A stretch of DNA of 52,423 bases from Syntrophomonas sp. UBA4807. Lineage in GTDB: Bacteria > Bacillota > Syntrophomonadia > Syntrophomonadales > Syntrophomonadaceae. The stretch lies in NCBI GenBank assembly GCA_002402575.1, contig DHGD01000149.1, forward strand, positions 1-52,423, read 5' to 3'. The position numbers and the translations under genes are program-made. Shown here one piece after another: positions 1 through 52,423 of this stretch. The notes beneath the pieces were generated by a model that was not told the origin of the DNA, did no database searches, and saw only the letters and a list, made by a program, of their open reading frames with translations. Every line of letters starts with the position of its first letter. Position 1 is the stretch's first letter.

Positions 1-22
1 TACACATCTTTACAGGAATGCT

Positions 23-1624
23 TTACTCATTGTATGTATCAGGCAGATCGTTCTCAAATAGAACCACACTGCCCTTATTAGCGATTAGGCTTAAGTGCTG
101 CAGGGCTTGGTTTAAGTTCCTGGCCACAAAATACTGATTGTTGGGGTAATAAGCCTCTTTTAAGGCTTCCTGTATAGGCTGGGTCTGCCGGGGCCCTACG
201 AGTATGATATAGTCACAGACCGCAGCTGCGGCCTGACCGAATTCATAATTAAGTTCGTATTCCCGGCTGCCCAGTTCAACCATGCCCGGGGTGATTATAA
301 TTTTTTTACCACCCTCCATTTTGGAAAGCACCTCCAGGGCCATCTTGGAGCCTACCGGATTGGAATTGAAGGCATCGTCTATAATGATATAATCTTGAAC
401 CCGTTTTACCTCCAGGCGATGCTCAACCGGTGCCAGATTGCGCACTGCCAGAGCTACCGTGGCCATATCCATGCCCAGTTCACAAGCCACCGCGGTGGAA
501 GCCAGGATATTGTAGATGTTGTGCCGCCCCAGAAGGCGGGTCCTGAAAACCCCCTGCTGCCCCTTGCGGCTGCATACCGTGAAAACCGAACCGCGGGAGT
601 CGTATTGAATGGAACCAGCCCGGTAGTCCAAATCCTCGGCATTGATGCCGTACAAGACATAGCGCACCCCCGGCACTCTGGGCAGGGAGCGGATGTTTTC
701 ATCATCACCGTTGACAAAAGCCACTCCGCCTTCTCCCAGGCTTTGAATCAGTTCAAACTTGGTAAGCTTGATGTTGTTCAGATTTTTAAAAGTCTCCAGA
801 TGCTGCTCGCCGATGGAAGTGATAATCCCCATACTGGGGTGGACTAAATCGCAGATTTCTTTAATATCGCCCTTCTTTCGGGCTCCCATCTCCACGAGGT
901 AGATCTCATCGGTGGATTTAAGCCGGGTGCGGGTGGTGAGGATGACCCCCATAGTGGTGTTGTAGCTCTCCGGAGTTGCCAGTACATTGAAACGCTCGGC
1001 TAAGATGCGGTTTAAAAAATTCTTGGTGCTGGTCTTGCCATAGCTGCCGGTGAGGCCTATAACCCTGAGCGAATTGTGATTGGCCAGGATCTGCTCTGCA
1101 TCCTGGTAGTACCAAAAATTAATGGCCTTCTCCAACGGCCAGATGATTATGGTGGCTGCCAAGACCAGAAGCCAGGTAAAGGTGCTGACCGCGTACAGTA
1201 CACCCAAAGAAGTGATATGCAGTCCGGGCGCCCAAAGGCTTCGTATCGCCCAGCAGCTCAAAGCCAGCGTCAAAACGGCAGCCAGTATCAACAGCCTTTT
1301 CAAGCGGCTGGTGTAGACAACCTTCTTTTTGGCCCCCATTTGCCGTTGCGTATTGAAATACGCCACCGCCATTATGAGATACAGTATGCCCCACACAAAG
1401 TAGGCCACCGTTGTTCTCTGCCACCATAACAAGGCAATGGCCAACAGGGGCAATAGATCCAGCCAGCCCGTCACCCGCAGCAAGTTGCCTCTCACCCAGC
1501 GCACATAGCGCCCGGCAAAGTAACCGCTCAACTGCAGGTAGTGAGCCGCTTTATTGATCTTAAGGGCGGTATACAACAGCCATGGGGCCAATACCGCTAT
1601 AACCACTGTGGTTCCGCTAGGCAT
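23..1624 (-). CDS. MurF-like Mur ligase with N-terminal polytopic membrane extension
   Basis: 533-aa ORF (track coordinates include the stop). Mur-ligase signatures in MurF order: P-loop GLTGSYGKTSTKNF, EMGARKKGDI, NGDDEN, GRHNIYN, HRLE, IIDDAFNSNPVGS. The first ~175 aa carry about five hydrophobic helices (VVIAVLAPWLLYTAL, LLPLLAIALLWW, AYFVWGILYLIMAVAYF, LLILAAVLTLALSCWAI, FTWLLVLAATIIIWPL) that canonical cytoplasmic MurF lacks. The start overlaps the upstream hydrolase gene by 8 nt. Confidence 0.8.
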   Translation of the reverse strand: MPSGTTVVIAVLAPWLLYTALKINKAAHYLQLSGYFAGRYVRWVRGNLLRVTGWLDLLPLLAIALLWWQRTTVAYFVWGILYLIMAVAYFNTQRQMGAKKKVVYTSRLKRLLILAAVLTLALSCWAIRSLWAPGLHITSLGVLYAVSTFTWLLVLAATIIIWPLEKAINFWYYQDAEQILANHNSLRVIGLTGSYGKTSTKNFLNRILAERFNVLATPESYNTTMGVILTTRTRLKSTDEIYLVEMGARKKGDIKEICDLVHPSMGIITSIGEQHLETFKNLNNIKLTKFELIQSLGEGGVAFVNGDDENIRSLPRVPGVRYVLYGINAEDLDYRAGSIQYDSRGSVFTVCSRKGQQGVFRTRLLGRHNIYNILASTAVACELGMDMATVALAVRNLAPVEHRLEVKRVQDYIIIDDAFNSNPVGSKMALEVLSKMEGGKKIIITPGMVELGSREYELNYEFGQAAAAVCDYIILVGPRQTQPIQEALKEAYYPNNQYFVARNLNQALQHLSLIANKGSVVLFENDLPDTYNE

Positions 1625-2396
1625 CTTTGATCTCCATATCTTCCTCTAAAAACTGTGTGGTGATATGCAAAAAATCTGAGAGACGATCCAAATAAGAGTA
1701 ATGGCCGGCATTGTCCAAAACCACCAATCCGGCGTCAGGAATCAATTGCTCCATCAAACGTCCGTCTGAAACCGGAGTGGCGGTGTCGTCAGCGCCCCAC
1801 ATCAACAGGGTGGGTACCTTTATCAGCGCCAGCATCGGGGTAAGATCCTCATTTATAACCTTCACCAGAGTTTCCCGCATCACCCCGCGGGCATTGCGGT
1901 AATCCTCGGAGCCGGAGTGATTTTTTAATTCCTCCAGGCGGCGGCGGAAAATCTGTCTCAAGCCGGGAAGTTGCATAATTTGACGTGCCGTCTTAAATGA
2001 ATACACCTTAATATAGTACCTGGCATCTCTTTTGGGGACGATGCCGGAACTATCCACCAGAATCAGCTTATGTATGGGAACCTGCTGAGCGGCCAAACAG
2101 ATAGATACCTTGCCGCCGAAGGAATGGCCCATTAAAATGGGGCGCTCCATTCCCTGGCTAAGCAGGAATCCATTCACTACCGCGGCATAGTCGGACACGC
2201 CCCACTGGCGGGGCGGAGGATCGCTAAGTCCGAACCCTGGCAGATCAACTGAGAAGGTGTGAAAGCAGCTTTCAAAATGCTTGTGAATAGGGTTCATCAA
2301 CGACAGGTCAGCGCCCCATCCGTGGAGCAGAACCAGATCCCGGCCATGTCCGGAAACCTTGAAATGGATCTTTTGCCCTTCTATCTCAACAACCAA
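1617..2396 (-). CDS. alpha/beta-fold hydrolase
   Basis: 259-aa ORF with the HGWG oxyanion motif, GHSFGG nucleophile elbow (GxSxG) and a C-terminal NAGHYS histidine. TTG start with an AAGGAG RBS about 9 nt upstream. 8-nt overlap with the downstream Mur-ligase gene implies an operon. Confidence 0.85.
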   Translation of the reverse strand: MVVEIEGQKIHFKVSGHGRDLVLLHGWGADLSLMNPIHKHFESCFHTFSVDLPGFGLSDPPPRQWGVSDYAAVVNGFLLSQGMERPILMGHSFGGKVSICLAAQQVPIHKLILVDSSGIVPKRDARYYIKVYSFKTARQIMQLPGLRQIFRRRLEELKNHSGSEDYRNARGVMRETLVKVINEDLTPMLALIKVPTLLMWGADDTATPVSDGRLMEQLIPDAGLVVLDNAGHYSYLDRLSDFLHITTQFLEEDMEIKDA

Positions 2397-2767
2397 TCAA
2401 ATAACTCCTTAAAAACATCAAAGCGCTAAACTTGCTCTGATAAAACATTATACAATTTTGATAATAACTATGTGCAAAAATGTATTATCTGTTACGGAAT
2501 AGGTTTGTCATCCGCAATACTGATGTTAGCTTAATTTCCCCTAAAAAGCGGTTTGGCAACCCATCCGTACTTATTCTGCACATATTATACTCTTTTTTAC
2601 GATATTATTGGGCTTATTTCCATCAAATTGAGGACATACCCTCTTGCAACTGAGCGCAAAGTCTCAATTAAAAGACTTCACGGGGCTTTAAGTTTATGTA
2701 CTTTCTTGACATATATTGCCTGTATTAGAGTAAACGCCCGGCGGATGAATATCATTGGCCGAAGGTC

Positions 2768-2803
2768 AGAAAAATAACAACGGGAATCCTCTTAAGGAAT
2801 CCC
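2768..2803 (-). terminator. putative intrinsic terminator after tRNA-Trp
   Basis: Minus strand reads GGGATTCC-ttaaga-GGATTCCC (8-bp stem with one central mismatch) followed by GTTGTTATTTTTCTG. Confidence 0.45.
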
Positions 2804-2817
2804 GCTATTTGTCATAC

Positions 2818-2893
2818 TGGCAGGGGAGAGAGGTCTCGAACCCCCAGCCCTCGGTTTTGGAGACCGATGCTCTGCCAATTGAGCTACTCCCCT
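2818..2893 (-). tRNA. trnW: tRNA-Trp (anticodon CCA), CCA-3' encoded
   Basis: The reverse complement folds as a 76-nt cloverleaf: AGGGGAG/TA/GCTC-AATTGGCA-GAGC/A/TCGGT-CTCCAAA-ACCGA/GGGCT/GGGGG-TTCGAGA-CCTCT/CTCCCCT/G/CCA. The anticodon loop CUCCAAA gives CCA. The overall sequence resembles Bacillus-type tRNA-Trp. Confidence 0.9.
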
Positions 2894-2911
2894 GCGTTTG
2901 TCGCAAGACAT

Positions 2912-2940
2912 ATTCTAGCACAAGTTCCGGTCCGGTTCAA
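2912..2940 (-). promoter_or_regulatory. sigma-A-type promoter for tRNA-Trp
   Basis: Minus strand: TTGAAC (2940-2935), 17-nt spacer, TAGAAT (2917-2912), with TG two nt upstream of the -10. It ends about 19 nt upstream of the tRNA 5' end. Confidence 0.45.
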
Positions 2941-3057
2941 GGACAATTGCTGGTTCGTGTTGTTCGTACCCGGTTATATTAAAGCCGATTGCCGTTTTTC
3001 TCAGAATTATTCATCTTTCGCCAAGCTGTTGATGCACAATATTATGCCGTTCTAAAC

Positions 3058-3089
3058 CCAATAGAAAAACATCCCGCCATCGGCGGGAT
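3058..3089 (-). terminator. intrinsic terminator of the giant ORF
   Basis: Minus strand ATCCCGCC-gat-GGCGGGAT hairpin followed by GTTTTTCTATT, about 95 nt downstream of the stop at 3184. Confidence 0.6.
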
Positions 3090-3183
3090 ATCGAGAAGTG
3101 TAGACTATTCTACCCTGATATCATTTTTTCCCTGATCTTTTGGATTAGATAAAAGTTGTCACAAATTCTTCACATGCTCCATG

Positions 3184-6100
3184 CTAATTATTAAGCCCCA
3201 GCAGATCATCGTCTACCACCAGCATACCACCGTAGATCTCCAAATAGCGATGTATTATGGCTGCTATCTCAGCCCTGGTGGCAGGGGCGGTGGGATCTAT
3301 GTAACTATTGTCTTTGCCCTGGATCAATCCCTGCCCTACAGCCCATCTCATGGCACCCAGGGCATAATCAGACACCTTGGCGGCATCCCTGAAGCTCTTC
3401 AGTTCTCCCCTGGCTCTGACATCTTTACCTTTGCCAGCAGTGTAACGGTAAAGAACAGCAGTTATCTGCTCGCGGGTGATGGGGTCGTTGGGGCCGAAAC
3501 GGCTGTTTCCATACCCGTCAATGATACCATTGGCTTCAGCCCAGGTGATGGCATCGGTGTACCACAGGCTGCCTTCAACATCACTGAAGCTGGTGTAACC
3601 CGCAACTGTTGGACGACCTTCGAGGCGGTAAAGTATCGTAGTCAGCATAGCTCTGGTGGTTGTGCCTTTAGGATCGAAAAGGTCTTCGGCGATGCCTTCC
3701 ATAATATTCATAGCATATACATATGCTATGGCGGCGAAATACCAGTCAGCCGTTCCAACGTCCTTAAATTGGCCCTGGGCCATTGGTACAATCTGTCCGT
3801 CAACCAGGGTGTACTGCCCGCTGTGGGCGATTATCCTGTATTTGCCGCCGAGTACCGCGTAGGCTGCCAGGGTGTTGGTTTCAAAGCTCACCACACCACC
3901 TTTAGCCATAACCTCAAATGAGCTTAGTTTGCCATCCTTGCAGCTTAAGACCGTCAACAACTGACCCTCGTATTCGGCTCCCACCGGAATACTAACTGTT
4001 ACACTGCCTTTAAATGCTCGGGTCAAGGATATGTCGTAGTTGACCAGGGCTTTGCCTGAAGTCACCAGTTCCCGAATGAACTTGCAGACCCGGCAAGTTT
4101 CTTCTTGATGTTCGGTAGCTTCGGTGACAACCAGCCTTGCGGTAGTTGAAATCCCCTTTCCGGTAACAGTCACTCCCGTCTGGGGATCGATCAGGGTAAC
4201 AGGGGGTTTAATGCCACCGCCGCCTCCGCCGCCGCCTTCCTTGAACCAGTTGGTCAAATACACGGATCCATAGGTCGACGCTGCGGTAACCTTATTTCCG
4301 GGCACCCATACATCTAAGGGGTTATCCACTGATTCACCAGCATTGCCGAAAGCATTGATATTCAGTTCGCTGGCATTAATGCTTCTGGCGCTGCCGCTGT
4401 CTATAACGCTGCCTGCGGCCACAAGATCGGTTCTGCCCGTGGTATTAATGCGGTTGATGGTGAGTTGTTCGGAATTGTTCATCAGCCACAGTTCCGGAGC
4501 GCTAACGGTGAGTTGATCAACCGCGCTGGCCAGGCGGTTGTCTGCCGAGCCAATGCTTCCATCGGCCTCCAGAGTCAACTGCCCGGCGATGATATTGCTG
4601 ACATTGCCTCCTCCTGCGGCAGCACCTGAGGTGATGCTCCCTGCCACATCCAGGTCTACATTATTACCCATTACGGTGTCTACTGTGAGAGCTTTTTGAT
4701 TGCTGATATAGACGTTGTCCCCGATGGCAGTAATCTGGTTTACATTGGTAAGCAGCGGATCTGTCGATGCCCCGACATCTCCCAGGAGGCTGTTCAGGCC
4801 GGCATTATCAGCTGTTATATCGGTCCCGGAATAACCTGTCATGCCCCTGATGTCTCCCAATGAATCAATGTGAACATCTCCGTTAACAATGACCGGGGCC
4901 AGGAAGAGATCTCCGCCGCTTTCGATATAAAGTCCGTACAGAGTAGTACCCTGACCGGTCGTTATTCTCAAAGTGCCTGCAGTGGTCAGTCCCAATGCGT
5001 TGTCCTCTGAACCGATAGTGCCAGCACTGAGGAGGTTCAGGGTCAGGTTGCCTGAGGTGTTAATGCCTGAAGCCAGTGCATCGGCCATCATTTCTATAGC
5101 CTGGCCCTCCAGGAACACAGCGGCTGCTTCTAAACTGCTGGCCTGTCCGGTTTTGGCATCTACCAGGTCGATTTGGGCCTGGGCCAATTGAAGGTCAATT
5201 TCGTTCACTATCCCCTGAGCATCATGGCGACTCAGTGTCAACAGAGGAATGGTCACAGTTTCCATTTCCATGTTCTGCTCCTGCAGAACTCCCAGCTCAG
5301 CATTCTTGAGGTTGAGCTGTACCTGCTTGGAATTTACAACGGCTTGGGCAGTAGATACATCATCCTGCAAAGCAGCGATGATAAGATCTTGAGCTGCAAT
5401 CTGATCCGGATCGGTGAGCGTATCGCGGAAAAGGATGGCATTGGCCAGTGCAGTCTGGGCATGAGCCAAATCCTCATCGAGCCCTGCTTTTTCATCCTGG
5501 AGGTCAAACAGTGCAGCCTGGACAGCATTTATGTTGGCCTTGATATTAAGCAGGTTCTGCTCAGCCGCGGCCAATTCTTGGATGGCGTCCTCTAAGGCTC
5601 GTTGAGCTGCGGGTCGGCCTAATATTCCGGGCAATAGGTCAGTCACATAATGCTGCAGTATCAGAGCCTGGGCTGCAGCCAGATCAGCTGCACTGCGGGC
5701 CTGAGCTGCCGATATTTTAGCTCCTACTGCAGCCGCAATCGTATCGGCAGTGCTGGTTTCAGTTATAGACCCGCTTCCAGCGGAAAGTGTGACATCGCCG
5801 CCGCCGCTTGAAGTTATGGTACCAACCTCGATGCCTCCTGCTGCGGCAATATTTATGGTGCCGTTGCCGCTGGCATTGATGACGTCTATGATTAGATCTC
5901 CAATCAACTCGTTGATATTTATGGCTCCACCTGCGGCGCTGGCCGAGAGTTTGCCGCCCTCTGCAGCATCGCTGTCTATGGTGAGCGGAACCTGGTCGGT
6001 GCCAATTCCGCCATCCTGCGCTATGAAGGAAATGTTGGCGGCCCATACATTAGCGTCATGCCCCAGTCTGTCGCCGGCAGCTATGCCTGCAACCGAAGTT

Positions 6101-9100
6101 ATTACTGACTTGCCAGCTGCGCTGACAAATCCGATCAGGAGATCTCCAATTGTATTGGACAAATCTAGATCGCCTGCAGCATTTGCATTTACCTGCCCAG
6201 AAACACTGTCTGCGATCAGTGTCAGGCTGTCGCTGTTATTGATATTGATGTCTCCGTTGGTGATGATATGAACCGTACCGTTGATATCAGTATCAATGTA
6301 ATCTTGATTGGTTCCTGCCGTACCGGCTAGGGCTGTGATGGTCCCCCCTGTGGCTGCAGTGATATTTGGGGCGTGTTCATCCTCAGCGCGCACGTCGTAT
6401 ATAGAGCCGGGGGTTGTCAGGGTCACACTGCCAGAGCTGGAGTTGATGACATTTACCCCCATGTCCCCGGTCAGTTCGGTTATCTCGATATCGCCCGGGG
6501 CAGCGGCTGTAATCTTGGCGGCAGATTCGATATCCAAATCACGAACCGTGGTGTAATCAATGGCGAAATGCATCTCCACTTGACCAGTTTCCGCATTGCG
6601 GGCCAGAATCCAGGTGCTGTTGCCGGTTTGACCGTAATCCTGATTGCTCTTGTTCTCGTCGGTTATATTGGCGATAGTGGTGGGCGGCCAGGACTTCTCA
6701 TCCACATTTAGACCCGTGATGCCGCCGCTGGTCGCGGTCAATTCGATATCCTCGCCATAGATATTGGTTTTGCCGTTAACCCCGGCGATGTCGGGGCTGG
6801 TTATGGCTACATCACCGTATGTGGAGACAATCTCAGCAGCCGTAAAGGTACCGTCTTGCTGAGTAACAATGATGTCGCCCATATTCTCCATGCTGCTGTC
6901 CCCGGTTGATTTTCCTATATTCACCATCAGTACCCTTATTTTTTCGGCATCGTTTTCAGGTACAGGATAATCGGCCAGAGCCCAGGCAGCTTCGATAAGA
7001 TTCAGTTTCTGATCCTCGGTCAGAGATTCCCAGTAGGCTTTAAACAGGTTGCTATCAGCGATGCGGCTTTCAATTACATAAACCGGTATCTGGATGGGAT
7101 TGCCAAATTCATCCACTCCATTGCTGAAGAGCGGGTTGCCAATCTCGTCCACTGCCTGCAGGTAAACTGGATTCCCGCTGCCGTCCACACCTGTAACCAC
7201 CGGTTGCTGAGCATCCAGGGCACCAGCCAATAAAGCTGCCATAGCCGCTTCGGTCTCGCTCAGACCCAGATCCAGCAGGTATCTGAGTTCATCGTCAGAT
7301 AGTCCGCTGTCAGCGTTCAGTATAGCATTGATGCTGGCCCTGTAACTGGCTATGACCTCACCGCGATACTGCTGCACAACCCCGCTATAGTAGGTCTGAT
7401 AAGCCGACTGTATCTGGGTGACGGTTGCCTTGACCGAGAGTCCCAGCTGTTGGCGCAGTTCGACCAGAATGTCATTCTTAGTGGCCGTCTCCGGCAATCC
7501 CAGTTTCACGGCCAGACTGACCAGCTGTACCGGATCATTTCCGTTTAACACGGTCAGGTCGAGCTGCGGCTCTGGATCAGCTACCCCGAGACCCAAATTA
7601 TCGACCAGGCTGGCCAGTTCGGCAGCATCCATGGCATTCAATGACATCACCACAGATTCTACAGCCGCCTCATCAATTCCCAGCAGCGATCTTATTTCGT
7701 CCCCGGTTAAGATGCCGCTGATCAGGGCTAAGAGTTCATCCTCTGTCAGGGTGCCGTTGCTCAACTGGGCGGCGATTTCTGACGCGCTCTGGGCCGGCAT
7801 GACCACGTTGACAATCTGGTCATCAATTAGCATGGAATTGGTAGCTTCATCGTGATTGGCGGTATTGCCGTTTTCATCTCGTCCATAGGTAGGCAGGGTG
7901 TTGTCATCGGGATCAATGCCGGTATCCTGGGCAAGGAAAAGGTTGACCACGTTCTTGATAATGAAGGGTTGGGCCTCTCCATCTCCGTCCAGTAAGATAT
8001 TGATTTTAAAGGGCAGAGTTGCAGTGCCGATATCCCCACCTATATCCACCCAGGTGTCGCCTTCCCCGGCAGTAGAATTTGGGCCGATGGTGATAATGGA
8101 ACCCTCATCCTGCATTAACAGGCTGCCATTAGAGGCCGTAATCTGCAGGGTGCCATCTGAAACGGCCTGATCCACGGTGACATCTCCGACCCCAGAGCTG
8201 ACTGCCACGTTTCCGGTGGAGTTGATATTCACCTCATTCATATCGACATTGCCAGACATAGTGGCGGCAGTCAAGTCACCGCTCACCGCCACATCCTCCA
8301 TGCTTATATTGCCAACCCCCACCGTCAGGTTGATTTCTCCGCCCTGATTGATGCCTACATTGTTCATGAGGGCATTGCCTGCGGCCACAGTCAGATCCAA
8401 GAATCCGCCCCAAGCCATTTCGGTATCGTGGAGATTGACATTATCTCCCGCTCCTGACGCCACCACGTTGGCGCTGGCATCATAAGCCCCTCCGGCAGAA
8501 GTCTTGATAAGTCTGAGGTTAACCGTATCAGATAGATTGGGCGCAATCACCAGAGGGTTATCTGAACTGAAAATATTGCCGCTGTCTTCGGCCACAATTA
8601 CCACATTGTCGGATATAACATTAATATTGGATGCGTCGCCGTTATCAGTCAGAGTGGTATTAGCGCCAGCAAAGCGGAGATTGACATTATCTGCGGTAAT
8701 GCTGTTGACTCTCACCTGTGAGTCGCTGTCAAAGCTCTCCAAAGTCCGGTTGACCGGTCTGGGAATAAAGCCGGTGTTTCCTTCCGAATCGATCCAGGTA
8801 TTGTCTTCGAACAGGAAGGCGATTCTTCCATCGGTGAGTTCGAGTATGGTGAGCAGCAGCCCTCCTTGAGGGTTGTAAATGTTCATCATCGCGGCCCCGT
8901 CAAAGTCGGCATCTGCCTCTCCGGACGATTCATACAGGATATCCAGTATCTCTTTGTCCAACAGGACCAGGTCACCGAGAGCATTGAAGCCGAAATAATC
9001 AGCATCGGCATAGAAACTGTTCATAGTCACTGCCATTGCTGCAGCTTCCAGGAAGGAAATATCATCTTGGCCTGGGGTTGCCATATACAGACCAGTCATC

Positions 9101-12100
9101 ACCTCGTGCAGCATAAGCTGACTGCCTGGTGCTAAGTAGGCGATCAGATCCAGGGTTGCACCGCTGCTTTCGCCCCGGTAGGCAGTGTAGATCTCCTGGT
9201 CATCAGGAATACCAGCAGTATATGAGGTACCCTGTTGGTAGAGGTAGAACTCACCCTGAGGAGTGAACAGAGCGGTCACTGCCTGGTTCTCCTCCAGATA
9301 GAGCACGGTGCCGGCGGGGAATGTGCCATCATCTTCCAAGAGCACCCGTTTATCCTTGGCTATCACCCCGTAGCCGTTTTGATCTACCGGTATGCTGAAA
9401 CTGCAGGGGTCTGTGTATGTAACTGTGAAGCCGTCCTCTACCGGCCTGACGATAGTCAGACCCTCAATATCCCGATAGATGGGGGTTACCTGATAGAGCC
9501 AGCTCATACCAGAATATGATTCCGCTTCGGAGGCGGTGAATTCACCCTCCAAATATCGGCCGGTCATAATATTAAACACACTGTACAGAATATCTCCAGA
9601 AGCATTGGTCTTGGGCTGGCGGAGGTAGTATACCGGTATGCTGTCGGTGTCATAGTAATAGCCTTCATACCAGGTTTCATTGACCGTTCTGTAAGAGGTT
9701 GCCGCCACCAACGAGTTGGAGTAGTAGTAACCAGCCAGATCGAGTCGGGTGTCTATTTCGTCATATACCGCATCTCCCGGGCCGCTGCTCATGAAATACT
9801 TGATCTGATTATCATCAGGATCCCGATATTGATACTGCAGTTTCGAGTAAACCAATCTGCCGTAAGAATCCGTCCTTTGCGTCATATGCTGCGAGAAGGA
9901 AATTGTCTCCGCGCTAATGTCCCCGCTGATGGCATTGCCTTCGACTGCTACCGGGTATACATGGCCGTCGGTGGTAACCACTACTGCTCTGTCAACCAGA
10001 TATAGAATTCCTGAATTGGCATCAGTAGTAGTTGCATTATCTACAAACAGATATCCCCCATTGACCACATGGTAGCCCCCGTTTAGCGATGACGCGAGGA
10101 TGTTTCCGTATTGGTCTTTGGTAATGGTACTCTGTCCAGATCCTGTCTGGTCGAGTTCAAAGACTGTGATGGTGCTTTCTTCTGCGCTGAGCACGAAATA
10201 CCTGCCCAGGAGTTCTTCGTACAATTTCTTTTCATTGCCGGTATATGTTGCTGGTTTTACAACATAGGCCTGATAGTCCTGGTTGTATAGCAAATCATAG
10301 TAGTAAGCCCCATTTTTAACTGTCAAGCCAACCACTGCGCCATCCTGTTTAATTATGTAGATTGTACCGGAGCGGCTGCCCAGAACTCCGGCGCCAAACT
10401 CTGAACCAAGGGCTGCCTCAGCAGATTTGCTGCCAGCGGTTGATTCAGTGGTATAACTGAGCGCTTCTCCGGTGAGGGTGGTTTGATATTCGCTGCCCAC
10501 AACATCTATGATTTTGTAAACCAGGGCAGTTTCGGGGGTTTCGCCTGCGGGTACATCCTCTGTCAGGTTAATATCGATCATAACATCGTCGATTATAGTT
10601 CTTGTTTCTGTGGTCTGTTCTTCACCTTCACCAATAGTGACGGTTATGTCCTTGGTGGTAAAGCGTACTTGCACCGTGAACTTCCAGTTGTTAGTGAGCT
10701 TGCTCTGCAGGTTGGCTTCTACCTCTGCCGCCACTAACTCCGGAATGCTCGCCGCGGAGAAAGAGCTGGAGCTGTAGCTATTGAGAACATTGGTCGCTTC
10801 ATCTTTGGCCTGTTTGAGCGACATATCCCTGCCCAAATTAACTACGGCGGCATTGTTAAGTTCATCCCGGGTATAAATATAGCCTTGTACAAAAGTGGAT
10901 TCACCATCGACCACCTGGAATTCAACCACATGATAGAAGGATCGCTCGCTGTACAAGGGCTCAAGCACATACAAGAAGTTGCTGCCCTTCATCCCCAGGA
11001 AGACGGGTTGGACTTCAGTCCCGTCCTTTAGGAAAGCGTTTTTGTAATAGACTCGAGTGCCGTCCGGCAATGACCACCCAAGTTCACTGGCCTCAGTCTC
11101 CACATAGATGGTTACACCGCCATTAGCCAGGTTCTGTGCGCTTATTTCGATGTTGACGCCAGTTAGATGGCCGTTGCTGTCATAACTATAAACAACATTG
11201 AATTTCTCCTGCTTGAACTGTATGGTGTCCTGGCTCTCTCCATCAATGAAGCTGATGGCGTCGAGGTCATAAACCCTGTTGTCAAAGGTAATAACATTGA
11301 CAATTCTGCCGCTGGTTCGATCAACCGCCAGTATATCTCCGCTGGGCAGGTAGTAGTGGGCAATCTGGGTCTCACCAGAATCACCACTCATCCCTGAATC
11401 ACCCACATAGTAATGGGCGCCGCGTATGGTGAGGCCCTGATTGGTCTTTATCATACCGTTGGGCAGGAGTGTGTATGAAGTCTCAGTGCCCAGGGTATCA
11501 TTGATAACCAGTTCATCTTGCGAACCGTCCAACCGCACCAGGGTGTCCCTGCGACCCGGCTGGGATACGTCGATGGATTCGTTCAGATTGGCATTGCCTT
11601 GATACACTAGTTCATGGGGGGCTTTTATCAACAGATCTGCGATTCCCCCGGCCTCAATCCTGTCCAGAGTCAATATCGGGCTGACGGTGCGCTGGGTAGA
11701 CTCCAGATTGACTATCACATGGGTGAAAGCCGCATAGATGTCTTTCAGGGCCTGCAGGGCGATATATGTCGGCCGGGCCGGCATGGTCTTGATAATGCCG
11801 GTAGTACCGGGTATTTCAGGGATATCCAGTATGTACGCATTAAAACCATTGGCTGCATTTCCTATATTTCCGGCATTCTCTACTATAAGCCGGTTGGCCC
11901 AGACAGCGGCCGGTTTGCCCTGGCCTTCATTAGCGGCAGTATTCACATCGCCCCCGGCCATTATTAGGTTTACATTGCCGTCGCCAACATCGACACTCCT
12001 GCTGAAGGTGAGGTCGGAATCCTGGTGGGATACTACGGTTAGGTGGGGTATTTCGGTATCCAATACAAAGCTGACCCCATTTCCCATATTGAGGGTGGGA

Positions 12101-15100
12101 GATCCGAGCTGCCCGTTGACTGCCGCAATCTGACCCAGAATCAGATCATAAGCTGACCAGTTATTGACAACGAGGTTGGGCAGATAGTCGTTATTGAATA
12201 CTGTAATACTGCCGTTTATTGCGCCAGAACTGGAGGCAGTGATGGTGAGTTCGCCCAGATCCTGATTATACAGTTTGTCCAGTGTGACGGTATTGTTCTC
12301 AGAAGAAAGAACAGCAGTTTCCGCAAAGGCGTCATCCAGTCCGGAATAAACTACAGTTCCATCCTCCTTAATGTCTACGAACATACCGGCTGCAGCGCCG
12401 CCCAGGTGGACAGCGCCGTTGATAGTAACTTTGCCGGTGGAACTCATGGTGCCTTCCCGGTATTCCTTCTCATCCGAGTAGAGGATTTCTTTTACCAGGA
12501 CGTCAACCCATTCAGTGACCTTGGTCCATACCCATTTCACAAACCAGCCGATGATGGGGATCTTACTGACCCATTTTACCAGTTTGTCGACTGTGCGCTG
12601 GATGGTCTTCCACACATAATTGACAACCGTGTTACCTTTGGCGGTAGCATCGCGGAACACAACCTGATCTGTGATCACAGGTGATTCGGCCTTGATAAAC
12701 ATCTTCTGGCTGGCCAGATTCGCACCCTGGGCAACATTCACTACAGCCATGCTGCTGCCCCCTGCTGAGGAAGTGGCGTATACTTTACCGGTCAACCCGA
12801 TTATCTCAGCATAGCTTTCGGAGTGAATGTACATATCTATGACCGCCGCATGGATATCCAGCGTGTCGATGCCTCCTACAAAGGCATTGTTGATGTTGAC
12901 TTCGGTTTTGTCGGTGACTGTTACATAGGATTTGGCCTCGGTAAGTGAGCCTGCCGAAACCGTATAAGATACAGCGTAGGCATGCAGCTTCTGGTACAGA
13001 TAGGAACTAATGTCCGTATTCCTACTGTTAAGGTAACTCTGTGCTCCGCTGCTGCCAATGGTTACGATGGTATCCTCTATGGCGGTGATGCTGGCTTTAC
13101 TTTGATTGCTGCCAGCCAGAGTACCCATGTGGCGATAAGCATATGCATAGATGTCATTTTTGCTGGAAGCATTGATTCCCAAGTCACCGAACAGTGCTGT
13201 AATAACCACTCCGCTGCCTATGGTGGCAGTGGTGTTGGTCTTGAGGTAGGCGCTGGACTCCGGCCCGCTGCCCCCGCTGACCAACCCGTATCCACCCATG
13301 GTGGCAGTGGCATTCTGTTTGGCAGTATCGGCCAGTACGCTGATATAGATGTCGCCATACCTTGAAACGACCCGGGCTCCGTCTCCGGCAGTAAATGTGG
13401 TGTTGCGGTTATTCAGCGCTGTGGCGGCGGAGACTGAACCGAAATCTCCCAAGGCAACCGCATTGGCATTAACCGTCGCAGTAAGGTTGGAGATCGTGGT
13501 GGAGTATATGCTGATGTCTCCCTGGGCTTCCAGCCAGGCCCCTGCCCCCACAGTGGTTGCACCCGTCTGGGAGGCTATGGTGCTGGTGGCAGTGGAACTG
13601 CCTTCACTGGCCAGTCCTGCGTTGGAGGCTGACGTTGATGCTGCGGCAGTAATTGAGTCGCTGGCACTTAGCCAGATATTCTGCCGAGCACTAACCTTGC
13701 CGTTGATCACGGCGGTAGTGCTGTGGTTGAGCACATAGGTTTTGATGGTGTATTTGCCTACCCCTACCAGGCTGATATTGGTGCTATGATTGCTGTAGGC
13801 ACTGAGAACGGTGGTCGAGGCTGCCGCCACATTGACTCCGTCATCAGCTGCGGTGCCTGTGGATATGACCGTGGCATTACTGCCAATGTATGCGCTGACG
13901 GTTCTGGAGTCTACTTTGGCCTCAGAATATATCCCGTTTACATTAGCAGCACTAACCGTGGTATTGGGCTGCTCGGCTATGGCAGTCGCTGTCCCGCTGG
14001 CGTTGGCAATGACATCAACACTGCTGCCTGTCACATTGGCGTTGCCGGCGATCCAGGCCTTGACTGCATCCTGTGTGAAGGCTGCGGTCACCTTTACTAC
14101 TCCCAGGCTGAGCAGGGTCACACTGGTGTCGGGAGCCTGAGCCCGGGAAGTAACCGTACCTCCCAGATCAGCGCCCACGCTTACATCTCCCTGGGTTACT
14201 ATGGTGACATATCCTTCGATGTAAGCATTAACCGTTGATGCAGATTCTGCTTTGGTCATACTAAGATCAGCTGTGGCCAGCGATACATTTGCTCCGCCAT
14301 TGGCACCAGCTTCGGCAGAGGAACTGGTTGACTTGATTATCGATAAGACTGATACCGGGCCGCTGGCCTCAATCGTTCCCGAGCCTGAAATATATGCGTT
14401 CTGGATGACCTTCAGGCTGGATAAGGCTACATTGGCAGCGACCTGGGCCGCCAGACTTAAATTAACTTTAGCGGCGTCTATATCTGCTGTCGCAGTGCTG
14501 CCGGTACCAGTAACTTGAATGTTTATGCCGGCGGCATTTATAATCCCAGACCCTGTAATAAAGGCACTTGCGTCAGTTGCGGTGGTTGCTGTGGCGTAAT
14601 TGACATTCCCTGCCACCAGTCTGACTCCGACGCCATTGCCTGGCTGGGTCGACTTAGCCGTGGAAATAGCCTTATAAGCATTGGTTATAGCCAGTTCATT
14701 TACATATAAAGTCGCGTCGGTACTGTCCAGATAAGCCCCAAAGACTCCTTTAGCATCCGCTGTCATGGTGAGAATGCCCAGACTGGCCAGAGTAAGGGTA
14801 ACATTATCGTTGATAAAACCAGCCTTGGCATATGAGTTAGCTTTGGCCTCTATGGTGAGGTTGCCGTTCTTTTGCTCCAGGCTGCCTAGGTTTGTTCCGG
14901 TGACATAAGCCAGATTAGTTGCGTTGGCAGTGGCAGTAGCGATATTAGCTGCACCGCCTACCAGGCTTATGTCAGCATCAGCACTGCCGCCATTGCCTCC
15001 CAGAGAAGCGATTGCTCCGGCGGTCTCACTGTCCTGGTTCTGCCAGGAATATACATTCACGTTTCCGCTGGTCATGACACTGCTGCCGGAGATATAGGCC

Positions 15101-18100
15101 TTCTGCAGGACACTAAGCGAAGCCTTGGCTATGCTTACGGCTACCTTTACGCCGTTAATCTTTATTGTCGGGGACTCTACTGCAGAATAAGCGCTGACGG
15201 TACCTTGAACCCCAACTGAAACGTTTCCGGTTCCTATTGTTGCATTACTATTTTGTATATACGCCGAGGCAATAGTCGCCGTATCGGCATCAGCGCAGTT
15301 GTCTAGTGCCGAAATGACTGCAACACCAACTCCGAAACTGGGCTGGGACGCAATTGCATTGGCAACCGAGGTGAAGTTGTTATTGACGGTTAAGTTGCCG
15401 CCGCTTAAATCCGAGTCAAGCACATAGGCGGCATAATTACCCTGGGCTGTGGCTTCAAGTACGGTTACACCCAGGGTAAGCAGTCCAAGGCTTACGGCAT
15501 TCTGGTTGACACTGGCATTGGCGTATGACCTGGCCATGCTTTGCACGGTTATAGCTCCTTGAGAGGTAATATCCGCACCGCTGACATAAGCGTGGTTAGT
15601 ATTATTAGCTGTAGCCTTGGCATAATGAACTTCCACACCGATCAGCGATACGTTAGCGCCAATGCCACCGGCACTGCTGCCCAGTTGAGCTACAGCCCCG
15701 GTTTCATTTTGGTCGTTGAGGGTCGAGCCTACCTGCACACTGCCTGCATTTACCTCAGCGCTGTTAATATAGGCTTTCTGCACTGCTTCAAGAGTGGCCT
15801 CGATTACATTAACGGCTATCTTGATGCCGCTGATGGTGATGATGGGGGTTACCACACCGGCATCAGCTGTAGCCTTACCTGTTGCCTGCACCTTAACTAG
15901 GCCGGGGGAATTGATGATTCCATTGCCCCTGATGCTTGCTTCAGCAATGATCCCTACCGATGCCAGGGCGATATTGGTATTAATCTCCATCCCGCTGAAG
16001 GTCCCGCCGACAGGCTGAGTAGTCTTGGCCTTAGCAGATGCTGTATAAGTGTTGGTCACGCTCAGAGATTCCACATTTAGCAAGGCCACCGTGTTCACAT
16101 AGGCTTGATAATTACCGTTGGCGCGAGCGTATAGCAATGCAGTTCCCATGGACATATAGCCGGCCGAAGTGGCTCCTTCCGAAATATCAGCATTGGCGAT
16201 ACTGCTGCCATTGGATATGACCGTCAATGCTCCCGTCATATGGCTTTGGTCACCGAAACTGGCTCCATTAACGTACGCATAGTTTTGGGAATTGGAGACC
16301 GCTATTGCCGAACTTGAAGTAACTCCGTAATAGCTTATGTCTGAACCCAGGGATCCGGCGGCACTCCCCAGTATGGCCCGGGCACCGTTGGCAGGAGATG
16401 CATTGAGGGTCGAGGAAACCGTAGTTGCCCCGGCCTGTTTCACAGTTACATTTTCTATATAGGCTTTCTGTACAGCCTCGAGGGTTGCGGTGAGTATATT
16501 GGCCGCAATTTTAATGCCGCTGATACTCACCGTGGGGGTCATTACTCCAGACTGTGCATCAGCGATACCGGTCACTGTTACATTTATGGTTCCACTGGCA
16601 GATAATATTCCATTGCCCTTGATCGCCGCTTCTGCATTGGTGGTTACCTTGGATACGGCTATATTGCCCTTGATATCTGCCAATGCCGCATGGACTCCGC
16701 CGATAGCCTGAGCGGTTTCTGCCTCGGCCCCCGATGTATAAGTGTTATCAACATTGATTGCTACCGCATTAATAACCCCACCGGTGGTGTCGATATAAGC
16801 CCGGAAATCTCCTTTGGCTTCTGCATAAAGTGTGGTCAACCCCAGTGAGATAAGCCCGATGCTGCTTGCCGACTCCTGAATTGCTGCTACCGCATAGCTC
16901 TTGCTATTGACCTTCACATCCAGTTTTCCCGCCGGCGTTCCTTCTGCGCCGAGGCTTGCACCGGTAATATATGCATAGTTGACGGCGTTGGCTATGGCTT
17001 TGGCGATGTTTATTTTGGCACTGAATAGACTAAAGTCAACACCGGCCCCGTCCAGGGCATTATAGCCTGCCTGGTCGAAATTGCTTCCTAATTCGGCACT
17101 CGCTCCCTCACCTACTCCGTCATTAAGGGTAGATGTTACCTGAACATCGCCTCCGGTGATGATGTCGACTCCCACTATAGAAGCATTCTGGATAGCCTCT
17201 GAACTTGCTGCCACAATGTTAGCCGCAATGTTTATAACATTAACCGAAATACTCGGAGTCCGGGTGAGGGCATGGGCAGTTGCAGTACCATCAGCATTGA
17301 CTTTAACCAAATCGGTGGTTAGTATCCCAGCTCCGGTTAAGGCTGCAGAGGCTTGTGAAGACGCTGTCGCCAAAGCCAGGTTGATACCAATGGTTGCATA
17401 TGAAGCTTGCACCCCGCCTGCGGAAGGAGTCACATCGGCAGTGGCATTGGCGGTATATATAGTCTCTACGATCAGTGTATCGGCCTTGATTGAATTGTTT
17501 TGAGGTATATTTACTATGGCTTCAAATCTGGCCTGGGAATAAGCGACACCCACCATGACATTGGCAGTAACTGCGCTTACGCTTAAATTAGTAATTCCAG
17601 AAAGCACATCGGCCTTTCCATAACTGCCAACTGCTATATTGCCACCGGTCACATCGACACTAAGCGCATTTACTGTCGCCAGGCTTTGCGACCGGCCATA
17701 AGCCACTGCTACGTTAGCGGTCACGGTGATGAGCCCGCCGGAGCCGGTGATCAGATTAGCTACACTGCTCGCTTCAGTTGCGTTGTCGTTCAGCTTGGAA
17801 ATAACCGCGAGCGATCCGGCTTTAATATGGCCGCCGGAGATCAGAGCGCTCTGTTCGCTCCTGAGCAGGGACACAGCAACAGAAGCCGCTACGCTGATTG
17901 CTCCGGCACTGATGCCTATAACCTTGGCTTCGGCAGCGGCGTTTCCGTGAGCCCCCACATTAAGGGCATTATCCGCGGTCAGATTGCCGCTGCCCGTTAT
18001 CACAGCTTTGTTGATCGTATCGTTGTCTGCTATGGCGGCGTTGATGTTGACTGATATCAAACCTACCGAACCTGCTATTGCAGTGGACTCTGCCGAGGAT

Positions 18101-21100
18101 TTATTGCGCTGCCCTTCCCCGTCTCTACCGGCAAAAACATTGAAATTCCTGGCTCTCATCGTCACGCCGGTGGTATCTAGCATAGCAAGGTTAGTGGAGG
18201 CAAGTCTTACATAACTGACGGTAACCCCGACTGCGGTCATTCCAACAGTAGCTGCTGCCAGGAAAGAGTCTGCCTGGGAAATCATATAAGCATCGACATT
18301 GACATCACCTGCAGCGGCAACCGGCATTTGGTTAATGGCCGCATAAGCGACGGTATTGTTGAAGACCAAGAGGACATTGCCATTAACGGCTACGGAGCTC
18401 AATCCTGAAACTGACAGAACCGTGCTGGAGGCAGTAGTATTGGTGTTATTTTGCACTGTAACATCGACCGCCCGCAGGCTGCCGGTGGTGCCGGTGGATG
18501 CGCCCGCGGTGGGGGTTGATTTATAAGGTGTGGTGCCGATATAGGTCAGAATGGTGGGATCGAGTATGGAAATGGCTGCTGACAGCCCCACGGTAACCCC
18601 GCCACCCAGTGCAGCACCAACGATGTAAGCATCGGCTTCGGTATCAACTGTTGCTAATACTTTAACATTGCCAGTTGATTTCAGGCTGACACCCTGACCG
18701 ATAAAGGTCTCTATCAGACTTCGGTTGATAGCCAGTGACAAGGCACCGTTGACCGCTACTCCTCCCGCCGAAATGGCTGCTGCCAGGGTGGTGGCATCGG
18801 TGGTGGCCTGAGAGAGAACGTTTACATCTCCGACTTCATAGCCGGCTTCACCCGGCACGCCAATCTGCGCGTCGCCGACAATAGCTGAAGAAACCGAACC
18901 GTTGAATGCCACTGTGGCTACGGATACGCTGACACCCACCACGCCACCAGATCCTGCCAAGGTTGCAGCTATTACCTGCGGGTAGTCACTTACCGCTTTA
19001 ACGGTCAAAGAATCCGCTTTGATAACGTCGCCCTCAATATAGGCTTTAACATTGGAGTTAAGTACCACAACGCCTGCCGCGACCCCTACCCCGGCAAACC
19101 CACCGGCCCCGGTGAATGAGATGGCGCGAATGGTTAAGTCTGCAACGGTAACATCCTCGGTGTCTTCGCTGTTTTGTGCATTGATGGCCCCTTCCAGGGC
19201 AGCATTTTTATCCGGGTCAGCGGCAACAGGAGTGGAACCACCTCGGGCGTACACTGTGATATCGCCTGCCGCGGAAAGTACAGCTCCGTCTTCTACATAG
19301 GCCAGGACGTTGCTGTATAGAATGCCTACCGCCATGCCCACTCCTACTCCGGCGTATGCTCCACCGGCTACAGTCGCGGTCACCATATCAGCGGTCATAT
19401 TGTCATGCGCTGAAACCAGGATATCTTCGGCACTTCTAACAACCGCATTTTGTCCAATAAAAGCACTAGTGGAATCGGATGGATTATAATCAGGCTGAGT
19501 TTCGCCCAGCTTGCCGGCGTTGTTCAGGTCCGCATTGCTTTCTTCATCAGCTTCGAATTCTGCTCCAGGCTGATCGCCATCCTGATACTCTTCATTGAAG
19601 GAGGGATCTCGGTAGCCGGTAGTGCCGTCGAATACTATTTGGGTTTCCCAGATGGGCCGGCCATACTCATCAAACATGAGGTTGCCGCCATTATCCTTTT
19701 TTTGAACTTTGACCAGGTTGCCGTTAGTATCTTTTTCGTATACGTATTCTTCGTGGCCGGTATTATCGTCGCTGACCTTGGAGCCGTCACCTTGCAATTT
19801 ATTTGCCAGCCTGTCACCGTCGTATTCCTGATAGTATGCCCCAGTGACTCCGGGTGACTTCGCGGACTGATCACCCATTACAGCATGAGGATCAAATGTG
19901 TTTACTGAATTTCCATCTTCATCAGTTCCGCTCTGTAATGAATCTGAAGCATCCTGGTTGAGCTTGCCGCCGATGACTGCCACCATCAGGGTCACTCCCA
20001 CTCCGGCATTCCCGCCTACTGCCAGGGTGCCTGCATACATATGCAGGTCGCGGTTGGAACTGGCCAGCAAGGTAACATCGCCTGCAGTGGTGGTGATGCG
20101 GTTGGCTTCCCCGATGTATGCCGTCACTGTATTGCTGGCGATAGTCAGCATGGCAGTCACACCTACGCCTGCTGTGCCGCCTATGGCCGCTGAAACCGCT
20201 ACCCCTACGAATTCATAATCATCTGTGGCCTTTAAGGTGAGGCTGCCGGCATTGATACAGACACCCGCCGTTGTCTCAGTAGCACCTTCGGTATAAGCCT
20301 GGGTTACCACCTCGGTTATAACTATATCCACGCTCCCTGATACCCCGGCTGTGCCGCCCCCGGATACCCCGGCTACATCTGCGCTAACAAATTCTATGGA
20401 TTCAGCCGCAACGGTCATCAGACCGGTCACATCAACCATTGCTCCGGCCACGACTTTGGCGATGGTTTTGCCGGTGAAATAGGTCACTACTGCAGCGCCG
20501 CCGACCCCTGCACTACCACCTACCGAAATAGCAGCCGCTATATTTAAAAGGAATTCATCACTGACAGCTTGGACATCAATACTGCCGCCTGCCTGCACCG
20601 TTCCGCCCAGTTCGGCTGTTACATCATTCATGAATATAAGTACACTGCCGCCGAGTCCTACCGAAACATTACTGCCAGCACTGAAAGTCACCGCCACCAG
20701 GTTAAGATCATCCGAGGCTTTGGCTGATACGGTGATGTTTCCCGTCGCTGTGGTGCTACCGCTCAAGCCTACGCTAGCTTTCACTTCCTTGTCAAATACC
20801 ACGGTCACTATGGTGGCGCCCACTCCGGTTGAGCCGGATACAGCTACCGCGCCGCCGAAATTGTATATAATAGAAGCATCATCAGCTTCTATATATATGT
20901 CTCCTGGAGATGATTCCCCGTCTTCTGAACCATCTCCGTCCTTATCATCTGAAGGTGAGGTGCCTGACCGCATCCGGGTATTGTTGCCTACATGAGCGTT
21001 TACTCGGTTCATTACCACTAATGTATCGATGACGCCGGATACTGCTGCCGATGATGCTCCGCTGGCCCCGATACCCAGCATCAGAATCTGTTCTGAGCCC

Positions 21101-24100
21101 TGGGCGCTGACAATTATTCCTTTGCGCCGATTTTGGCGGTTGGGAGTGAGAATTCCGGCTTCACTTCCTGTTGCCAGGGCGTAAGCGGTTACATCGGTAT
21201 TGTTTCCGGCACTGGCGTTGACTTCATTTCTCAGTACTGCGGTTACGATGGTGGCACCTACACCGGTCCCACCGGCCATAGAAGCATTGGCTGCTGCCAG
21301 ATATACGTTGCTGGCATGATCAGCAACAATTCCCACCGAGTCATAAGCCTTAATCGTGCTTCCATCTCCGAGGGAAGAGGTAGTATGGTTTTGTGCTACG
21401 GTAGTCTGGATGTTGCCGCTGATGGCGGTTGATGAGGGTGAAATTCCGCCTGCGGCAGTGATGACCAATGTCCAATCCTTGGAGACCGCCTGAACCAAAA
21501 CGCTGCCGCTCCTGGAAATAAGCAAGGCCTCGATACCGGTGGTGGCCTGGGTCAAGCGGTTAAACACGTTCACGCTGATAGTAGCTCCCACTGCTGCACC
21601 CGAACCGGAAACAGCCACTCCGACCAAAACGGTGATCATTTTGGAATTGCTTTCGGCTTTGACATTCACATCACCGTCGGCGGTAATACGTGCAAAGTCT
21701 CCAACAGCAGCCACACTCTTGGCGTTTGTAACTAGTACGTTTACACTTCCTGCCACCGCAGTACCCTGAGAAGCCCCGGAAGCTGAAGCCAGGGTACTGA
21801 TAAGTTTCTCTATATTAGAGGAAGAAATGGTAACTTCCCCGCCGCTAATTATCTCTGCATATTCGCCCAGAAGAGCCTGGGCCTGGTTGCCGGTAACTAT
21901 AACCGCCACGGTACCGCCGGCGGCTACACCGGAGCCGGAGCTGGCATCTACCGCAACGGAAGCGGAGACCAGTAGGAGGTAGGCATCGTTGGCAGCCTTA
22001 ATGGCTACGTTGCCGGCAGCATCTATAACAGATCTGTTCCCTGCCATGGCCAACACTTGATTTTCGGACACGATGACCGTGAGCCCGCCGCCAACCGTGG
22101 CACCAGAACCACTACCCCCGGTCTTGACAGCAGCGGCAACTGTAATCGACCAGGCATCCACATCTGATTTGGCACTGATGTTTACATTACCGGCAGCTAC
22201 ATTGACCGAGCCGTCTGCCCCAATGGTAGCTGTCACCAGGTCGTTGTTGGTGATGACAGCTACATTCAGTCCCACACCAGCAGTAGCAGAGGATACTGAA
22301 AGTGCACCGCCGATAATGCGGGCATTGTTATCAGAGGAAGCTGTAATATCGAAATCTCCTGAAGTGATTGTTATCTTGGCTCGATCACCTATTGTCGCCG
22401 CCGTTTCACTGTTCTGGAAAAGCATTGACACGGAACCGGCCATAGCCAGTTTGCTGTCTGTTCCTCCCACTATGGTACCGGCAGCTGCCGACGCATAGTA
22501 ATTGACGCTCCCTAGGAAACTGGTGAGCTGAGCGATATCAACCAGGTCTTCCGTTTTAACATTCATGGTCACGCCGAATTTATTGCTGCCGGTTCCATTG
22601 GTGGTTACATTGATGATGCCTTCCTGTCCGCTGGCAGCATCGGCGGTGAATAGTTCCGACAATTCAAAGGGCAGGCCCCAGTCACTGATGGTAACCGGTT
22701 TCTTCTCTGCGTTCATGGTAAAGGATTGAGCGGTGACTTCTACATCGTCCCCCAGGATCACCAGGACTTTATTCTCTGCATACAAGATAGCGAAAGCCGC
22801 GCCCACTCCCACGGTGGTTCCTTTGGACAGCACCGCTGCCATAGCTGCTGCTGAGAGCTTGGATTTATCAGTAGCTTCGAGGTTGATATGGCCGTTTAAG
22901 GCTGTAAGGACGGAGCCATCCGCTATTATGACGCTGCTTTCTCCGCCTGCCACTACTATGGCCAGTGAACCGGCTACCCCGGCCTTGCCGCCGGATCCGG
23001 AGATACTCCCTGAAATGCCCAGGGCTCCGTATTTGCCCCGGTAGACACCGTCCATATTCTGGGTCAGTTCCGCGTCTGCGGTAATATCTCCGTCGGCTGC
23101 CGTAACTGCACCGTCAATGGCAACCCGAGCGGCATTCTTATTTACTGAAACCGCTACCCCGACACCGATTGAGTTGCTATTCTGCATGAGGGTAGCGGCA
23201 ACGCCGGTGCCGACAGTACTGAAGTTACCATTGTTGGTTGTTATGGCATCAATGGTTTTAGCTGCCAAGCTGCCGCTGATACTGGCCAGAGCCTCATGCT
23301 GGGTGACATTGACACCGACCGCGGCTGCTACATGGACCTTCTGACTATTCTGTGCCGAAGAATCGGTATTGCTGCCAGAAAGAGTGCCACCAACGGTGCT
23401 GCCGGTGGTGGCACCGCCGTTACTGCTGCTGCCGCTGGCAGTCTCGTTTATTATACTGCTTAAATTACCATCATTAGCCGATGCAGAGGCCTGGCTGGTG
23501 GATGTACTCGAAGCGTTCTGTGCGTGCAGAGCGTTGGTAGACACCGGCAGGGTGCTGCTGACTTCAGAGCCCCCGCTGCTTCCGGTACTGCTGAGCCTGC
23601 CGCTGATGAGCGAAGAGGTATTGTTGCCGGCGGTACTGGTTGAGGTTCCATTGGTATTGTTGGTTTTGAGGTTCTGGGCGGCACGGAATTTGGACAGGTA
23701 GCGGTCCAGATCCGCCCCCATCGCCACTGCCAATGCGTTGGCTTCGTCTTCATCATAAGTTGCGGCAGCCACTTTCGCCCTGCCGTTAATGGTACCATGA
23801 CCTGCAAAGCTGGCGACCACCGTGGAGAGGGCGATATTTACCGCTACCGCCGCACCGACTGAGGTGGAATTGCCGACGGCGAATCCGCTGGCATTGGTCT
23901 GGGTCTCCCCGCTCTGTCTGGCATACAGGTAGAAGTTTACTTTTTCCCCTACTTTATCGGTTTCTATAGTATCCGCGGCGGCAGTAGTGTTGATTTGAGA
24001 ACCCTGGCCCACATAAGCTTTAACATCATTCTGAATCAGGCTTACCGATACCGAAGCATCAACTGAGATGTCTTTGGGGGTGGTGGTGCTGGTCGACCCG

Positions 24101-27100
24101 GAGCTCGAACCACTGTTGGTAGCTGCGCTGCGAGCCACCGGGTCTGAACCGGAGACGCTTACGGTGTCCAGATCATTCTGGGCGAGGGACGATATCTTAA
24201 TGCTGGCCGCGTCCACCCGGCGATTGCATCCGATCCCGGCGTAGACGGTAAGATCGGCGATGCTCAGCGCAAAGGCTGCTCCCACACCAACCGTCTTGTT
24301 ATCGGGGGACCCTGAAGTGGTTCCACTTCCGGAAGCACTGGTAGTGTCGGCTGTGCCATTGTTGGTGGCAGTGCTGCCATTGGTGGCCGCCTTGTTTTTA
24401 TCCGCCCTTCCCTTGCCATCAGCGGAAGAACTGGCGGTGGTGTATACCTTCTGGGCTCCATTGGCGGTAATGATTATGTCACCGCTGATATTTATATCTT
24501 CTCCTTCTCTGAGAGCACTGCGGTCGGCTATTACGGCCTGGGTTAGACCATTGACCACGGAAATGGCTGCCGAACCTGCCACTCCCACGTTGGCCGCCCC
24601 CACACCGGAAACCGTCTGGGTGGAGATCTTGTGGCCAATGCCATCCAGTTCATCATTACTGCCCAGTATGGCGGCGATAGCCTTGACCGCCAGAGCGATT
24701 ATATCGTTGCGCTGTTGTGGGTCTTTGAATTTTTCCAGGGTGGCTTGAAAATAGGCCGGGTTGTTCTTGACCACATTGACCAGGACTTGAGCATCTGCCA
24801 GGCCGGCAGCTATATAGGATATAGTATCCATAACCACATCTTGGAAATCTTCATTTACACTGTCGGCCACATCGGTGCCGTTTAATGATGCTTGCAGGCG
24901 GGCGGCAATAACCGGAGCCAGAGCGGCAGCCATTTCATCCAGGCTGGTGCCTTCCGGCAGGGTTATCCCCCGGGATGTGATCTGGTCTTTGATATATGTC
25001 TCCAAAGTGGTGCCGGGGCCATTCAGTTCTTCTAATACCCCGTTGGCAAGCTCCGCTGCATTCAGTATCTCTAAGAGCTGTCCCACCAGTTCTTCCAGGG
25101 TCTTCTTGGCTTCCTCTTCATATATATCTGCAGATATTGTCAGGCTGGTGCCTTTCAGTTTGCAGTCGCCCACATAAGCAGTATTTTCATAAGTGACTAT
25201 ATTGATTGCAACTGCCACCCCTACCCCGGTTGTGGAGTTGGTAGCGGAGGCATTGGCCACAATAGCTGCGTCAGTATCGTTCTTACTGGAGATGACTATT
25301 TCGCCTTCAGACTCAACCACGATCCCGTCAGCAATGACCACCCGAGAAATGTTCTTCTGTATATTGAGCGTAAAGGTAGCTGCCAGCTGTACGCTTCCTT
25401 CGGAGGTCTCCGCCTTCTGCCGGTTTGCGGTCAGGCTGTTGACCGAGCTTCCAGTTACATTCTTTGTGCCGGCCGCATCAGCCATATTAGAAGCTGCCTG
25501 AGTATTGTCATCAGCTATGGCATCAGCTTCACCTTCTTTGAACAGATTAGCAAAATCCTCGCTATAATCATCTTCTTCGGGGGGTGTGGTCTCGCCACCC
25601 TCTTCAAACAGATTGGAGATTCCGTCATAGGGATCGTCCGGGTCAGGGTCAGGGTCAGGGTCAGGATCGCCTGAATCCGTACTATCGCCCGACAATGTTC
25701 CACTGTCGGTGCTTGATGTATTGCTGGCTGTACTTCCTGTAGTGGTCGTGCTGGTTGCTCCGGAAGCACTGGCCTTGCCATTGGCAGTCAGTCTGCTCAC
25801 TGAATCAGCCTTAACATAGACCTTTCTTCCTCTTATACTGCGCCCCTGTGTAGCCGTAGCACTATCATTGATAATGTCGATAATAAATGTCCCCCCGGCT
25901 CCAACGCCGCCGCCTACTGCAGCCGCATCGGCCAGAATGTTGCGGGTGATCTGATTTGCTGCGGTAATATTAACATCACCACCGAATATTAGTAGCGCGT
26001 CGCTGTTATTGGTGCCGGTGTTGGCATCCACATAAATTCCGGATATATCCAGGGCCAGGACCGGCACAATGGCAGTTCCTCCTGAAGCTCCAGCTTTGGC
26101 GGTCATTTTCTCGCTCCCATTATATGAGGCAGTTACGTTCATAGCATCCAAGACCGTTTCGTCCAGGGCGCGCCTGATCGATACCGCATCACCGATGTTA
26201 GCGAAACTGTCCACACCGATGACCGCAATGGCTATACCTGCGCCTATGCCCACCGAGTCTGAGGAGGGGCTTCCAGCTGTGGTTCCCTTGGAAACATTAC
26301 TGTTTCCTGACTTCCCGGCCGCATCAGCTACCGTAACCAATTTGCTTTGGGACACATCCGCCTTAACATTCAGACTGCCGCCACTCAAGATTATATCCTC
26401 ATTCAGCTCGGCGCTGTTTTGGGCCTTTAGCACATGCACTGTCAGGGCTCCCGCCAGGCCCAGATCGGCTGCAGTGAAACCGGCCCTGGAAATAGCTGCT
26501 GAAGAAAGGTTGGCGCTTAGAGCTGTAATATCCAACCCGCCAGCTTTTATCGGGGTTGAGGCAGCACTGACAAAAGCTTCATTATTATAATTAACCACTG
26601 TCACTGCCACTCCCACACCCAGAGCGATGCTGCCGGTGCGTGAAGCAGTCGGTTTAGTCGCGCTGCCTGCTTCAAAAATGGCTCCCAGACCAATCCTGGC
26701 TGCATCAGTATTCGGCATGGAGAACTGGTATATTCCCGCTGCGGTGGGAATTATGGTGGTAGTGCCAATTTTTAGACTGTTGGCCTTTAAGCGGTATCCC
26801 TCGGCGGCAATTATCTCTACGTAAAGAGCCGTCCCCACCTGTACCTGTGCCGACAATACCGTGTTGGCAGGATCATTAGATACGATGACATTGCCGTCCT
26901 TGTCCTTCACGGTTACTGTGCCGTTGATGATGTTATCCAGATACAGTTCCTTGGCAACACCCTCAAAATTGACTTTGACAATAACATTGGCGGCTGGCAT
27001 GGTGAGGCGATACTGATTGGTCTGGCCTTCAACCTGTTGGGCTGCAAAAGTGGTTTCGCTCCCTGCTGCACCGGTATAGGTGACCAGGACCTCCGTAACA

Positions 27101-30100
27101 CTATAACCAGCATTAGGGGTGATATGAACAATTATGCTGTCACCTTCATCCCCATAGATGGGGCTGGTATAAAAGGTGCCCGCAGCTGCGTTGATATTGC
27201 TGCTGGTTATGGTAAATCGCTTGGGATCAAAGGTGGCTCCCAGGGTAACAGAGCTGCCGTCGTTAGGCATGGTAAAGGAATATTGTTCACCCGTCTTGGC
27301 CAGCACGGTACCGTTTACGGTTATGCTATTCAGCGTATAGCCATCCGACACGTTGGGAGTGATAACAATGGTGGCGCCCGGAGTCTGGTCCGCTGCGGCG
27401 GTTTTGTCAATTATCAGGAAACCGTTCTGCGTGGTGGCAAAGGTTACTTTGCCCTGAGTGCGCCCTTCGTAGGTCATACCGGTATTGCCTGGCGCTGCTC
27501 CGGCATTGGCTACTCCAGTGGCGCCGGTGCTGGTTCGCTTGATAGGAGACCCGTCAGCCAGGGTTTCATCAACCATGGAACCGATGGCATGCAGGGCCAG
27601 CGTTCCTCCGCATTCGATGGTTCCAGTGGTATTTATAAAGGCCTTGTTGGTGTTTTCCGCATAGGTTACCGCCAGTGCTCCCACCAGCTGGGTGCTGCTG
27701 GTGCTGCTGGAGTCAGCGCTGCCTCCGGTACTGCCTGCGGTACCGGTATTGACCAGGTTGCCTGCCCCGGTATTGGTGCTGCCGGTTGAATCCGTGCCAT
27801 TGAGCCTGGAAGTGACCCCGGTCATACCCTCGCTGCCGCGCTGACCGCTCTGGCCATTGGTGGTAGTGGTAGAGGATTTGGTTAAGAGGCTGCTGACTTT
27901 ATTAATAAGGTTAGCCAATGAAAATGATGTTCCCCCATCATCGGGATTTGAGGTGGCCTTATTGCTGACCCGCTCAAAGGCTGATGAGTTAAGGGCTAAA
28001 CCTCCCCTGGCATCAGCCGTGGCATTTTCTGTGATTGAGGCAAACACGTTTTGCACCGCCACCGAGATGGCAAAGAATCCACCTGACTGGCCGGGGGTCT
28101 GTGGCGTGGATCCGGATGATCCGCTGTCTGCCTGAGCTTTGGGACCGGAAGCGGAAGTGGTTATATTGGTCCAGCCATAGGCAGAAGCAATAATGTCACC
28201 TTCAGCGTCTATACCAGTGTTGCCTTTAATATCCACACAGGAATCGTTCACCACCGCCGAGACCGCCAGAGTAAAGGGCAGTAAGCCCGAAACCGCACTG
28301 GTTTCCAGGGTTACATCAGAATCGGCATTTAAGAATATTCCGCCCTGGGTGGCTTTCATCCTGGCATTGCCCGTGCTGGTAATTTTGGCATCAGATACTA
28401 CTACACCAACTGCCAGGGGAATCCCAAAAGCAGCCAGGTTATCATTCAGAGCCGAGACATTGACCAGCGCATCAGCCACTGCGTGTATGGCTGCAGCTTC
28501 GATAGTTCCTTGGATGTCAATTTCAGCCTTGCCTACTTTAACCGCCACAAAATTGATATTCAAGGTGTCGGCATACTCCGGACCGAACCTGGCAGTAAGC
28601 TCTTCCAGGGTGGGGACAAGCGGTTTAGTCTGTTTGCTGCCGGCTTCCAGGTTAACGGTTTGGACAGCAGTCAGGCTGGCAGTCGCCGCAATATTAATAA
28701 CAGCGTCACTGACGATATCGAACAGGCTGGCTTCCAAAGCATAATCATCAGCCTCATCGGTAAGATCGTTGTCCACGATTTCCAGGGCGTGGCTGTCAGT
28801 ATTCTTCACTTTGATGGAGATATTTTTGCCGGTGACCGTCCCAACGATGGTGACGCTGCCAGACTGGTTAAGGCTGCTGTCAGCCCCGGAAATTACGATA
28901 TTGACATGGGGCGTCCACACATTACCGACTGTAACATCTCTGCCCTTGATCACCAGGTTGGTCAGGAAGGTGCCGCTGCCGGTGGTGTTGGCGTAGTTGA
29001 CCGTACCGTTGTCGCCGTCCAGGATATAATCGGTGAAGCTGACAAAGTCAGTGCCGGCCAGGAGGTCACCGATATTAACGGTATGCTTGTTGTCCAGTTC
29101 GTCAGTGACTGCCTCTACCCCGCTCATACTCACCGATAAGGCGCTTGTCAGCCGGGAGATGGCGGCGGCATCATTAAAGACGCTAATTTCGGCCAGGGTG
29201 CCCATCTCCACCAGACTGGCATTGCCGCTAAGATTATTGTTAACGCTGTCATATTCCTGCAGCTTTCCAATGAGGTTGGTGCGGTCATAAGCGTTACCGC
29301 CGTCAACCACCACATCAACACTGCGGAAACTGCTGAAGGAGACAGTAGTATCAACATTGATTAAATCATCACCGTCACCCCCATAAAGGAGGATAGTGGT
29401 GCCGTTGCTGGCTAGGGATTTGGTCTGCTCCATAAACTCTTGAATAATGGGGCTTAATAACACTGTGGCCAGACCGAGTTCCATGCCTCCGTCAACAGTG
29501 ACGGTGTCTGCGCCGGCACCGCCATTAACGTTCAAATCAGTGGCTGAAAGATCCAGGGAAAATTCTGCCCCGCTGGGAGTGGTATTAGCTTGCTCGTCGC
29601 CGGTAGTGGAGATATCGGTGCTGTTGATCAGGGTAATGGTTATTTCATCATCTCCCTGGCCACCGTCGATCACCGCATGCAGCCGGGAGCTGCCCCCAAC
29701 ACCAGACAGGCCATTACTTATTGCCTCACTAATCAAACTTTCACCGCTCTCGGTCAAGGCTCCGGTATCGGTATCGAATCCTTCACCCCTCGTCAGCGAA
29801 ACCGTTACCGTAGGGCTTTGCTTTACGGATAAATCGAGAACGTCGTCTCCTCCGCCCATATCTATGGTTACACTATCGGTGACTCCACTCAGCTCGAGCT
29901 TGACTTCGTCGCTCAGTCCGGTGCCGTAATAGGCGACATTGTCAGCATCAGACACTTTTATGGTGTTTTTCAAGGACAGATAAATACCCGCCAGTAAAAC
30001 ATCAATGCCTTCAAAATTCAGGTCGCCTTCGACCCCGACCCCTCCGGCAGAATTGGCATTGGCAGTTATTTCGCCACTGCTCTCATCCTTGGTGAAAGCG

Positions 30101-30930
30101 TCAGCAGCAATGATGCTGTACAATACATTGTCAGCAGGAGTTGCAACCTCTCCTTCCGACTCCCCTTCAGCGGGGGCGGGAGCGGTAATTTGGATGGCGC
30201 CGGTATATACGCCGTTGTTTACGATGATGGTGACATTGCTGGCCGCAGTGGCTTTGGCCGCCTCTATAGCTTGCTGAATGGCATTTTGAGTAGCGGTATT
30301 TTCGTAAACGGTTGCTTCGCTGCCGAATATGTAAGCCGACCCCTCAGGAATCTGATATTCCGGAACCGTTTCCACCGCGGGGGCTTCTATGCCTGTGGGG
30401 GTTGCCTCCTCTTCTTCGGTCGCCGCCATAAGCATCATCTCGCCGCCGCTGCCCTCTTCAGTGCCGTCATCTTCAAACGGCAACCCCATGGCGGTAAATA
30501 TTATTTCGTCGCTGCCATCAGTGCTGCCCGAATTTAGGTCTGTGCCGTCTTCTTCCTCACTGCTTCCCTGGGGAACGTCTGAGCCTTCGGAACTGCCGCT
30601 ATCCCCAGGCATGGTGCTGCTGATATCTGCAGAGACATCCTCACTGCCCTCTGTAACATCTTCACCACTTCCCCCGTTATCTCCGCCCAATGAGTCGGAA
30701 CTGTCGCCGCTCTCCTGGTCGCTTAAAGTGGCATCGCTTTGATCGCTATAGCTGCTGCCTCCGCTGCTGACGATGCTGTTATCACTGGAAGTAACCTCCG
30801 AAAGGGCAGACTGCTCCCCTTCAACAGCCAAAGCAGACGAGTTAAAACTGAATAACAGCAGCACGATTAACATTGCGCTGGCCAGTATTCCCCAACTAAT
30901 GGCTGTTCTCTTCCTGGTGATAACTTTCAT
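3184..30930 (-). CDS. giant (9,248 aa) secreted, SLH-anchored filamentous cell-surface protein
   Basis: One uninterrupted ORF of 27,747 nt. GGAAGG RBS 7 nt upstream of the ATG. Signal peptide MKVITRKRTAISWGILASAMLIVLLLFSFNSSALA. Kilobases of repeats of the form xGVGxAxAVxxxxNxxxAxIxxxAxIxAxGxVxVxA (e.g. GVGVAVAINIVTYENTAYVGD, VGVGAAFAILYAENKVLVILGD). Three C-terminal SLH motifs and a terminator downstream. Confidence 0.92.
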   Translation of the reverse strand: MKVITRKRTAISWGILASAMLIVLLLFSFNSSALAVEGEQSALSEVTSSDNSIVSSGGSSYSDQSDATLSDQESGDSSDSLGGDNGGSGEDVTEGSEDVSADISSTMPGDSGSSEGSDVPQGSSEEEDGTDLNSGSTDGSDEIIFTAMGLPFEDDGTEEGSGGEMMLMAATEEEEATPTGIEAPAVETVPEYQIPEGSAYIFGSEATVYENTATQNAIQQAIEAAKATAASNVTIIVNNGVYTGAIQITAPAPAEGESEGEVATPADNVLYSIIAADAFTKDESSGEITANANSAGGVGVEGDLNFEGIDVLLAGIYLSLKNTIKVSDADNVAYYGTGLSDEVKLELSGVTDSVTIDMGGGDDVLDLSVKQSPTVTVSLTRGEGFDTDTGALTESGESLISEAISNGLSGVGGSSRLHAVIDGGQGDDEITITLINSTDISTTGDEQANTTPSGAEFSLDLSATDLNVNGGAGADTVTVDGGMELGLATVLLSPIIQEFMEQTKSLASNGTTILLYGGDGDDLINVDTTVSFSSFRSVDVVVDGGNAYDRTNLIGKLQEYDSVNNNLSGNASLVEMGTLAEISVFNDAAAISRLTSALSVSMSGVEAVTDELDNKHTVNIGDLLAGTDFVSFTDYILDGDNGTVNYANTTGSGTFLTNLVIKGRDVTVGNVWTPHVNIVISGADSSLNQSGSVTIVGTVTGKNISIKVKNTDSHALEIVDNDLTDEADDYALEASLFDIVSDAVINIAATASLTAVQTVNLEAGSKQTKPLVPTLEELTARFGPEYADTLNINFVAVKVGKAEIDIQGTIEAAAIHAVADALVNVSALNDNLAAFGIPLAVGVVVSDAKITSTGNARMKATQGGIFLNADSDVTLETSAVSGLLPFTLAVSAVVNDSCVDIKGNTGIDAEGDIIASAYGWTNITTSASGPKAQADSGSSGSTPQTPGQSGGFFAISVAVQNVFASITENATADARGGLALNSSAFERVSNKATSNPDDGGTSFSLANLINKVSSLLTKSSTTTTNGQSGQRGSEGMTGVTSRLNGTDSTGSTNTGAGNLVNTGTAGSTGGSADSSSTSSTQLVGALAVTYAENTNKAFINTTGTIECGGTLALHAIGSMVDETLADGSPIKRTSTGATGVANAGAAPGNTGMTYEGRTQGKVTFATTQNGFLIIDKTAAADQTPGATIVITPNVSDGYTLNSITVNGTVLAKTGEQYSFTMPNDGSSVTLGATFDPKRFTITSSNINAAAGTFYTSPIYGDEGDSIIVHITPNAGYSVTEVLVTYTGAAGSETTFAAQQVEGQTNQYRLTMPAANVIVKVNFEGVAKELYLDNIINGTVTVKDKDGNVIVSNDPANTVLSAQVQVGTALYVEIIAAEGYRLKANSLKIGTTTIIPTAAGIYQFSMPNTDAARIGLGAIFEAGSATKPTASRTGSIALGVGVAVTVVNYNNEAFVSAASTPIKAGGLDITALSANLSSAAISRAGFTAADLGLAGALTVHVLKAQNSAELNEDIILSGGSLNVKADVSQSKLVTVADAAGKSGNSNVSKGTTAGSPSSDSVGIGAGIAIAVIGVDSFANIGDAVSIRRALDETVLDAMNVTASYNGSEKMTAKAGASGGTAIVPVLALDISGIYVDANTGTNNSDALLIFGGDVNITAANQITRNILADAAAVGGGVGAGGTFIIDIINDSATATQGRSIRGRKVYVKADSVSRLTANGKASASGATSTTTTGSTASNTSSTDSGTLSGDSTDSGDPDPDPDPDPDDPYDGISNLFEEGGETTPPEEDDYSEDFANLFKEGEADAIADDNTQAASNMADAAGTKNVTGSSVNSLTANRQKAETSEGSVQLAATFTLNIQKNISRVVIADGIVVESEGEIVISSKNDTDAAIVANASATNSTTGVGVAVAINIVTYENTAYVGDCKLKGTSLTISADIYEEEAKKTLEELVGQLLEILNAAELANGVLEELNGPGTTLETYIKDQITSRGITLPEGTSLDEMAAALAPVIAARLQASLNGTDVADSVNEDFQDVVMDTISYIAAGLADAQVLVNVVKNNPAYFQATLEKFKDPQQRNDIIALAVKAIAAILGSNDELDGIGHKISTQTVSGVGAANVGVAGSAAISVVNGLTQAVIADRSALREGEDINISGDIIITANGAQKVYTTASSSADGKGRADKNKAATNGSTATNNGTADTTSASGSGTTSGSPDNKTVGVGAAFALSIADLTVYAGIGCNRRVDAASIKISSLAQNDLDTVSVSGSDPVARSAATNSGSSSGSTSTTTPKDISVDASVSVSLIQNDVKAYVGQGSQINTTAAADTIETDKVGEKVNFYLYARQSGETQTNASGFAVGNSTSVGAAVAVNIALSTVVASFAGHGTINGRAKVAAATYDEDEANALAVAMGADLDRYLSKFRAAQNLKTNNTNGTSTSTAGNNTSSLISGRLSSTGSSGGSEVSSTLPVSTNALHAQNASSTSTSQASASANDGNLSSIINETASGSSSNGGATTGSTVGGTLSGSNTDSSAQNSQKVHVAAAVGVNVTQHEALASISGSLAAKTIDAITTNNGNFSTVGTGVAATLMQNSNSIGVGVAVSVNKNAARVAIDGAVTAADGDITADAELTQNMDGVYRGKYGALGISGSISGSGGKAGVAGSLAIVVAGGESSVIIADGSVLTALNGHINLEATDKSKLSAAAMAAVLSKGTTVGVGAAFAILYAENKVLVILGDDVEVTAQSFTMNAEKKPVTISDWGLPFELSELFTADAASGQEGIINVTTNGTGSNKFGVTMNVKTEDLVDIAQLTSFLGSVNYYASAAAGTIVGGTDSKLAMAGSVSMLFQNSETAATIGDRAKITITSGDFDITASSDNNARIIGGALSVSSATAGVGLNVAVITNNDLVTATIGADGSVNVAAGNVNISAKSDVDAWSITVAAAVKTGGSGSGATVGGGLTVIVSENQVLAMAGNRSVIDAAGNVAIKAANDAYLLLVSASVAVDASSGSGVAAGGTVAVIVTGNQAQALLGEYAEIISGGEVTISSSNIEKLISTLASASGASQGTAVAGSVNVLVTNAKSVAAVGDFARITADGDVNVKAESNSKMITVLVGVAVSGSGAAVGATISVNVFNRLTQATTGIEALLISRSGSVLVQAVSKDWTLVITAAGGISPSSTAISGNIQTTVAQNHTTSSLGDGSTIKAYDSVGIVADHASNVYLAAANASMAGGTGVGATIVTAVLRNEVNASAGNNTDVTAYALATGSEAGILTPNRQNRRKGIIVSAQGSEQILMLGIGASGASSAAVSGVIDTLVVMNRVNAHVGNNTRMRSGTSPSDDKDGDGSEDGESSPGDIYIEADDASIIYNFGGAVAVSGSTGVGATIVTVVFDKEVKASVGLSGSTTATGNITVSAKASDDLNLVAVTFSAGSNVSVGLGGSVLIFMNDVTAELGGTVQAGGSIDVQAVSDEFLLNIAAAISVGGSAGVGGAAVVTYFTGKTIAKVVAGAMVDVTGLMTVAAESIEFVSADVAGVSGGGTAGVSGSVDIVITEVVTQAYTEGATETTAGVCINAGSLTLKATDDYEFVGVAVSAAIGGTAGVGVTAMLTIASNTVTAYIGEANRITTTAGDVTLLASSNRDLHMYAGTLAVGGNAGVGVTLMVAVIGGKLNQDASDSLQSGTDEDGNSVNTFDPHAVMGDQSAKSPGVTGAYYQEYDGDRLANKLQGDGSKVSDDNTGHEEYVYEKDTNGNLVKVQKKDNGGNLMFDEYGRPIWETQIVFDGTTGYRDPSFNEEYQDGDQPGAEFEADEESNADLNNAGKLGETQPDYNPSDSTSAFIGQNAVVRSAEDILVSAHDNMTADMVTATVAGGAYAGVGVGMAVGILYSNVLAYVEDGAVLSAAGDITVYARGGSTPVAADPDKNAALEGAINAQNSEDTEDVTVADLTIRAISFTGAGGFAGVGVAAGVVVLNSNVKAYIEGDVIKADSLTVKAVSDYPQVIAATLAGSGGVVGVSVSVATVAFNGSVSSAIVGDAQIGVPGEAGYEVGDVNVLSQATTDATTLAAAISAGGVAVNGALSLAINRSLIETFIGQGVSLKSTGNVKVLATVDTEADAYIVGAALGGGVTVGLSAAISILDPTILTYIGTTPYKSTPTAGASTGTTGSLRAVDVTVQNNTNTTASSTVLSVSGLSSVAVNGNVLLVFNNTVAYAAINQMPVAAAGDVNVDAYMISQADSFLAAATVGMTAVGVTVSYVRLASTNLAMLDTTGVTMRARNFNVFAGRDGEGQRNKSSAESTAIAGSVGLISVNINAAIADNDTINKAVITGSGNLTADNALNVGAHGNAAAEAKVIGISAGAISVAASVAVSLLRSEQSALISGGHIKAGSLAVISKLNDNATEASSVANLITGSGGLITVTANVAVAYGRSQSLATVNALSVDVTGGNIAVGSYGKADVLSGITNLSVSAVTANVMVGVAYSQARFEAIVNIPQNNSIKADTLIVETIYTANATADVTPSAGGVQASYATIGINLALATASSQASAALTGAGILTTDLVKVNADGTATAHALTRTPSISVNVINIAANIVAASSEAIQNASIVGVDIITGGDVQVTSTLNDGVGEGASAELGSNFDQAGYNALDGAGVDFSLFSAKINIAKAIANAVNYAYITGASLGAEGTPAGKLDVKVNSKSYAVAAIQESASSIGLISLGLTTLYAEAKGDFRAYIDTTGGVINAVAINVDNTYTSGAEAETAQAIGGVHAALADIKGNIAVSKVTTNAEAAIKGNGILSASGTINVTVTGIADAQSGVMTPTVSISGIKIAANILTATLEAVQKAYIENVTVKQAGATTVSSTLNASPANGARAILGSAAGSLGSDISYYGVTSSSAIAVSNSQNYAYVNGASFGDQSHMTGALTVISNGSSIANADISEGATSAGYMSMGTALLYARANGNYQAYVNTVALLNVESLSVTNTYTASAKAKTTQPVGGTFSGMEINTNIALASVGIIAEASIRGNGIINSPGLVKVQATGKATADAGVVTPIITISGIKIAVNVIEATLEAVQKAYINSAEVNAGSVQVGSTLNDQNETGAVAQLGSSAGGIGANVSLIGVEVHYAKATANNTNHAYVSGADITSQGAITVQSMARSYANASVNQNAVSLGLLTLGVTVLEATAQGNYAAYVLDSDLSGGNLTVNNNFTSVANAIASQPSFGVGVAVISALDNCADADTATIASAYIQNSNATIGTGNVSVGVQGTVSAYSAVESPTIKINGVKVAVSIAKASLSVLQKAYISGSSVMTSGNVNVYSWQNQDSETAGAIASLGGNGGSADADISLVGGAANIATATANATNLAYVTGTNLGSLEQKNGNLTIEAKANSYAKAGFINDNVTLTLASLGILTMTADAKGVFGAYLDSTDATLYVNELAITNAYKAISTAKSTQPGNGVGVRLVAGNVNYATATTATDASAFITGSGIINAAGINIQVTGTGSTATADIDAAKVNLSLAAQVAANVALSSLKVIQNAYISGSGTIEASGPVSVLSIIKSTSSSAEAGANGGANVSLATADLSMTKAESASTVNAYIEGYVTIVTQGDVSVGADLGGTVTSRAQAPDTSVTLLSLGVVKVTAAFTQDAVKAWIAGNANVTGSSVDVIANASGTATAIAEQPNTTVSAANVNGIYSEAKVDSRTVSAYIGSNATVISTGTAADDGVNVAAASTTVLSAYSNHSTNISLVGVGKYTIKTYVLNHSTTAVINGKVSARQNIWLSASDSITAAASTSASNAGLASEGSSTATSTIASQTGATTVGAGAWLEAQGDISIYSTTISNLTATVNANAVALGDFGSVSAATALNNRNTTFTAGDGARVVSRYGDIYISVLADTAKQNATATMGGYGLVSGGSGPESSAYLKTNTTATIGSGVVITALFGDLGINASSKNDIYAYAYRHMGTLAGSNQSKASITAIEDTIVTIGSSGAQSYLNSRNTDISSYLYQKLHAYAVSYTVSAGSLTEAKSYVTVTDKTEVNINNAFVGGIDTLDIHAAVIDMYIHSESYAEIIGLTGKVYATSSAGGSSMAVVNVAQGANLASQKMFIKAESPVITDQVVFRDATAKGNTVVNYVWKTIQRTVDKLVKWVSKIPIIGWFVKWVWTKVTEWVDVLVKEILYSDEKEYREGTMSSTGKVTINGAVHLGGAAAGMFVDIKEDGTVVYSGLDDAFAETAVLSSENNTVTLDKLYNQDLGELTITASSSGAINGSITVFNNDYLPNLVVNNWSAYDLILGQIAAVNGQLGSPTLNMGNGVSFVLDTEIPHLTVVSHQDSDLTFSRSVDVGDGNVNLIMAGGDVNTAANEGQGKPAAVWANRLIVENAGNIGNAANGFNAYILDIPEIPGTTGIIKTMPARPTYIALQALKDIYAAFTHVIVNLESTQRTVSPILTLDRIEAGGIADLLIKAPHELVYQGNANLNESIDVSQPGRRDTLVRLDGSQDELVINDTLGTETSYTLLPNGMIKTNQGLTIRGAHYYVGDSGMSGDSGETQIAHYYLPSGDILAVDRTSGRIVNVITFDNRVYDLDAISFIDGESQDTIQFKQEKFNVVYSYDSNGHLTGVNIEISAQNLANGGVTIYVETEASELGWSLPDGTRVYYKNAFLKDGTEVQPVFLGMKGSNFLYVLEPLYSERSFYHVVEFQVVDGESTFVQGYIYTRDELNNAAVVNLGRDMSLKQAKDEATNVLNSYSSSSFSAASIPELVAAEVEANLQSKLTNNWKFTVQVRFTTKDITVTIGEGEEQTTETRTIIDDVMIDINLTEDVPAGETPETALVYKIIDVVGSEYQTTLTGEALSYTTESTAGSKSAEAALGSEFGAGVLGSRSGTIYIIKQDGAVVGLTVKNGAYYYDLLYNQDYQAYVVKPATYTGNEKKLYEELLGRYFVLSAEESTITVFELDQTGSGQSTITKDQYGNILASSLNGGYHVVNGGYLFVDNATTTDANSGILYLVDRAVVVTTDGHVYPVAVEGNAISGDISAETISFSQHMTQRTDSYGRLVYSKLQYQYRDPDDNQIKYFMSSGPGDAVYDEIDTRLDLAGYYYSNSLVAATSYRTVNETWYEGYYYDTDSIPVYYLRQPKTNASGDILYSVFNIMTGRYLEGEFTASEAESYSGMSWLYQVTPIYRDIEGLTIVRPVEDGFTVTYTDPCSFSIPVDQNGYGVIAKDKRVLLEDDGTFPAGTVLYLEENQAVTALFTPQGEFYLYQQGTSYTAGIPDDQEIYTAYRGESSGATLDLIAYLAPGSQLMLHEVMTGLYMATPGQDDISFLEAAAMAVTMNSFYADADYFGFNALGDLVLLDKEILDILYESSGEADADFDGAAMMNIYNPQGGLLLTILELTDGRIAFLFEDNTWIDSEGNTGFIPRPVNRTLESFDSDSQVRVNSITADNVNLRFAGANTTLTDNGDASNINVISDNVVIVAEDSGNIFSSDNPLVIAPNLSDTVNLRLIKTSAGGAYDASANVVASGAGDNVNLHDTEMAWGGFLDLTVAAGNALMNNVGINQGGEINLTVGVGNISMEDVAVSGDLTAATMSGNVDMNEVNINSTGNVAVSSGVGDVTVDQAVSDGTLQITASNGSLLMQDEGSIITIGPNSTAGEGDTWVDIGGDIGTATLPFKINILLDGDGEAQPFIIKNVVNLFLAQDTGIDPDDNTLPTYGRDENGNTANHDEATNSMLIDDQIVNVVMPAQSASEIAAQLSNGTLTEDELLALISGILTGDEIRSLLGIDEAAVESVVMSLNAMDAAELASLVDNLGLGVADPEPQLDLTVLNGNDPVQLVSLAVKLGLPETATKNDILVELRQQLGLSVKATVTQIQSAYQTYYSGVVQQYRGEVIASYRASINAILNADSGLSDDELRYLLDLGLSETEAAMAALLAGALDAQQPVVTGVDGSGNPVYLQAVDEIGNPLFSNGVDEFGNPIQIPVYVIESRIADSNLFKAYWESLTEDQKLNLIEAAWALADYPVPENDAEKIRVLMVNIGKSTGDSSMENMGDIIVTQQDGTFTAAEIVSTYGDVAITSPDIAGVNGKTNIYGEDIELTATSGGITGLNVDEKSWPPTTIANITDENKSNQDYGQTGNSTWILARNAETGQVEMHFAIDYTTVRDLDIESAAKITAAAPGDIEITELTGDMGVNVINSSSGSVTLTTPGSIYDVRAEDEHAPNITAATGGTITALAGTAGTNQDYIDTDINGTVHIITNGDININNSDSLTLIADSVSGQVNANAAGDLDLSNTIGDLLIGFVSAAGKSVITSVAGIAAGDRLGHDANVWAANISFIAQDGGIGTDQVPLTIDSDAAEGGKLSASAAGGAININELIGDLIIDVINASGNGTINIAAAGGIEVGTITSSGGGDVTLSAGSGSITETSTADTIAAAVGAKISAAQARSAADLAAAQALILQHYVTDLLPGILGRPAAQRALEDAIQELAAAEQNLLNIKANINAVQAALFDLQDEKAGLDEDLAHAQTALANAILFRDTLTDPDQIAAQDLIIAALQDDVSTAQAVVNSKQVQLNLKNAELGVLQEQNMEMETVTIPLLTLSRHDAQGIVNEIDLQLAQAQIDLVDAKTGQASSLEAAAVFLEGQAIEMMADALASGINTSGNLTLNLLSAGTIGSEDNALGLTTAGTLRITTGQGTTLYGLYIESGGDLFLAPVIVNGDVHIDSLGDIRGMTGYSGTDITADNAGLNSLLGDVGASTDPLLTNVNQITAIGDNVYISNQKALTVDTVMGNNVDLDVAGSITSGAAAGGGNVSNIIAGQLTLEADGSIGSADNRLASAVDQLTVSAPELWLMNNSEQLTINRINTTGRTDLVAAGSVIDSGSARSINASELNINAFGNAGESVDNPLDVWVPGNKVTAASTYGSVYLTNWFKEGGGGGGGGIKPPVTLIDPQTGVTVTGKGISTTARLVVTEATEHQEETCRVCKFIRELVTSGKALVNYDISLTRAFKGSVTVSIPVGAEYEGQLLTVLSCKDGKLSSFEVMAKGGVVSFETNTLAAYAVLGGKYRIIAHSGQYTLVDGQIVPMAQGQFKDVGTADWYFAAIAYVYAMNIMEGIAEDLFDPKGTTTRAMLTTILYRLEGRPTVAGYTSFSDVEGSLWYTDAITWAEANGIIDGYGNSRFGPNDPITREQITAVLYRYTAGKGKDVRARGELKSFRDAAKVSDYALGAMRWAVGQGLIQGKDNSYIDPTAPATRAEIAAIIHRYLEIYGGMLVVDDDLLGLNN
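3190..3770 (-). other. three S-layer homology (SLH) domains, C-terminal cell-wall anchor
   Basis: FKDVGTADWYFAAIAYVYAMNIMEGIAEDLFDPKGTTTRAMLTTILYRL; FSDVEGSLWYTDAITWAEANGIIDGYGNSRFGPNDPITREQITAVLYRY; FRDAAKVSDYALGAMRWAVGQGLIQGKDNSYIDPTAPATRAEIAAIIHRY. All three match the F.DV...W....I......G...G.....F.P....TR.E consensus. Confidence 0.9.
5075..5720 (-). other. ~215-aa predicted coiled-coil segment of the giant protein
   Basis: Ala/Gln/Leu/Asp/Glu-rich and Gly/Pro-poor: AAQARSAADLAAAQALILQ...AIQELAAAEQNLLNIKANINAVQAALFDLQDEKAGLDEDLAHAQTAL...QLNLKNAELGVLQEQNMEME...IDLQLAQAQIDLVDAKTGQASSLEAAAVFLEGQAIEMMADALASG. It is flanked on both sides by beta-helix-type repeats. Confidence 0.6.
14200..18100 (-). 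repeat. about six tandem ~230-aa super-repeats inside the giant ORF
   Basis: A recurring anchor peptide recurs with a 665-720 nt period. It reads AVSLLRSEQSALI near 17850, AASSEAIQNASI near 17185, LTATLEAVQKAYI near 16465, IEATLEAVQKAYI near 15775, ASLSVLQKAYI near 15100 and LSSLKVIQNAYI near 14400. Conserved blocks recur between anchors (NxxNYAYVxGA, GNYxAYV, TNxYTxxAxAxTxQP, ISGIKIAxN). Confidence 0.8.
25640..25663 (-). repeat. (GGGTCA)x4 hexanucleotide repeat encoding (Pro-Asp)n linker
   Basis: The plus strand has gggtca four times in perfect tandem. The coding strand gives DPDPDPDPDPDDP inside a Ser/Thr/Asp-rich linker. Confidence 0.9.
26670..27455 (-). repeat. three tandem ~85-aa Ig-like modules (InlB B-repeat-like) inside the giant ORF
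   Basis: Repeated pattern: ITPNVSDGYTLNSITVNGTVLAKTGEQYSFTMPNDGSSVTLGATFDP; ITPNAGYSVTEVLVTYTG..YRLTMPAANVIVKVNFE; IIAAEGYRLKANSLKIGTTTIIPTAAGIYQFSMPNTDAARIGLGAIFE. Coordinates are approximate (+/-30 nt). Confidence 0.55.
30826..30930 (-). other. Sec signal peptide of the giant protein (35 aa, cleavage after SALA)
   Basis: Basic n-region (KVITRKR), hydrophobic core ILASAMLIVLLLFSF, then SSALA/VEGE. Confidence 0.75.
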
Positions 30931-30992
30931 GGCAATACCTTCCTTTTCCTTAGGTCTTTCATAGTTACCATATAAGTAGGTATTATGCGCTT

Positions 30993-32144
30993 TTAATGAG
31001 TTCCGCCTGTGTTCTGCGTTTTTTCCACGGGACGCAGCGGTGCCGGTGCTTTCTTTTCGGCACCCAATGCCTGTTCACCCGTTTGGGCCTTGTCCTGCGA
31101 CTGAACCTCCTGAAGTTCAGCGATAAGCTGCTCAACCAGCTTGGTCACTTCCGGATCATCGTTTCTATTGGCGGCAGCATCTATGTCAGCAAGTCCTTTT
31201 TCATATTGATTGTCCATTAAAAAACACAGTCCCCGGGTATAATAGCTGGCTTGCAGCATATGCTCTTTTTCTATCGACACGGTCAGATCCTCAATTGCAC
31301 CGGGATAATTACCAAGTGACATTCGGCTTACCCCCCGATAATAATAAATGCCGTCGAAATTGTCGTCCTTTGCCATGGCCTTGGTGAGTGATGCCTCGGC
31401 TGCGGCAAAGTCAGAATTCTTAACGGCATTCAATCCGAACAGGTATTCAGTTTTAGCGTCGGGGCTGGTTTCCAGTATCTCTGCATACTGTTGGGCAGCG
31501 GCTTTATAATCCCCCTGGGTGAACTGAGCCTGGGCCAACAAGGCTCGTATGGCGGTGTCCTCAGGTCTGAGCTTGAGATAGGCATTGAGGCACTGGGATA
31601 AAGCTCCCATGTTTTCCCGCTGGGCATAAATCTGTGCTTTGACCAGGTAAATATCTGCTGCTCCAGGCGCCTCAGCCAGAGCCGCATCCAGACTCTTCAG
31701 TGCGGCATCATACTGCCCCAGCATAACCTGCAGACAGCCCCGCTTCATTAAGAGATCCACATAAAGTTCATGGCCTTCATTATTATATAGGGAGAGACAT
31801 TTCTCAATATTTCCAAGGGCATCAGCATATTCGGCTCGGGCAATCTGAGTACTGGCCAGGGTATAATAATCCCCCAGGGTGTGCTCACTGCCCAGAGTTT
31901 CCAGGTAGTCCATCACTCTTTGGGGAGAATTTTTATTGACATATTCAGTGTTGTCAGCCAGATAATTGACCGCCGCTTCAGATCTATCATCACTGCGGCT
32001 GATAGCTATCAGTGTGGCCGATTGCAGAACCATGGTAACAAACACTGTCACCACCAAAATGCCTGCAATTATGCGATAATGCCTGATGAAATAAAATTTC
32101 TTTACAGATTCCTTTATTGACATGCGTTTTTCTTTCTTGCGCAA
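30993..32144 (-). CDS. membrane-anchored tetratricopeptide-repeat (TPR) protein
   Basis: 383-aa ORF with one N-terminal TM helix (IIAGILVVTVFVTMVLQSATLIAI), then repeated 34-aa A/L/Y-rich TPR-like units (YADALGNIEKCL, YDAALKSLDAAL, YKAAAQQYAEIL, FAAAEASLTKAM, YPGAIEDLTVSI, YEKGLADIDAA). Same strand as the giant ORF and 62 nt upstream of it. The start may be TTG 32144 or ATG 32123. Confidence 0.8.
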   Translation of the reverse strand: MRKKEKRMSIKESVKKFYFIRHYRIIAGILVVTVFVTMVLQSATLIAISRSDDRSEAAVNYLADNTEYVNKNSPQRVMDYLETLGSEHTLGDYYTLASTQIARAEYADALGNIEKCLSLYNNEGHELYVDLLMKRGCLQVMLGQYDAALKSLDAALAEAPGAADIYLVKAQIYAQRENMGALSQCLNAYLKLRPEDTAIRALLAQAQFTQGDYKAAAQQYAEILETSPDAKTEYLFGLNAVKNSDFAAAEASLTKAMAKDDNFDGIYYYRGVSRMSLGNYPGAIEDLTVSIEKEHMLQASYYTRGLCFLMDNQYEKGLADIDAAANRNDDPEVTKLVEQLIAELQEVQSQDKAQTGEQALGAEKKAPAPLRPVEKTQNTGGTH

Positions 32145-32183
32145 CGCATATATAGACAGAATATTCTGGAATTAAGATATATA

Positions 32184-32211
32184 ATTATAACATTATTCGC
32201 TGATATGTAAA
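32184..32211 (-). promoter_or_regulatory. strong sigma-A-type promoter for the TPR + giant-ORF unit
   Basis: Minus strand: TTTACA (32211-32206), 16-nt spacer ending in TGT, and a perfect TATAAT (32189-32184). It lies directly downstream of the GGCT-gene terminator. Confidence 0.5.
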
Positions 32212-32224
32212 ACTATCCAAAGGA

Positions 32225-32260
32225 GGAAAACATAACAAATCCCGCGTGATGGGCGGGATT
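32225..32260 (-). terminator. intrinsic terminator of the GGCT-like gene
   Basis: Minus strand AATCCCGC-ccatcac-GCGGGATT (8-bp stem) followed by TGTTATGTTTTCC. Confidence 0.6.
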
Positions 32261-32313
32261 AACGCTTTCTATCAGATGGTCTTCGCTGAGCTACCCAGGC
32301 TGCCCCGTGTAAT

Positions 32314-32673
32314 TTATAATTTAGCTATTATACCTCCCCAAACGTAGGCATAGGCTTCAATTACCTCGCCTGTTTCCAGTTCCACTTCAACTGTCTGACG
32401 GTTTATGGTGTTGCCGTTGTTAACGAAGAAATCCATTTTTTTAAGGGCAGTCTCATCCACCTCATATACTTCTCCCTGAACCGATCCGTCGGCTTCCACG
32501 GCCATACTATCCAGAGCTCCGAATATGTATCTCTTATAACCTCCGGCCACCGCTTTCGCCAGCGGCGTTTTCCCGCCCAGAAAATATTGATTATAACGGC
32601 CCCCGGTCATCATACTGCCATATACAAAGATCTTAATTACGCAACCTCCTCTCCTGTCTTGACGCCAAGTCAA
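32314..32673 (-). CDS. gamma-glutamylcyclotransferase (AIG2/GGACT)-like protein
   Basis: The ORF contains KIFVYGSMMTGGRYNQYF (the YGS/TL..G family motif) and GEVYEVDETALKKMDFF (the region with the conserved Glu). The start is uncertain. The GGAGAGGAGG RBS sits inside the tracked ORF, so the real start is probably near 32637. Confidence 0.65.
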   Translation of the reverse strand: MTWRQDRRGGCVIKIFVYGSMMTGGRYNQYFLGGKTPLAKAVAGGYKRYIFGALDSMAVEADGSVQGEVYEVDETALKKMDFFVNNGNTINRQTVEVELETGEVIEAYAYVWGGIIAKL

Positions 32674-32915
32674 CTTGAGAATTACATTAAGCGGAGTTAA
32701 CTCATCTGAAAACTATTTTCAATAACATACTCATTCATTCCTGCCTAATAAAACGTTGTAAAGAAAGTTTCCCGTTTAATTGACTTGCCAAGTTGTTTCT
32801 ATAAATACAACTTTCCGCTATGCAGCACAGCTACAAATCATTAAGGAATACCGGTAAATAAAAAATCGCTCAACGAGAATACAGCAGTGGTTATCGTTTA
32901 TCATATTTACGATAT

Positions 32916-35900
32916 TCAGATGCTCTTATCCAAGCTTATCTTGAAACTTTGATAACTGTTCACCCATTCGAAACGAATGCTATCGCTTGTGGTCGCAGCC
33001 ACCGCCTTGAAGTGGAGCACGCCACATTTTATTTTCAATTTTTCTGCGTTGGTTAGGTCTTTCCATTCCTTCCTGAAATTGGTTTCAACAATAACGAAAA
33101 GCCTGTTACTGCTGGCATTATTGTTTTTATACACAATTGCCCAGTCCGGAGAATAACTCCCATATGGCGTATCAATCACAAAGCCGTTCCTTTTGATTTT
33201 CGTAAACAACAGCACGTCTGGATCGCCATCAAGACGCATTGCAAAATCATACTCGTTATCGGAATCCACCCGATAGAACTTATTAAGTGCACGGCGTTCA
33301 GATTCTTTGGTCTGATAGACCTTTTTCTCCTCTCTAAGCAAATGCTCGTCAATACTGTCGGGTGCAAAGAGCATCTTATCATCAAATTCGTAGCCGTTCA
33401 CAACCTCATAACAGCTTACTGCCTCAGCTTTGGCATCACTTAACTTCTGCCTGATAAACTTGACCACTAAATCAAGAATATCCTGATGGGAAAGCAGAAT
33501 TTTTTTCTTTATCCCCGCCAATATCCTTAAAATTGCCAAACGCGGCAGGTTGGTGCGGCACATTACGATGCTGGCAAGCTCTAAGTCATTTTTTTGAACG
33601 ATGTTATTCTTGGCATTGCTATCCAGAGTTTTCGTTGATGCGTCGCCCGCATCGATTTGCCCTTTTTCTTTAGCCAGCAGATCGGCAGTGGTGATCTCAT
33701 AAACGGCATTGACCTTGCGGGTGGCGAGTATGTCATTGATCTCCGTTACGCACTCGCTTATGAACCTGTCACTGTCAAAATTGAGGCGGTAAATCGTCCG
33801 TTTAGATAGATTCTTCGCAAGGCATCGGAAAGTCTTGAAAAATTTGTCCTCCGTTACAAAGGGATGTAAACCATTCTCCGCCGAATCATTGTCGCCATTT
33901 CTAATGTCGATTTTACTTATGCCTTTCTCGGCCATTAAGGTTATAAAACATTCCATAATTTTCAGGGCGTGTTCTTTCAGCGTTTGGTCTGAAAAAACCA
34001 CAGAATCAACTATTTTGTCTGCGTTTCGGGTCAGCATGTTCTTAATGTCTATTACTCTGGCAAGGTATAGTTCTTCACGAAGCTTATCCACAAGCTCAGG
34101 TGTTATCATATTAACGGGTATGCCAGCGCTTTTAAGCACAGCCAATAACAGCTCCGGCGTAGCCTCGTCTTTCTTGAAGTTCATTGAGTCATTGAAGTCC
34201 TTTTGCAGGCTGTCAGCAAAGTGAGCAAAATTATCGTTCGCAATGACAGTTAACTGGTTTATGCTTGAGTCAATACAACGGACCCCGTTTATATCGACAG
34301 CCAGGCGCAGACCTCTCCCGATTTCCTGTTTTTTAGCTATTTCACTTCCCCCATTTTTCAGGTTACAGATGATAAATACATTTGGGTTATCCCAACCCTC
34401 TCGAAGCGCTGAGTGAGAAAAAATGAAAGCGAGGGGTTCATCAAAGGAAATCAGTTCGTCTTTTCTGCGCAGTATGAGTTCAATTCCACGGTCGATATCC
34501 TCCTGCGATTTTGTTTTAACCTTAGCCTCCTCATCAGCGACGCTGCTGTCCCAATCCTCAATCTCTACGGCATTTTTGTTTTTGTCAACGGCAAAATAGC
34601 TCTCACGCACCTGGGCTGACTGCTCCGGCATAGTTAGAAATGGCATCTGTTGATTGTGCGTTTGGAACATCCGTTTGTATTCCTGACTGGAAATATACTG
34701 CTCGTATTCCTCATCGAATATGCGCAGGTACTCACCGCGCCCATCTTCTGCGTTATTATCTCGCACCTTAGAAACACTGTCTACAAAGAACAGTGTCAGC
34801 GCTTTGATTTTGTATCCTTTGTTTAAAATCATGGCCTGCTTTTTATAGTGGTTTTCAATAGCAAGCCGTATTTGAATGCGAATTGCCTCATTATCGGTTA
34901 TCTGGTATGTACCGCGGCCAATATATATTTCTTTTGCCGAGCCTCCCGCATCTATTTGCAGCGGCTTGCCCTTATACGGATCAACCGCTACGCGCCAGTC
35001 GGCATACTGTGGTAAACCGCTGGAAAGATCGTATAATGAAGCGCCGCCACGCACATCAAAAATTTCAAACTTGATGCCGTTACCTTGTTTCTGGCTGAAA
35101 ATTTCTATCCGCGCTTTTAAATCCCGGGTAAATTCGAGATAGCGAATATACGCAAAGTCTTTCGGGATGACGCCATTGACCGTCTTTATCTCAATATGTT
35201 TGACAAGTCCCCGCTTATACGCATCATACGAATTTAACCTGTACACCTGATTATAAAGATTTTTATGGGTTGCCGAGTAACGTAAGATAAACAATGGATT
35301 AAGTCCTTCGATTGCCTGCAAGGACTTAGACCTGTTTTTCTTGCCGCCCTCGATTTTTTGCGGCTCGTCAATGATGATAATGGGACGGAGGTATTTAATA
35401 TCTTCCCACAAAGTATGCCCGTGTTCGTCCTCAATGCGGATTTTATTTGTATCCTTATTAAATGCCTGTATATTTAAAATACAAACAGCAAGATCGTTTG
35501 CCTCTATGAAATTGCTTCTAATCTTCGTCAGATTATTGCTCTCGTAGATAAAGCTGTGTTTGGCTGGATCAATCCCATATATCTTCTTGAAGTGATCAAT
35601 CAGCATATCAATAGACTTTTCAACCCCCATACGTATAGCGATACTCGGCACGACTATCATAAACTTCCGGAAGCCATATTCCTTGTACAATTCCAGTATC
35701 GTGCGCAGGTAAACATAGGTCTTGCCGGTCCCTGTTTCCATCTCGACAGTGAAGTTGTTGCCAGGAAAAACAATTTTATCAGGATATAAGCTATTCTCAA
35801 GCTGGACTTTTCTAAGATTGTCTAATAGCCTTGTGTCTCCGGAAATCTCCGCATTGCGAACAGGATCGCCATAGGCAATATGTTCTATTCTGGTTATCGG

Positions 35901-36017
35901 TTGGTACATACCGCTTACCTTTTGCGGTAAACCTTCGAAAAGCCTGATAACTGAATTTACCGCGTCTAGCTGGTATTGCAGTTTATCGTCAAACTGGAAA
36001 GCTATTTTCTGCGCCAT
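32916..36017 (-). CDS. res: Type III restriction enzyme, Res subunit (SF2 helicase + C-terminal nuclease)
   Basis: 1033 aa. Helicase motifs: METGTGKTYVY (I), IIIDEPQK (II), LRYSATHK (III), QEIGRGLRL (VI). The C-terminal region SPDWAIV...FVIVETNFRKEWK matches the position of the PD-(D/E)xK nuclease. AAGGAGG RBS overlaps the mod stop, and the gap to mod is 13 nt. Confidence 0.9.
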   Translation of the reverse strand: MAQKIAFQFDDKLQYQLDAVNSVIRLFEGLPQKVSGMYQPITRIEHIAYGDPVRNAEISGDTRLLDNLRKVQLENSLYPDKIVFPGNNFTVEMETGTGKTYVYLRTILELYKEYGFRKFMIVVPSIAIRMGVEKSIDMLIDHFKKIYGIDPAKHSFIYESNNLTKIRSNFIEANDLAVCILNIQAFNKDTNKIRIEDEHGHTLWEDIKYLRPIIIIDEPQKIEGGKKNRSKSLQAIEGLNPLFILRYSATHKNLYNQVYRLNSYDAYKRGLVKHIEIKTVNGVIPKDFAYIRYLEFTRDLKARIEIFSQKQGNGIKFEIFDVRGGASLYDLSSGLPQYADWRVAVDPYKGKPLQIDAGGSAKEIYIGRGTYQITDNEAIRIQIRLAIENHYKKQAMILNKGYKIKALTLFFVDSVSKVRDNNAEDGRGEYLRIFDEEYEQYISSQEYKRMFQTHNQQMPFLTMPEQSAQVRESYFAVDKNKNAVEIEDWDSSVADEEAKVKTKSQEDIDRGIELILRRKDELISFDEPLAFIFSHSALREGWDNPNVFIICNLKNGGSEIAKKQEIGRGLRLAVDINGVRCIDSSINQLTVIANDNFAHFADSLQKDFNDSMNFKKDEATPELLLAVLKSAGIPVNMITPELVDKLREELYLARVIDIKNMLTRNADKIVDSVVFSDQTLKEHALKIMECFITLMAEKGISKIDIRNGDNDSAENGLHPFVTEDKFFKTFRCLAKNLSKRTIYRLNFDSDRFISECVTEINDILATRKVNAVYEITTADLLAKEKGQIDAGDASTKTLDSNAKNNIVQKNDLELASIVMCRTNLPRLAILRILAGIKKKILLSHQDILDLVVKFIRQKLSDAKAEAVSCYEVVNGYEFDDKMLFAPDSIDEHLLREEKKVYQTKESERRALNKFYRVDSDNEYDFAMRLDGDPDVLLFTKIKRNGFVIDTPYGSYSPDWAIVYKNNNASSNRLFVIVETNFRKEWKDLTNAEKLKIKCGVLHFKAVAATTSDSIRFEWVNSYQSFKISLDKSI

Positions 36018-36030
36018 TTAACTAGCCTCC

Positions 36031-38118
36031 TTAGAGGAACTCCACCGTATAAGCTTTCTTATTTCCTCCGCTGTTTCGGGCTATGTAAGCTTCAAGGCGA
36101 CGTATCGTTTCGTCCTTAAACGCGATGTCATCATCAAACCCACTGTCACGTAACACATATTTAATAGGGGTAGGTTTTATGGCAGCCAGCGCCGCTACGA
36201 TATGAGAGGTTATTTTATTGTCAAGGCAAACAACGTATGCGTCCGCAAACCTGTAAGTGCGCTCTCCAATGCCGATCTTCTCCACTTTTGCCGATAGCGG
36301 TATGCCGCGTTGACGTAGCAAGATTTCATAAACTACATCGATATCCGTGAAGCCTGGCATAAAGTCTAGTTTGTCTTTGTCAGTCAACGGTGAATAATAG
36401 GGTGAGATCTCTCCCTGCTTAAGCGCTTGGCGCGTCCAGCGGATGTTAGTATCAGCAGTACGAAAAACTTTGAAACCGGTATCCGGTATTTGTATAGGCT
36501 CTTCACCATATTTTAGCTGAGCGTTTTTAGCTTCAATTTCTGCTCTTATCTTCTCGCCTGCGCGTCGAATACGTTCCTTGCCGATTTCTGATACATTATG
36601 AGGTTTGCCAATACTATCCAGAAAGTCTATCGCTTTTTTTATGAAAGTTTTTTCATCGCGCGGCGCCTTTTCATAGTTTATATCCAAATCCTCCCTAATC
36701 TGCACCATAATGAACTTTCTGTACAAATTACAGCTGTTTTCAGCGTTTAACTGCATAACTGCCTGGGCGGTAGTCGCAGACCCGGAGAAAAAATCGAGAA
36801 CGATATCATCTGCGCTTGTAAAAGACAACAAATGTTCTTTTACAATGCTGACTGCTTTGGGCGTATCGAACGGTATCCCCATTTCAGCCAGCATATCCGT
36901 ATCACTGCCACCGTAGTAGAGCAGGGATGGAATGTTCTCGTATATATTATCTTTCAGCAAATACTTGCGATTTGGTTGAGTGTTTTCATCTTTTCCAAAA
37001 ATAATTAAACCTCTATCCATCAATTCCTTCATAGTGGCAGACGAGTTTCGCCAACCCTTTGCGGGTACAGGGCATGGCTTCCCAGTTATGGGATGAATCA
37101 ACGGTATGAAATATTCGTCAGGAGCTTTTTTGTTGTTTGGCCAAGCCATTGAAACGGGACGATAAACATCTCCGTTGGCATCTATATATTTATAAGCTGC
37201 TTCACCGCCGCTTAGTTCTTTTTGCGCCGAAACCCAAACTTGGAACTCTTGATTTGCGTCGCCGAGCGTGAATGTCAATCCTATTTTCCTGAAAATCTGC
37301 TCTGCTTTTTTTAACATTGCATGGGCATTCTTCTTCGGTCGCAGCATCTTGCAGCTGGCTAAGAAAGATTCTTTATTTTTGGCAAACATAACTATGTACT
37401 CGTGCTGATATGAAATACCCCTTGCGTCGCCTTTGGGGTTGCGCTTGTCCCATATAATCGTACCCAATTCATTGCCATCGCCAAATATCTCAGTACATAC
37501 CTTTTGAAGGTTGGCAATTTCATGTTCGTCCATATTAACGATAATAACGCCATCGTCTCGAAGCAGATCCCTGGCCACATGAAGGCGCGGGTAAATCATA
37601 TTCAGCCAGTTGGCATGGTAGCGGTTACTTGACCTCTGGTTGATTACCATTCTTTCGCCATCCACGGTTTCACCCTCAGCTTCGTCGCTTTCGGTACGGC
37701 TCATAGTGAAGCTGTCACGGTACAAAAAGTCATTGCCGGTATTGTAAGGAGGGTCTATATATATCACTTTTACAGCTCCATGGTAATTCTGACGCAGTAT
37801 TTTCAGCACTTCGAGGTTATCGCCTTCAATGTAGATATTCTGCGTAGTCTCGGGATCCTTGCTGTCCTGCGAGACATATTTCAGTGTCCGCCCGTAAACA
37901 TCGGATTGTGCGGCGCGTTTTGCATATCGTTTGCCCGCCCATGTCAGTTCGTATTTCTCTTCAGTTAATTCCTCAAATTGCCCCAATACTTCGCGAAGAG
38001 CGGCAAAGTCCACCTGTTTGTCTTTAACTACGGCGGGAAACAGTTCCGCCAGGCGGCACAGATTTTCCTCTGGTTCGCTAAAAATTGATTGTGAAACGTA
38101 TTTATAAGCCACTCTCAT
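36031..38118 (-). CDS. mod: Type III R-M Mod subunit, beta-class N6-adenine (or N4-cytosine) DNA methyltransferase
   Basis: 695 aa. Catalytic motif IV IYIDPPYNTGNDF lies near the N-terminus. SAM motif I DFFSGSATTAQAV lies about 330 aa later (order IV-TRD-I is typical of Type III Mod). It sits immediately upstream of res. Confidence 0.9.
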   Translation of the reverse strand: MRVAYKYVSQSIFSEPEENLCRLAELFPAVVKDKQVDFAALREVLGQFEELTEEKYELTWAGKRYAKRAAQSDVYGRTLKYVSQDSKDPETTQNIYIEGDNLEVLKILRQNYHGAVKVIYIDPPYNTGNDFLYRDSFTMSRTESDEAEGETVDGERMVINQRSSNRYHANWLNMIYPRLHVARDLLRDDGVIIVNMDEHEIANLQKVCTEIFGDGNELGTIIWDKRNPKGDARGISYQHEYIVMFAKNKESFLASCKMLRPKKNAHAMLKKAEQIFRKIGLTFTLGDANQEFQVWVSAQKELSGGEAAYKYIDANGDVYRPVSMAWPNNKKAPDEYFIPLIHPITGKPCPVPAKGWRNSSATMKELMDRGLIIFGKDENTQPNRKYLLKDNIYENIPSLLYYGGSDTDMLAEMGIPFDTPKAVSIVKEHLLSFTSADDIVLDFFSGSATTAQAVMQLNAENSCNLYRKFIMVQIREDLDINYEKAPRDEKTFIKKAIDFLDSIGKPHNVSEIGKERIRRAGEKIRAEIEAKNAQLKYGEEPIQIPDTGFKVFRTADTNIRWTRQALKQGEISPYYSPLTDKDKLDFMPGFTDIDVVYEILLRQRGIPLSAKVEKIGIGERTYRFADAYVVCLDNKITSHIVAALAAIKPTPIKYVLRDSGFDDDIAFKDETIRRLEAYIARNSGGNKKAYTVEFL

Positions 38119-38154
38119 TCTCCTTCGGCAGAAGCTTGAAACGGTAACAAAGTT

Positions 38155-38337
38155 TTATAATCCGTTCAGGATATTGTGGTTATTGGCATTACTATACCAA
38201 ATACAGCAAAAAATCCTCCAACAACCATGCTCTTTAACAAAGTCGCTTTTTCGGTGGGCTGAGCTTTTGGGATTTAGCTGGTAATTAGAAGCCACCTGAA
38301 TTAATGTATACTCCTCCTGAAGGAGTTCCAAGACCAC
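38155..38337 (-). pseudogene. IS3-family orfA (HTH) fragment
   Basis: The translation VLELLQEEYTLIQVASNYQLNPKSSAHRKSDFVKEH resembles the IS3 OrfA pattern (..V.L.LE.GY....A..LGI.PN.L.RW.KEY). It has no full-length ORF and no orfB follows. Confidence 0.4.
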
Positions 38338-38469
38338 ACTGGCTTTAAATTACGCTGTATAGCGATTTACCTTTCCGTGATTACATTTTAGCTTATTTTT
38401 AACGGCTTGGTGTCTCACCCTTGGCGAGTCTATTGCCATTGCTTCCACTCATAAGAGGAAATACCGGTG

Positions 38470-38730
38470 TTTTGCACCTAGACATCCACTGGAGCTGCGT
38501 ATGTTCATGATGCACTCCCATAATCTTCGCTGGTATTATCCTTTATGCACCCTAGTCTATCGGTTTAATCAAAACCAGGGCGTGAATTTCACGTATAATC
38601 CGTTCCGAAACAATAAACAGCCTCCTACCCTGACCAAATACGACGATTGTCAGGCAGCTGGCTGGGAAAGTCGCCGTCTACGAGAAAGAATTCGACCATC
38701 AACACAAGTCCGGCGTTACGGTGGGGGTGG
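38470..38730 (-). pseudogene. degraded Fic-family paralogue
   Basis: The minus strand translates to VSERIIREIHALVLIKPID*GA*RIIPAKIMGVHHEH. The intact Fic at 51201-52118 reads VSERIIREIHALVLIDRPEDKGVYRKIPVRIMGAHHEP. The first 15 aa are identical, followed by stops. Upstream, EFFLVDGDFPS matches DEFLVEFTYNS in another frame, with roughly 120 nt deleted in between. No HPFxDGNGR motif remains. Confidence 0.7.
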
Positions 38731-38765
38731 AAACATGATAATACAGTTAAGTTCCTTATTGTTTC

Positions 38766-38793
38766 TTGACGCGCCATATTTAATGGTTATAAT
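38766..38793 (+). promoter_or_regulatory. sigma-A-type promoter for the HTH/hydrolase operon
   Basis: TTGACG (38766-38771), 16-nt spacer, perfect TATAAT (38788-38793). An AGGAG RBS lies 8 nt before the ATG at 38825. Confidence 0.5.
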
Positions 38794-38824
38794 ACTATTA
38801 TAGGCAACATTTAGGAGCTTTAAT

Positions 38825-39268
38825 ATGAAACAAACTTACTATACCGTAGACCAAATTTCGAAAATGCTAAACATCCACCCCAAGACTATCCAGCGATACA
38901 TTCGGGAGGGCAAATTGCGCGCAGCAAAGATTGGCAAGGGCTGGCGTGTCACCGGTCATGATCTCAGTACTTTCATCGAAACTGACAGTTATGAAAAGCC
39001 AGCCTCGGAAAAGCAGTCAGAGCGCAGTATTTTTGCTTCGTCTGTTATCGATATTTTTGTAGACGGAAAAGAGGATGCTATCCGTATTATGAATACGTTA
39101 ACAGCCTCCCTTAACGTCAAACCATCTGAATACGGACAGTCTTCGATGCATTCCCAGTATATCGAACGTGAAAATATGGTTCGTATCACATTATGGGGCG
39201 GCATCCGTTTTATGGCAATAATGATGGACACAATAGCAGCATTGGCAAAAATAAATAACGAGGAGTGA
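38825..39268 (+). CDS. excisionase/MerR-type HTH DNA-binding protein with uncharacterised C-terminal domain
   Basis: The N-terminus YYTVDQISKMLNIHPKTIQRYIREGKLRAAKIGKGWRVTGHDLSTFIE matches the excisionase-family HTH pattern (..ta.yL.vs..Tiyr.i..G.lpa.kiG..wri....l). The remaining ~95 aa have no motif I recognise. Confidence 0.7.
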   Translation: MKQTYYTVDQISKMLNIHPKTIQRYIREGKLRAAKIGKGWRVTGHDLSTFIETDSYEKPASEKQSERSIFASSVIDIFVDGKEDAIRIMNTLTASLNVKPSEYGQSSMHSQYIERENMVRITLWGGIRFMAIMMDTIAALAKINNEE

Positions 39269-39274
39269 ATTAAT

Positions 39275-40114
39275 GTGAAACAAAGCGTATTCAAAACCGA
39301 AGCGAAACGAGATAATTTTCGGATTCATTATAACCATATACTTAGCCAGTTCCCCTTTGAACAACGATACATCAAGACCACCTTTGGGCAAACATTTATA
39401 CTAACGGCCGGACAGGAATCTAACCCGCCTGTTATTTTGTTACACGGCTCTTGCAGCAACAGTGCGTTCTGGTTTCCTGAGATTTTGGCGCTATCGAGTG
39501 ATTATAAGGTTTATGCCGTTGACATTTTAGGCGAAGCTGGAAACAGCGAAGAATATAGACCTGATCTCGATTCAGACGCTTTCGCGGTTTGGATGAAGGA
39601 GGTTCTTGATATTCTCGGTCTCGAAAAATCGGTTATAATCGGTAACTCCCTCGGTGGCTGGATATCGCTTAAATTTGCAACAATATATCCAGAATGTGTT
39701 TTTAAGCTGATACTGATCGCATCCGCAGGTCTTGCAGAAGTTCGCCAACAATTCATTAGTGATGTGTCACAAACCCGACAGGAAGACGGAACTGTGCCGG
39801 TCGATTCAAACATTTTAGGTGAGTACGATATTCCAAAAGAAGTGCTTGATTTTATGAATCTGATTGCTGAAAGCTACAGTCCCATTCAGCATTTGCCCGT
39901 ATATGGAGACGAACAATTGCAGCGTCTTAATATGCCTGTTCTCTTTATCGACGGAGCAAATGATATTATTATCGATGCTGATAAATCGGCTCAAAGACTT
40001 TCCCGAATTGTCCCATCAGCCGAAATACACTTACCAAGGAATTGTGGACATGTACTCCCCAATTCCATTGAATATATCATTCCGTTTCTGGCGAAGGATA
40101 GCAAAAATATGTGA
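39275..40114 (+). CDS. alpha/beta-fold hydrolase
   Basis: 279 aa with LLHGSCSNSAFW (HG motif), GNSLGG nucleophile elbow and NCGHVLP catalytic His. GTG start 10 nt after a GAGGAG RBS and 6 nt after the HTH gene stop. Confidence 0.8.
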   Translation: MKQSVFKTEAKRDNFRIHYNHILSQFPFEQRYIKTTFGQTFILTAGQESNPPVILLHGSCSNSAFWFPEILALSSDYKVYAVDILGEAGNSEEYRPDLDSDAFAVWMKEVLDILGLEKSVIIGNSLGGWISLKFATIYPECVFKLILIASAGLAEVRQQFISDVSQTRQEDGTVPVDSNILGEYDIPKEVLDFMNLIAESYSPIQHLPVYGDEQLQRLNMPVLFIDGANDIIIDADKSAQRLSRIVPSAEIHLPRNCGHVLPNSIEYIIPFLAKDSKNM

Positions 40115-40465
40115 GTTCTTGTTTTTGGCAAGTAAAATATACACCAAACCGCAAAAATATTTCTTGACCCAATCATTGCCCCAACGCAGCTGATTGCAAT
40201 AGTCCTCGATAAGCTCTTGCGTTGCTTTCAGAAAGACATCATAACAATTCAGATCAGGTGTAAATATTGCCTGTGATTTATGCCGGCAGATATTAGCGGC
40301 AAAATCATTAGGAGTGGGTTCGGTTAATCTTCGATAACTTAATCGAATGCTACCAGCATCCGCTTTGACCGAGTCCGTAGTTTCCAGAGCAAACAGCTGG
40401 CAGGGCGATTGAACGGTCGGCGTTGTTCATTGTCCCGATAAGGTAGGCGATTCGCAGAGCCAAGC

Positions 40466-40512
40466 CATAATAAAAGTGGCCTCGCGGTTTTTTCTCTGCG
40501 GGGCCACTTTTA
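40466..40512 (-). terminator. hairpin terminator (probably bidirectional) after the methyltransferase gene
   Basis: GTGGCC.CGC / GCG.GGCCAC imperfect stem. T-runs follow on both strands (TTTTATTAT on minus, TTTTAGGGCTTTT on plus). The stem sequence is near-identical to the hairpin after fic at 52124-52157. Confidence 0.5.
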
Positions 40513-40585
40513 GGGCTTTTCAGTATGAAATACTCTCGATGACACATTAATAAGAATTTTCATTTTTTTTAATCGCTTCTAAGAA

Positions 40586-41341
40586 CTATCGCTTTTTCAA
40601 TACAAAATTCATAAACATGCTCTCTTCGGTAAATCGGGAAAAATTGTAATCCCCAAACACCTCTTTAATGGCAAAGCCGCTTTCTAGAGCCATTTTCTCA
40701 AAAGCCTCCTGGCTAATCAACGAAAAATGAATATCCAGAAACCTTTTACCGGTTAATACGTTACTGGAATTATAAATCTCGTAAAACTGCATGCCTTTAA
40801 CCGATTGGGTCATATCGTCATATTGGTTGTAATAGGAAACCACCAGTGAATTTTCTTGATAAAGCGGAAATCTTCCTAAAACATGAATTTGACCATCCGC
40901 TGTTTTTATTCTGTAGCTGGGATTATATAAAGTGCAGATAAATAATCCGTCATCGGAGAGATGATTGAATATCCGGACGAGTGCCATCTTCTGTTTTTCG
41001 CGGTCCGTAATTTCAGAAAATGAGTTGAAAGGAATACAAATAAGCTCATATTTCTCCCCCAGATTTAACGCACATACATCCTGACAGATAATTTTTGGTT
41101 TGTTACTCAAGTCTATCGTTTTTTGTTCAAGCACTTTAAGCATTTCTTCCGAGTAATCCACACAGGTTAATTCAATTCCTTTTTTCAGAAGCGGAATCGA
41201 CACTCTGCCTGTTCCGCACATTAATTCAAGCCACTTGCCTTTTGCCGCTTTGGCATATTTGTTAAAAAATTCAATATCAAAGTCCATTGGCACATAAGCA
41301 TCATAAATATCCGCTACAAAATTAAAATCAATATTCTTCAA
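40586..41341 (-). CDS. class I SAM-dependent methyltransferase
   Basis: 251 aa with motif I LELMCGTGRVSIPL, then CVDYSEEML (acidic residue at the end of beta-2) and ICIPFNSFSEI. Confidence 0.8.
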   Translation of the reverse strand: MKNIDFNFVADIYDAYVPMDFDIEFFNKYAKAAKGKWLELMCGTGRVSIPLLKKGIELTCVDYSEEMLKVLEQKTIDLSNKPKIICQDVCALNLGEKYELICIPFNSFSEITDREKQKMALVRIFNHLSDDGLFICTLYNPSYRIKTADGQIHVLGRFPLYQENSLVVSYYNQYDDMTQSVKGMQFYEIYNSSNVLTGKRFLDIHFSLISQEAFEKMALESGFAIKEVFGDYNFSRFTEESMFMNFVLKKR

Positions 41342-41741
41342 GAAGATTCATCTCCTCTGCTATTTGGTCCGTCAGCCGTTTTGCTCTTCTCCAATACAAC
41401 AAATAATATAAGACAAACACAGCCCGCTGATCAGCACCATCCCCAAATAATCCCCCGGTAACCATCCAGGGAAATAAACAGGCTGGCCAGGAGCGGTCCG
41501 ACTTCCATGCTGATATCGCCGAACATATAATAAGTGAAATTAGCAGACCCAAACGGTTTGGGGCATTATTCTAACAGAAACTGTCTGAGTGCTTGACTGC
41601 ACAGCTCCAAATCCCAAATCTGATTAAGCCCGCTCTCGATTTTCTCTATAAAGGTTTGCCAATATTTGCTCAGTCTGTTTGTATGTTGCCTCGTTTTGTC
41701 ATCGTTAAATTGGCAGTTACAGCTTATCCACTCAAAAGAAC

Positions 41742-42386
41742 TCACGGTATAATAGAATGGCTGAGAATATAAAACTCTTCCTGACTTGGCTGGTATTTCT
41801 TTTCCATTTTTTTAAGACTCTCATCAAAGCGGCTTGCTTCCCGGTCGTCTATCCTCATCACAGGGCTGTCATAATAAACCCGCTTCCTTCCGTCCAAAGC
41901 ATCCGGCTTCAGTTCTTTTACCATCATAGCTGCCGGGTAAGTTCCATTCTGAAGACAAGTATTGTGTTTTTTGCAGCTCTTAAAGCCTCGGCTTACATAA
42001 TTGCCGGGATTACCAAATATTACTATCACATCATAGCCAAGAGCGACCGCTTGTACAAAAGAATGCTCCATAAGCATTTTCCCATAACCTATTCTTTGGT
42101 ATCCCGGCAAAATACAAACCGGGCCGCAGGTAAGGACTTCTTTTTCTTCCCCGAACTCATCAACCAGTTTTGCTTTTGTGTACATAATATTCCCAATGAT
42201 TTGATTATCAACTTCAATAACAAGATCCAACTGCGGCAAAAAGTCTTTGTGGGTTCGCATAACATGAACTAAATAGTGTTCAATGCATCCTGGAATATAC
42301 AAATTCCAAAAAGCTTTCCTTGTGATTTCCTCTACTCTCTCATAATCTGTTTCTTCCTCATTCCTAATATTAATTATTTTATTCAT
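41742..42386 (-). CDS. GNAT-family N-acetyltransferase (YhbS-like)
   Basis: 214 aa with acetyl-CoA motif A YQRIGYGKMLMEHS, followed by GYDVIVIFGNPGNYVSRGF, as in YhbS-type GNATs. Confidence 0.8.
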   Translation of the reverse strand: MNKIINIRNEEETDYERVEEITRKAFWNLYIPGCIEHYLVHVMRTHKDFLPQLDLVIEVDNQIIGNIMYTKAKLVDEFGEEKEVLTCGPVCILPGYQRIGYGKMLMEHSFVQAVALGYDVIVIFGNPGNYVSRGFKSCKKHNTCLQNGTYPAAMMVKELKPDALDGRKRVYYDSPVMRIDDREASRFDESLKKMEKKYQPSQEEFYILSHSIIP

Positions 42387-42567
42387 ATATTGACCTCCAC
42401 TAATTTATCTAAGACCAATTTATTGTGATTTTTATTATAGCTTTCTGCTCAATAAATTCCCGGTTTGTATCTGCAAAACAGCGTGTTTCTTGATAACATC
42501 TCGACCAATTCCCTCTTTTAAATCCAAATTCCAAAAAACCATCTTTTAAATAAACTTAACCCAAATT

Positions 42568-42932
42568 TTACGACCATCTATTCTGTCCTATCGTGCGCTT
42601 AGGCCGATAACCATAGCTGGAGGGGTGAAACTCCGGGTCAAATATGGGCTGCAGTATGTTTAGAAGTGCTTGTTGCACTATCCGGTCTTTTACGGCGGGT
42701 ATTCCTAGCGGTCGTTTGCTTCCGTCCGGCTTTGGTATCTCCATGCGCAAAACCGGCATGGGCTCGTATGCCCCGGTTTTAAGTTCATGATGCAGCTGGT
42801 TTATCTCTTTGCACGGGTTTAAGCCATACGCTTTCACGGTCACTCCGTCTATTCCGAGTGCGCCGGAGTTAGCCCTGACCGATCTGTAAGCTGTGTACTG
42901 GTTTTCCAGCCTGTATACTTTGTCTATAAGTG
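42568..42932 (-). pseudogene. group II intron reverse transcriptase, N-terminal fragment only
   Basis: LIDKVYRLENQYTAYRSVRANSGALGIDGVTV...IPKPDGSKRPLGIPAVKDRIVQQALLNILQPIFDPEFHPSSYGYRPKRT matches RT domains 0-2 of intron maturases. The ORF stops right after GYRPKRT. No RT domains 3-7, X domain or recognisable ribozyme domains flank it. Confidence 0.75.
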
Positions 42933-43020
42933 TGTTGTCAACAACCCCGTCCCCCTGACACTCCCCCTGACACTCGTCCCCCTGACACTCCCGTCCCCCT
43001 GACACTCCTGCCCCTGACAC
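42933..43020. repeat. 29-nt dispersed motif plus five tandem CCCCTGACAC units
   Basis: The 29-mer tgttgtcaacaaccccgtccccctgacac (42933-42961) is followed by further CCCCTGACAC cores ending at 42973, 42988, 43005 and 43020 (spacing 12, 15, 17, 15 nt). The same 29-mer recurs at 43996-44024 and 44061-44089. Confidence 0.9.
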
Positions 43021-43063
43021 CTCCCTATTTCCAGTCCTATCTGTCCGGCGACTCCTTAACAAC

Positions 43064-43900
43064 TTATAAAAACATAGAAACAGCCATTAATATTATAAAT
43101 ACAATAAAAAAAGGTCCGTAAAATTTATCTAAAACATTTTTATTTATTCGCTTTCCGAATATAGGTCCTAAGATTGCACCAGTAATAGTACCCGATGCAA
43201 GCAGGATTACAAGAAGCCAATTTATAGCTCCTAAGGCACTATGAGTGATAACACCCGTAATAGCTATGAAAAATAATACCATAACTGATGTCCCAACCAC
43301 CTCTAAAGAGGAAAATCCCGAACTGTAAAGCCCTGCAAGGATAGGAGGGGTACCACTTACACCGAGCATACCAGACATCAGCCCTCCAAGAAGGCCAAAG
43401 ACAAGTCCTTTTACTACAAAAAGTTTGGAATGCGGCTTAGTCTCACCAGAGTCTAATTCTCCAACCTGTCCTTTATCGGATAATATTTCTCCCGTACGTT
43501 TTTTCCTTTGAGAAATAACCATACCTGCTCCCATTACAAGAAGAAATATACCGAATATAATTTTAAGAACCTTTATTGGAATAATTGCTACAAGATAAGA
43601 ACCGGCAATCACCCCTACCATGCCACTGGCAATAAGCAGGATGCCAACTTTAAATTTTACATTTCCCGCATTGTAATGGCTTATAGAAGCAGCAAGTGTG
43701 GTGGGAATAATTGTTGCGAGAGATATGGATACAGCTTGATCCATAGGAATAGCGAATAGTCCAGTCAGCATTCCTACGTAAAAAATTCCTCCCCCTCCCC
43801 CCATTAAAGAAACTAAAAGTCCGATGATAAGACCTGCTATTGGTAATAGATAGATGGATAAATACATAATCGTGACACCTTTGTGAGTATTCTGAAGCAT
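43064..43900 (-). CDS. TauE/SafE-family (DUF81) anion exporter
   Basis: Polytopic membrane protein with LMGGGGGIFYVGMLTGLF and a second half GLLGGLMSGMLGVSGTPPILAGL (the internal duplication typical of TauE/SafE). The likely true start is ATG 43867 (MYLSIYLL), with an AAAGGTG RBS. Confidence 0.8.
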   Translation of the reverse strand: MLQNTHKGVTIMYLSIYLLPIAGLIIGLLVSLMGGGGGIFYVGMLTGLFAIPMDQAVSISLATIIPTTLAASISHYNAGNVKFKVGILLIASGMVGVIAGSYLVAIIPIKVLKIIFGIFLLVMGAGMVISQRKKRTGEILSDKGQVGELDSGETKPHSKLFVVKGLVFGLLGGLMSGMLGVSGTPPILAGLYSSGFSSLEVVGTSVMVLFFIAITGVITHSALGAINWLLVILLASGTITGAILGPIFGKRINKNVLDKFYGPFFIVFIILMAVSMFL

Positions 43901-43962
43901 TTTACACCGCCTGTCCGGTGGTTGGAAACCATCAATCCGTTTTAATGGAAACCACTGTACCG

Positions 43963-44092
43963 TAGGTGGAAACGTTTAAAATGTTTTCCTCGATATGTTG
44001 TCAACAACCCCGTCCCCCTGACACCCCTAGGTGGAAACGTTTAAAATGTTTTCCTCGATATGTTGTCAACAACCCCGTCCCCCTGACACCCC
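43963..44092. repeat. perfect 65-bp tandem duplication upstream of tauE
   Basis: taggtggaaacgtttaaaatgttttcctcgatatgttgtcaacaaccccgtccccctgacacccc occurs twice, head to tail, with no mismatch (43963-44027 and 44028-44092). Each unit contains the 29-mer and a GGAAAAC..GTTTCC hairpin. Confidence 0.95.
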
Positions 44093-44368
44093 CTCCCCTG
44101 ACACCCCCTTGATCAAATCATCGCAGAAAGCCGCCACGTCACTGCCTGTCACTTCGAGAACGCCTTTCCCCGAGGCCGCGCCCTCCTCAAAAAGATCGAC
44201 AATCCCCGATAGCAAGCCCGTCCCCTCGGTCAACTCAACAGGGCCAATCTTAAAGAGATATTTTTGAATATCTTTATAAACAATCTGATAATCTTTCGGG
44301 AGCGCTTTGACACGCGCCACGTGCGCCCGCCACTTTTTTTTGCCTTCGATGATATCTCGTATGCTCAT
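44066..44368 (-). pseudogene. DUF1048-family protein, C-terminus replaced by repeat-derived sequence
   Basis: Paralogous to the next gene: KKWRAHVARVKALPKDYQIVYKDIQKYL versus SRAKKLPADYQAAWEKIKVNL, and GIVDLFEEGAASGKGVLEVTGSDVAAFCDDLIKG versus GLLDLLEEAAADGQCVQEVLGDDIKGFCSALVG. After DDLIKG the ORF runs into the CCCCTGACAC repeats (GVSGEGVSGGRGC) and lacks the ~25-aa tail. Confidence 0.6.
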
Positions 44369-44377
44369 TTTGTCCTC

Positions 44378-44725
44378 CTATCTGTCTAATTTTTTGGCGA
44401 TATTATTGTTGAGCTGCTCGCGCCACTTGTCTCGGTAAGATTTTGCTCCTTCTGCGCCAACAAGCGCCGAACAGAAGCCTTTGATATCGTCTCCCAAAAC
44501 CTCTTGGACACATTGACCGTCAGCCGCCGCTTCTTCGAGCAGATCAAGCAAACCGTCAAGAATTGGCATGAGGTTGCGGCCGGTGAAATCCGAGTGCGTC
44601 CAAAGATTGACCTTAATTTTCTCCCATGCCGCTTGATAATCAGCCGGAAGCTTTTTGGCCCGCGATTCAAAAATTTTGAATTCTTCAGTCATGTCGCTGC
44701 CTGTAATTCTATCCCATAGATTCAT
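44378..44725 (-). CDS. DUF1048-family protein
   Basis: 115-aa helical protein. It has the typical PadR-operon context and overlaps the padR stop by 17 nt. Confidence 0.7.
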   Translation of the reverse strand: MNLWDRITGSDMTEEFKIFESRAKKLPADYQAAWEKIKVNLWTHSDFTGRNLMPILDGLLDLLEEAAADGQCVQEVLGDDIKGFCSALVGAEGAKSYRDKWREQLNNNIAKKLDR

Positions 44726-45056
44726 TGTTTCCCTCCTTTAACTCGTTGATTTTTGATGATACGAACTCCCATTTCCCCCAGAACCTCCGCAACTCCTCGC
44801 GCCCCGCATCGTTGAGCACGTAAAACTTGCGCGGCGGCCCCATATCGGACGGTTTTTTTTCTATGTCCACGAGTTTGTTTTTCTCAAGCCGCACCAAAAT
44901 GGTGTAGACCGTCCCTTCTACAACATCTGTAAAGCCGAGGGCGTTCAACCGCCGCGTGATTTCATAGCCGTAAGTTTCTTTGCGGCTTATGATTTCAAGG
45001 ACGCAGCCCTCAAGCACACCTTTGAGCATTTCCGTCAGGTTTTTCAGCACGGTCAC
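44709..45056 (-). CDS. PadR-family transcriptional regulator
   Basis: LKGVLEGCVLEIISRKETYGYEITRRLNALGFTDVVEGTVYTILVRLEKNKLV...PPRKFYVLNDAGREEL is the winged-HTH PadR signature. The start codon is ambiguous (GTG 45056, GTG 45050 or ATG 45029). Confidence 0.85.
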   Translation of the reverse strand: MTVLKNLTEMLKGVLEGCVLEIISRKETYGYEITRRLNALGFTDVVEGTVYTILVRLEKNKLVDIEKKPSDMGPPRKFYVLNDAGREELRRFWGKWEFVSSKINELKEGNNESMG

Positions 45057-45321
45057 CCCCTTCGCTATTCTGTATGACTGATATTAAGTAATACTTACTA
45101 ATGCTATATAGTATCACATAATAGTGCCGGTGTCAATGGAGTAAAGTAAATAAACTATTATGAAAGATCAAAGCGTTGTTAAAATTTGATGAGGACACGA
45201 AAATATAGACCTTATGCTAAAATCGCTATAGACATGTTCCCCCGAACAATCAGCCGCCATCTTTCCCGTCTACACAACCCTGCCCTCCGAGAACCGCCCC
45301 GAAAGGCTGTGGATGTGTTTC

Positions 45322-45679
45322 CTCGGACTGACCCCCTGATATTAGACAAAAACTCTTAATATCTGGTCCATACTTAGAAATTGATAATTTATATAAACTG
45401 GTTCAAGCCAGGATAACCATTATACCCGAACAGGCTTTATGCTCAGCGCATTCTGCTGCAGTAATTGGTACATTCATTCGGGGTATGGTATTTCAAGCTG
45501 GAATGAAGCCGTACTGCGTTGTAATTTTTTATGAACTGGCTTACCGTATCATAAGCTACGGCATAACTTTGAAATTCATACCTGCTCTGGCATTCTTCTT
45601 CAAGAATGGCATTTCTCGATTCCGAGCCAGACGTTAGATTAAGCGTAGCACCTTGCTGCATGGAGTTTCTTTTGAACAA
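45322..45679 (-). mobile_element. 3'-terminal remnant of an IS3-family (IS150-group-like) element
   Basis: The minus strand encodes the transposase C-terminus ...NAILEEECQSRYEFQSYAVAYDTVSQFIKNYNAVRLHSSLKYHTPNE (rve-domain tail, YN..R.HS.L.Y.TP.E). About 115 nt further on, the plus strand reads ACTGACCCCCTGATATTAGACA, which resembles IS150-type terminal repeats as I recall them (TGTACTGACCCC...TTGGACA). The catalytic core and orfA are absent. Confidence 0.6.
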
Positions 45680-45815
45680 TTCAACTCACTTTCTGAGGCA
45701 ACTCAGCACGGTTTCGAAATGGAAATAGATTTAGTCATCCAAATGGTTATTTTTAAATATTTTTCGCCACACGCAAAACCGGAGAGACAGGCTTATGTAC
45801 TTGCCAATAAAAAAT

Positions 45816-45849
45816 GCCAAAGTGTAAATTCACGCTTTGGTGTTTTTTC
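45816..45849. terminator. hairpin + T-run, copy 1 of a 34-nt direct repeat
   Basis: GCCAAAGTGTAAATTCACGCTTTGGTGTTTTTTC has a 9-bp stem (CCAAAGTGT/ACGCTTTGG with one G-U), a 6-nt loop and a T-run. A-rich 5' flank makes it potentially bidirectional. It is 33/34 identical to 50321-50354. Confidence 0.6.
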
Positions 45850-45925
45850 GCTTTTTATATTTTATTTCGAGTAGTATAAAAGCAGGTCAGATAGGAAAAT
45901 GCCCTAACGGAAAGGAGCATTTTGT

Positions 45926-46957
45926 ATGAGCAAACAGCAAAACAAAACGCATATCTGCGAGGAACATTTGGGCGCACACTGCCGCTGTACCGTTTGCGGG
46001 AATTTCTGCCATGATTATCACAGCAACGACGACGGCACGTTTGCTGCTTCGGGCAAGGTCGCAACCGATCAATGCGCCCGCTGCGGATATGAGGAGCACT
46101 ATTACGCCGACAGCGGCAAAGTGATCGAAAACTACCGGGGCCGATCCTATGAGCGTGACCCCGAGCCTGCTGGTACATCCAGGCAGCAAAGACAGGGTGA
46201 ATTGCTGTACCTAGTGGGAAAATCGGACGAATCGTACCTCATAACGGGCATTACGGAAAGATCGGTCGCGGAAAAGACGGGACTTCGGCATTTAACCGTG
46301 ATCATCATACCCTTTATAACCGATGGCGCAAACAAAGGCTGCTGGATCGTTCATAACCGGCACGATAAGCAGATCGCCAAAGGAAAAATCAGCGCTCCGC
46401 TGAGCCTCAACTTGTTTGGTGGACACTGCGGCCCGCCAGAGGATGATGTCGCCGGGCTTATAGGCAAGACGGTAGAACTTGAGCTGCTTCGGGAAAACGC
46501 CCTACGCGAGCTTTCCGAGGAACTGCTTTGCAAAAACGGAACGGAAAAGCGGTTGGAACTGTGGCGCGACGGCGTGTCCGCCGGAGAGGTCCTGTACGCC
46601 TCGTCTTACGAGGTATGCCCTGAGAGCCTTATCCCCGTCGGCTTTACGGAATACGCGGCGAAGGATAACGTCGAGTATTCCTATATATTCGCGCTGCCTG
46701 TGCCGGTAGACCAAGCGGAGCAGATTATTGCCGCCGACAATTATGAAAAGCGCGACCCAATCATAGAAGGCATGGTATATAAAGCCGATATCGCGCTGCC
46801 GGTAATATTTATGCCTGAACCAGAATTGAAACGGCTGTGGGAAAAACGTGATCCGGAGATTGAAGTATGCGATGCCATTACCCGCCTTTGGGAGGAACAA
46901 AACCATGTGGTGTATCAAAGGCTAATCGAGTACATTGGCACCCATGAGGTGTTTTAG
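45926..46957 (+). CDS. Nudix-box protein with N-terminal Cys/His-rich (zinc-ribbon-like) region
   Basis: 343 aa with an AAAGGAG RBS. The N-terminus is HICEEHLGAHCRCTVCGNFCHDYH...DQCARCGYEEH. Residues 180-202, GKTVELELLRENALRELSEELLC (nt 46463-46531), fit the Nudix box G-x5-E-x7-R-E-U-x-E-E-x-G-U except for the last Gly. The preceding HLTVIIIPF..GCWIVHNRHDKQ...LFGGHCG resembles IDI/YfcD-type Nudix cores. Confidence 0.6.
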   Translation: MSKQQNKTHICEEHLGAHCRCTVCGNFCHDYHSNDDGTFAASGKVATDQCARCGYEEHYYADSGKVIENYRGRSYERDPEPAGTSRQQRQGELLYLVGKSDESYLITGITERSVAEKTGLRHLTVIIIPFITDGANKGCWIVHNRHDKQIAKGKISAPLSLNLFGGHCGPPEDDVAGLIGKTVELELLRENALRELSEELLCKNGTEKRLELWRDGVSAGEVLYASSYEVCPESLIPVGFTEYAAKDNVEYSYIFALPVPVDQAEQIIAADNYEKRDPIIEGMVYKADIALPVIFMPEPELKRLWEKRDPEIEVCDAITRLWEEQNHVVYQRLIEYIGTHEVF

Positions 46958-47002
46958 ACCCATTCATCCTATCCACGGATCAAATGAGAGGGGGATTTCA
47001 AA

Positions 47003-47191
47003 ATGAAGCTGGCATGCTTATTCGGGCACCGCTGGAAGGGCTGCGTCTGCCGCCGCTACGGCACAAAGGCTCATGAGTACAGTGACCGCCACAAGTGGGA
47101 ATATCTTGGAACTGAGGAGATGGGATGCTCTCTCTCATCGTCGCGTGGAAGCGGGCAGTATCTTGACTCATGCTATGGTGCGGATTGTTAA
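47003..47191 (+). CDS. small Cys-rich protein (C..GH.W...C.C type), possibly interrupted by a TAA
   Basis: 62-aa ORF with a GAGGGGG RBS. The N-terminus MKLACLFGHRWKGCVCRRYG resembles small prophage-type zinc-ribbon proteins. The reading frame stays open for 27 more codons after the TAA (FCDANNRVNYIYICQTCGMKKTTSFKL, ending at 47275). Confidence 0.45.
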   Translation: MKLACLFGHRWKGCVCRRYGTKAHEYSDRHKWEYLGTEEMGCSLSSSRGSGQYLDSCYGADC

Positions 47192-47374
47192 TTCTGCGAT
47201 GCGAACAACCGGGTTAATTACATCTATATTTGTCAAACATGCGGCATGAAGAAAACCACTTCTTTTAAGTTGTAACATCAGGAGTGAAACTATGGATAAA
47301 CTTTACGCGATGCTGCGACAGGCCGAAGAGACAGAGGCTCTGGCGCAAAGCTGACGGAAGACGCCGGTTTAGCT

Positions 47375-47722
47375 TTGCCAGACGCTCCTTCTCCAGAAAT
47401 CAGAAAGTGCTCCGACCAATCTGACGCTATGTCTTTATTTGAAAAAGCTTGGGAGCTGTATCAGCAGGTGGAAACACAAGTAAGGATGCAACTGGATGAT
47501 ATGGGCAGCGAGGAAAGCAACCTTTTACTTGCACAGACCTTGTTAGACATTCATATTCATCCGAATTCGGGCCTGAAACGGGATACCCCCGCACTTTGGG
47601 AATCTCAGTATCTCTGGCTCGAGCTGTATTTCCAAACCCGAAATGAGGCATATCTGGAAAAAGCGAAGCTTTGTGAGGGGATACGAAATGCCCACGTAGA
47701 AAAAATTGTACAAGGAGGATAA
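47375..47722 (+). CDS. hypothetical helical protein (start uncertain, possibly frameshifted)
   Basis: The ORF is open from 47300. There is no convincing RBS at TTG 47375 or ATG 47429. A well-initiated 20-codon ORF (47292-47354, AGGAG RBS, MDKLYAMLRQAEETEALAQS) lies just upstream in the frame displaced by one nt. Confidence 0.4.
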   Translation: MPDAPSPEIRKCSDQSDAMSLFEKAWELYQQVETQVRMQLDDMGSEESNLLLAQTLLDIHIHPNSGLKRDTPALWESQYLWLELYFQTRNEAYLEKAKLCEGIRNAHVEKIVQGG

Positions 47723-47725
47723 CCG

Positions 47726-48565
47726 ATGAAACGACTGCTTTTTGCCGGATTGATATTGACCCTATGCTTGTCGCTGTGTTCATGCGGTTCAACAGGCGAA
47801 AGTTCTGATCAGGCTTCAGACGCTGGCCGTTCAGCAGATACCCTTGAGAACGAACCGACTGTGTCGGTAACGGAACATACCGCGCAACCGAGCGCCACCT
47901 CACAGACCGAAGAATCAAATCCCGGCGTTGCGTTCCCCTTTGAAGACGATGAAGGGCGCACACGCTACCGTTTGGTGATAAACGGCACAGAGGTCGAGAC
48001 GGGAAACTACCCCTTTACACTCCCGGATGAGCCAAACAGCGGCTATTATCCGATTGAGGACGTGCTGAACTGTTTTGGCGTGGCCTGCCTGACAAATGAA
48101 GATAAGAGCGCCTGTGCAACGGTAATTAACAATGCTCTCATTCAGGTATTCGCAGATTCGCCTACGCTGACCTACGGCAGCAAGACAATTTCTGCCGTGG
48201 ACACCAAGGTTGTTCCTGTTGTGGTTGAAGGAGCTTTATATGTCCCCAGTTTCTTTCTGATGCAGCTTTCAGACAGCAGTATTGTGGATTTCAGCGATGA
48301 CCGAAGCGCGGCGACTCTGGAAACTGATATCGTCGTGGATGCATCAATATCGGGGCTTGTCGGCGTTGATACCAGCATGCTCGAACGAGGCGGTTCCGGT
48401 CAGGTCGTAACCAATGGAATACACCGTTGCCCGAGGTGCGGGGGAGCAGGTGGGCGTAACGTAGCAGTTCAAGATAAGTATTGGAATCAAGGTCAATGGA
48501 TACCGACACTGAAAAGCTCATGGGAGGTTTGCCCTTACTGTGGCGGCAGTGGCACGGTAAACTGA
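47726..48565 (+). CDS. lipoprotein with Cu-amine-oxidase-N-terminal-like (stalk) domain and C-terminal DnaJ-type CxxCxGxG zinc finger
   Basis: AGGAGG RBS. Signal and lipobox: MKRLLFAGLILTLCLSLCSCGS. The central RYRLVINGTEVETGNYPF...YYPIEDVLNCFGV...VVVEGALYVPSFFLMQL fits the V.vNG......p....g...vPlr.i.e.lG pattern of Clostridial stalk domains. The C-terminus is CPRCGGAGG...CPYCGGSGTV. Confidence 0.7.
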   Translation: MKRLLFAGLILTLCLSLCSCGSTGESSDQASDAGRSADTLENEPTVSVTEHTAQPSATSQTEESNPGVAFPFEDDEGRTRYRLVINGTEVETGNYPFTLPDEPNSGYYPIEDVLNCFGVACLTNEDKSACATVINNALIQVFADSPTLTYGSKTISAVDTKVVPVVVEGALYVPSFFLMQLSDSSIVDFSDDRSAATLETDIVVDASISGLVGVDTSMLERGGSGQVVTNGIHRCPRCGGAGGRNVAVQDKYWNQGQWIPTLKSSWEVCPYCGGSGTVN

Positions 48566-48635
48566 TCAGGGCGCGTTGTGAAACTCAGCGATATCCACGG
48601 CGTCTACACGTTAAGCGGTGAGTTTTGGAAGGTGA

Positions 48636-49094
48636 ATGCGTATGTGGCGGTGTTTATTCAAAGGGCTTGATTGGGACAGCAGGCTTGAGGCGCACCAGCT
48701 TAAAATGATACAGCGGACCAAAAGAGATATTCAACTTTTTCGGTTATGGAAGAAAAGCCCCTATATCGAGGTGCGTATTGCGGCCATTTATAAACTACAA
48801 AATCAAGAATTGCTTTCCCATATCGCTCAGACAGAACATGTAGACGAGCTGCGCTATGAGGCCGTAAGAAAACTGACGGATAAAACCCTGCTTGCCAAAA
48901 TCGCAATTGAGGATGAGAGCGATAATATTCGGTATGTCGCACATCGTAAGTATGCCTGCCGTAAGGGGGTCAATTTGTGGGATGCCTCCGGAATGGATGC
49001 GGACGTGGAAAAGGTGCTCTCTGCGATTATGGAACGTAATGCCCACCTGCACTTTCTCGCAACAGGTCAGAGAATTGATGAGGAATGGTGGTGA
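48636..49094 (+). CDS. small HEAT-repeat (PBS-lyase-type) protein
   Basis: Three degenerate repeats: YIEVRIAAIYKLQNQELLSHIA, VDELRYEAVRKLTDKTLLAKIA, SDNIRYVAHRKY. GGAAGGTG RBS. The stop overlaps the next gene's ATG (ATGGTGGTGA). Confidence 0.6.
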   Translation: MRMWRCLFKGLDWDSRLEAHQLKMIQRTKRDIQLFRLWKKSPYIEVRIAAIYKLQNQELLSHIAQTEHVDELRYEAVRKLTDKTLLAKIAIEDESDNIRYVAHRKYACRKGVNLWDASGMDADVEKVLSAIMERNAHLHFLATGQRIDEEWW

Positions 49095-50275
49095 ATCCCG
49101 ACCGAATGGCGGAAGCCCCGGTGGTAAATACAATGAGTACAGTAAAAGAGATTTCAATTCGATGCGCCGTTTGTGGCATAGAGAGCAAACAAGCAGTATT
49201 GTCTTCATACAGCCTGTTGAGTGAACCTGACCTGGATTTTCGGCCAGCTCCAATGCTGCGCTGGGCAATGAAATATTGGTTGATGGAGTGTCCAAGCTGC
49301 GGGTATGTGGCAAAAAGTCTACGCAGATGGCCATGGGCCGCCAAGAAAACTTTACGCCAGATTTACAGCGGGCTAGATGCAAATCTGCCTTTTTCCGCAC
49401 ATGTCTTTCATAAACAGGCGCTGTATTGCGAATATGTCCGGCACACTACCGGTGCGTTGCGTGCCTATCTTTACGCGGCATGGGCCTGTGACGATGCGGA
49501 GGATGATATTCACGCTATGGCCATGCGGCTCAAATGTCTGGAACTGACACAGAAAAAGCTGCACTGCTGCCGCCGCAGTAAATGGCGCAAGCACATGCAG
49601 CTCATTGCTGACCTGCAGCGCCGAACTCAGAATATTGCGGCCCTGCGCGCTATGGACACGAATGACCGTCGGCTTGATTATACGACACGCGAGCTACTGA
49701 TTTATCAAAAGGCTCTTGCGGAAAAACATGATTTTTCAGCGCATAACCGGGCCGAGATCGACTTGGAGCCATTTGATAATTATAATGAAAGGAAGTCTAG
49801 TGACGGCCCTGATCCGTCCTATGAACTTGAAGCAGATCTGGCACAGGCATTGTCCATGCATCCAGCGGACCGTACAGAAGCATTGGAAAGGCTTGATTGC
49901 CTGCGTCCACATGAACTGAATCTGCCGTACCATGCGTATGACGCATTGCTGCGGCAGCATCGGGGCTTGCCTGTAAGCACAGATAATCCATATGATGTCG
50001 AGGACATTGCCAAGGTTGTAAACAGCGAGTTTCTCGATATAGTGGAAACCTTTGCGGTGCCGCATAGCATGGTGCGTGAGCGGGTTACGCTTCAAAACAA
50101 AACATGCATGGCAATACTGTATCAGCTTTATACCAGTCCGTATCTTGAGAAAGAATGGAAGAATTATGCCAATGCGCAGGAACGGTTATACCTGATGCGT
50201 ATTGACGATTTGTTCTCCGATGATAGCTATCTGGTCGGATTGATCGAACCGAGAACACTTGATAAGCCTAAATAG
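49085..50275 (+). CDS. DUF2225-like zinc-ribbon protein with long uncharacterised C-terminal domain
   Basis: The N-terminus IRCAVCGIESKQAVLSSYSLLSEPDLDFRPAPMLRWAMKYWLMECPSCGYVAKSL fits the DUF2225 arrangement (CPvCg..f....v......d.Dl......p..Y.v..CP.CGYa). The rest is helical with no motif I recognise. Alternative start at ATG 49133. Confidence 0.55.
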   Translation: MVVNPDRMAEAPVVNTMSTVKEISIRCAVCGIESKQAVLSSYSLLSEPDLDFRPAPMLRWAMKYWLMECPSCGYVAKSLRRWPWAAKKTLRQIYSGLDANLPFSAHVFHKQALYCEYVRHTTGALRAYLYAAWACDDAEDDIHAMAMRLKCLELTQKKLHCCRRSKWRKHMQLIADLQRRTQNIAALRAMDTNDRRLDYTTRELLIYQKALAEKHDFSAHNRAEIDLEPFDNYNERKSSDGPDPSYELEADLAQALSMHPADRTEALERLDCLRPHELNLPYHAYDALLRQHRGLPVSTDNPYDVEDIAKVVNSEFLDIVETFAVPHSMVRERVTLQNKTCMAILYQLYTSPYLEKEWKNYANAQERLYLMRIDDLFSDDSYLVGLIEPRTLDKPK

Positions 50276-50320
50276 CCTTGCCGAATTCTCTGCGGTCTGC
50301 ATACATCATTATATTGAAAC

Positions 50321-50354
50321 GCCAAAGTGTAAATCCACGCTTTGGTGTTTTTTC
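50321..50354 (+). terminator. intrinsic terminator of the six-gene cassette, copy 2 of the 34-nt repeat
   Basis: GCCAAAGTGTAAATCCACGCTTTGGTGTTTTTTC lies 46 nt after the stop at 50275. It has the same stem as 45816-45849, with one loop substitution. Confidence 0.7.
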
Positions 50355-50430
50355 ATCTGAAAGTATTTTTCTCAGGTAAGATGAACATATCAAAAGATTA
50401 TTAAAAACTACTCATAAGAAGGAACGCCTC

Positions 50431-50625
50431 ATGATTTATCTTACAGGAGATATTCACGCTTCCCATGGTTTTGAAAGGCTTTCGGATAAAGGCTTCCCCG
50501 GACAAAATGGGCTTGCAAAATCCGATTACGTGATTATTTGCGGCGATTTTGGGTGTGTGGGATGGCGGCAAGCAAGATCAATACTGGCAGGATTGGTTAC
50601 AGGAGAAGCCCTTCACGACACTTAA
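50431..50625 (+). pseudogene. calcineurin-like metallophosphoesterase, frameshifted and 3'-truncated
   Basis: Frame a: MIYLTGDIHASHGFERL...SDYVIICGDFG (motifs GD.H and GD). Continuity resumes in another frame from about 50552 (VWDGGKQDQYWQDWLQEKPFTTL). The slip is in GATTTTGGGTGTGTGGGAT. The expected GNHE motif never appears. Instead an RBS and a new ORF start at 50639. Confidence 0.6.
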
Positions 50626-50638
50626 AGGAGGCTGTGAC

Positions 50639-50953
50639 ATGACATACGCCAACTGGAGAAGCATGGACGATACGGCCGCTATGCGGGGCGTGCGTTCCGA
50701 TATGACCAGAGAAGAGCTGATCGAGGTGGCTTATGGGGCGCGTTCCGGCGCCGCAAGGAGAATTGCGGTGGTATATCTTGATGATCCTGAAATCACGCGA
50801 GCCTTTGCATTGGAAGACCGTGATCCCATGGTGCGGCGAGGACTTGCCCGCAGATTGACAAATGCGGCGTCTTTAGAGCAACTGCTGGATGACGCAGATT
50901 CCTCCGTCAGAAAAGCGGCGGCGGATACGCTTAAAAAGCTTCAGGAAAAATGA
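50639..50953 (+). CDS. small HEAT-repeat (PBS-lyase-type) protein
   Basis: AAAGGAGG RBS 7 nt upstream of ATG 50639. Repeats: GAARRIAVVYLDDPEITRAFAL, EDRDPMVRRGLARRLTNAASLEQLL, DDADSSVRKAAADTLKKL. The tracked ORF from 50549 includes upstream pseudogene sequence. Confidence 0.65.
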   Translation: MTYANWRSMDDTAAMRGVRSDMTREELIEVAYGARSGAARRIAVVYLDDPEITRAFALEDRDPMVRRGLARRLTNAASLEQLLDDADSSVRKAAADTLKKLQEK

Positions 50954-50984
50954 ATTGATCTGGTCAAGCCTAAGCGGACAATAA
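50952..50984. repeat. left copy of a perfect 33-bp inverted repeat (IS3-type end)
   Basis: gaattgatctggtcaagcctaagcggacaataa is the exact reverse complement of 52360-52392. The internal TGATC...CCTAAGCG..GGACA resembles IS3-group terminal repeats as I recall them. Confidence 0.85.
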
Positions 50985-51200
50985 GAAGCTTTGTCGATCT
51001 TATCCTCCACAGGTTTTCTTTTTCGAAACGGCAGACAACCTTTACTTTGTAAGATTAAAACGCAACCCTTTTCTCCCGATTCGGTTGCATTTACTTTGTC
51101 TATTTAACAATTCGGAATATTATGATTAAAAAAGGCAATAATATTGTTGTTATTATTCCGTTGATGAGGTATACTATTAAAATACACAGGAGGTGATGGC

Positions 51201-52118
51201 ATGGAATACATTACGGTAAAACAGGCTTCTGAGCGGTGGGGCATATCCGATCGCCGAGTTCGCGTGCTTTGCGAGGAGGGGCGGATACAAGGTGTTATCA
51301 GAAAAGGCCGTTCTTATCTTATTCCTGCGGATACACTTAAACCAATTGACAGACGCAGTCTCCGTGGCAAGGAGATTCCGGAACAATACACTGAACTCTT
51401 TGCAGCTGTCGATGAGATGAAGGCAGAGCTTGACCGTCGGCGTCCGTTGACAAGCGGGGAATTAAAACGTTTGCAGGACGAATTCCTCGTGGAATTTACG
51501 TACAACTCAAACGCAATTGAAGGTAACACGCTCACACTTCAGGAAACTGCACTTGCCTTGGAGGGTGTGACGATTGACCAAAAACCCCTCAAAGATCACC
51601 TAGAGGCGGTGGGGCATCGCGATGCGTTTCTTTATGTTGTTTCTCTTGTCAGTGAAAAGCTTCCTGTTTCGGAACGGATTATCCGTGAAATCCACGCCCT
51701 CGTTTTGATTGACAGACCGGAAGATAAAGGTGTGTACAGGAAAATTCCAGTGAGGATTATGGGTGCGCACCATGAACCTCCGCAACCTTATCTTGTTCCT
51801 GTTCAAATGGAACAGTTGATTGCGGAGTTATCCAGTGATAACCGGCATATCATAGAAACAGCAGCGTTGTTCCATCTGAATTTCGAGGGAATTCATCCGT
51901 TCATCGATGGAAACGGTCGCACCGGCCGGTTGATATTGAACCTCATGCTCATGCAGGCTGGCTACCCGCCTATTGACGTGAAATTTTCCGATAGGCGAAA
52001 ATATTACGCTTGTTTTGACAGTTATTATCGGGACAATGACGCATCTCCGCTGGTGAATATGGTCGGAGAGTATGTAAAAGAAAGACTTTCACAGTATTTG
52101 AGTCTGTTTCAAGAATAA
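51201..52118 (+). CDS. fic: Fic-family protein (AMPylase-type) with N-terminal HTH
   Basis: 305 aa with the canonical Fic motif HPFIDGNGRTGRL. An auto-inhibitory-helix-type motif SNAIEGN ([S/T]xxxE[G/N]) lies about 115 aa upstream of it. The N-terminal HTH is ITVKQASERWGISDRRVRVLCEEGRIQGVIRKGRSYLIP. AGGAGG RBS. Confidence 0.9.
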   Translation: MEYITVKQASERWGISDRRVRVLCEEGRIQGVIRKGRSYLIPADTLKPIDRRSLRGKEIPEQYTELFAAVDEMKAELDRRRPLTSGELKRLQDEFLVEFTYNSNAIEGNTLTLQETALALEGVTIDQKPLKDHLEAVGHRDAFLYVVSLVSEKLPVSERIIREIHALVLIDRPEDKGVYRKIPVRIMGAHHEPPQPYLVPVQMEQLIAELSSDNRHIIETAALFHLNFEGIHPFIDGNGRTGRLILNLMLMQAGYPPIDVKFSDRRKYYACFDSYYRDNDASPLVNMVGEYVKERLSQYLSLFQE

Positions 52119-52123
52119 AAGTG

Positions 52124-52157
52124 GCCTCGCGGTTTTTCTCCGCGAGGCTGTTTTGTT
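52124..52157 (+). terminator. intrinsic terminator of fic
   Basis: GCCTCGCGG-tttttct-CCGCGAGGC (9-bp perfect stem) followed by TGTTTTGTT, starting 6 nt after the fic stop. Confidence 0.75.
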
Positions 52158-52250
52158 ACGGCTTGGCTCGGCGAATCGCATCGACGTCATTTAAAGCTCT
52201 GTTGTGAAGCCGATAAACCCATATGGAGAACCGTTGAAATCCAGACATAG

Positions 52251-52412
52251 ATGAAACAGGAAGTAAGGGAGTACATAGAAGTGTTTTACAATCGGCAGAG
52301 GCTGCATTCTAAAATTGGTTACCTCTCGCCTTGTGATTTTGAAAGGGTTAATTCCAGCTTTATTGTCCGCTTAGGCTTGACCAGATCAATTCTGTGCATT
52401 GAGGCTGATTAA
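52251..52412 (+). pseudogene. IS3-family transposase (orfB) C-terminal remnant
   Basis: MKQEVREYIEVFYNRQRLHSKIGYLSPCDFERVNS... matches the rve-domain tail (i..YIe.fYNr.R.HS.lGY.SP..FE). It is only 53 codons long and is preceded by a stop. Its 3' end runs into the right 33-bp inverted repeat. Confidence 0.7.
52360..52392. repeat. right copy of the perfect 33-bp inverted repeat
   Basis: ttattgtccgcttaggcttgaccagatcaattc is the reverse complement of 50952-50984, checked base by base. Confidence 0.85.
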
Positions 52413-52423
52413 GAACCCGTGTA

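Follow-up and report, generated by a model that had tools for sequence, protein, structure and literature searches.

The window, that is the whole stretch of 52,423 nucleotides analysed here, contains one ORF of 9,248 aa at 3184..30930, with an ATG start and 0 internal stops in both the ORF listing and our own translation. The calculated mass of the product is 942.5 kDa, close to the ~0.9 MDa estimated in a preliminary description of this DNA, and its pI is 4.2. A gene for a TPR protein, which that description missed, lies upstream, its end 62 nt short of the ATG of the giant gene. The other neighbours are GGACT, an R-M system, an abhydrolase and a Mur ligase, with a terminator and tRNA-Trp downstream of the giant gene. 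The giant gene is on the minus strand. Plus-strand ORFs within it (e.g. 3181-3921 and 27037-27789) were treated as mere shadows of the long frame on the minus strand.

The preliminary description took the 27.7-kb frame to be a single gene, and it is one. Given the base composition of the window, the chance of 9248 stop-free codons is ~1e-189. A syntenic orthologue in Syntrophomonas sp. DTU019 (locus L002), 70% identical across aa 6416-9244, also has an open frame, and the comparison gave a dN/dS of ~0.15 (pN 0.17 vs pS 0.61). An open orthologous frame under purifying selection identifies one real gene. A mis-assembled or decaying locus, with a long frame but no functional protein, could be argued from the metagenome-type source, from the gene being split in one related assembly (603+8643 aa, L017), and from database homologues that are mostly truncated fragments. 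However, the truncations fall at contig ends, intact orthologues of 8.6-10 k aa are present in at least six independent assemblies, and the giant gene has almost no DNA-level repeats (only one 30-bp hexamer array and one 50-nt family of <=72% identity). Together with the stop-free frame and the selection measured against an independent genome, these observations effectively refute an artefact, to which we give almost no chance. Because DNA-level repeats are so few, repeat collapse in the assembly is unlikely; collapse or expansion was rejected on this ground and on the collinearity of the orthologues.

The RBS, signal peptide and terminator claimed earlier were all located (Table 1), the signal peptide being called by inspection of the sequence. 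A scan of the giant protein found it to be the sole strongly hydrophobic segment besides one Ala/Val-rich stretch. There is no minus-strand terminator between the TPR and giant genes. Since a single promoter-like site and a single terminator-like hairpin bracket the pair, the two genes are predicted to form a two-gene operon.

Table 1. Features of the TPR partner gene, the giant gene and the giant protein, in the direction of reading.
Feature	Giant protein (aa)	Position in window	Strand	Basis or remark
Terminator-like hairpin preceding promoter-like site		32238-32260		Sequence
Promoter-like site ahead of TPR gene		32184..32211	-	11/12 matches, TG-extended -10
TPR partner gene (383 aa)		30993..32144	-	Pfam TPR families; basic N-terminus and one TM helix
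RBS of giant gene		GGAAGG ~8 nt 5' of ATG	-	Sequence
Signal peptide	1-35	30826..30930	-	Basic n-region, 19-aa hydrophobic core, cleavage predicted after ALA (ALA|VEG, aa 33-36); kept in homologues
Acidic Ser/Gly/Glu/Asp low-complexity linker	36-190	30361..30825	-	Net charge -40
Conserved N-terminal head	191-1130	27541..30360	-	AF2 model and 11 homologues
InlB B-repeat / Ig-like cassette	~1150-1440	26611..27483	-	Pfam Flg_new_2, E 2.8e-8
Stalk	~1400-6000	12931..26733	-	Degenerate Ala/Gly/Ser/Thr/Val-rich ~55-aa beta repeats
Non-repetitive central block	~6000-7400	8731..12933	-	Beta-rich, Tyr-rich
C-proximal region	~7400-8898	4237..8733	-	Sequence and helix-propensity scan; weak DUF4097/LiaG matches
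Gly8 hinge	8899-8906	4213..4236	-	Sequence
Small pre-SLH module	8907-9050	3781..4212	-	Sequence; putative beta-sandwich, guessed from sequence only
Three SLH domains	~9055-9103, 9115-9163, 9180-9229	3235..3768	-	Pfam PF00395
Intrinsic-terminator-like hairpin closing operon		3068..3092	-	11-bp stem and T-run, ~90 nt past giant stop

The acidic linker is found in all homologues and is poorly conserved. The head consists of a short-strand, beta-helix-like part with three GGxGxD turns (aa ~191-650) and a module whose beta-strands are very long, at 14-18 residues (aa ~655-1130). Its AF2 model (m9ec0ede64af1) had an overall pLDDT of 68, with values >90 in the long-strand part. With 11 homologues at 28-68% identity it is the part most widely shared across orders, and no significant fold or sequence match to it was found in the PDB. 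Foldseek of the N-terminal model against BFVD returned 'bacterial repeat domain' proteins (prob 1.0), a match assigned to the InlB cassette because this is the sole Ig-like part of the model. The cassette, whose Pfam match itself covers aa ~1247-1324, corresponds to the Ig-like modules noticed earlier. GGxGxD motifs had been noticed as well; across the whole giant protein there are only five, three of them at aa 423/470/517 and 47 aa apart, with none in tandem and none C-terminal, so there is no tandem RTX array.

The stalk holds the repeats that the preliminary description had likened to leukotoxin LktA. The LktA_tand_53 model (NF012206, NCBIfam) scored 122 bits against a cutoff of 50, with 8 stretches in aa 2752-3751 and a weaker signal in the adjoining tiles. 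The matched part of the stalk is aa ~2750-4200, and ~15% of the giant protein length matches this repeat model. Repeat spacing is ~54-60 aa at aa 2832-3149, and super-repeats of ~230 aa with 35-47% mutual identity occupy aa ~4200-5650. An iterated repeat HMM contracted to a 36-residue core with at least 23 copies. Short inserts, acidic (PDPDPD, aa ~1755-1765) or helical (aa ~1924-2100), also occur in the stalk, whose repeats resemble the modelled long-strand module (tiles at aa 1001 and 2401). Since the stalks of orthologues are collinear with almost no indels (70-89% identity), the repeat number is fixed, and stalk conservation equals that of the head.

The central block is the part best conserved against DTU019 (82% identity at aa 7000-7300). 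An exhaustive HMMER search of 1.84 billion representative proteins with the central 1,200 aa gave 28 matches, all fragments or relatives from the same family, and a word-index search gave one. The block carries a conserved Trp-rich amphipathic segment (aa 6101-6145), an insert missing from homologue P0068. Its AF2 model had a pLDDT of 59, and Foldseek on this low-confidence model found no convincing fold match, the weak likeness to lysenin-pore and Rhs-type folds having TM <=0.14 (Rhs core TM<=0.07). Overall, Foldseek gave only weak likeness to HxuA, OspA and Rhs-type beta architectures, and no meaningful TM-score was obtained on 1,200-residue multidomain models except for the InlB-type Ig cassette. 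Both AF2 models are almost all-beta, with long high-confidence strands. Because their overall confidence is moderate or low, the choice between solenoid and meander geometry and the fibre length are uncertain; the putative fibre would be of the order of 100 nm long. The earlier word 'filamentous' can be inferred only from these all-beta predictions of moderate confidence.

In the C-proximal region a toastrack/DUF4097-like solenoid (~7450-7700) is followed by a helical insert (~7700-8000), a solenoid (~8000-8390), coiled-coil-like helices (~8390-8625) and another solenoid (~8625-8898). DUF4097 is significant at the equivalent position of homologue P0065 (E 3.7e-10), and the region is collinear with P0068. 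The acidic linker, ~230-aa super-repeats, non-repetitive block and coiled coil of the preliminary description were thus all located, as was its glycine hinge, which is Gly8 and not Gly7. The small pre-SLH module carries 3/10 Cys of the giant protein and has no family match over aa 8907-9050. The three SLH stretches scored 110.7-117.5 bits against a Pfam cutoff of 20.8, the region matches B. anthracis Sap SLH in the PDB (E 4e-7), and the protein ends ...DDDLLGLNN. Because this anchor is C-terminal, the N-terminus is the distal end, as first proposed; one family member has exchanged the terminal SLH module alone, for a TM anchor, which reinforces this placement.

Pfam recognised only the 3 SLH domains and the InlB B-repeat, so >95% of the giant protein is invisible to it, and on 500-aa tiles at E<=5 it gave only noise beyond SLH and Flg_new_2. 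Of the families proposed at the outset for HMM searches, SLH, LktA_tand_53 and the InlB B-repeat were found. In PDB sequence and profile searches (both halves, two alignments) SLH was the sole match. No enzymatic or toxin domain was detectable by Pfam, NCBIfam, PDB sequence/profile search or Foldseek, in agreement with the preliminary description, and no adhesive or ligand-binding domain was recognised in the head or central block by Pfam, NCBIfam or fold searches.

Sequence comparison places the giant in an apparently undescribed family of similarly huge Clostridia proteins. Family giants have 9261, 9231, 603+8643, 8633, 9801 (~9957 after start correction), 9625 and 7587 aa, and each lies directly downstream of a TPR orthologue in an otherwise unrelated neighbourhood. 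Orthologue size is thus conserved at 8,633 to ~9,950 aa, with a 7,587-aa variant in which a C-terminal TM anchor replaces SLH. The pair occurs in independent Syntrophomonadaceae-like and Oscillibacter assemblies. The protein had been thought exceptional; with relatives of 7.6-10 k aa in several Clostridia, it is not a one-off. Family members are collinear at 47-73% identity, almost without indels, and the plan of signal peptide, acidic linker, head and collinear stalk is kept in 11 N-terminal homologues and six long loci. The TM-anchored variant P0068 follows the full body plan to aa ~8894 and then has an acidic linker, a TM segment and a KRKK tail, while in the homologue fragments P0065 and P0070 the C-terminus is SLH. 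The InlB cassette is cleanly missing from orthologue L019, and the giant gene is missing from the syntenic position, the only one examined, in relatives L003 and L004. No described family matching the giant was found in the literature, and a known giant adhesin family covering the whole length was looked for and not found. In short-read assemblies the family is routinely broken up into 'hypothetical' pieces.

In L011, L012, L013, L015 and L016-L023 the giant homologue is directly preceded by a TPR orthologue (38-56% identity, with a basic N-terminus and a TM helix), on the same strand and with gaps of 29-166 nt. The TPR gene is present upstream of the giant at every locus with an examinable upstream region except L014, which encodes the most distant N-terminal homologue (P0012) and has no upstream TPR gene. 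The partner has 52 orthologues. By the positive-inside rule only, the protein is predicted to be N-in with the TPR domain outside. Among PDB sequences it matched generic TPRs including STI1, and no characterised TPR protein emerged as an orthologue. On gene order and sequence, the pair is a conserved two-gene module of anaerobic Clostridia.

The wall on which the giant would be displayed had been called Gram-positive. The lineage is monoderm, but Syntrophomonas and Oscillibacter stain Gram-negative, have no LPS and are atypical monoderms with a thin wall (PMC11448272). The host lineage is without BamA and LPS genes, and the envelope of Syntrophomonas wolfei is multilayered with a non-LPS outer layer (PMC11448272). 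A diderm context (Negativicutes-type, OmpM/SLH or autotransporter) was rejected because the neighbours place the window in the LPS/BamA-less Syntrophomonadaceae and a beta-barrel domain is absent. No csaB-like (SCWP-pyruvylation) gene lies inside the 52-kb window.

The giant and Fusobacterium necrophorum LktA (NF012206) are both very large, secreted, Ala/Gly/Val-rich beta-repeat proteins. LktA has ~3,200 aa, is of diderm origin and leaves the cell with the help of LktB, a partner of the TpsB type, whereas the giant is three times larger, SLH-anchored, TPR-paired and hosted by an LPS-less monoderm. No TPS (Haemagg_act) domain was matched in aa 1-1000 by Pfam or NCBIfam even at E<=5, and neither the window nor related loci have a TpsB (POTRA plus beta-barrel) neighbour gene. 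An SLH triplet and a Sec signal peptide are shared with SLH surface proteins (S-layer Sap, cellulosome scaffoldins), and clostridial anchoring scaffoldins carry the triplet at the C-terminus as well. Unlike these proteins the giant has no cohesin, S-layer lattice or known passenger domains, it carries as passenger ~9,000 aa of beta repeats specific to its family, and the family can exchange SLH for a TM anchor.

Like fibrillar adhesins (Monzon and Bateman, PMC8286594), the giant has a tandem-repeat stalk and a cell anchor. With these and with giant adhesins such as Ebh, SiiE, LapA and MpIBP it shares its general design: a signal peptide, a one-end anchor, a very long repetitive stalk, modules without repeats, an acidic surface and an Ig cassette of the InlB type. 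However, its stalk is built of LktA-type long-strand beta repeats, not of Ig, FIVAR or Big beads, its repeat number is fixed between orthologues, and a recognised adhesive domain is absent. In place of a T1SS, RTX C-terminus, LPXTG or accessory Sec system there is a dedicated TPR partner. No T1SS genes of the kind expected for LapA, SiiE and MpIBP lie nearby, and the signal peptide is of the Sec type. Ebh-like FIVAR/GA matches are absent, and the TM and KRKK tail of P0068 is also without LPXTG. An Rhs/YD or WapA-type toxin is not indicated either, as there is no RHS_repeat match and the C-terminus is SLH.

Omnitrophota 'archaeovorins' and Clostridia/Oscillospiraceae giants (bioRxiv 10.1101/2023.11.21.568195) are likewise metagenomic, fragmented in short-read assemblies and equipped with beta-helix filament regions. 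The Omnitrophota proteins have many TM regions and SecA-DEAD domains, and the Clostridia proteins, of 10-30 k aa, have RCC1, Listeria-Bacteroides-repeat, YG-repeat or dockerin domains (bioRxiv 10.1101/2023.11.21.568195). None of these features was detected in our giant; 'SLH' is absent from the text of that study, and its TPRs are domains inside giants, not a partner gene. The TPR partner recalls BcsC, PgaA and AlgK TPRs, TPR pilotins and STI1/Hop co-chaperones in being predicted as a membrane-tethered, extracytoplasmic TPR protein, and it is coupled genetically to a very long exported polymer, as envelope TPR escorts are. It has no beta-barrel, lipobox or enzymatic domain and belongs to monoderm-type cells, and the analogy is functional only.

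We consider it probable that the giant is a Sec-exported, wall-tethered beta-solenoid contact or adhesion fibre, with the TPR protein as its dedicated extracytoplasmic helper. The SLH triplet would tether the 0.94-MDa giant non-covalently to the wall of the Syntrophomonadaceae bacterium, and the remaining ~9,000 residues would form a long, acidic fibre, mainly beta-solenoid or beta-meander, that projects outwards. Next to the wall, the SLH triplet and the small module would be followed by the Gly8 hinge, two solenoids with the coiled coil between them, the helical insert and the toastrack-like solenoid. Further out would come the family-specific globular block of ~1,400 aa, a stalk of ~4,600 aa whose ~55-aa repeats are fixed and ancient, the InlB-type Ig cassette, the conserved ~940-aa head and, at the very tip, the acidic tail. 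The giant would be co-transcribed with its family-specific partner, a single-pass membrane TPR protein that may receive, hold or guide the enormous beta-rich chain on its way out of the Sec channel and through the wall. The fibre would most likely serve long-reach contact or adhesion (cell to cell, cell to partner or cell to surface) within dense anaerobic consortia. Syntrophs rely on close methanogen contact, and the responsible adhesins are unidentified (review PMC11224092). The 122-bit NF012206 match, the all-beta AF2 models and the DUF4097 toastrack support a beta-fibre; the moderate or low confidence of both models (pLDDT 68 and 59) counts against a contact fibre, and the distant homologue P0012 without an upstream TPR gene counts against a TPR helper. 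Typical adhesin stalks vary in repeat number, whereas the repeats here are fixed and conserved like the head. The distal tip is a low-complexity acidic tail, unusual for an adhesin.

A precise structural role fits the fixed repeats at least equally, and the protein may instead be an envelope element, that is a fixed-length strut, spacer or scaffold for an outer protein layer or for cell-cell spacing, with the TPR protein as a membrane-side assembly platform. The conservation of total length and of every repeat, a stalk conserved as well as the head, the multilayered envelope of S. wolfei and the failure to find an adhesive domain all agree with such an element. Yet the gene is missing at the syntenic position in L003 and L004 and so may not be envelope-essential, the anchor is swappable between SLH and TM, the InlB cassette is optional, and making a bulk layer out of single chains of 0.94 MDa is expensive. 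We regard this explanation as possible but unlikely.

Display directed at polysaccharides, in which the head binds or cleaves glycan in pectate-lyase or tailspike style, far from the cell, on EPS or a partner sheath, is improbable. Its attraction lies in the head, which begins with a beta-helix-like region of short strands, contains GGxGxD turns as possible Ca2+ binders and is the part most widely shared across orders; the motif ...NAIQQAI.AA....VTIVVNNGVYTGGI... presumably recalls right-handed parallel beta-helix proteins. But Beta_helix, pectate-lyase and CBM families were unmatched even at E<=5, there is no tailspike match in the PDB or BFVD (only InlB-type 'bacterial repeat domain' matches were convincing), and no catalytic residues could be assigned. 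Less probable still is a leukotoxin-like or contact-dependent effector whose LktA-type repeats and Trp-rich segment would damage neighbour membranes, on contact or after release. The above-cutoff NF012206 repeats, the conservation of the amphipathic segment and the lysenin-pore and Rhs-type likeness of the central block could be read in this way, but that likeness is at TM <=0.14 on a low-confidence model and P0068 does without the Trp-rich insert. Moreover, the giant is anchored by its C-terminus, TPS, toxin and Rhs/YD domains are absent, and there is neither a TpsB/LktB-like neighbour nor a conserved downstream immunity-like small gene.

A more specific form of the fibre reading, which we put forward as doubtful, is that the TPR protein and the giant constitute an unrecognised two-component fibre system, a ~100-nm fixed-length tether that would recognise partner cells and space syntrophs. 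The outward, membrane-tethered TPR protein would be the dedicated assembly chaperone for the beta-solenoid fibre, and the conserved head and central block would recognise partner cells such as hydrogenotrophic methanogens, for instance by their sheath or S-layer. If this is true, the tether would set the intercellular distance for interspecies hydrogen/formate transfer in syntrophic consortia. The locus is a concrete, conserved, testable candidate for how obligate syntrophs such as Syntrophomonas find and hold their methanogenic partners, and the giant is conserved with unusual strictness in its size and in each of its repeats. The dedicated TPR partner hints at an unknown export or folding route for megadalton beta-proteins across the monoderm envelope, and its small gene is a practical genomic marker for full-length family members. 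Should the giant be merely a generic spacer or adhesin, it would still represent a well-documented new family of giant surface proteins.

The gene for the giant protein lies on the minus strand of the window, which corrects the preliminary description. The ORF listing gives a single frame of 9,248 codons from an ATG, and its translation has zero internal stops, in agreement with the uninterrupted ORF that had been claimed. From the base composition of the window, a stop-free run of 9,248 codons has a probability of ~1e-189. The neighboring Mur-ligase is 87% identical to that of Syntrophomonas sp. DTU019, 83% to that of a MAG labelled 'Pelotomaculum sp. UBA5255' and 78% to that of a Syntrophomonadaceae MAG, and the window was therefore assigned to the Syntrophomonadaceae. 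The corresponding position of DTU019 contig CAJYDM010000006.1 has an open frame reaching the edge of the fetched locus and 70% identical to aa 6416-9244 of the giant. Nei-Gojobori analysis of this pair gave pN 0.17 and pS 0.61 (dN/dS ~0.15), with dN/dS ≤0.22 in each 300-codon bin. Judged from these substitutions, purifying selection acts throughout the part shared with DTU019. The flank is syntenic in DTU019 as well, with tRNA-Trp (CCA) at 2818-2893 (-) between the giant's terminator and the abhydrolase/Mur-ligase genes. The two more distant relatives were inspected at the syntenic position and lack a giant gene there.

DNA repeats in the gene amount to a single hexamer array of 30 bp and a single 50-nt family whose copies are ≤72% identical. 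The repeats seen at the protein level by self-comparison are old and diverged (20–47% identity). Since DNA repeats are nearly absent, assembly collapse or expansion is no concern. The giant is a real gene, and an artefact is effectively excluded.

Features of the TPR-giant operon (window coordinates) and of the giant protein (aa)
Feature	Position	Basis or remark
Terminator-like hairpin	32260-32238 (-)	5' boundary of operon, ahead of TPR gene
Promoter match (11/12)	32211-32184 (-)	precedes TPR gene
TPR gene	30993-32144 (-)	383 aa; 62 nt upstream of giant ATG
RBS	~8 nt 5' of ATG	GGAAGG
Giant ORF	3184..30930 (-)	ATG start
Hairpin terminator	~90 nt past giant stop	11-bp stem plus T-run; 3' boundary of operon
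Signal peptide	aa 1-35	ALA|VEG; sequence inspection
Acidic Ser/Gly/Glu/Asp linker	aa 36-190	net charge -40
GGxGxD motifs	aa 423/470/517 (three, 47 aa apart)	five in all
InlB B-repeat	aa ~1247-1324	Pfam Flg_new_2
Degenerate ~55-aa repeats	aa ~1400-6000	self-comparison and autocorrelation
Helical inserts	aa ~1924-2100, ~7700-8000	helix-propensity scan and sequence
LktA_tand_53 repeats	aa 2752-3751, 8 stretches	NCBIfam NF012206, 122 bits (cutoff 50); weaker in adjoining tiles
~230-aa super-repeats	aa ~4200-5650	self-comparison and autocorrelation
Non-repetitive block	aa ~6000-7400	self-comparison and autocorrelation
Weaker repeats	aa 7400-8900	self-comparison and autocorrelation
Toastrack/DUF4097-like region	aa ~7450-7700	weak match in giant itself
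Coiled-coil-like stretch	aa ~8390-8625	helix-propensity scan and sequence
Gly8 hinge	aa 8899-8906	
SLH triplet	extreme C-terminus	Pfam 110-117 bits; PDB matches to B. anthracis Sap

Most of what the preliminary description had read from the DNA was recovered, namely the RBS, the terminator, a classical signal peptide, the acidic low-complexity linker, the super-repeats, the non-repetitive block, the helical inserts and coiled coil, the three C-terminal SLH domains, and the LktA-type repeats. Other points needed adjustment. The hinge exists but has eight glycines, not seven. GGxGxD motifs are present, but with only five copies, three at 47-aa spacing, there is no RTX array. The estimated size of ~0.9 MDa was of the right order (calculated mass 942.5 kDa, pI 4.2). 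The SLH anchor placed on a 'Gram-positive wall' is there, but the host envelope is not classically Gram-positive; S. wolfei and Oscillibacter stain Gram-negative and are without LPS and BamA genes (PMC11448272).

The body of the giant is overwhelmingly β-rich and acidic, without a TM segment. Pfam searches of 500-aa tiles at E≤5, a check proposed in the preliminary description, recognised nothing beyond the SLH triplet and Flg_new_2, and PDB sequence and profile searches found nothing besides SLH. DUF4097 is significant at the equivalent position of one homologue, P0065 (E 3.7e-10). The central block (aa ~6000-7400) is nearly an orphan: a word-index search returned one match in 5.8 billion clusters, and an exhaustive HMMER search of 1.84 billion representatives returned 28 matches, each of them a fragment or relative from the giant's own family. 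Within it is a Trp-rich amphipathic helical segment (window 12496-12630, aa 6101-6145, motif KVSKIPxIGWxxK..V.EW), kept in four relatives (P0001, P0076, P0077, P0080) and missing from the TM-anchored variant P0068.

AlphaFold2 was run on aa 190-1389 with 12 sequences, and the resulting model (mean pLDDT 68) is almost all β. Its first ~360 residues form short strands typical of a β-helix, aa ~655-1130 form strands of 14–18 residues with pLDDT >90, and Ig-like modules follow. In self-comparison, stalk tiles (aa ~1400-6000) resemble the long-strand module, so the stalk probably has the same architecture. The model of the central block is weak (pLDDT 59). Foldseek found no convincing match to either model in the PDB. 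The only solid matches (prob 1.0) were 'bacterial repeat domain' proteins in a viral library, which were assigned to the InlB-type Ig cassette.

Contigs of homologues revealed a pairing beyond the view of the preliminary description. A TPR protein of ~370–420 aa is encoded directly upstream on the same strand on contigs of N-terminal homologues, as it is in the window. These TPR proteins are true orthologues: they share 42–56% identity from end to end, and each combines a basic N-terminus with a single hydrophobic helix. Used as bait, the TPR protein recovered 52 orthologues; on long contigs a giant ORF follows the TPR gene immediately in each case, and upstream of the P0068 gene the TPR orthologue ends 29 nt away. 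Genes flanking the pair vary among loci, so the conserved unit is the TPR-giant pair itself. No minus-strand terminator was found in the 62-nt gap between the two genes. The giant is genetically coupled to the TPR protein.

Several loci have neighbors of their own. In one lineage (L016, L017 and L018) a ParE-like toxin/MazE pair, a Y1 transposase and a DUF5648-fn3-Cu_amine_oxidN1 protein are encoded within a few kb of the TPR gene, on its upstream side, which hints that the cassette occupies a variable region there. In the window, GC drops from ~52% to ~42% next to the operon (32916-46000). This stretch has the look of a mobile or defence island. Its genes include the res (32916-36017) and mod (36031-38118) partners of a type III restriction-modification system, a truncated reverse-transcriptase ORF (42568-43062), PadR with two DUF1048 genes, and a MerR/HTH gene. 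GC is back to ~50% in the region of a Fic/DOC plus HTH protein (51201-52118) and of four ORFs without a Pfam match (343, 279, 152 and 396 aa; 45926-50275). One TPR orthologue at 73% identity, P0019, is labelled as a Methanocorpusculum sp. MAG. Its contig is almost certainly bacterial and mis-binned into a methanogen bin, which may reflect close syntroph-methanogen co-abundance.

The N-terminal ~1,200 aa have 11 homologues (28–68% identity), including MAGs labelled Lawsonibacter, Anaerovorax and Lachnospiraceae, and nearly all end at contig edges. All 11/11 open with a signal peptide, the acidic linker and the conserved head (aa ~191-1130). Giants downstream of a TPR orthologue have 9,261, 9,231 and 603+8,643 aa (three assemblies, one lineage), 8,633 aa (L019), 9,625 aa, and 9,801 aa in an Oscillibacter MAG (L020), or ~9,957 aa from its true signal-peptide start. 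The Oscillibacter gene was called ~156 codons too late, and a spurious 201-aa minus-strand ORF (L020 11189-11794) was called over the low-complexity linker. The split call (L017 11202-21125), in an otherwise identical gene, reflects a stop codon or a shift of frame close to codon 603 and represents a sequencing error, a natural pseudogene or a phase variant. The 1,990-aa product of L011 163-6135 (Flg_new, CarboxypepD_reg, SLH), encoded ~2.6 kb upstream of the L011 TPR gene and ~3.9 kb from the giant gene, is another large SLH protein; these genomes hold several big SLH surface proteins.

The length comparison suggested earlier gave 7,587 to ~9,957 aa for related giants. Full-length orthologues lie on the contigs of L016, L018, L019, L020, L021 and L023, and on that of DTU019. 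Over the first ~3,300 aa, three lineages are collinear with the window giant at 70–73% identity, L019 at 54–66% and Oscillibacter at 47%. The alignments are nearly indel-free, and identity in the 'repeat' stalk (70–89%) equals or exceeds that of the head. The L019 orthologue (3721-13654) cleanly lacks the equivalent of aa ~1150-1440, so the InlB B-repeat/Ig-like cassette appears to be an optional module. Size and module order are strictly conserved. P0068, complete at 7,587 aa, is collinear to aa ~8894. From there the Gly8 hinge, the small module before SLH and the three SLH domains give way to a TM helix that is preceded by an acidic linker and followed by a KRKK tail. The anchor is therefore a terminal module that can be swapped, and the giant lies with its C-terminus nearest the cell.

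The giant is a bona fide SLH-anchored protein and contains LktA_tand_53 repeats. By their defining tests it falls outside the TPS/type Vb exoproteins, RTX/T1SS adhesins, LPXTG or Ebh-type proteins, Rhs toxins, and the giant-protein classes of a 2023 preprint (bioRxiv 10.1101/2023.11.21.568195). As a stalk with an anchor it matches the general plan of a fibrillar adhesin, but no adhesive domain is recognisable and the stalk is unusually invariant. Literature searches found no account of the family or of the TPR pairing. A giant wall-anchored surface fibre is a known type; the protein family and its conserved partner are new.

The chain would be exported N-terminus first via the Sec-type signal peptide. 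SLH would then tether it to wall polymer, with ~9,000 residues reaching outward. If each ~55-aa repeat adds 0.5–1 nm, as a single rung of a solenoid or a single meander hairpin would, the stalk of 4,600 aa would span ~40–80 nm and the whole molecule would be of ~100 nm order, a rough estimate. The positive-inside rule predicts an outward-facing TPR domain, and we propose for it a dedicated role as holdase or guide while the β-rich chain emerges. The parallel with TPR escorts of other long polymers that cells export is one of analogy, not homology, since the TPR protein matches only generic TPRs in the PDB.

The host lineage relies on close contact with hydrogen- and formate-consuming partners, and the adhesins involved are not known (PMC11224092). 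On these grounds a long-reach contact or adhesion fibre is our best functional guess. The fixed repeat number and highly conserved stalk would also suit a strut or spacer with a structural role in the multilayered envelope, but a strut sits poorly with a swappable anchor and a gene missing from two relatives at the syntenic position. A glycan-directed head would accord with the β-helix-like appearance of the N-terminus, although no family or fold match supports it. An LktA-like cytolysin or contact-dependent effector is at most suggested by the repeat type, the conserved Trp-rich segment and very weak fold matches, whereas the searches turned up neither a TPS domain nor TpsB, nor any toxin or immunity gene. 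The giant/TPR system is well defined and conserved, and through the function that we infer for it, as a contact or adhesion fibre, it is directly relevant to how syntrophic cells make contact with one another.
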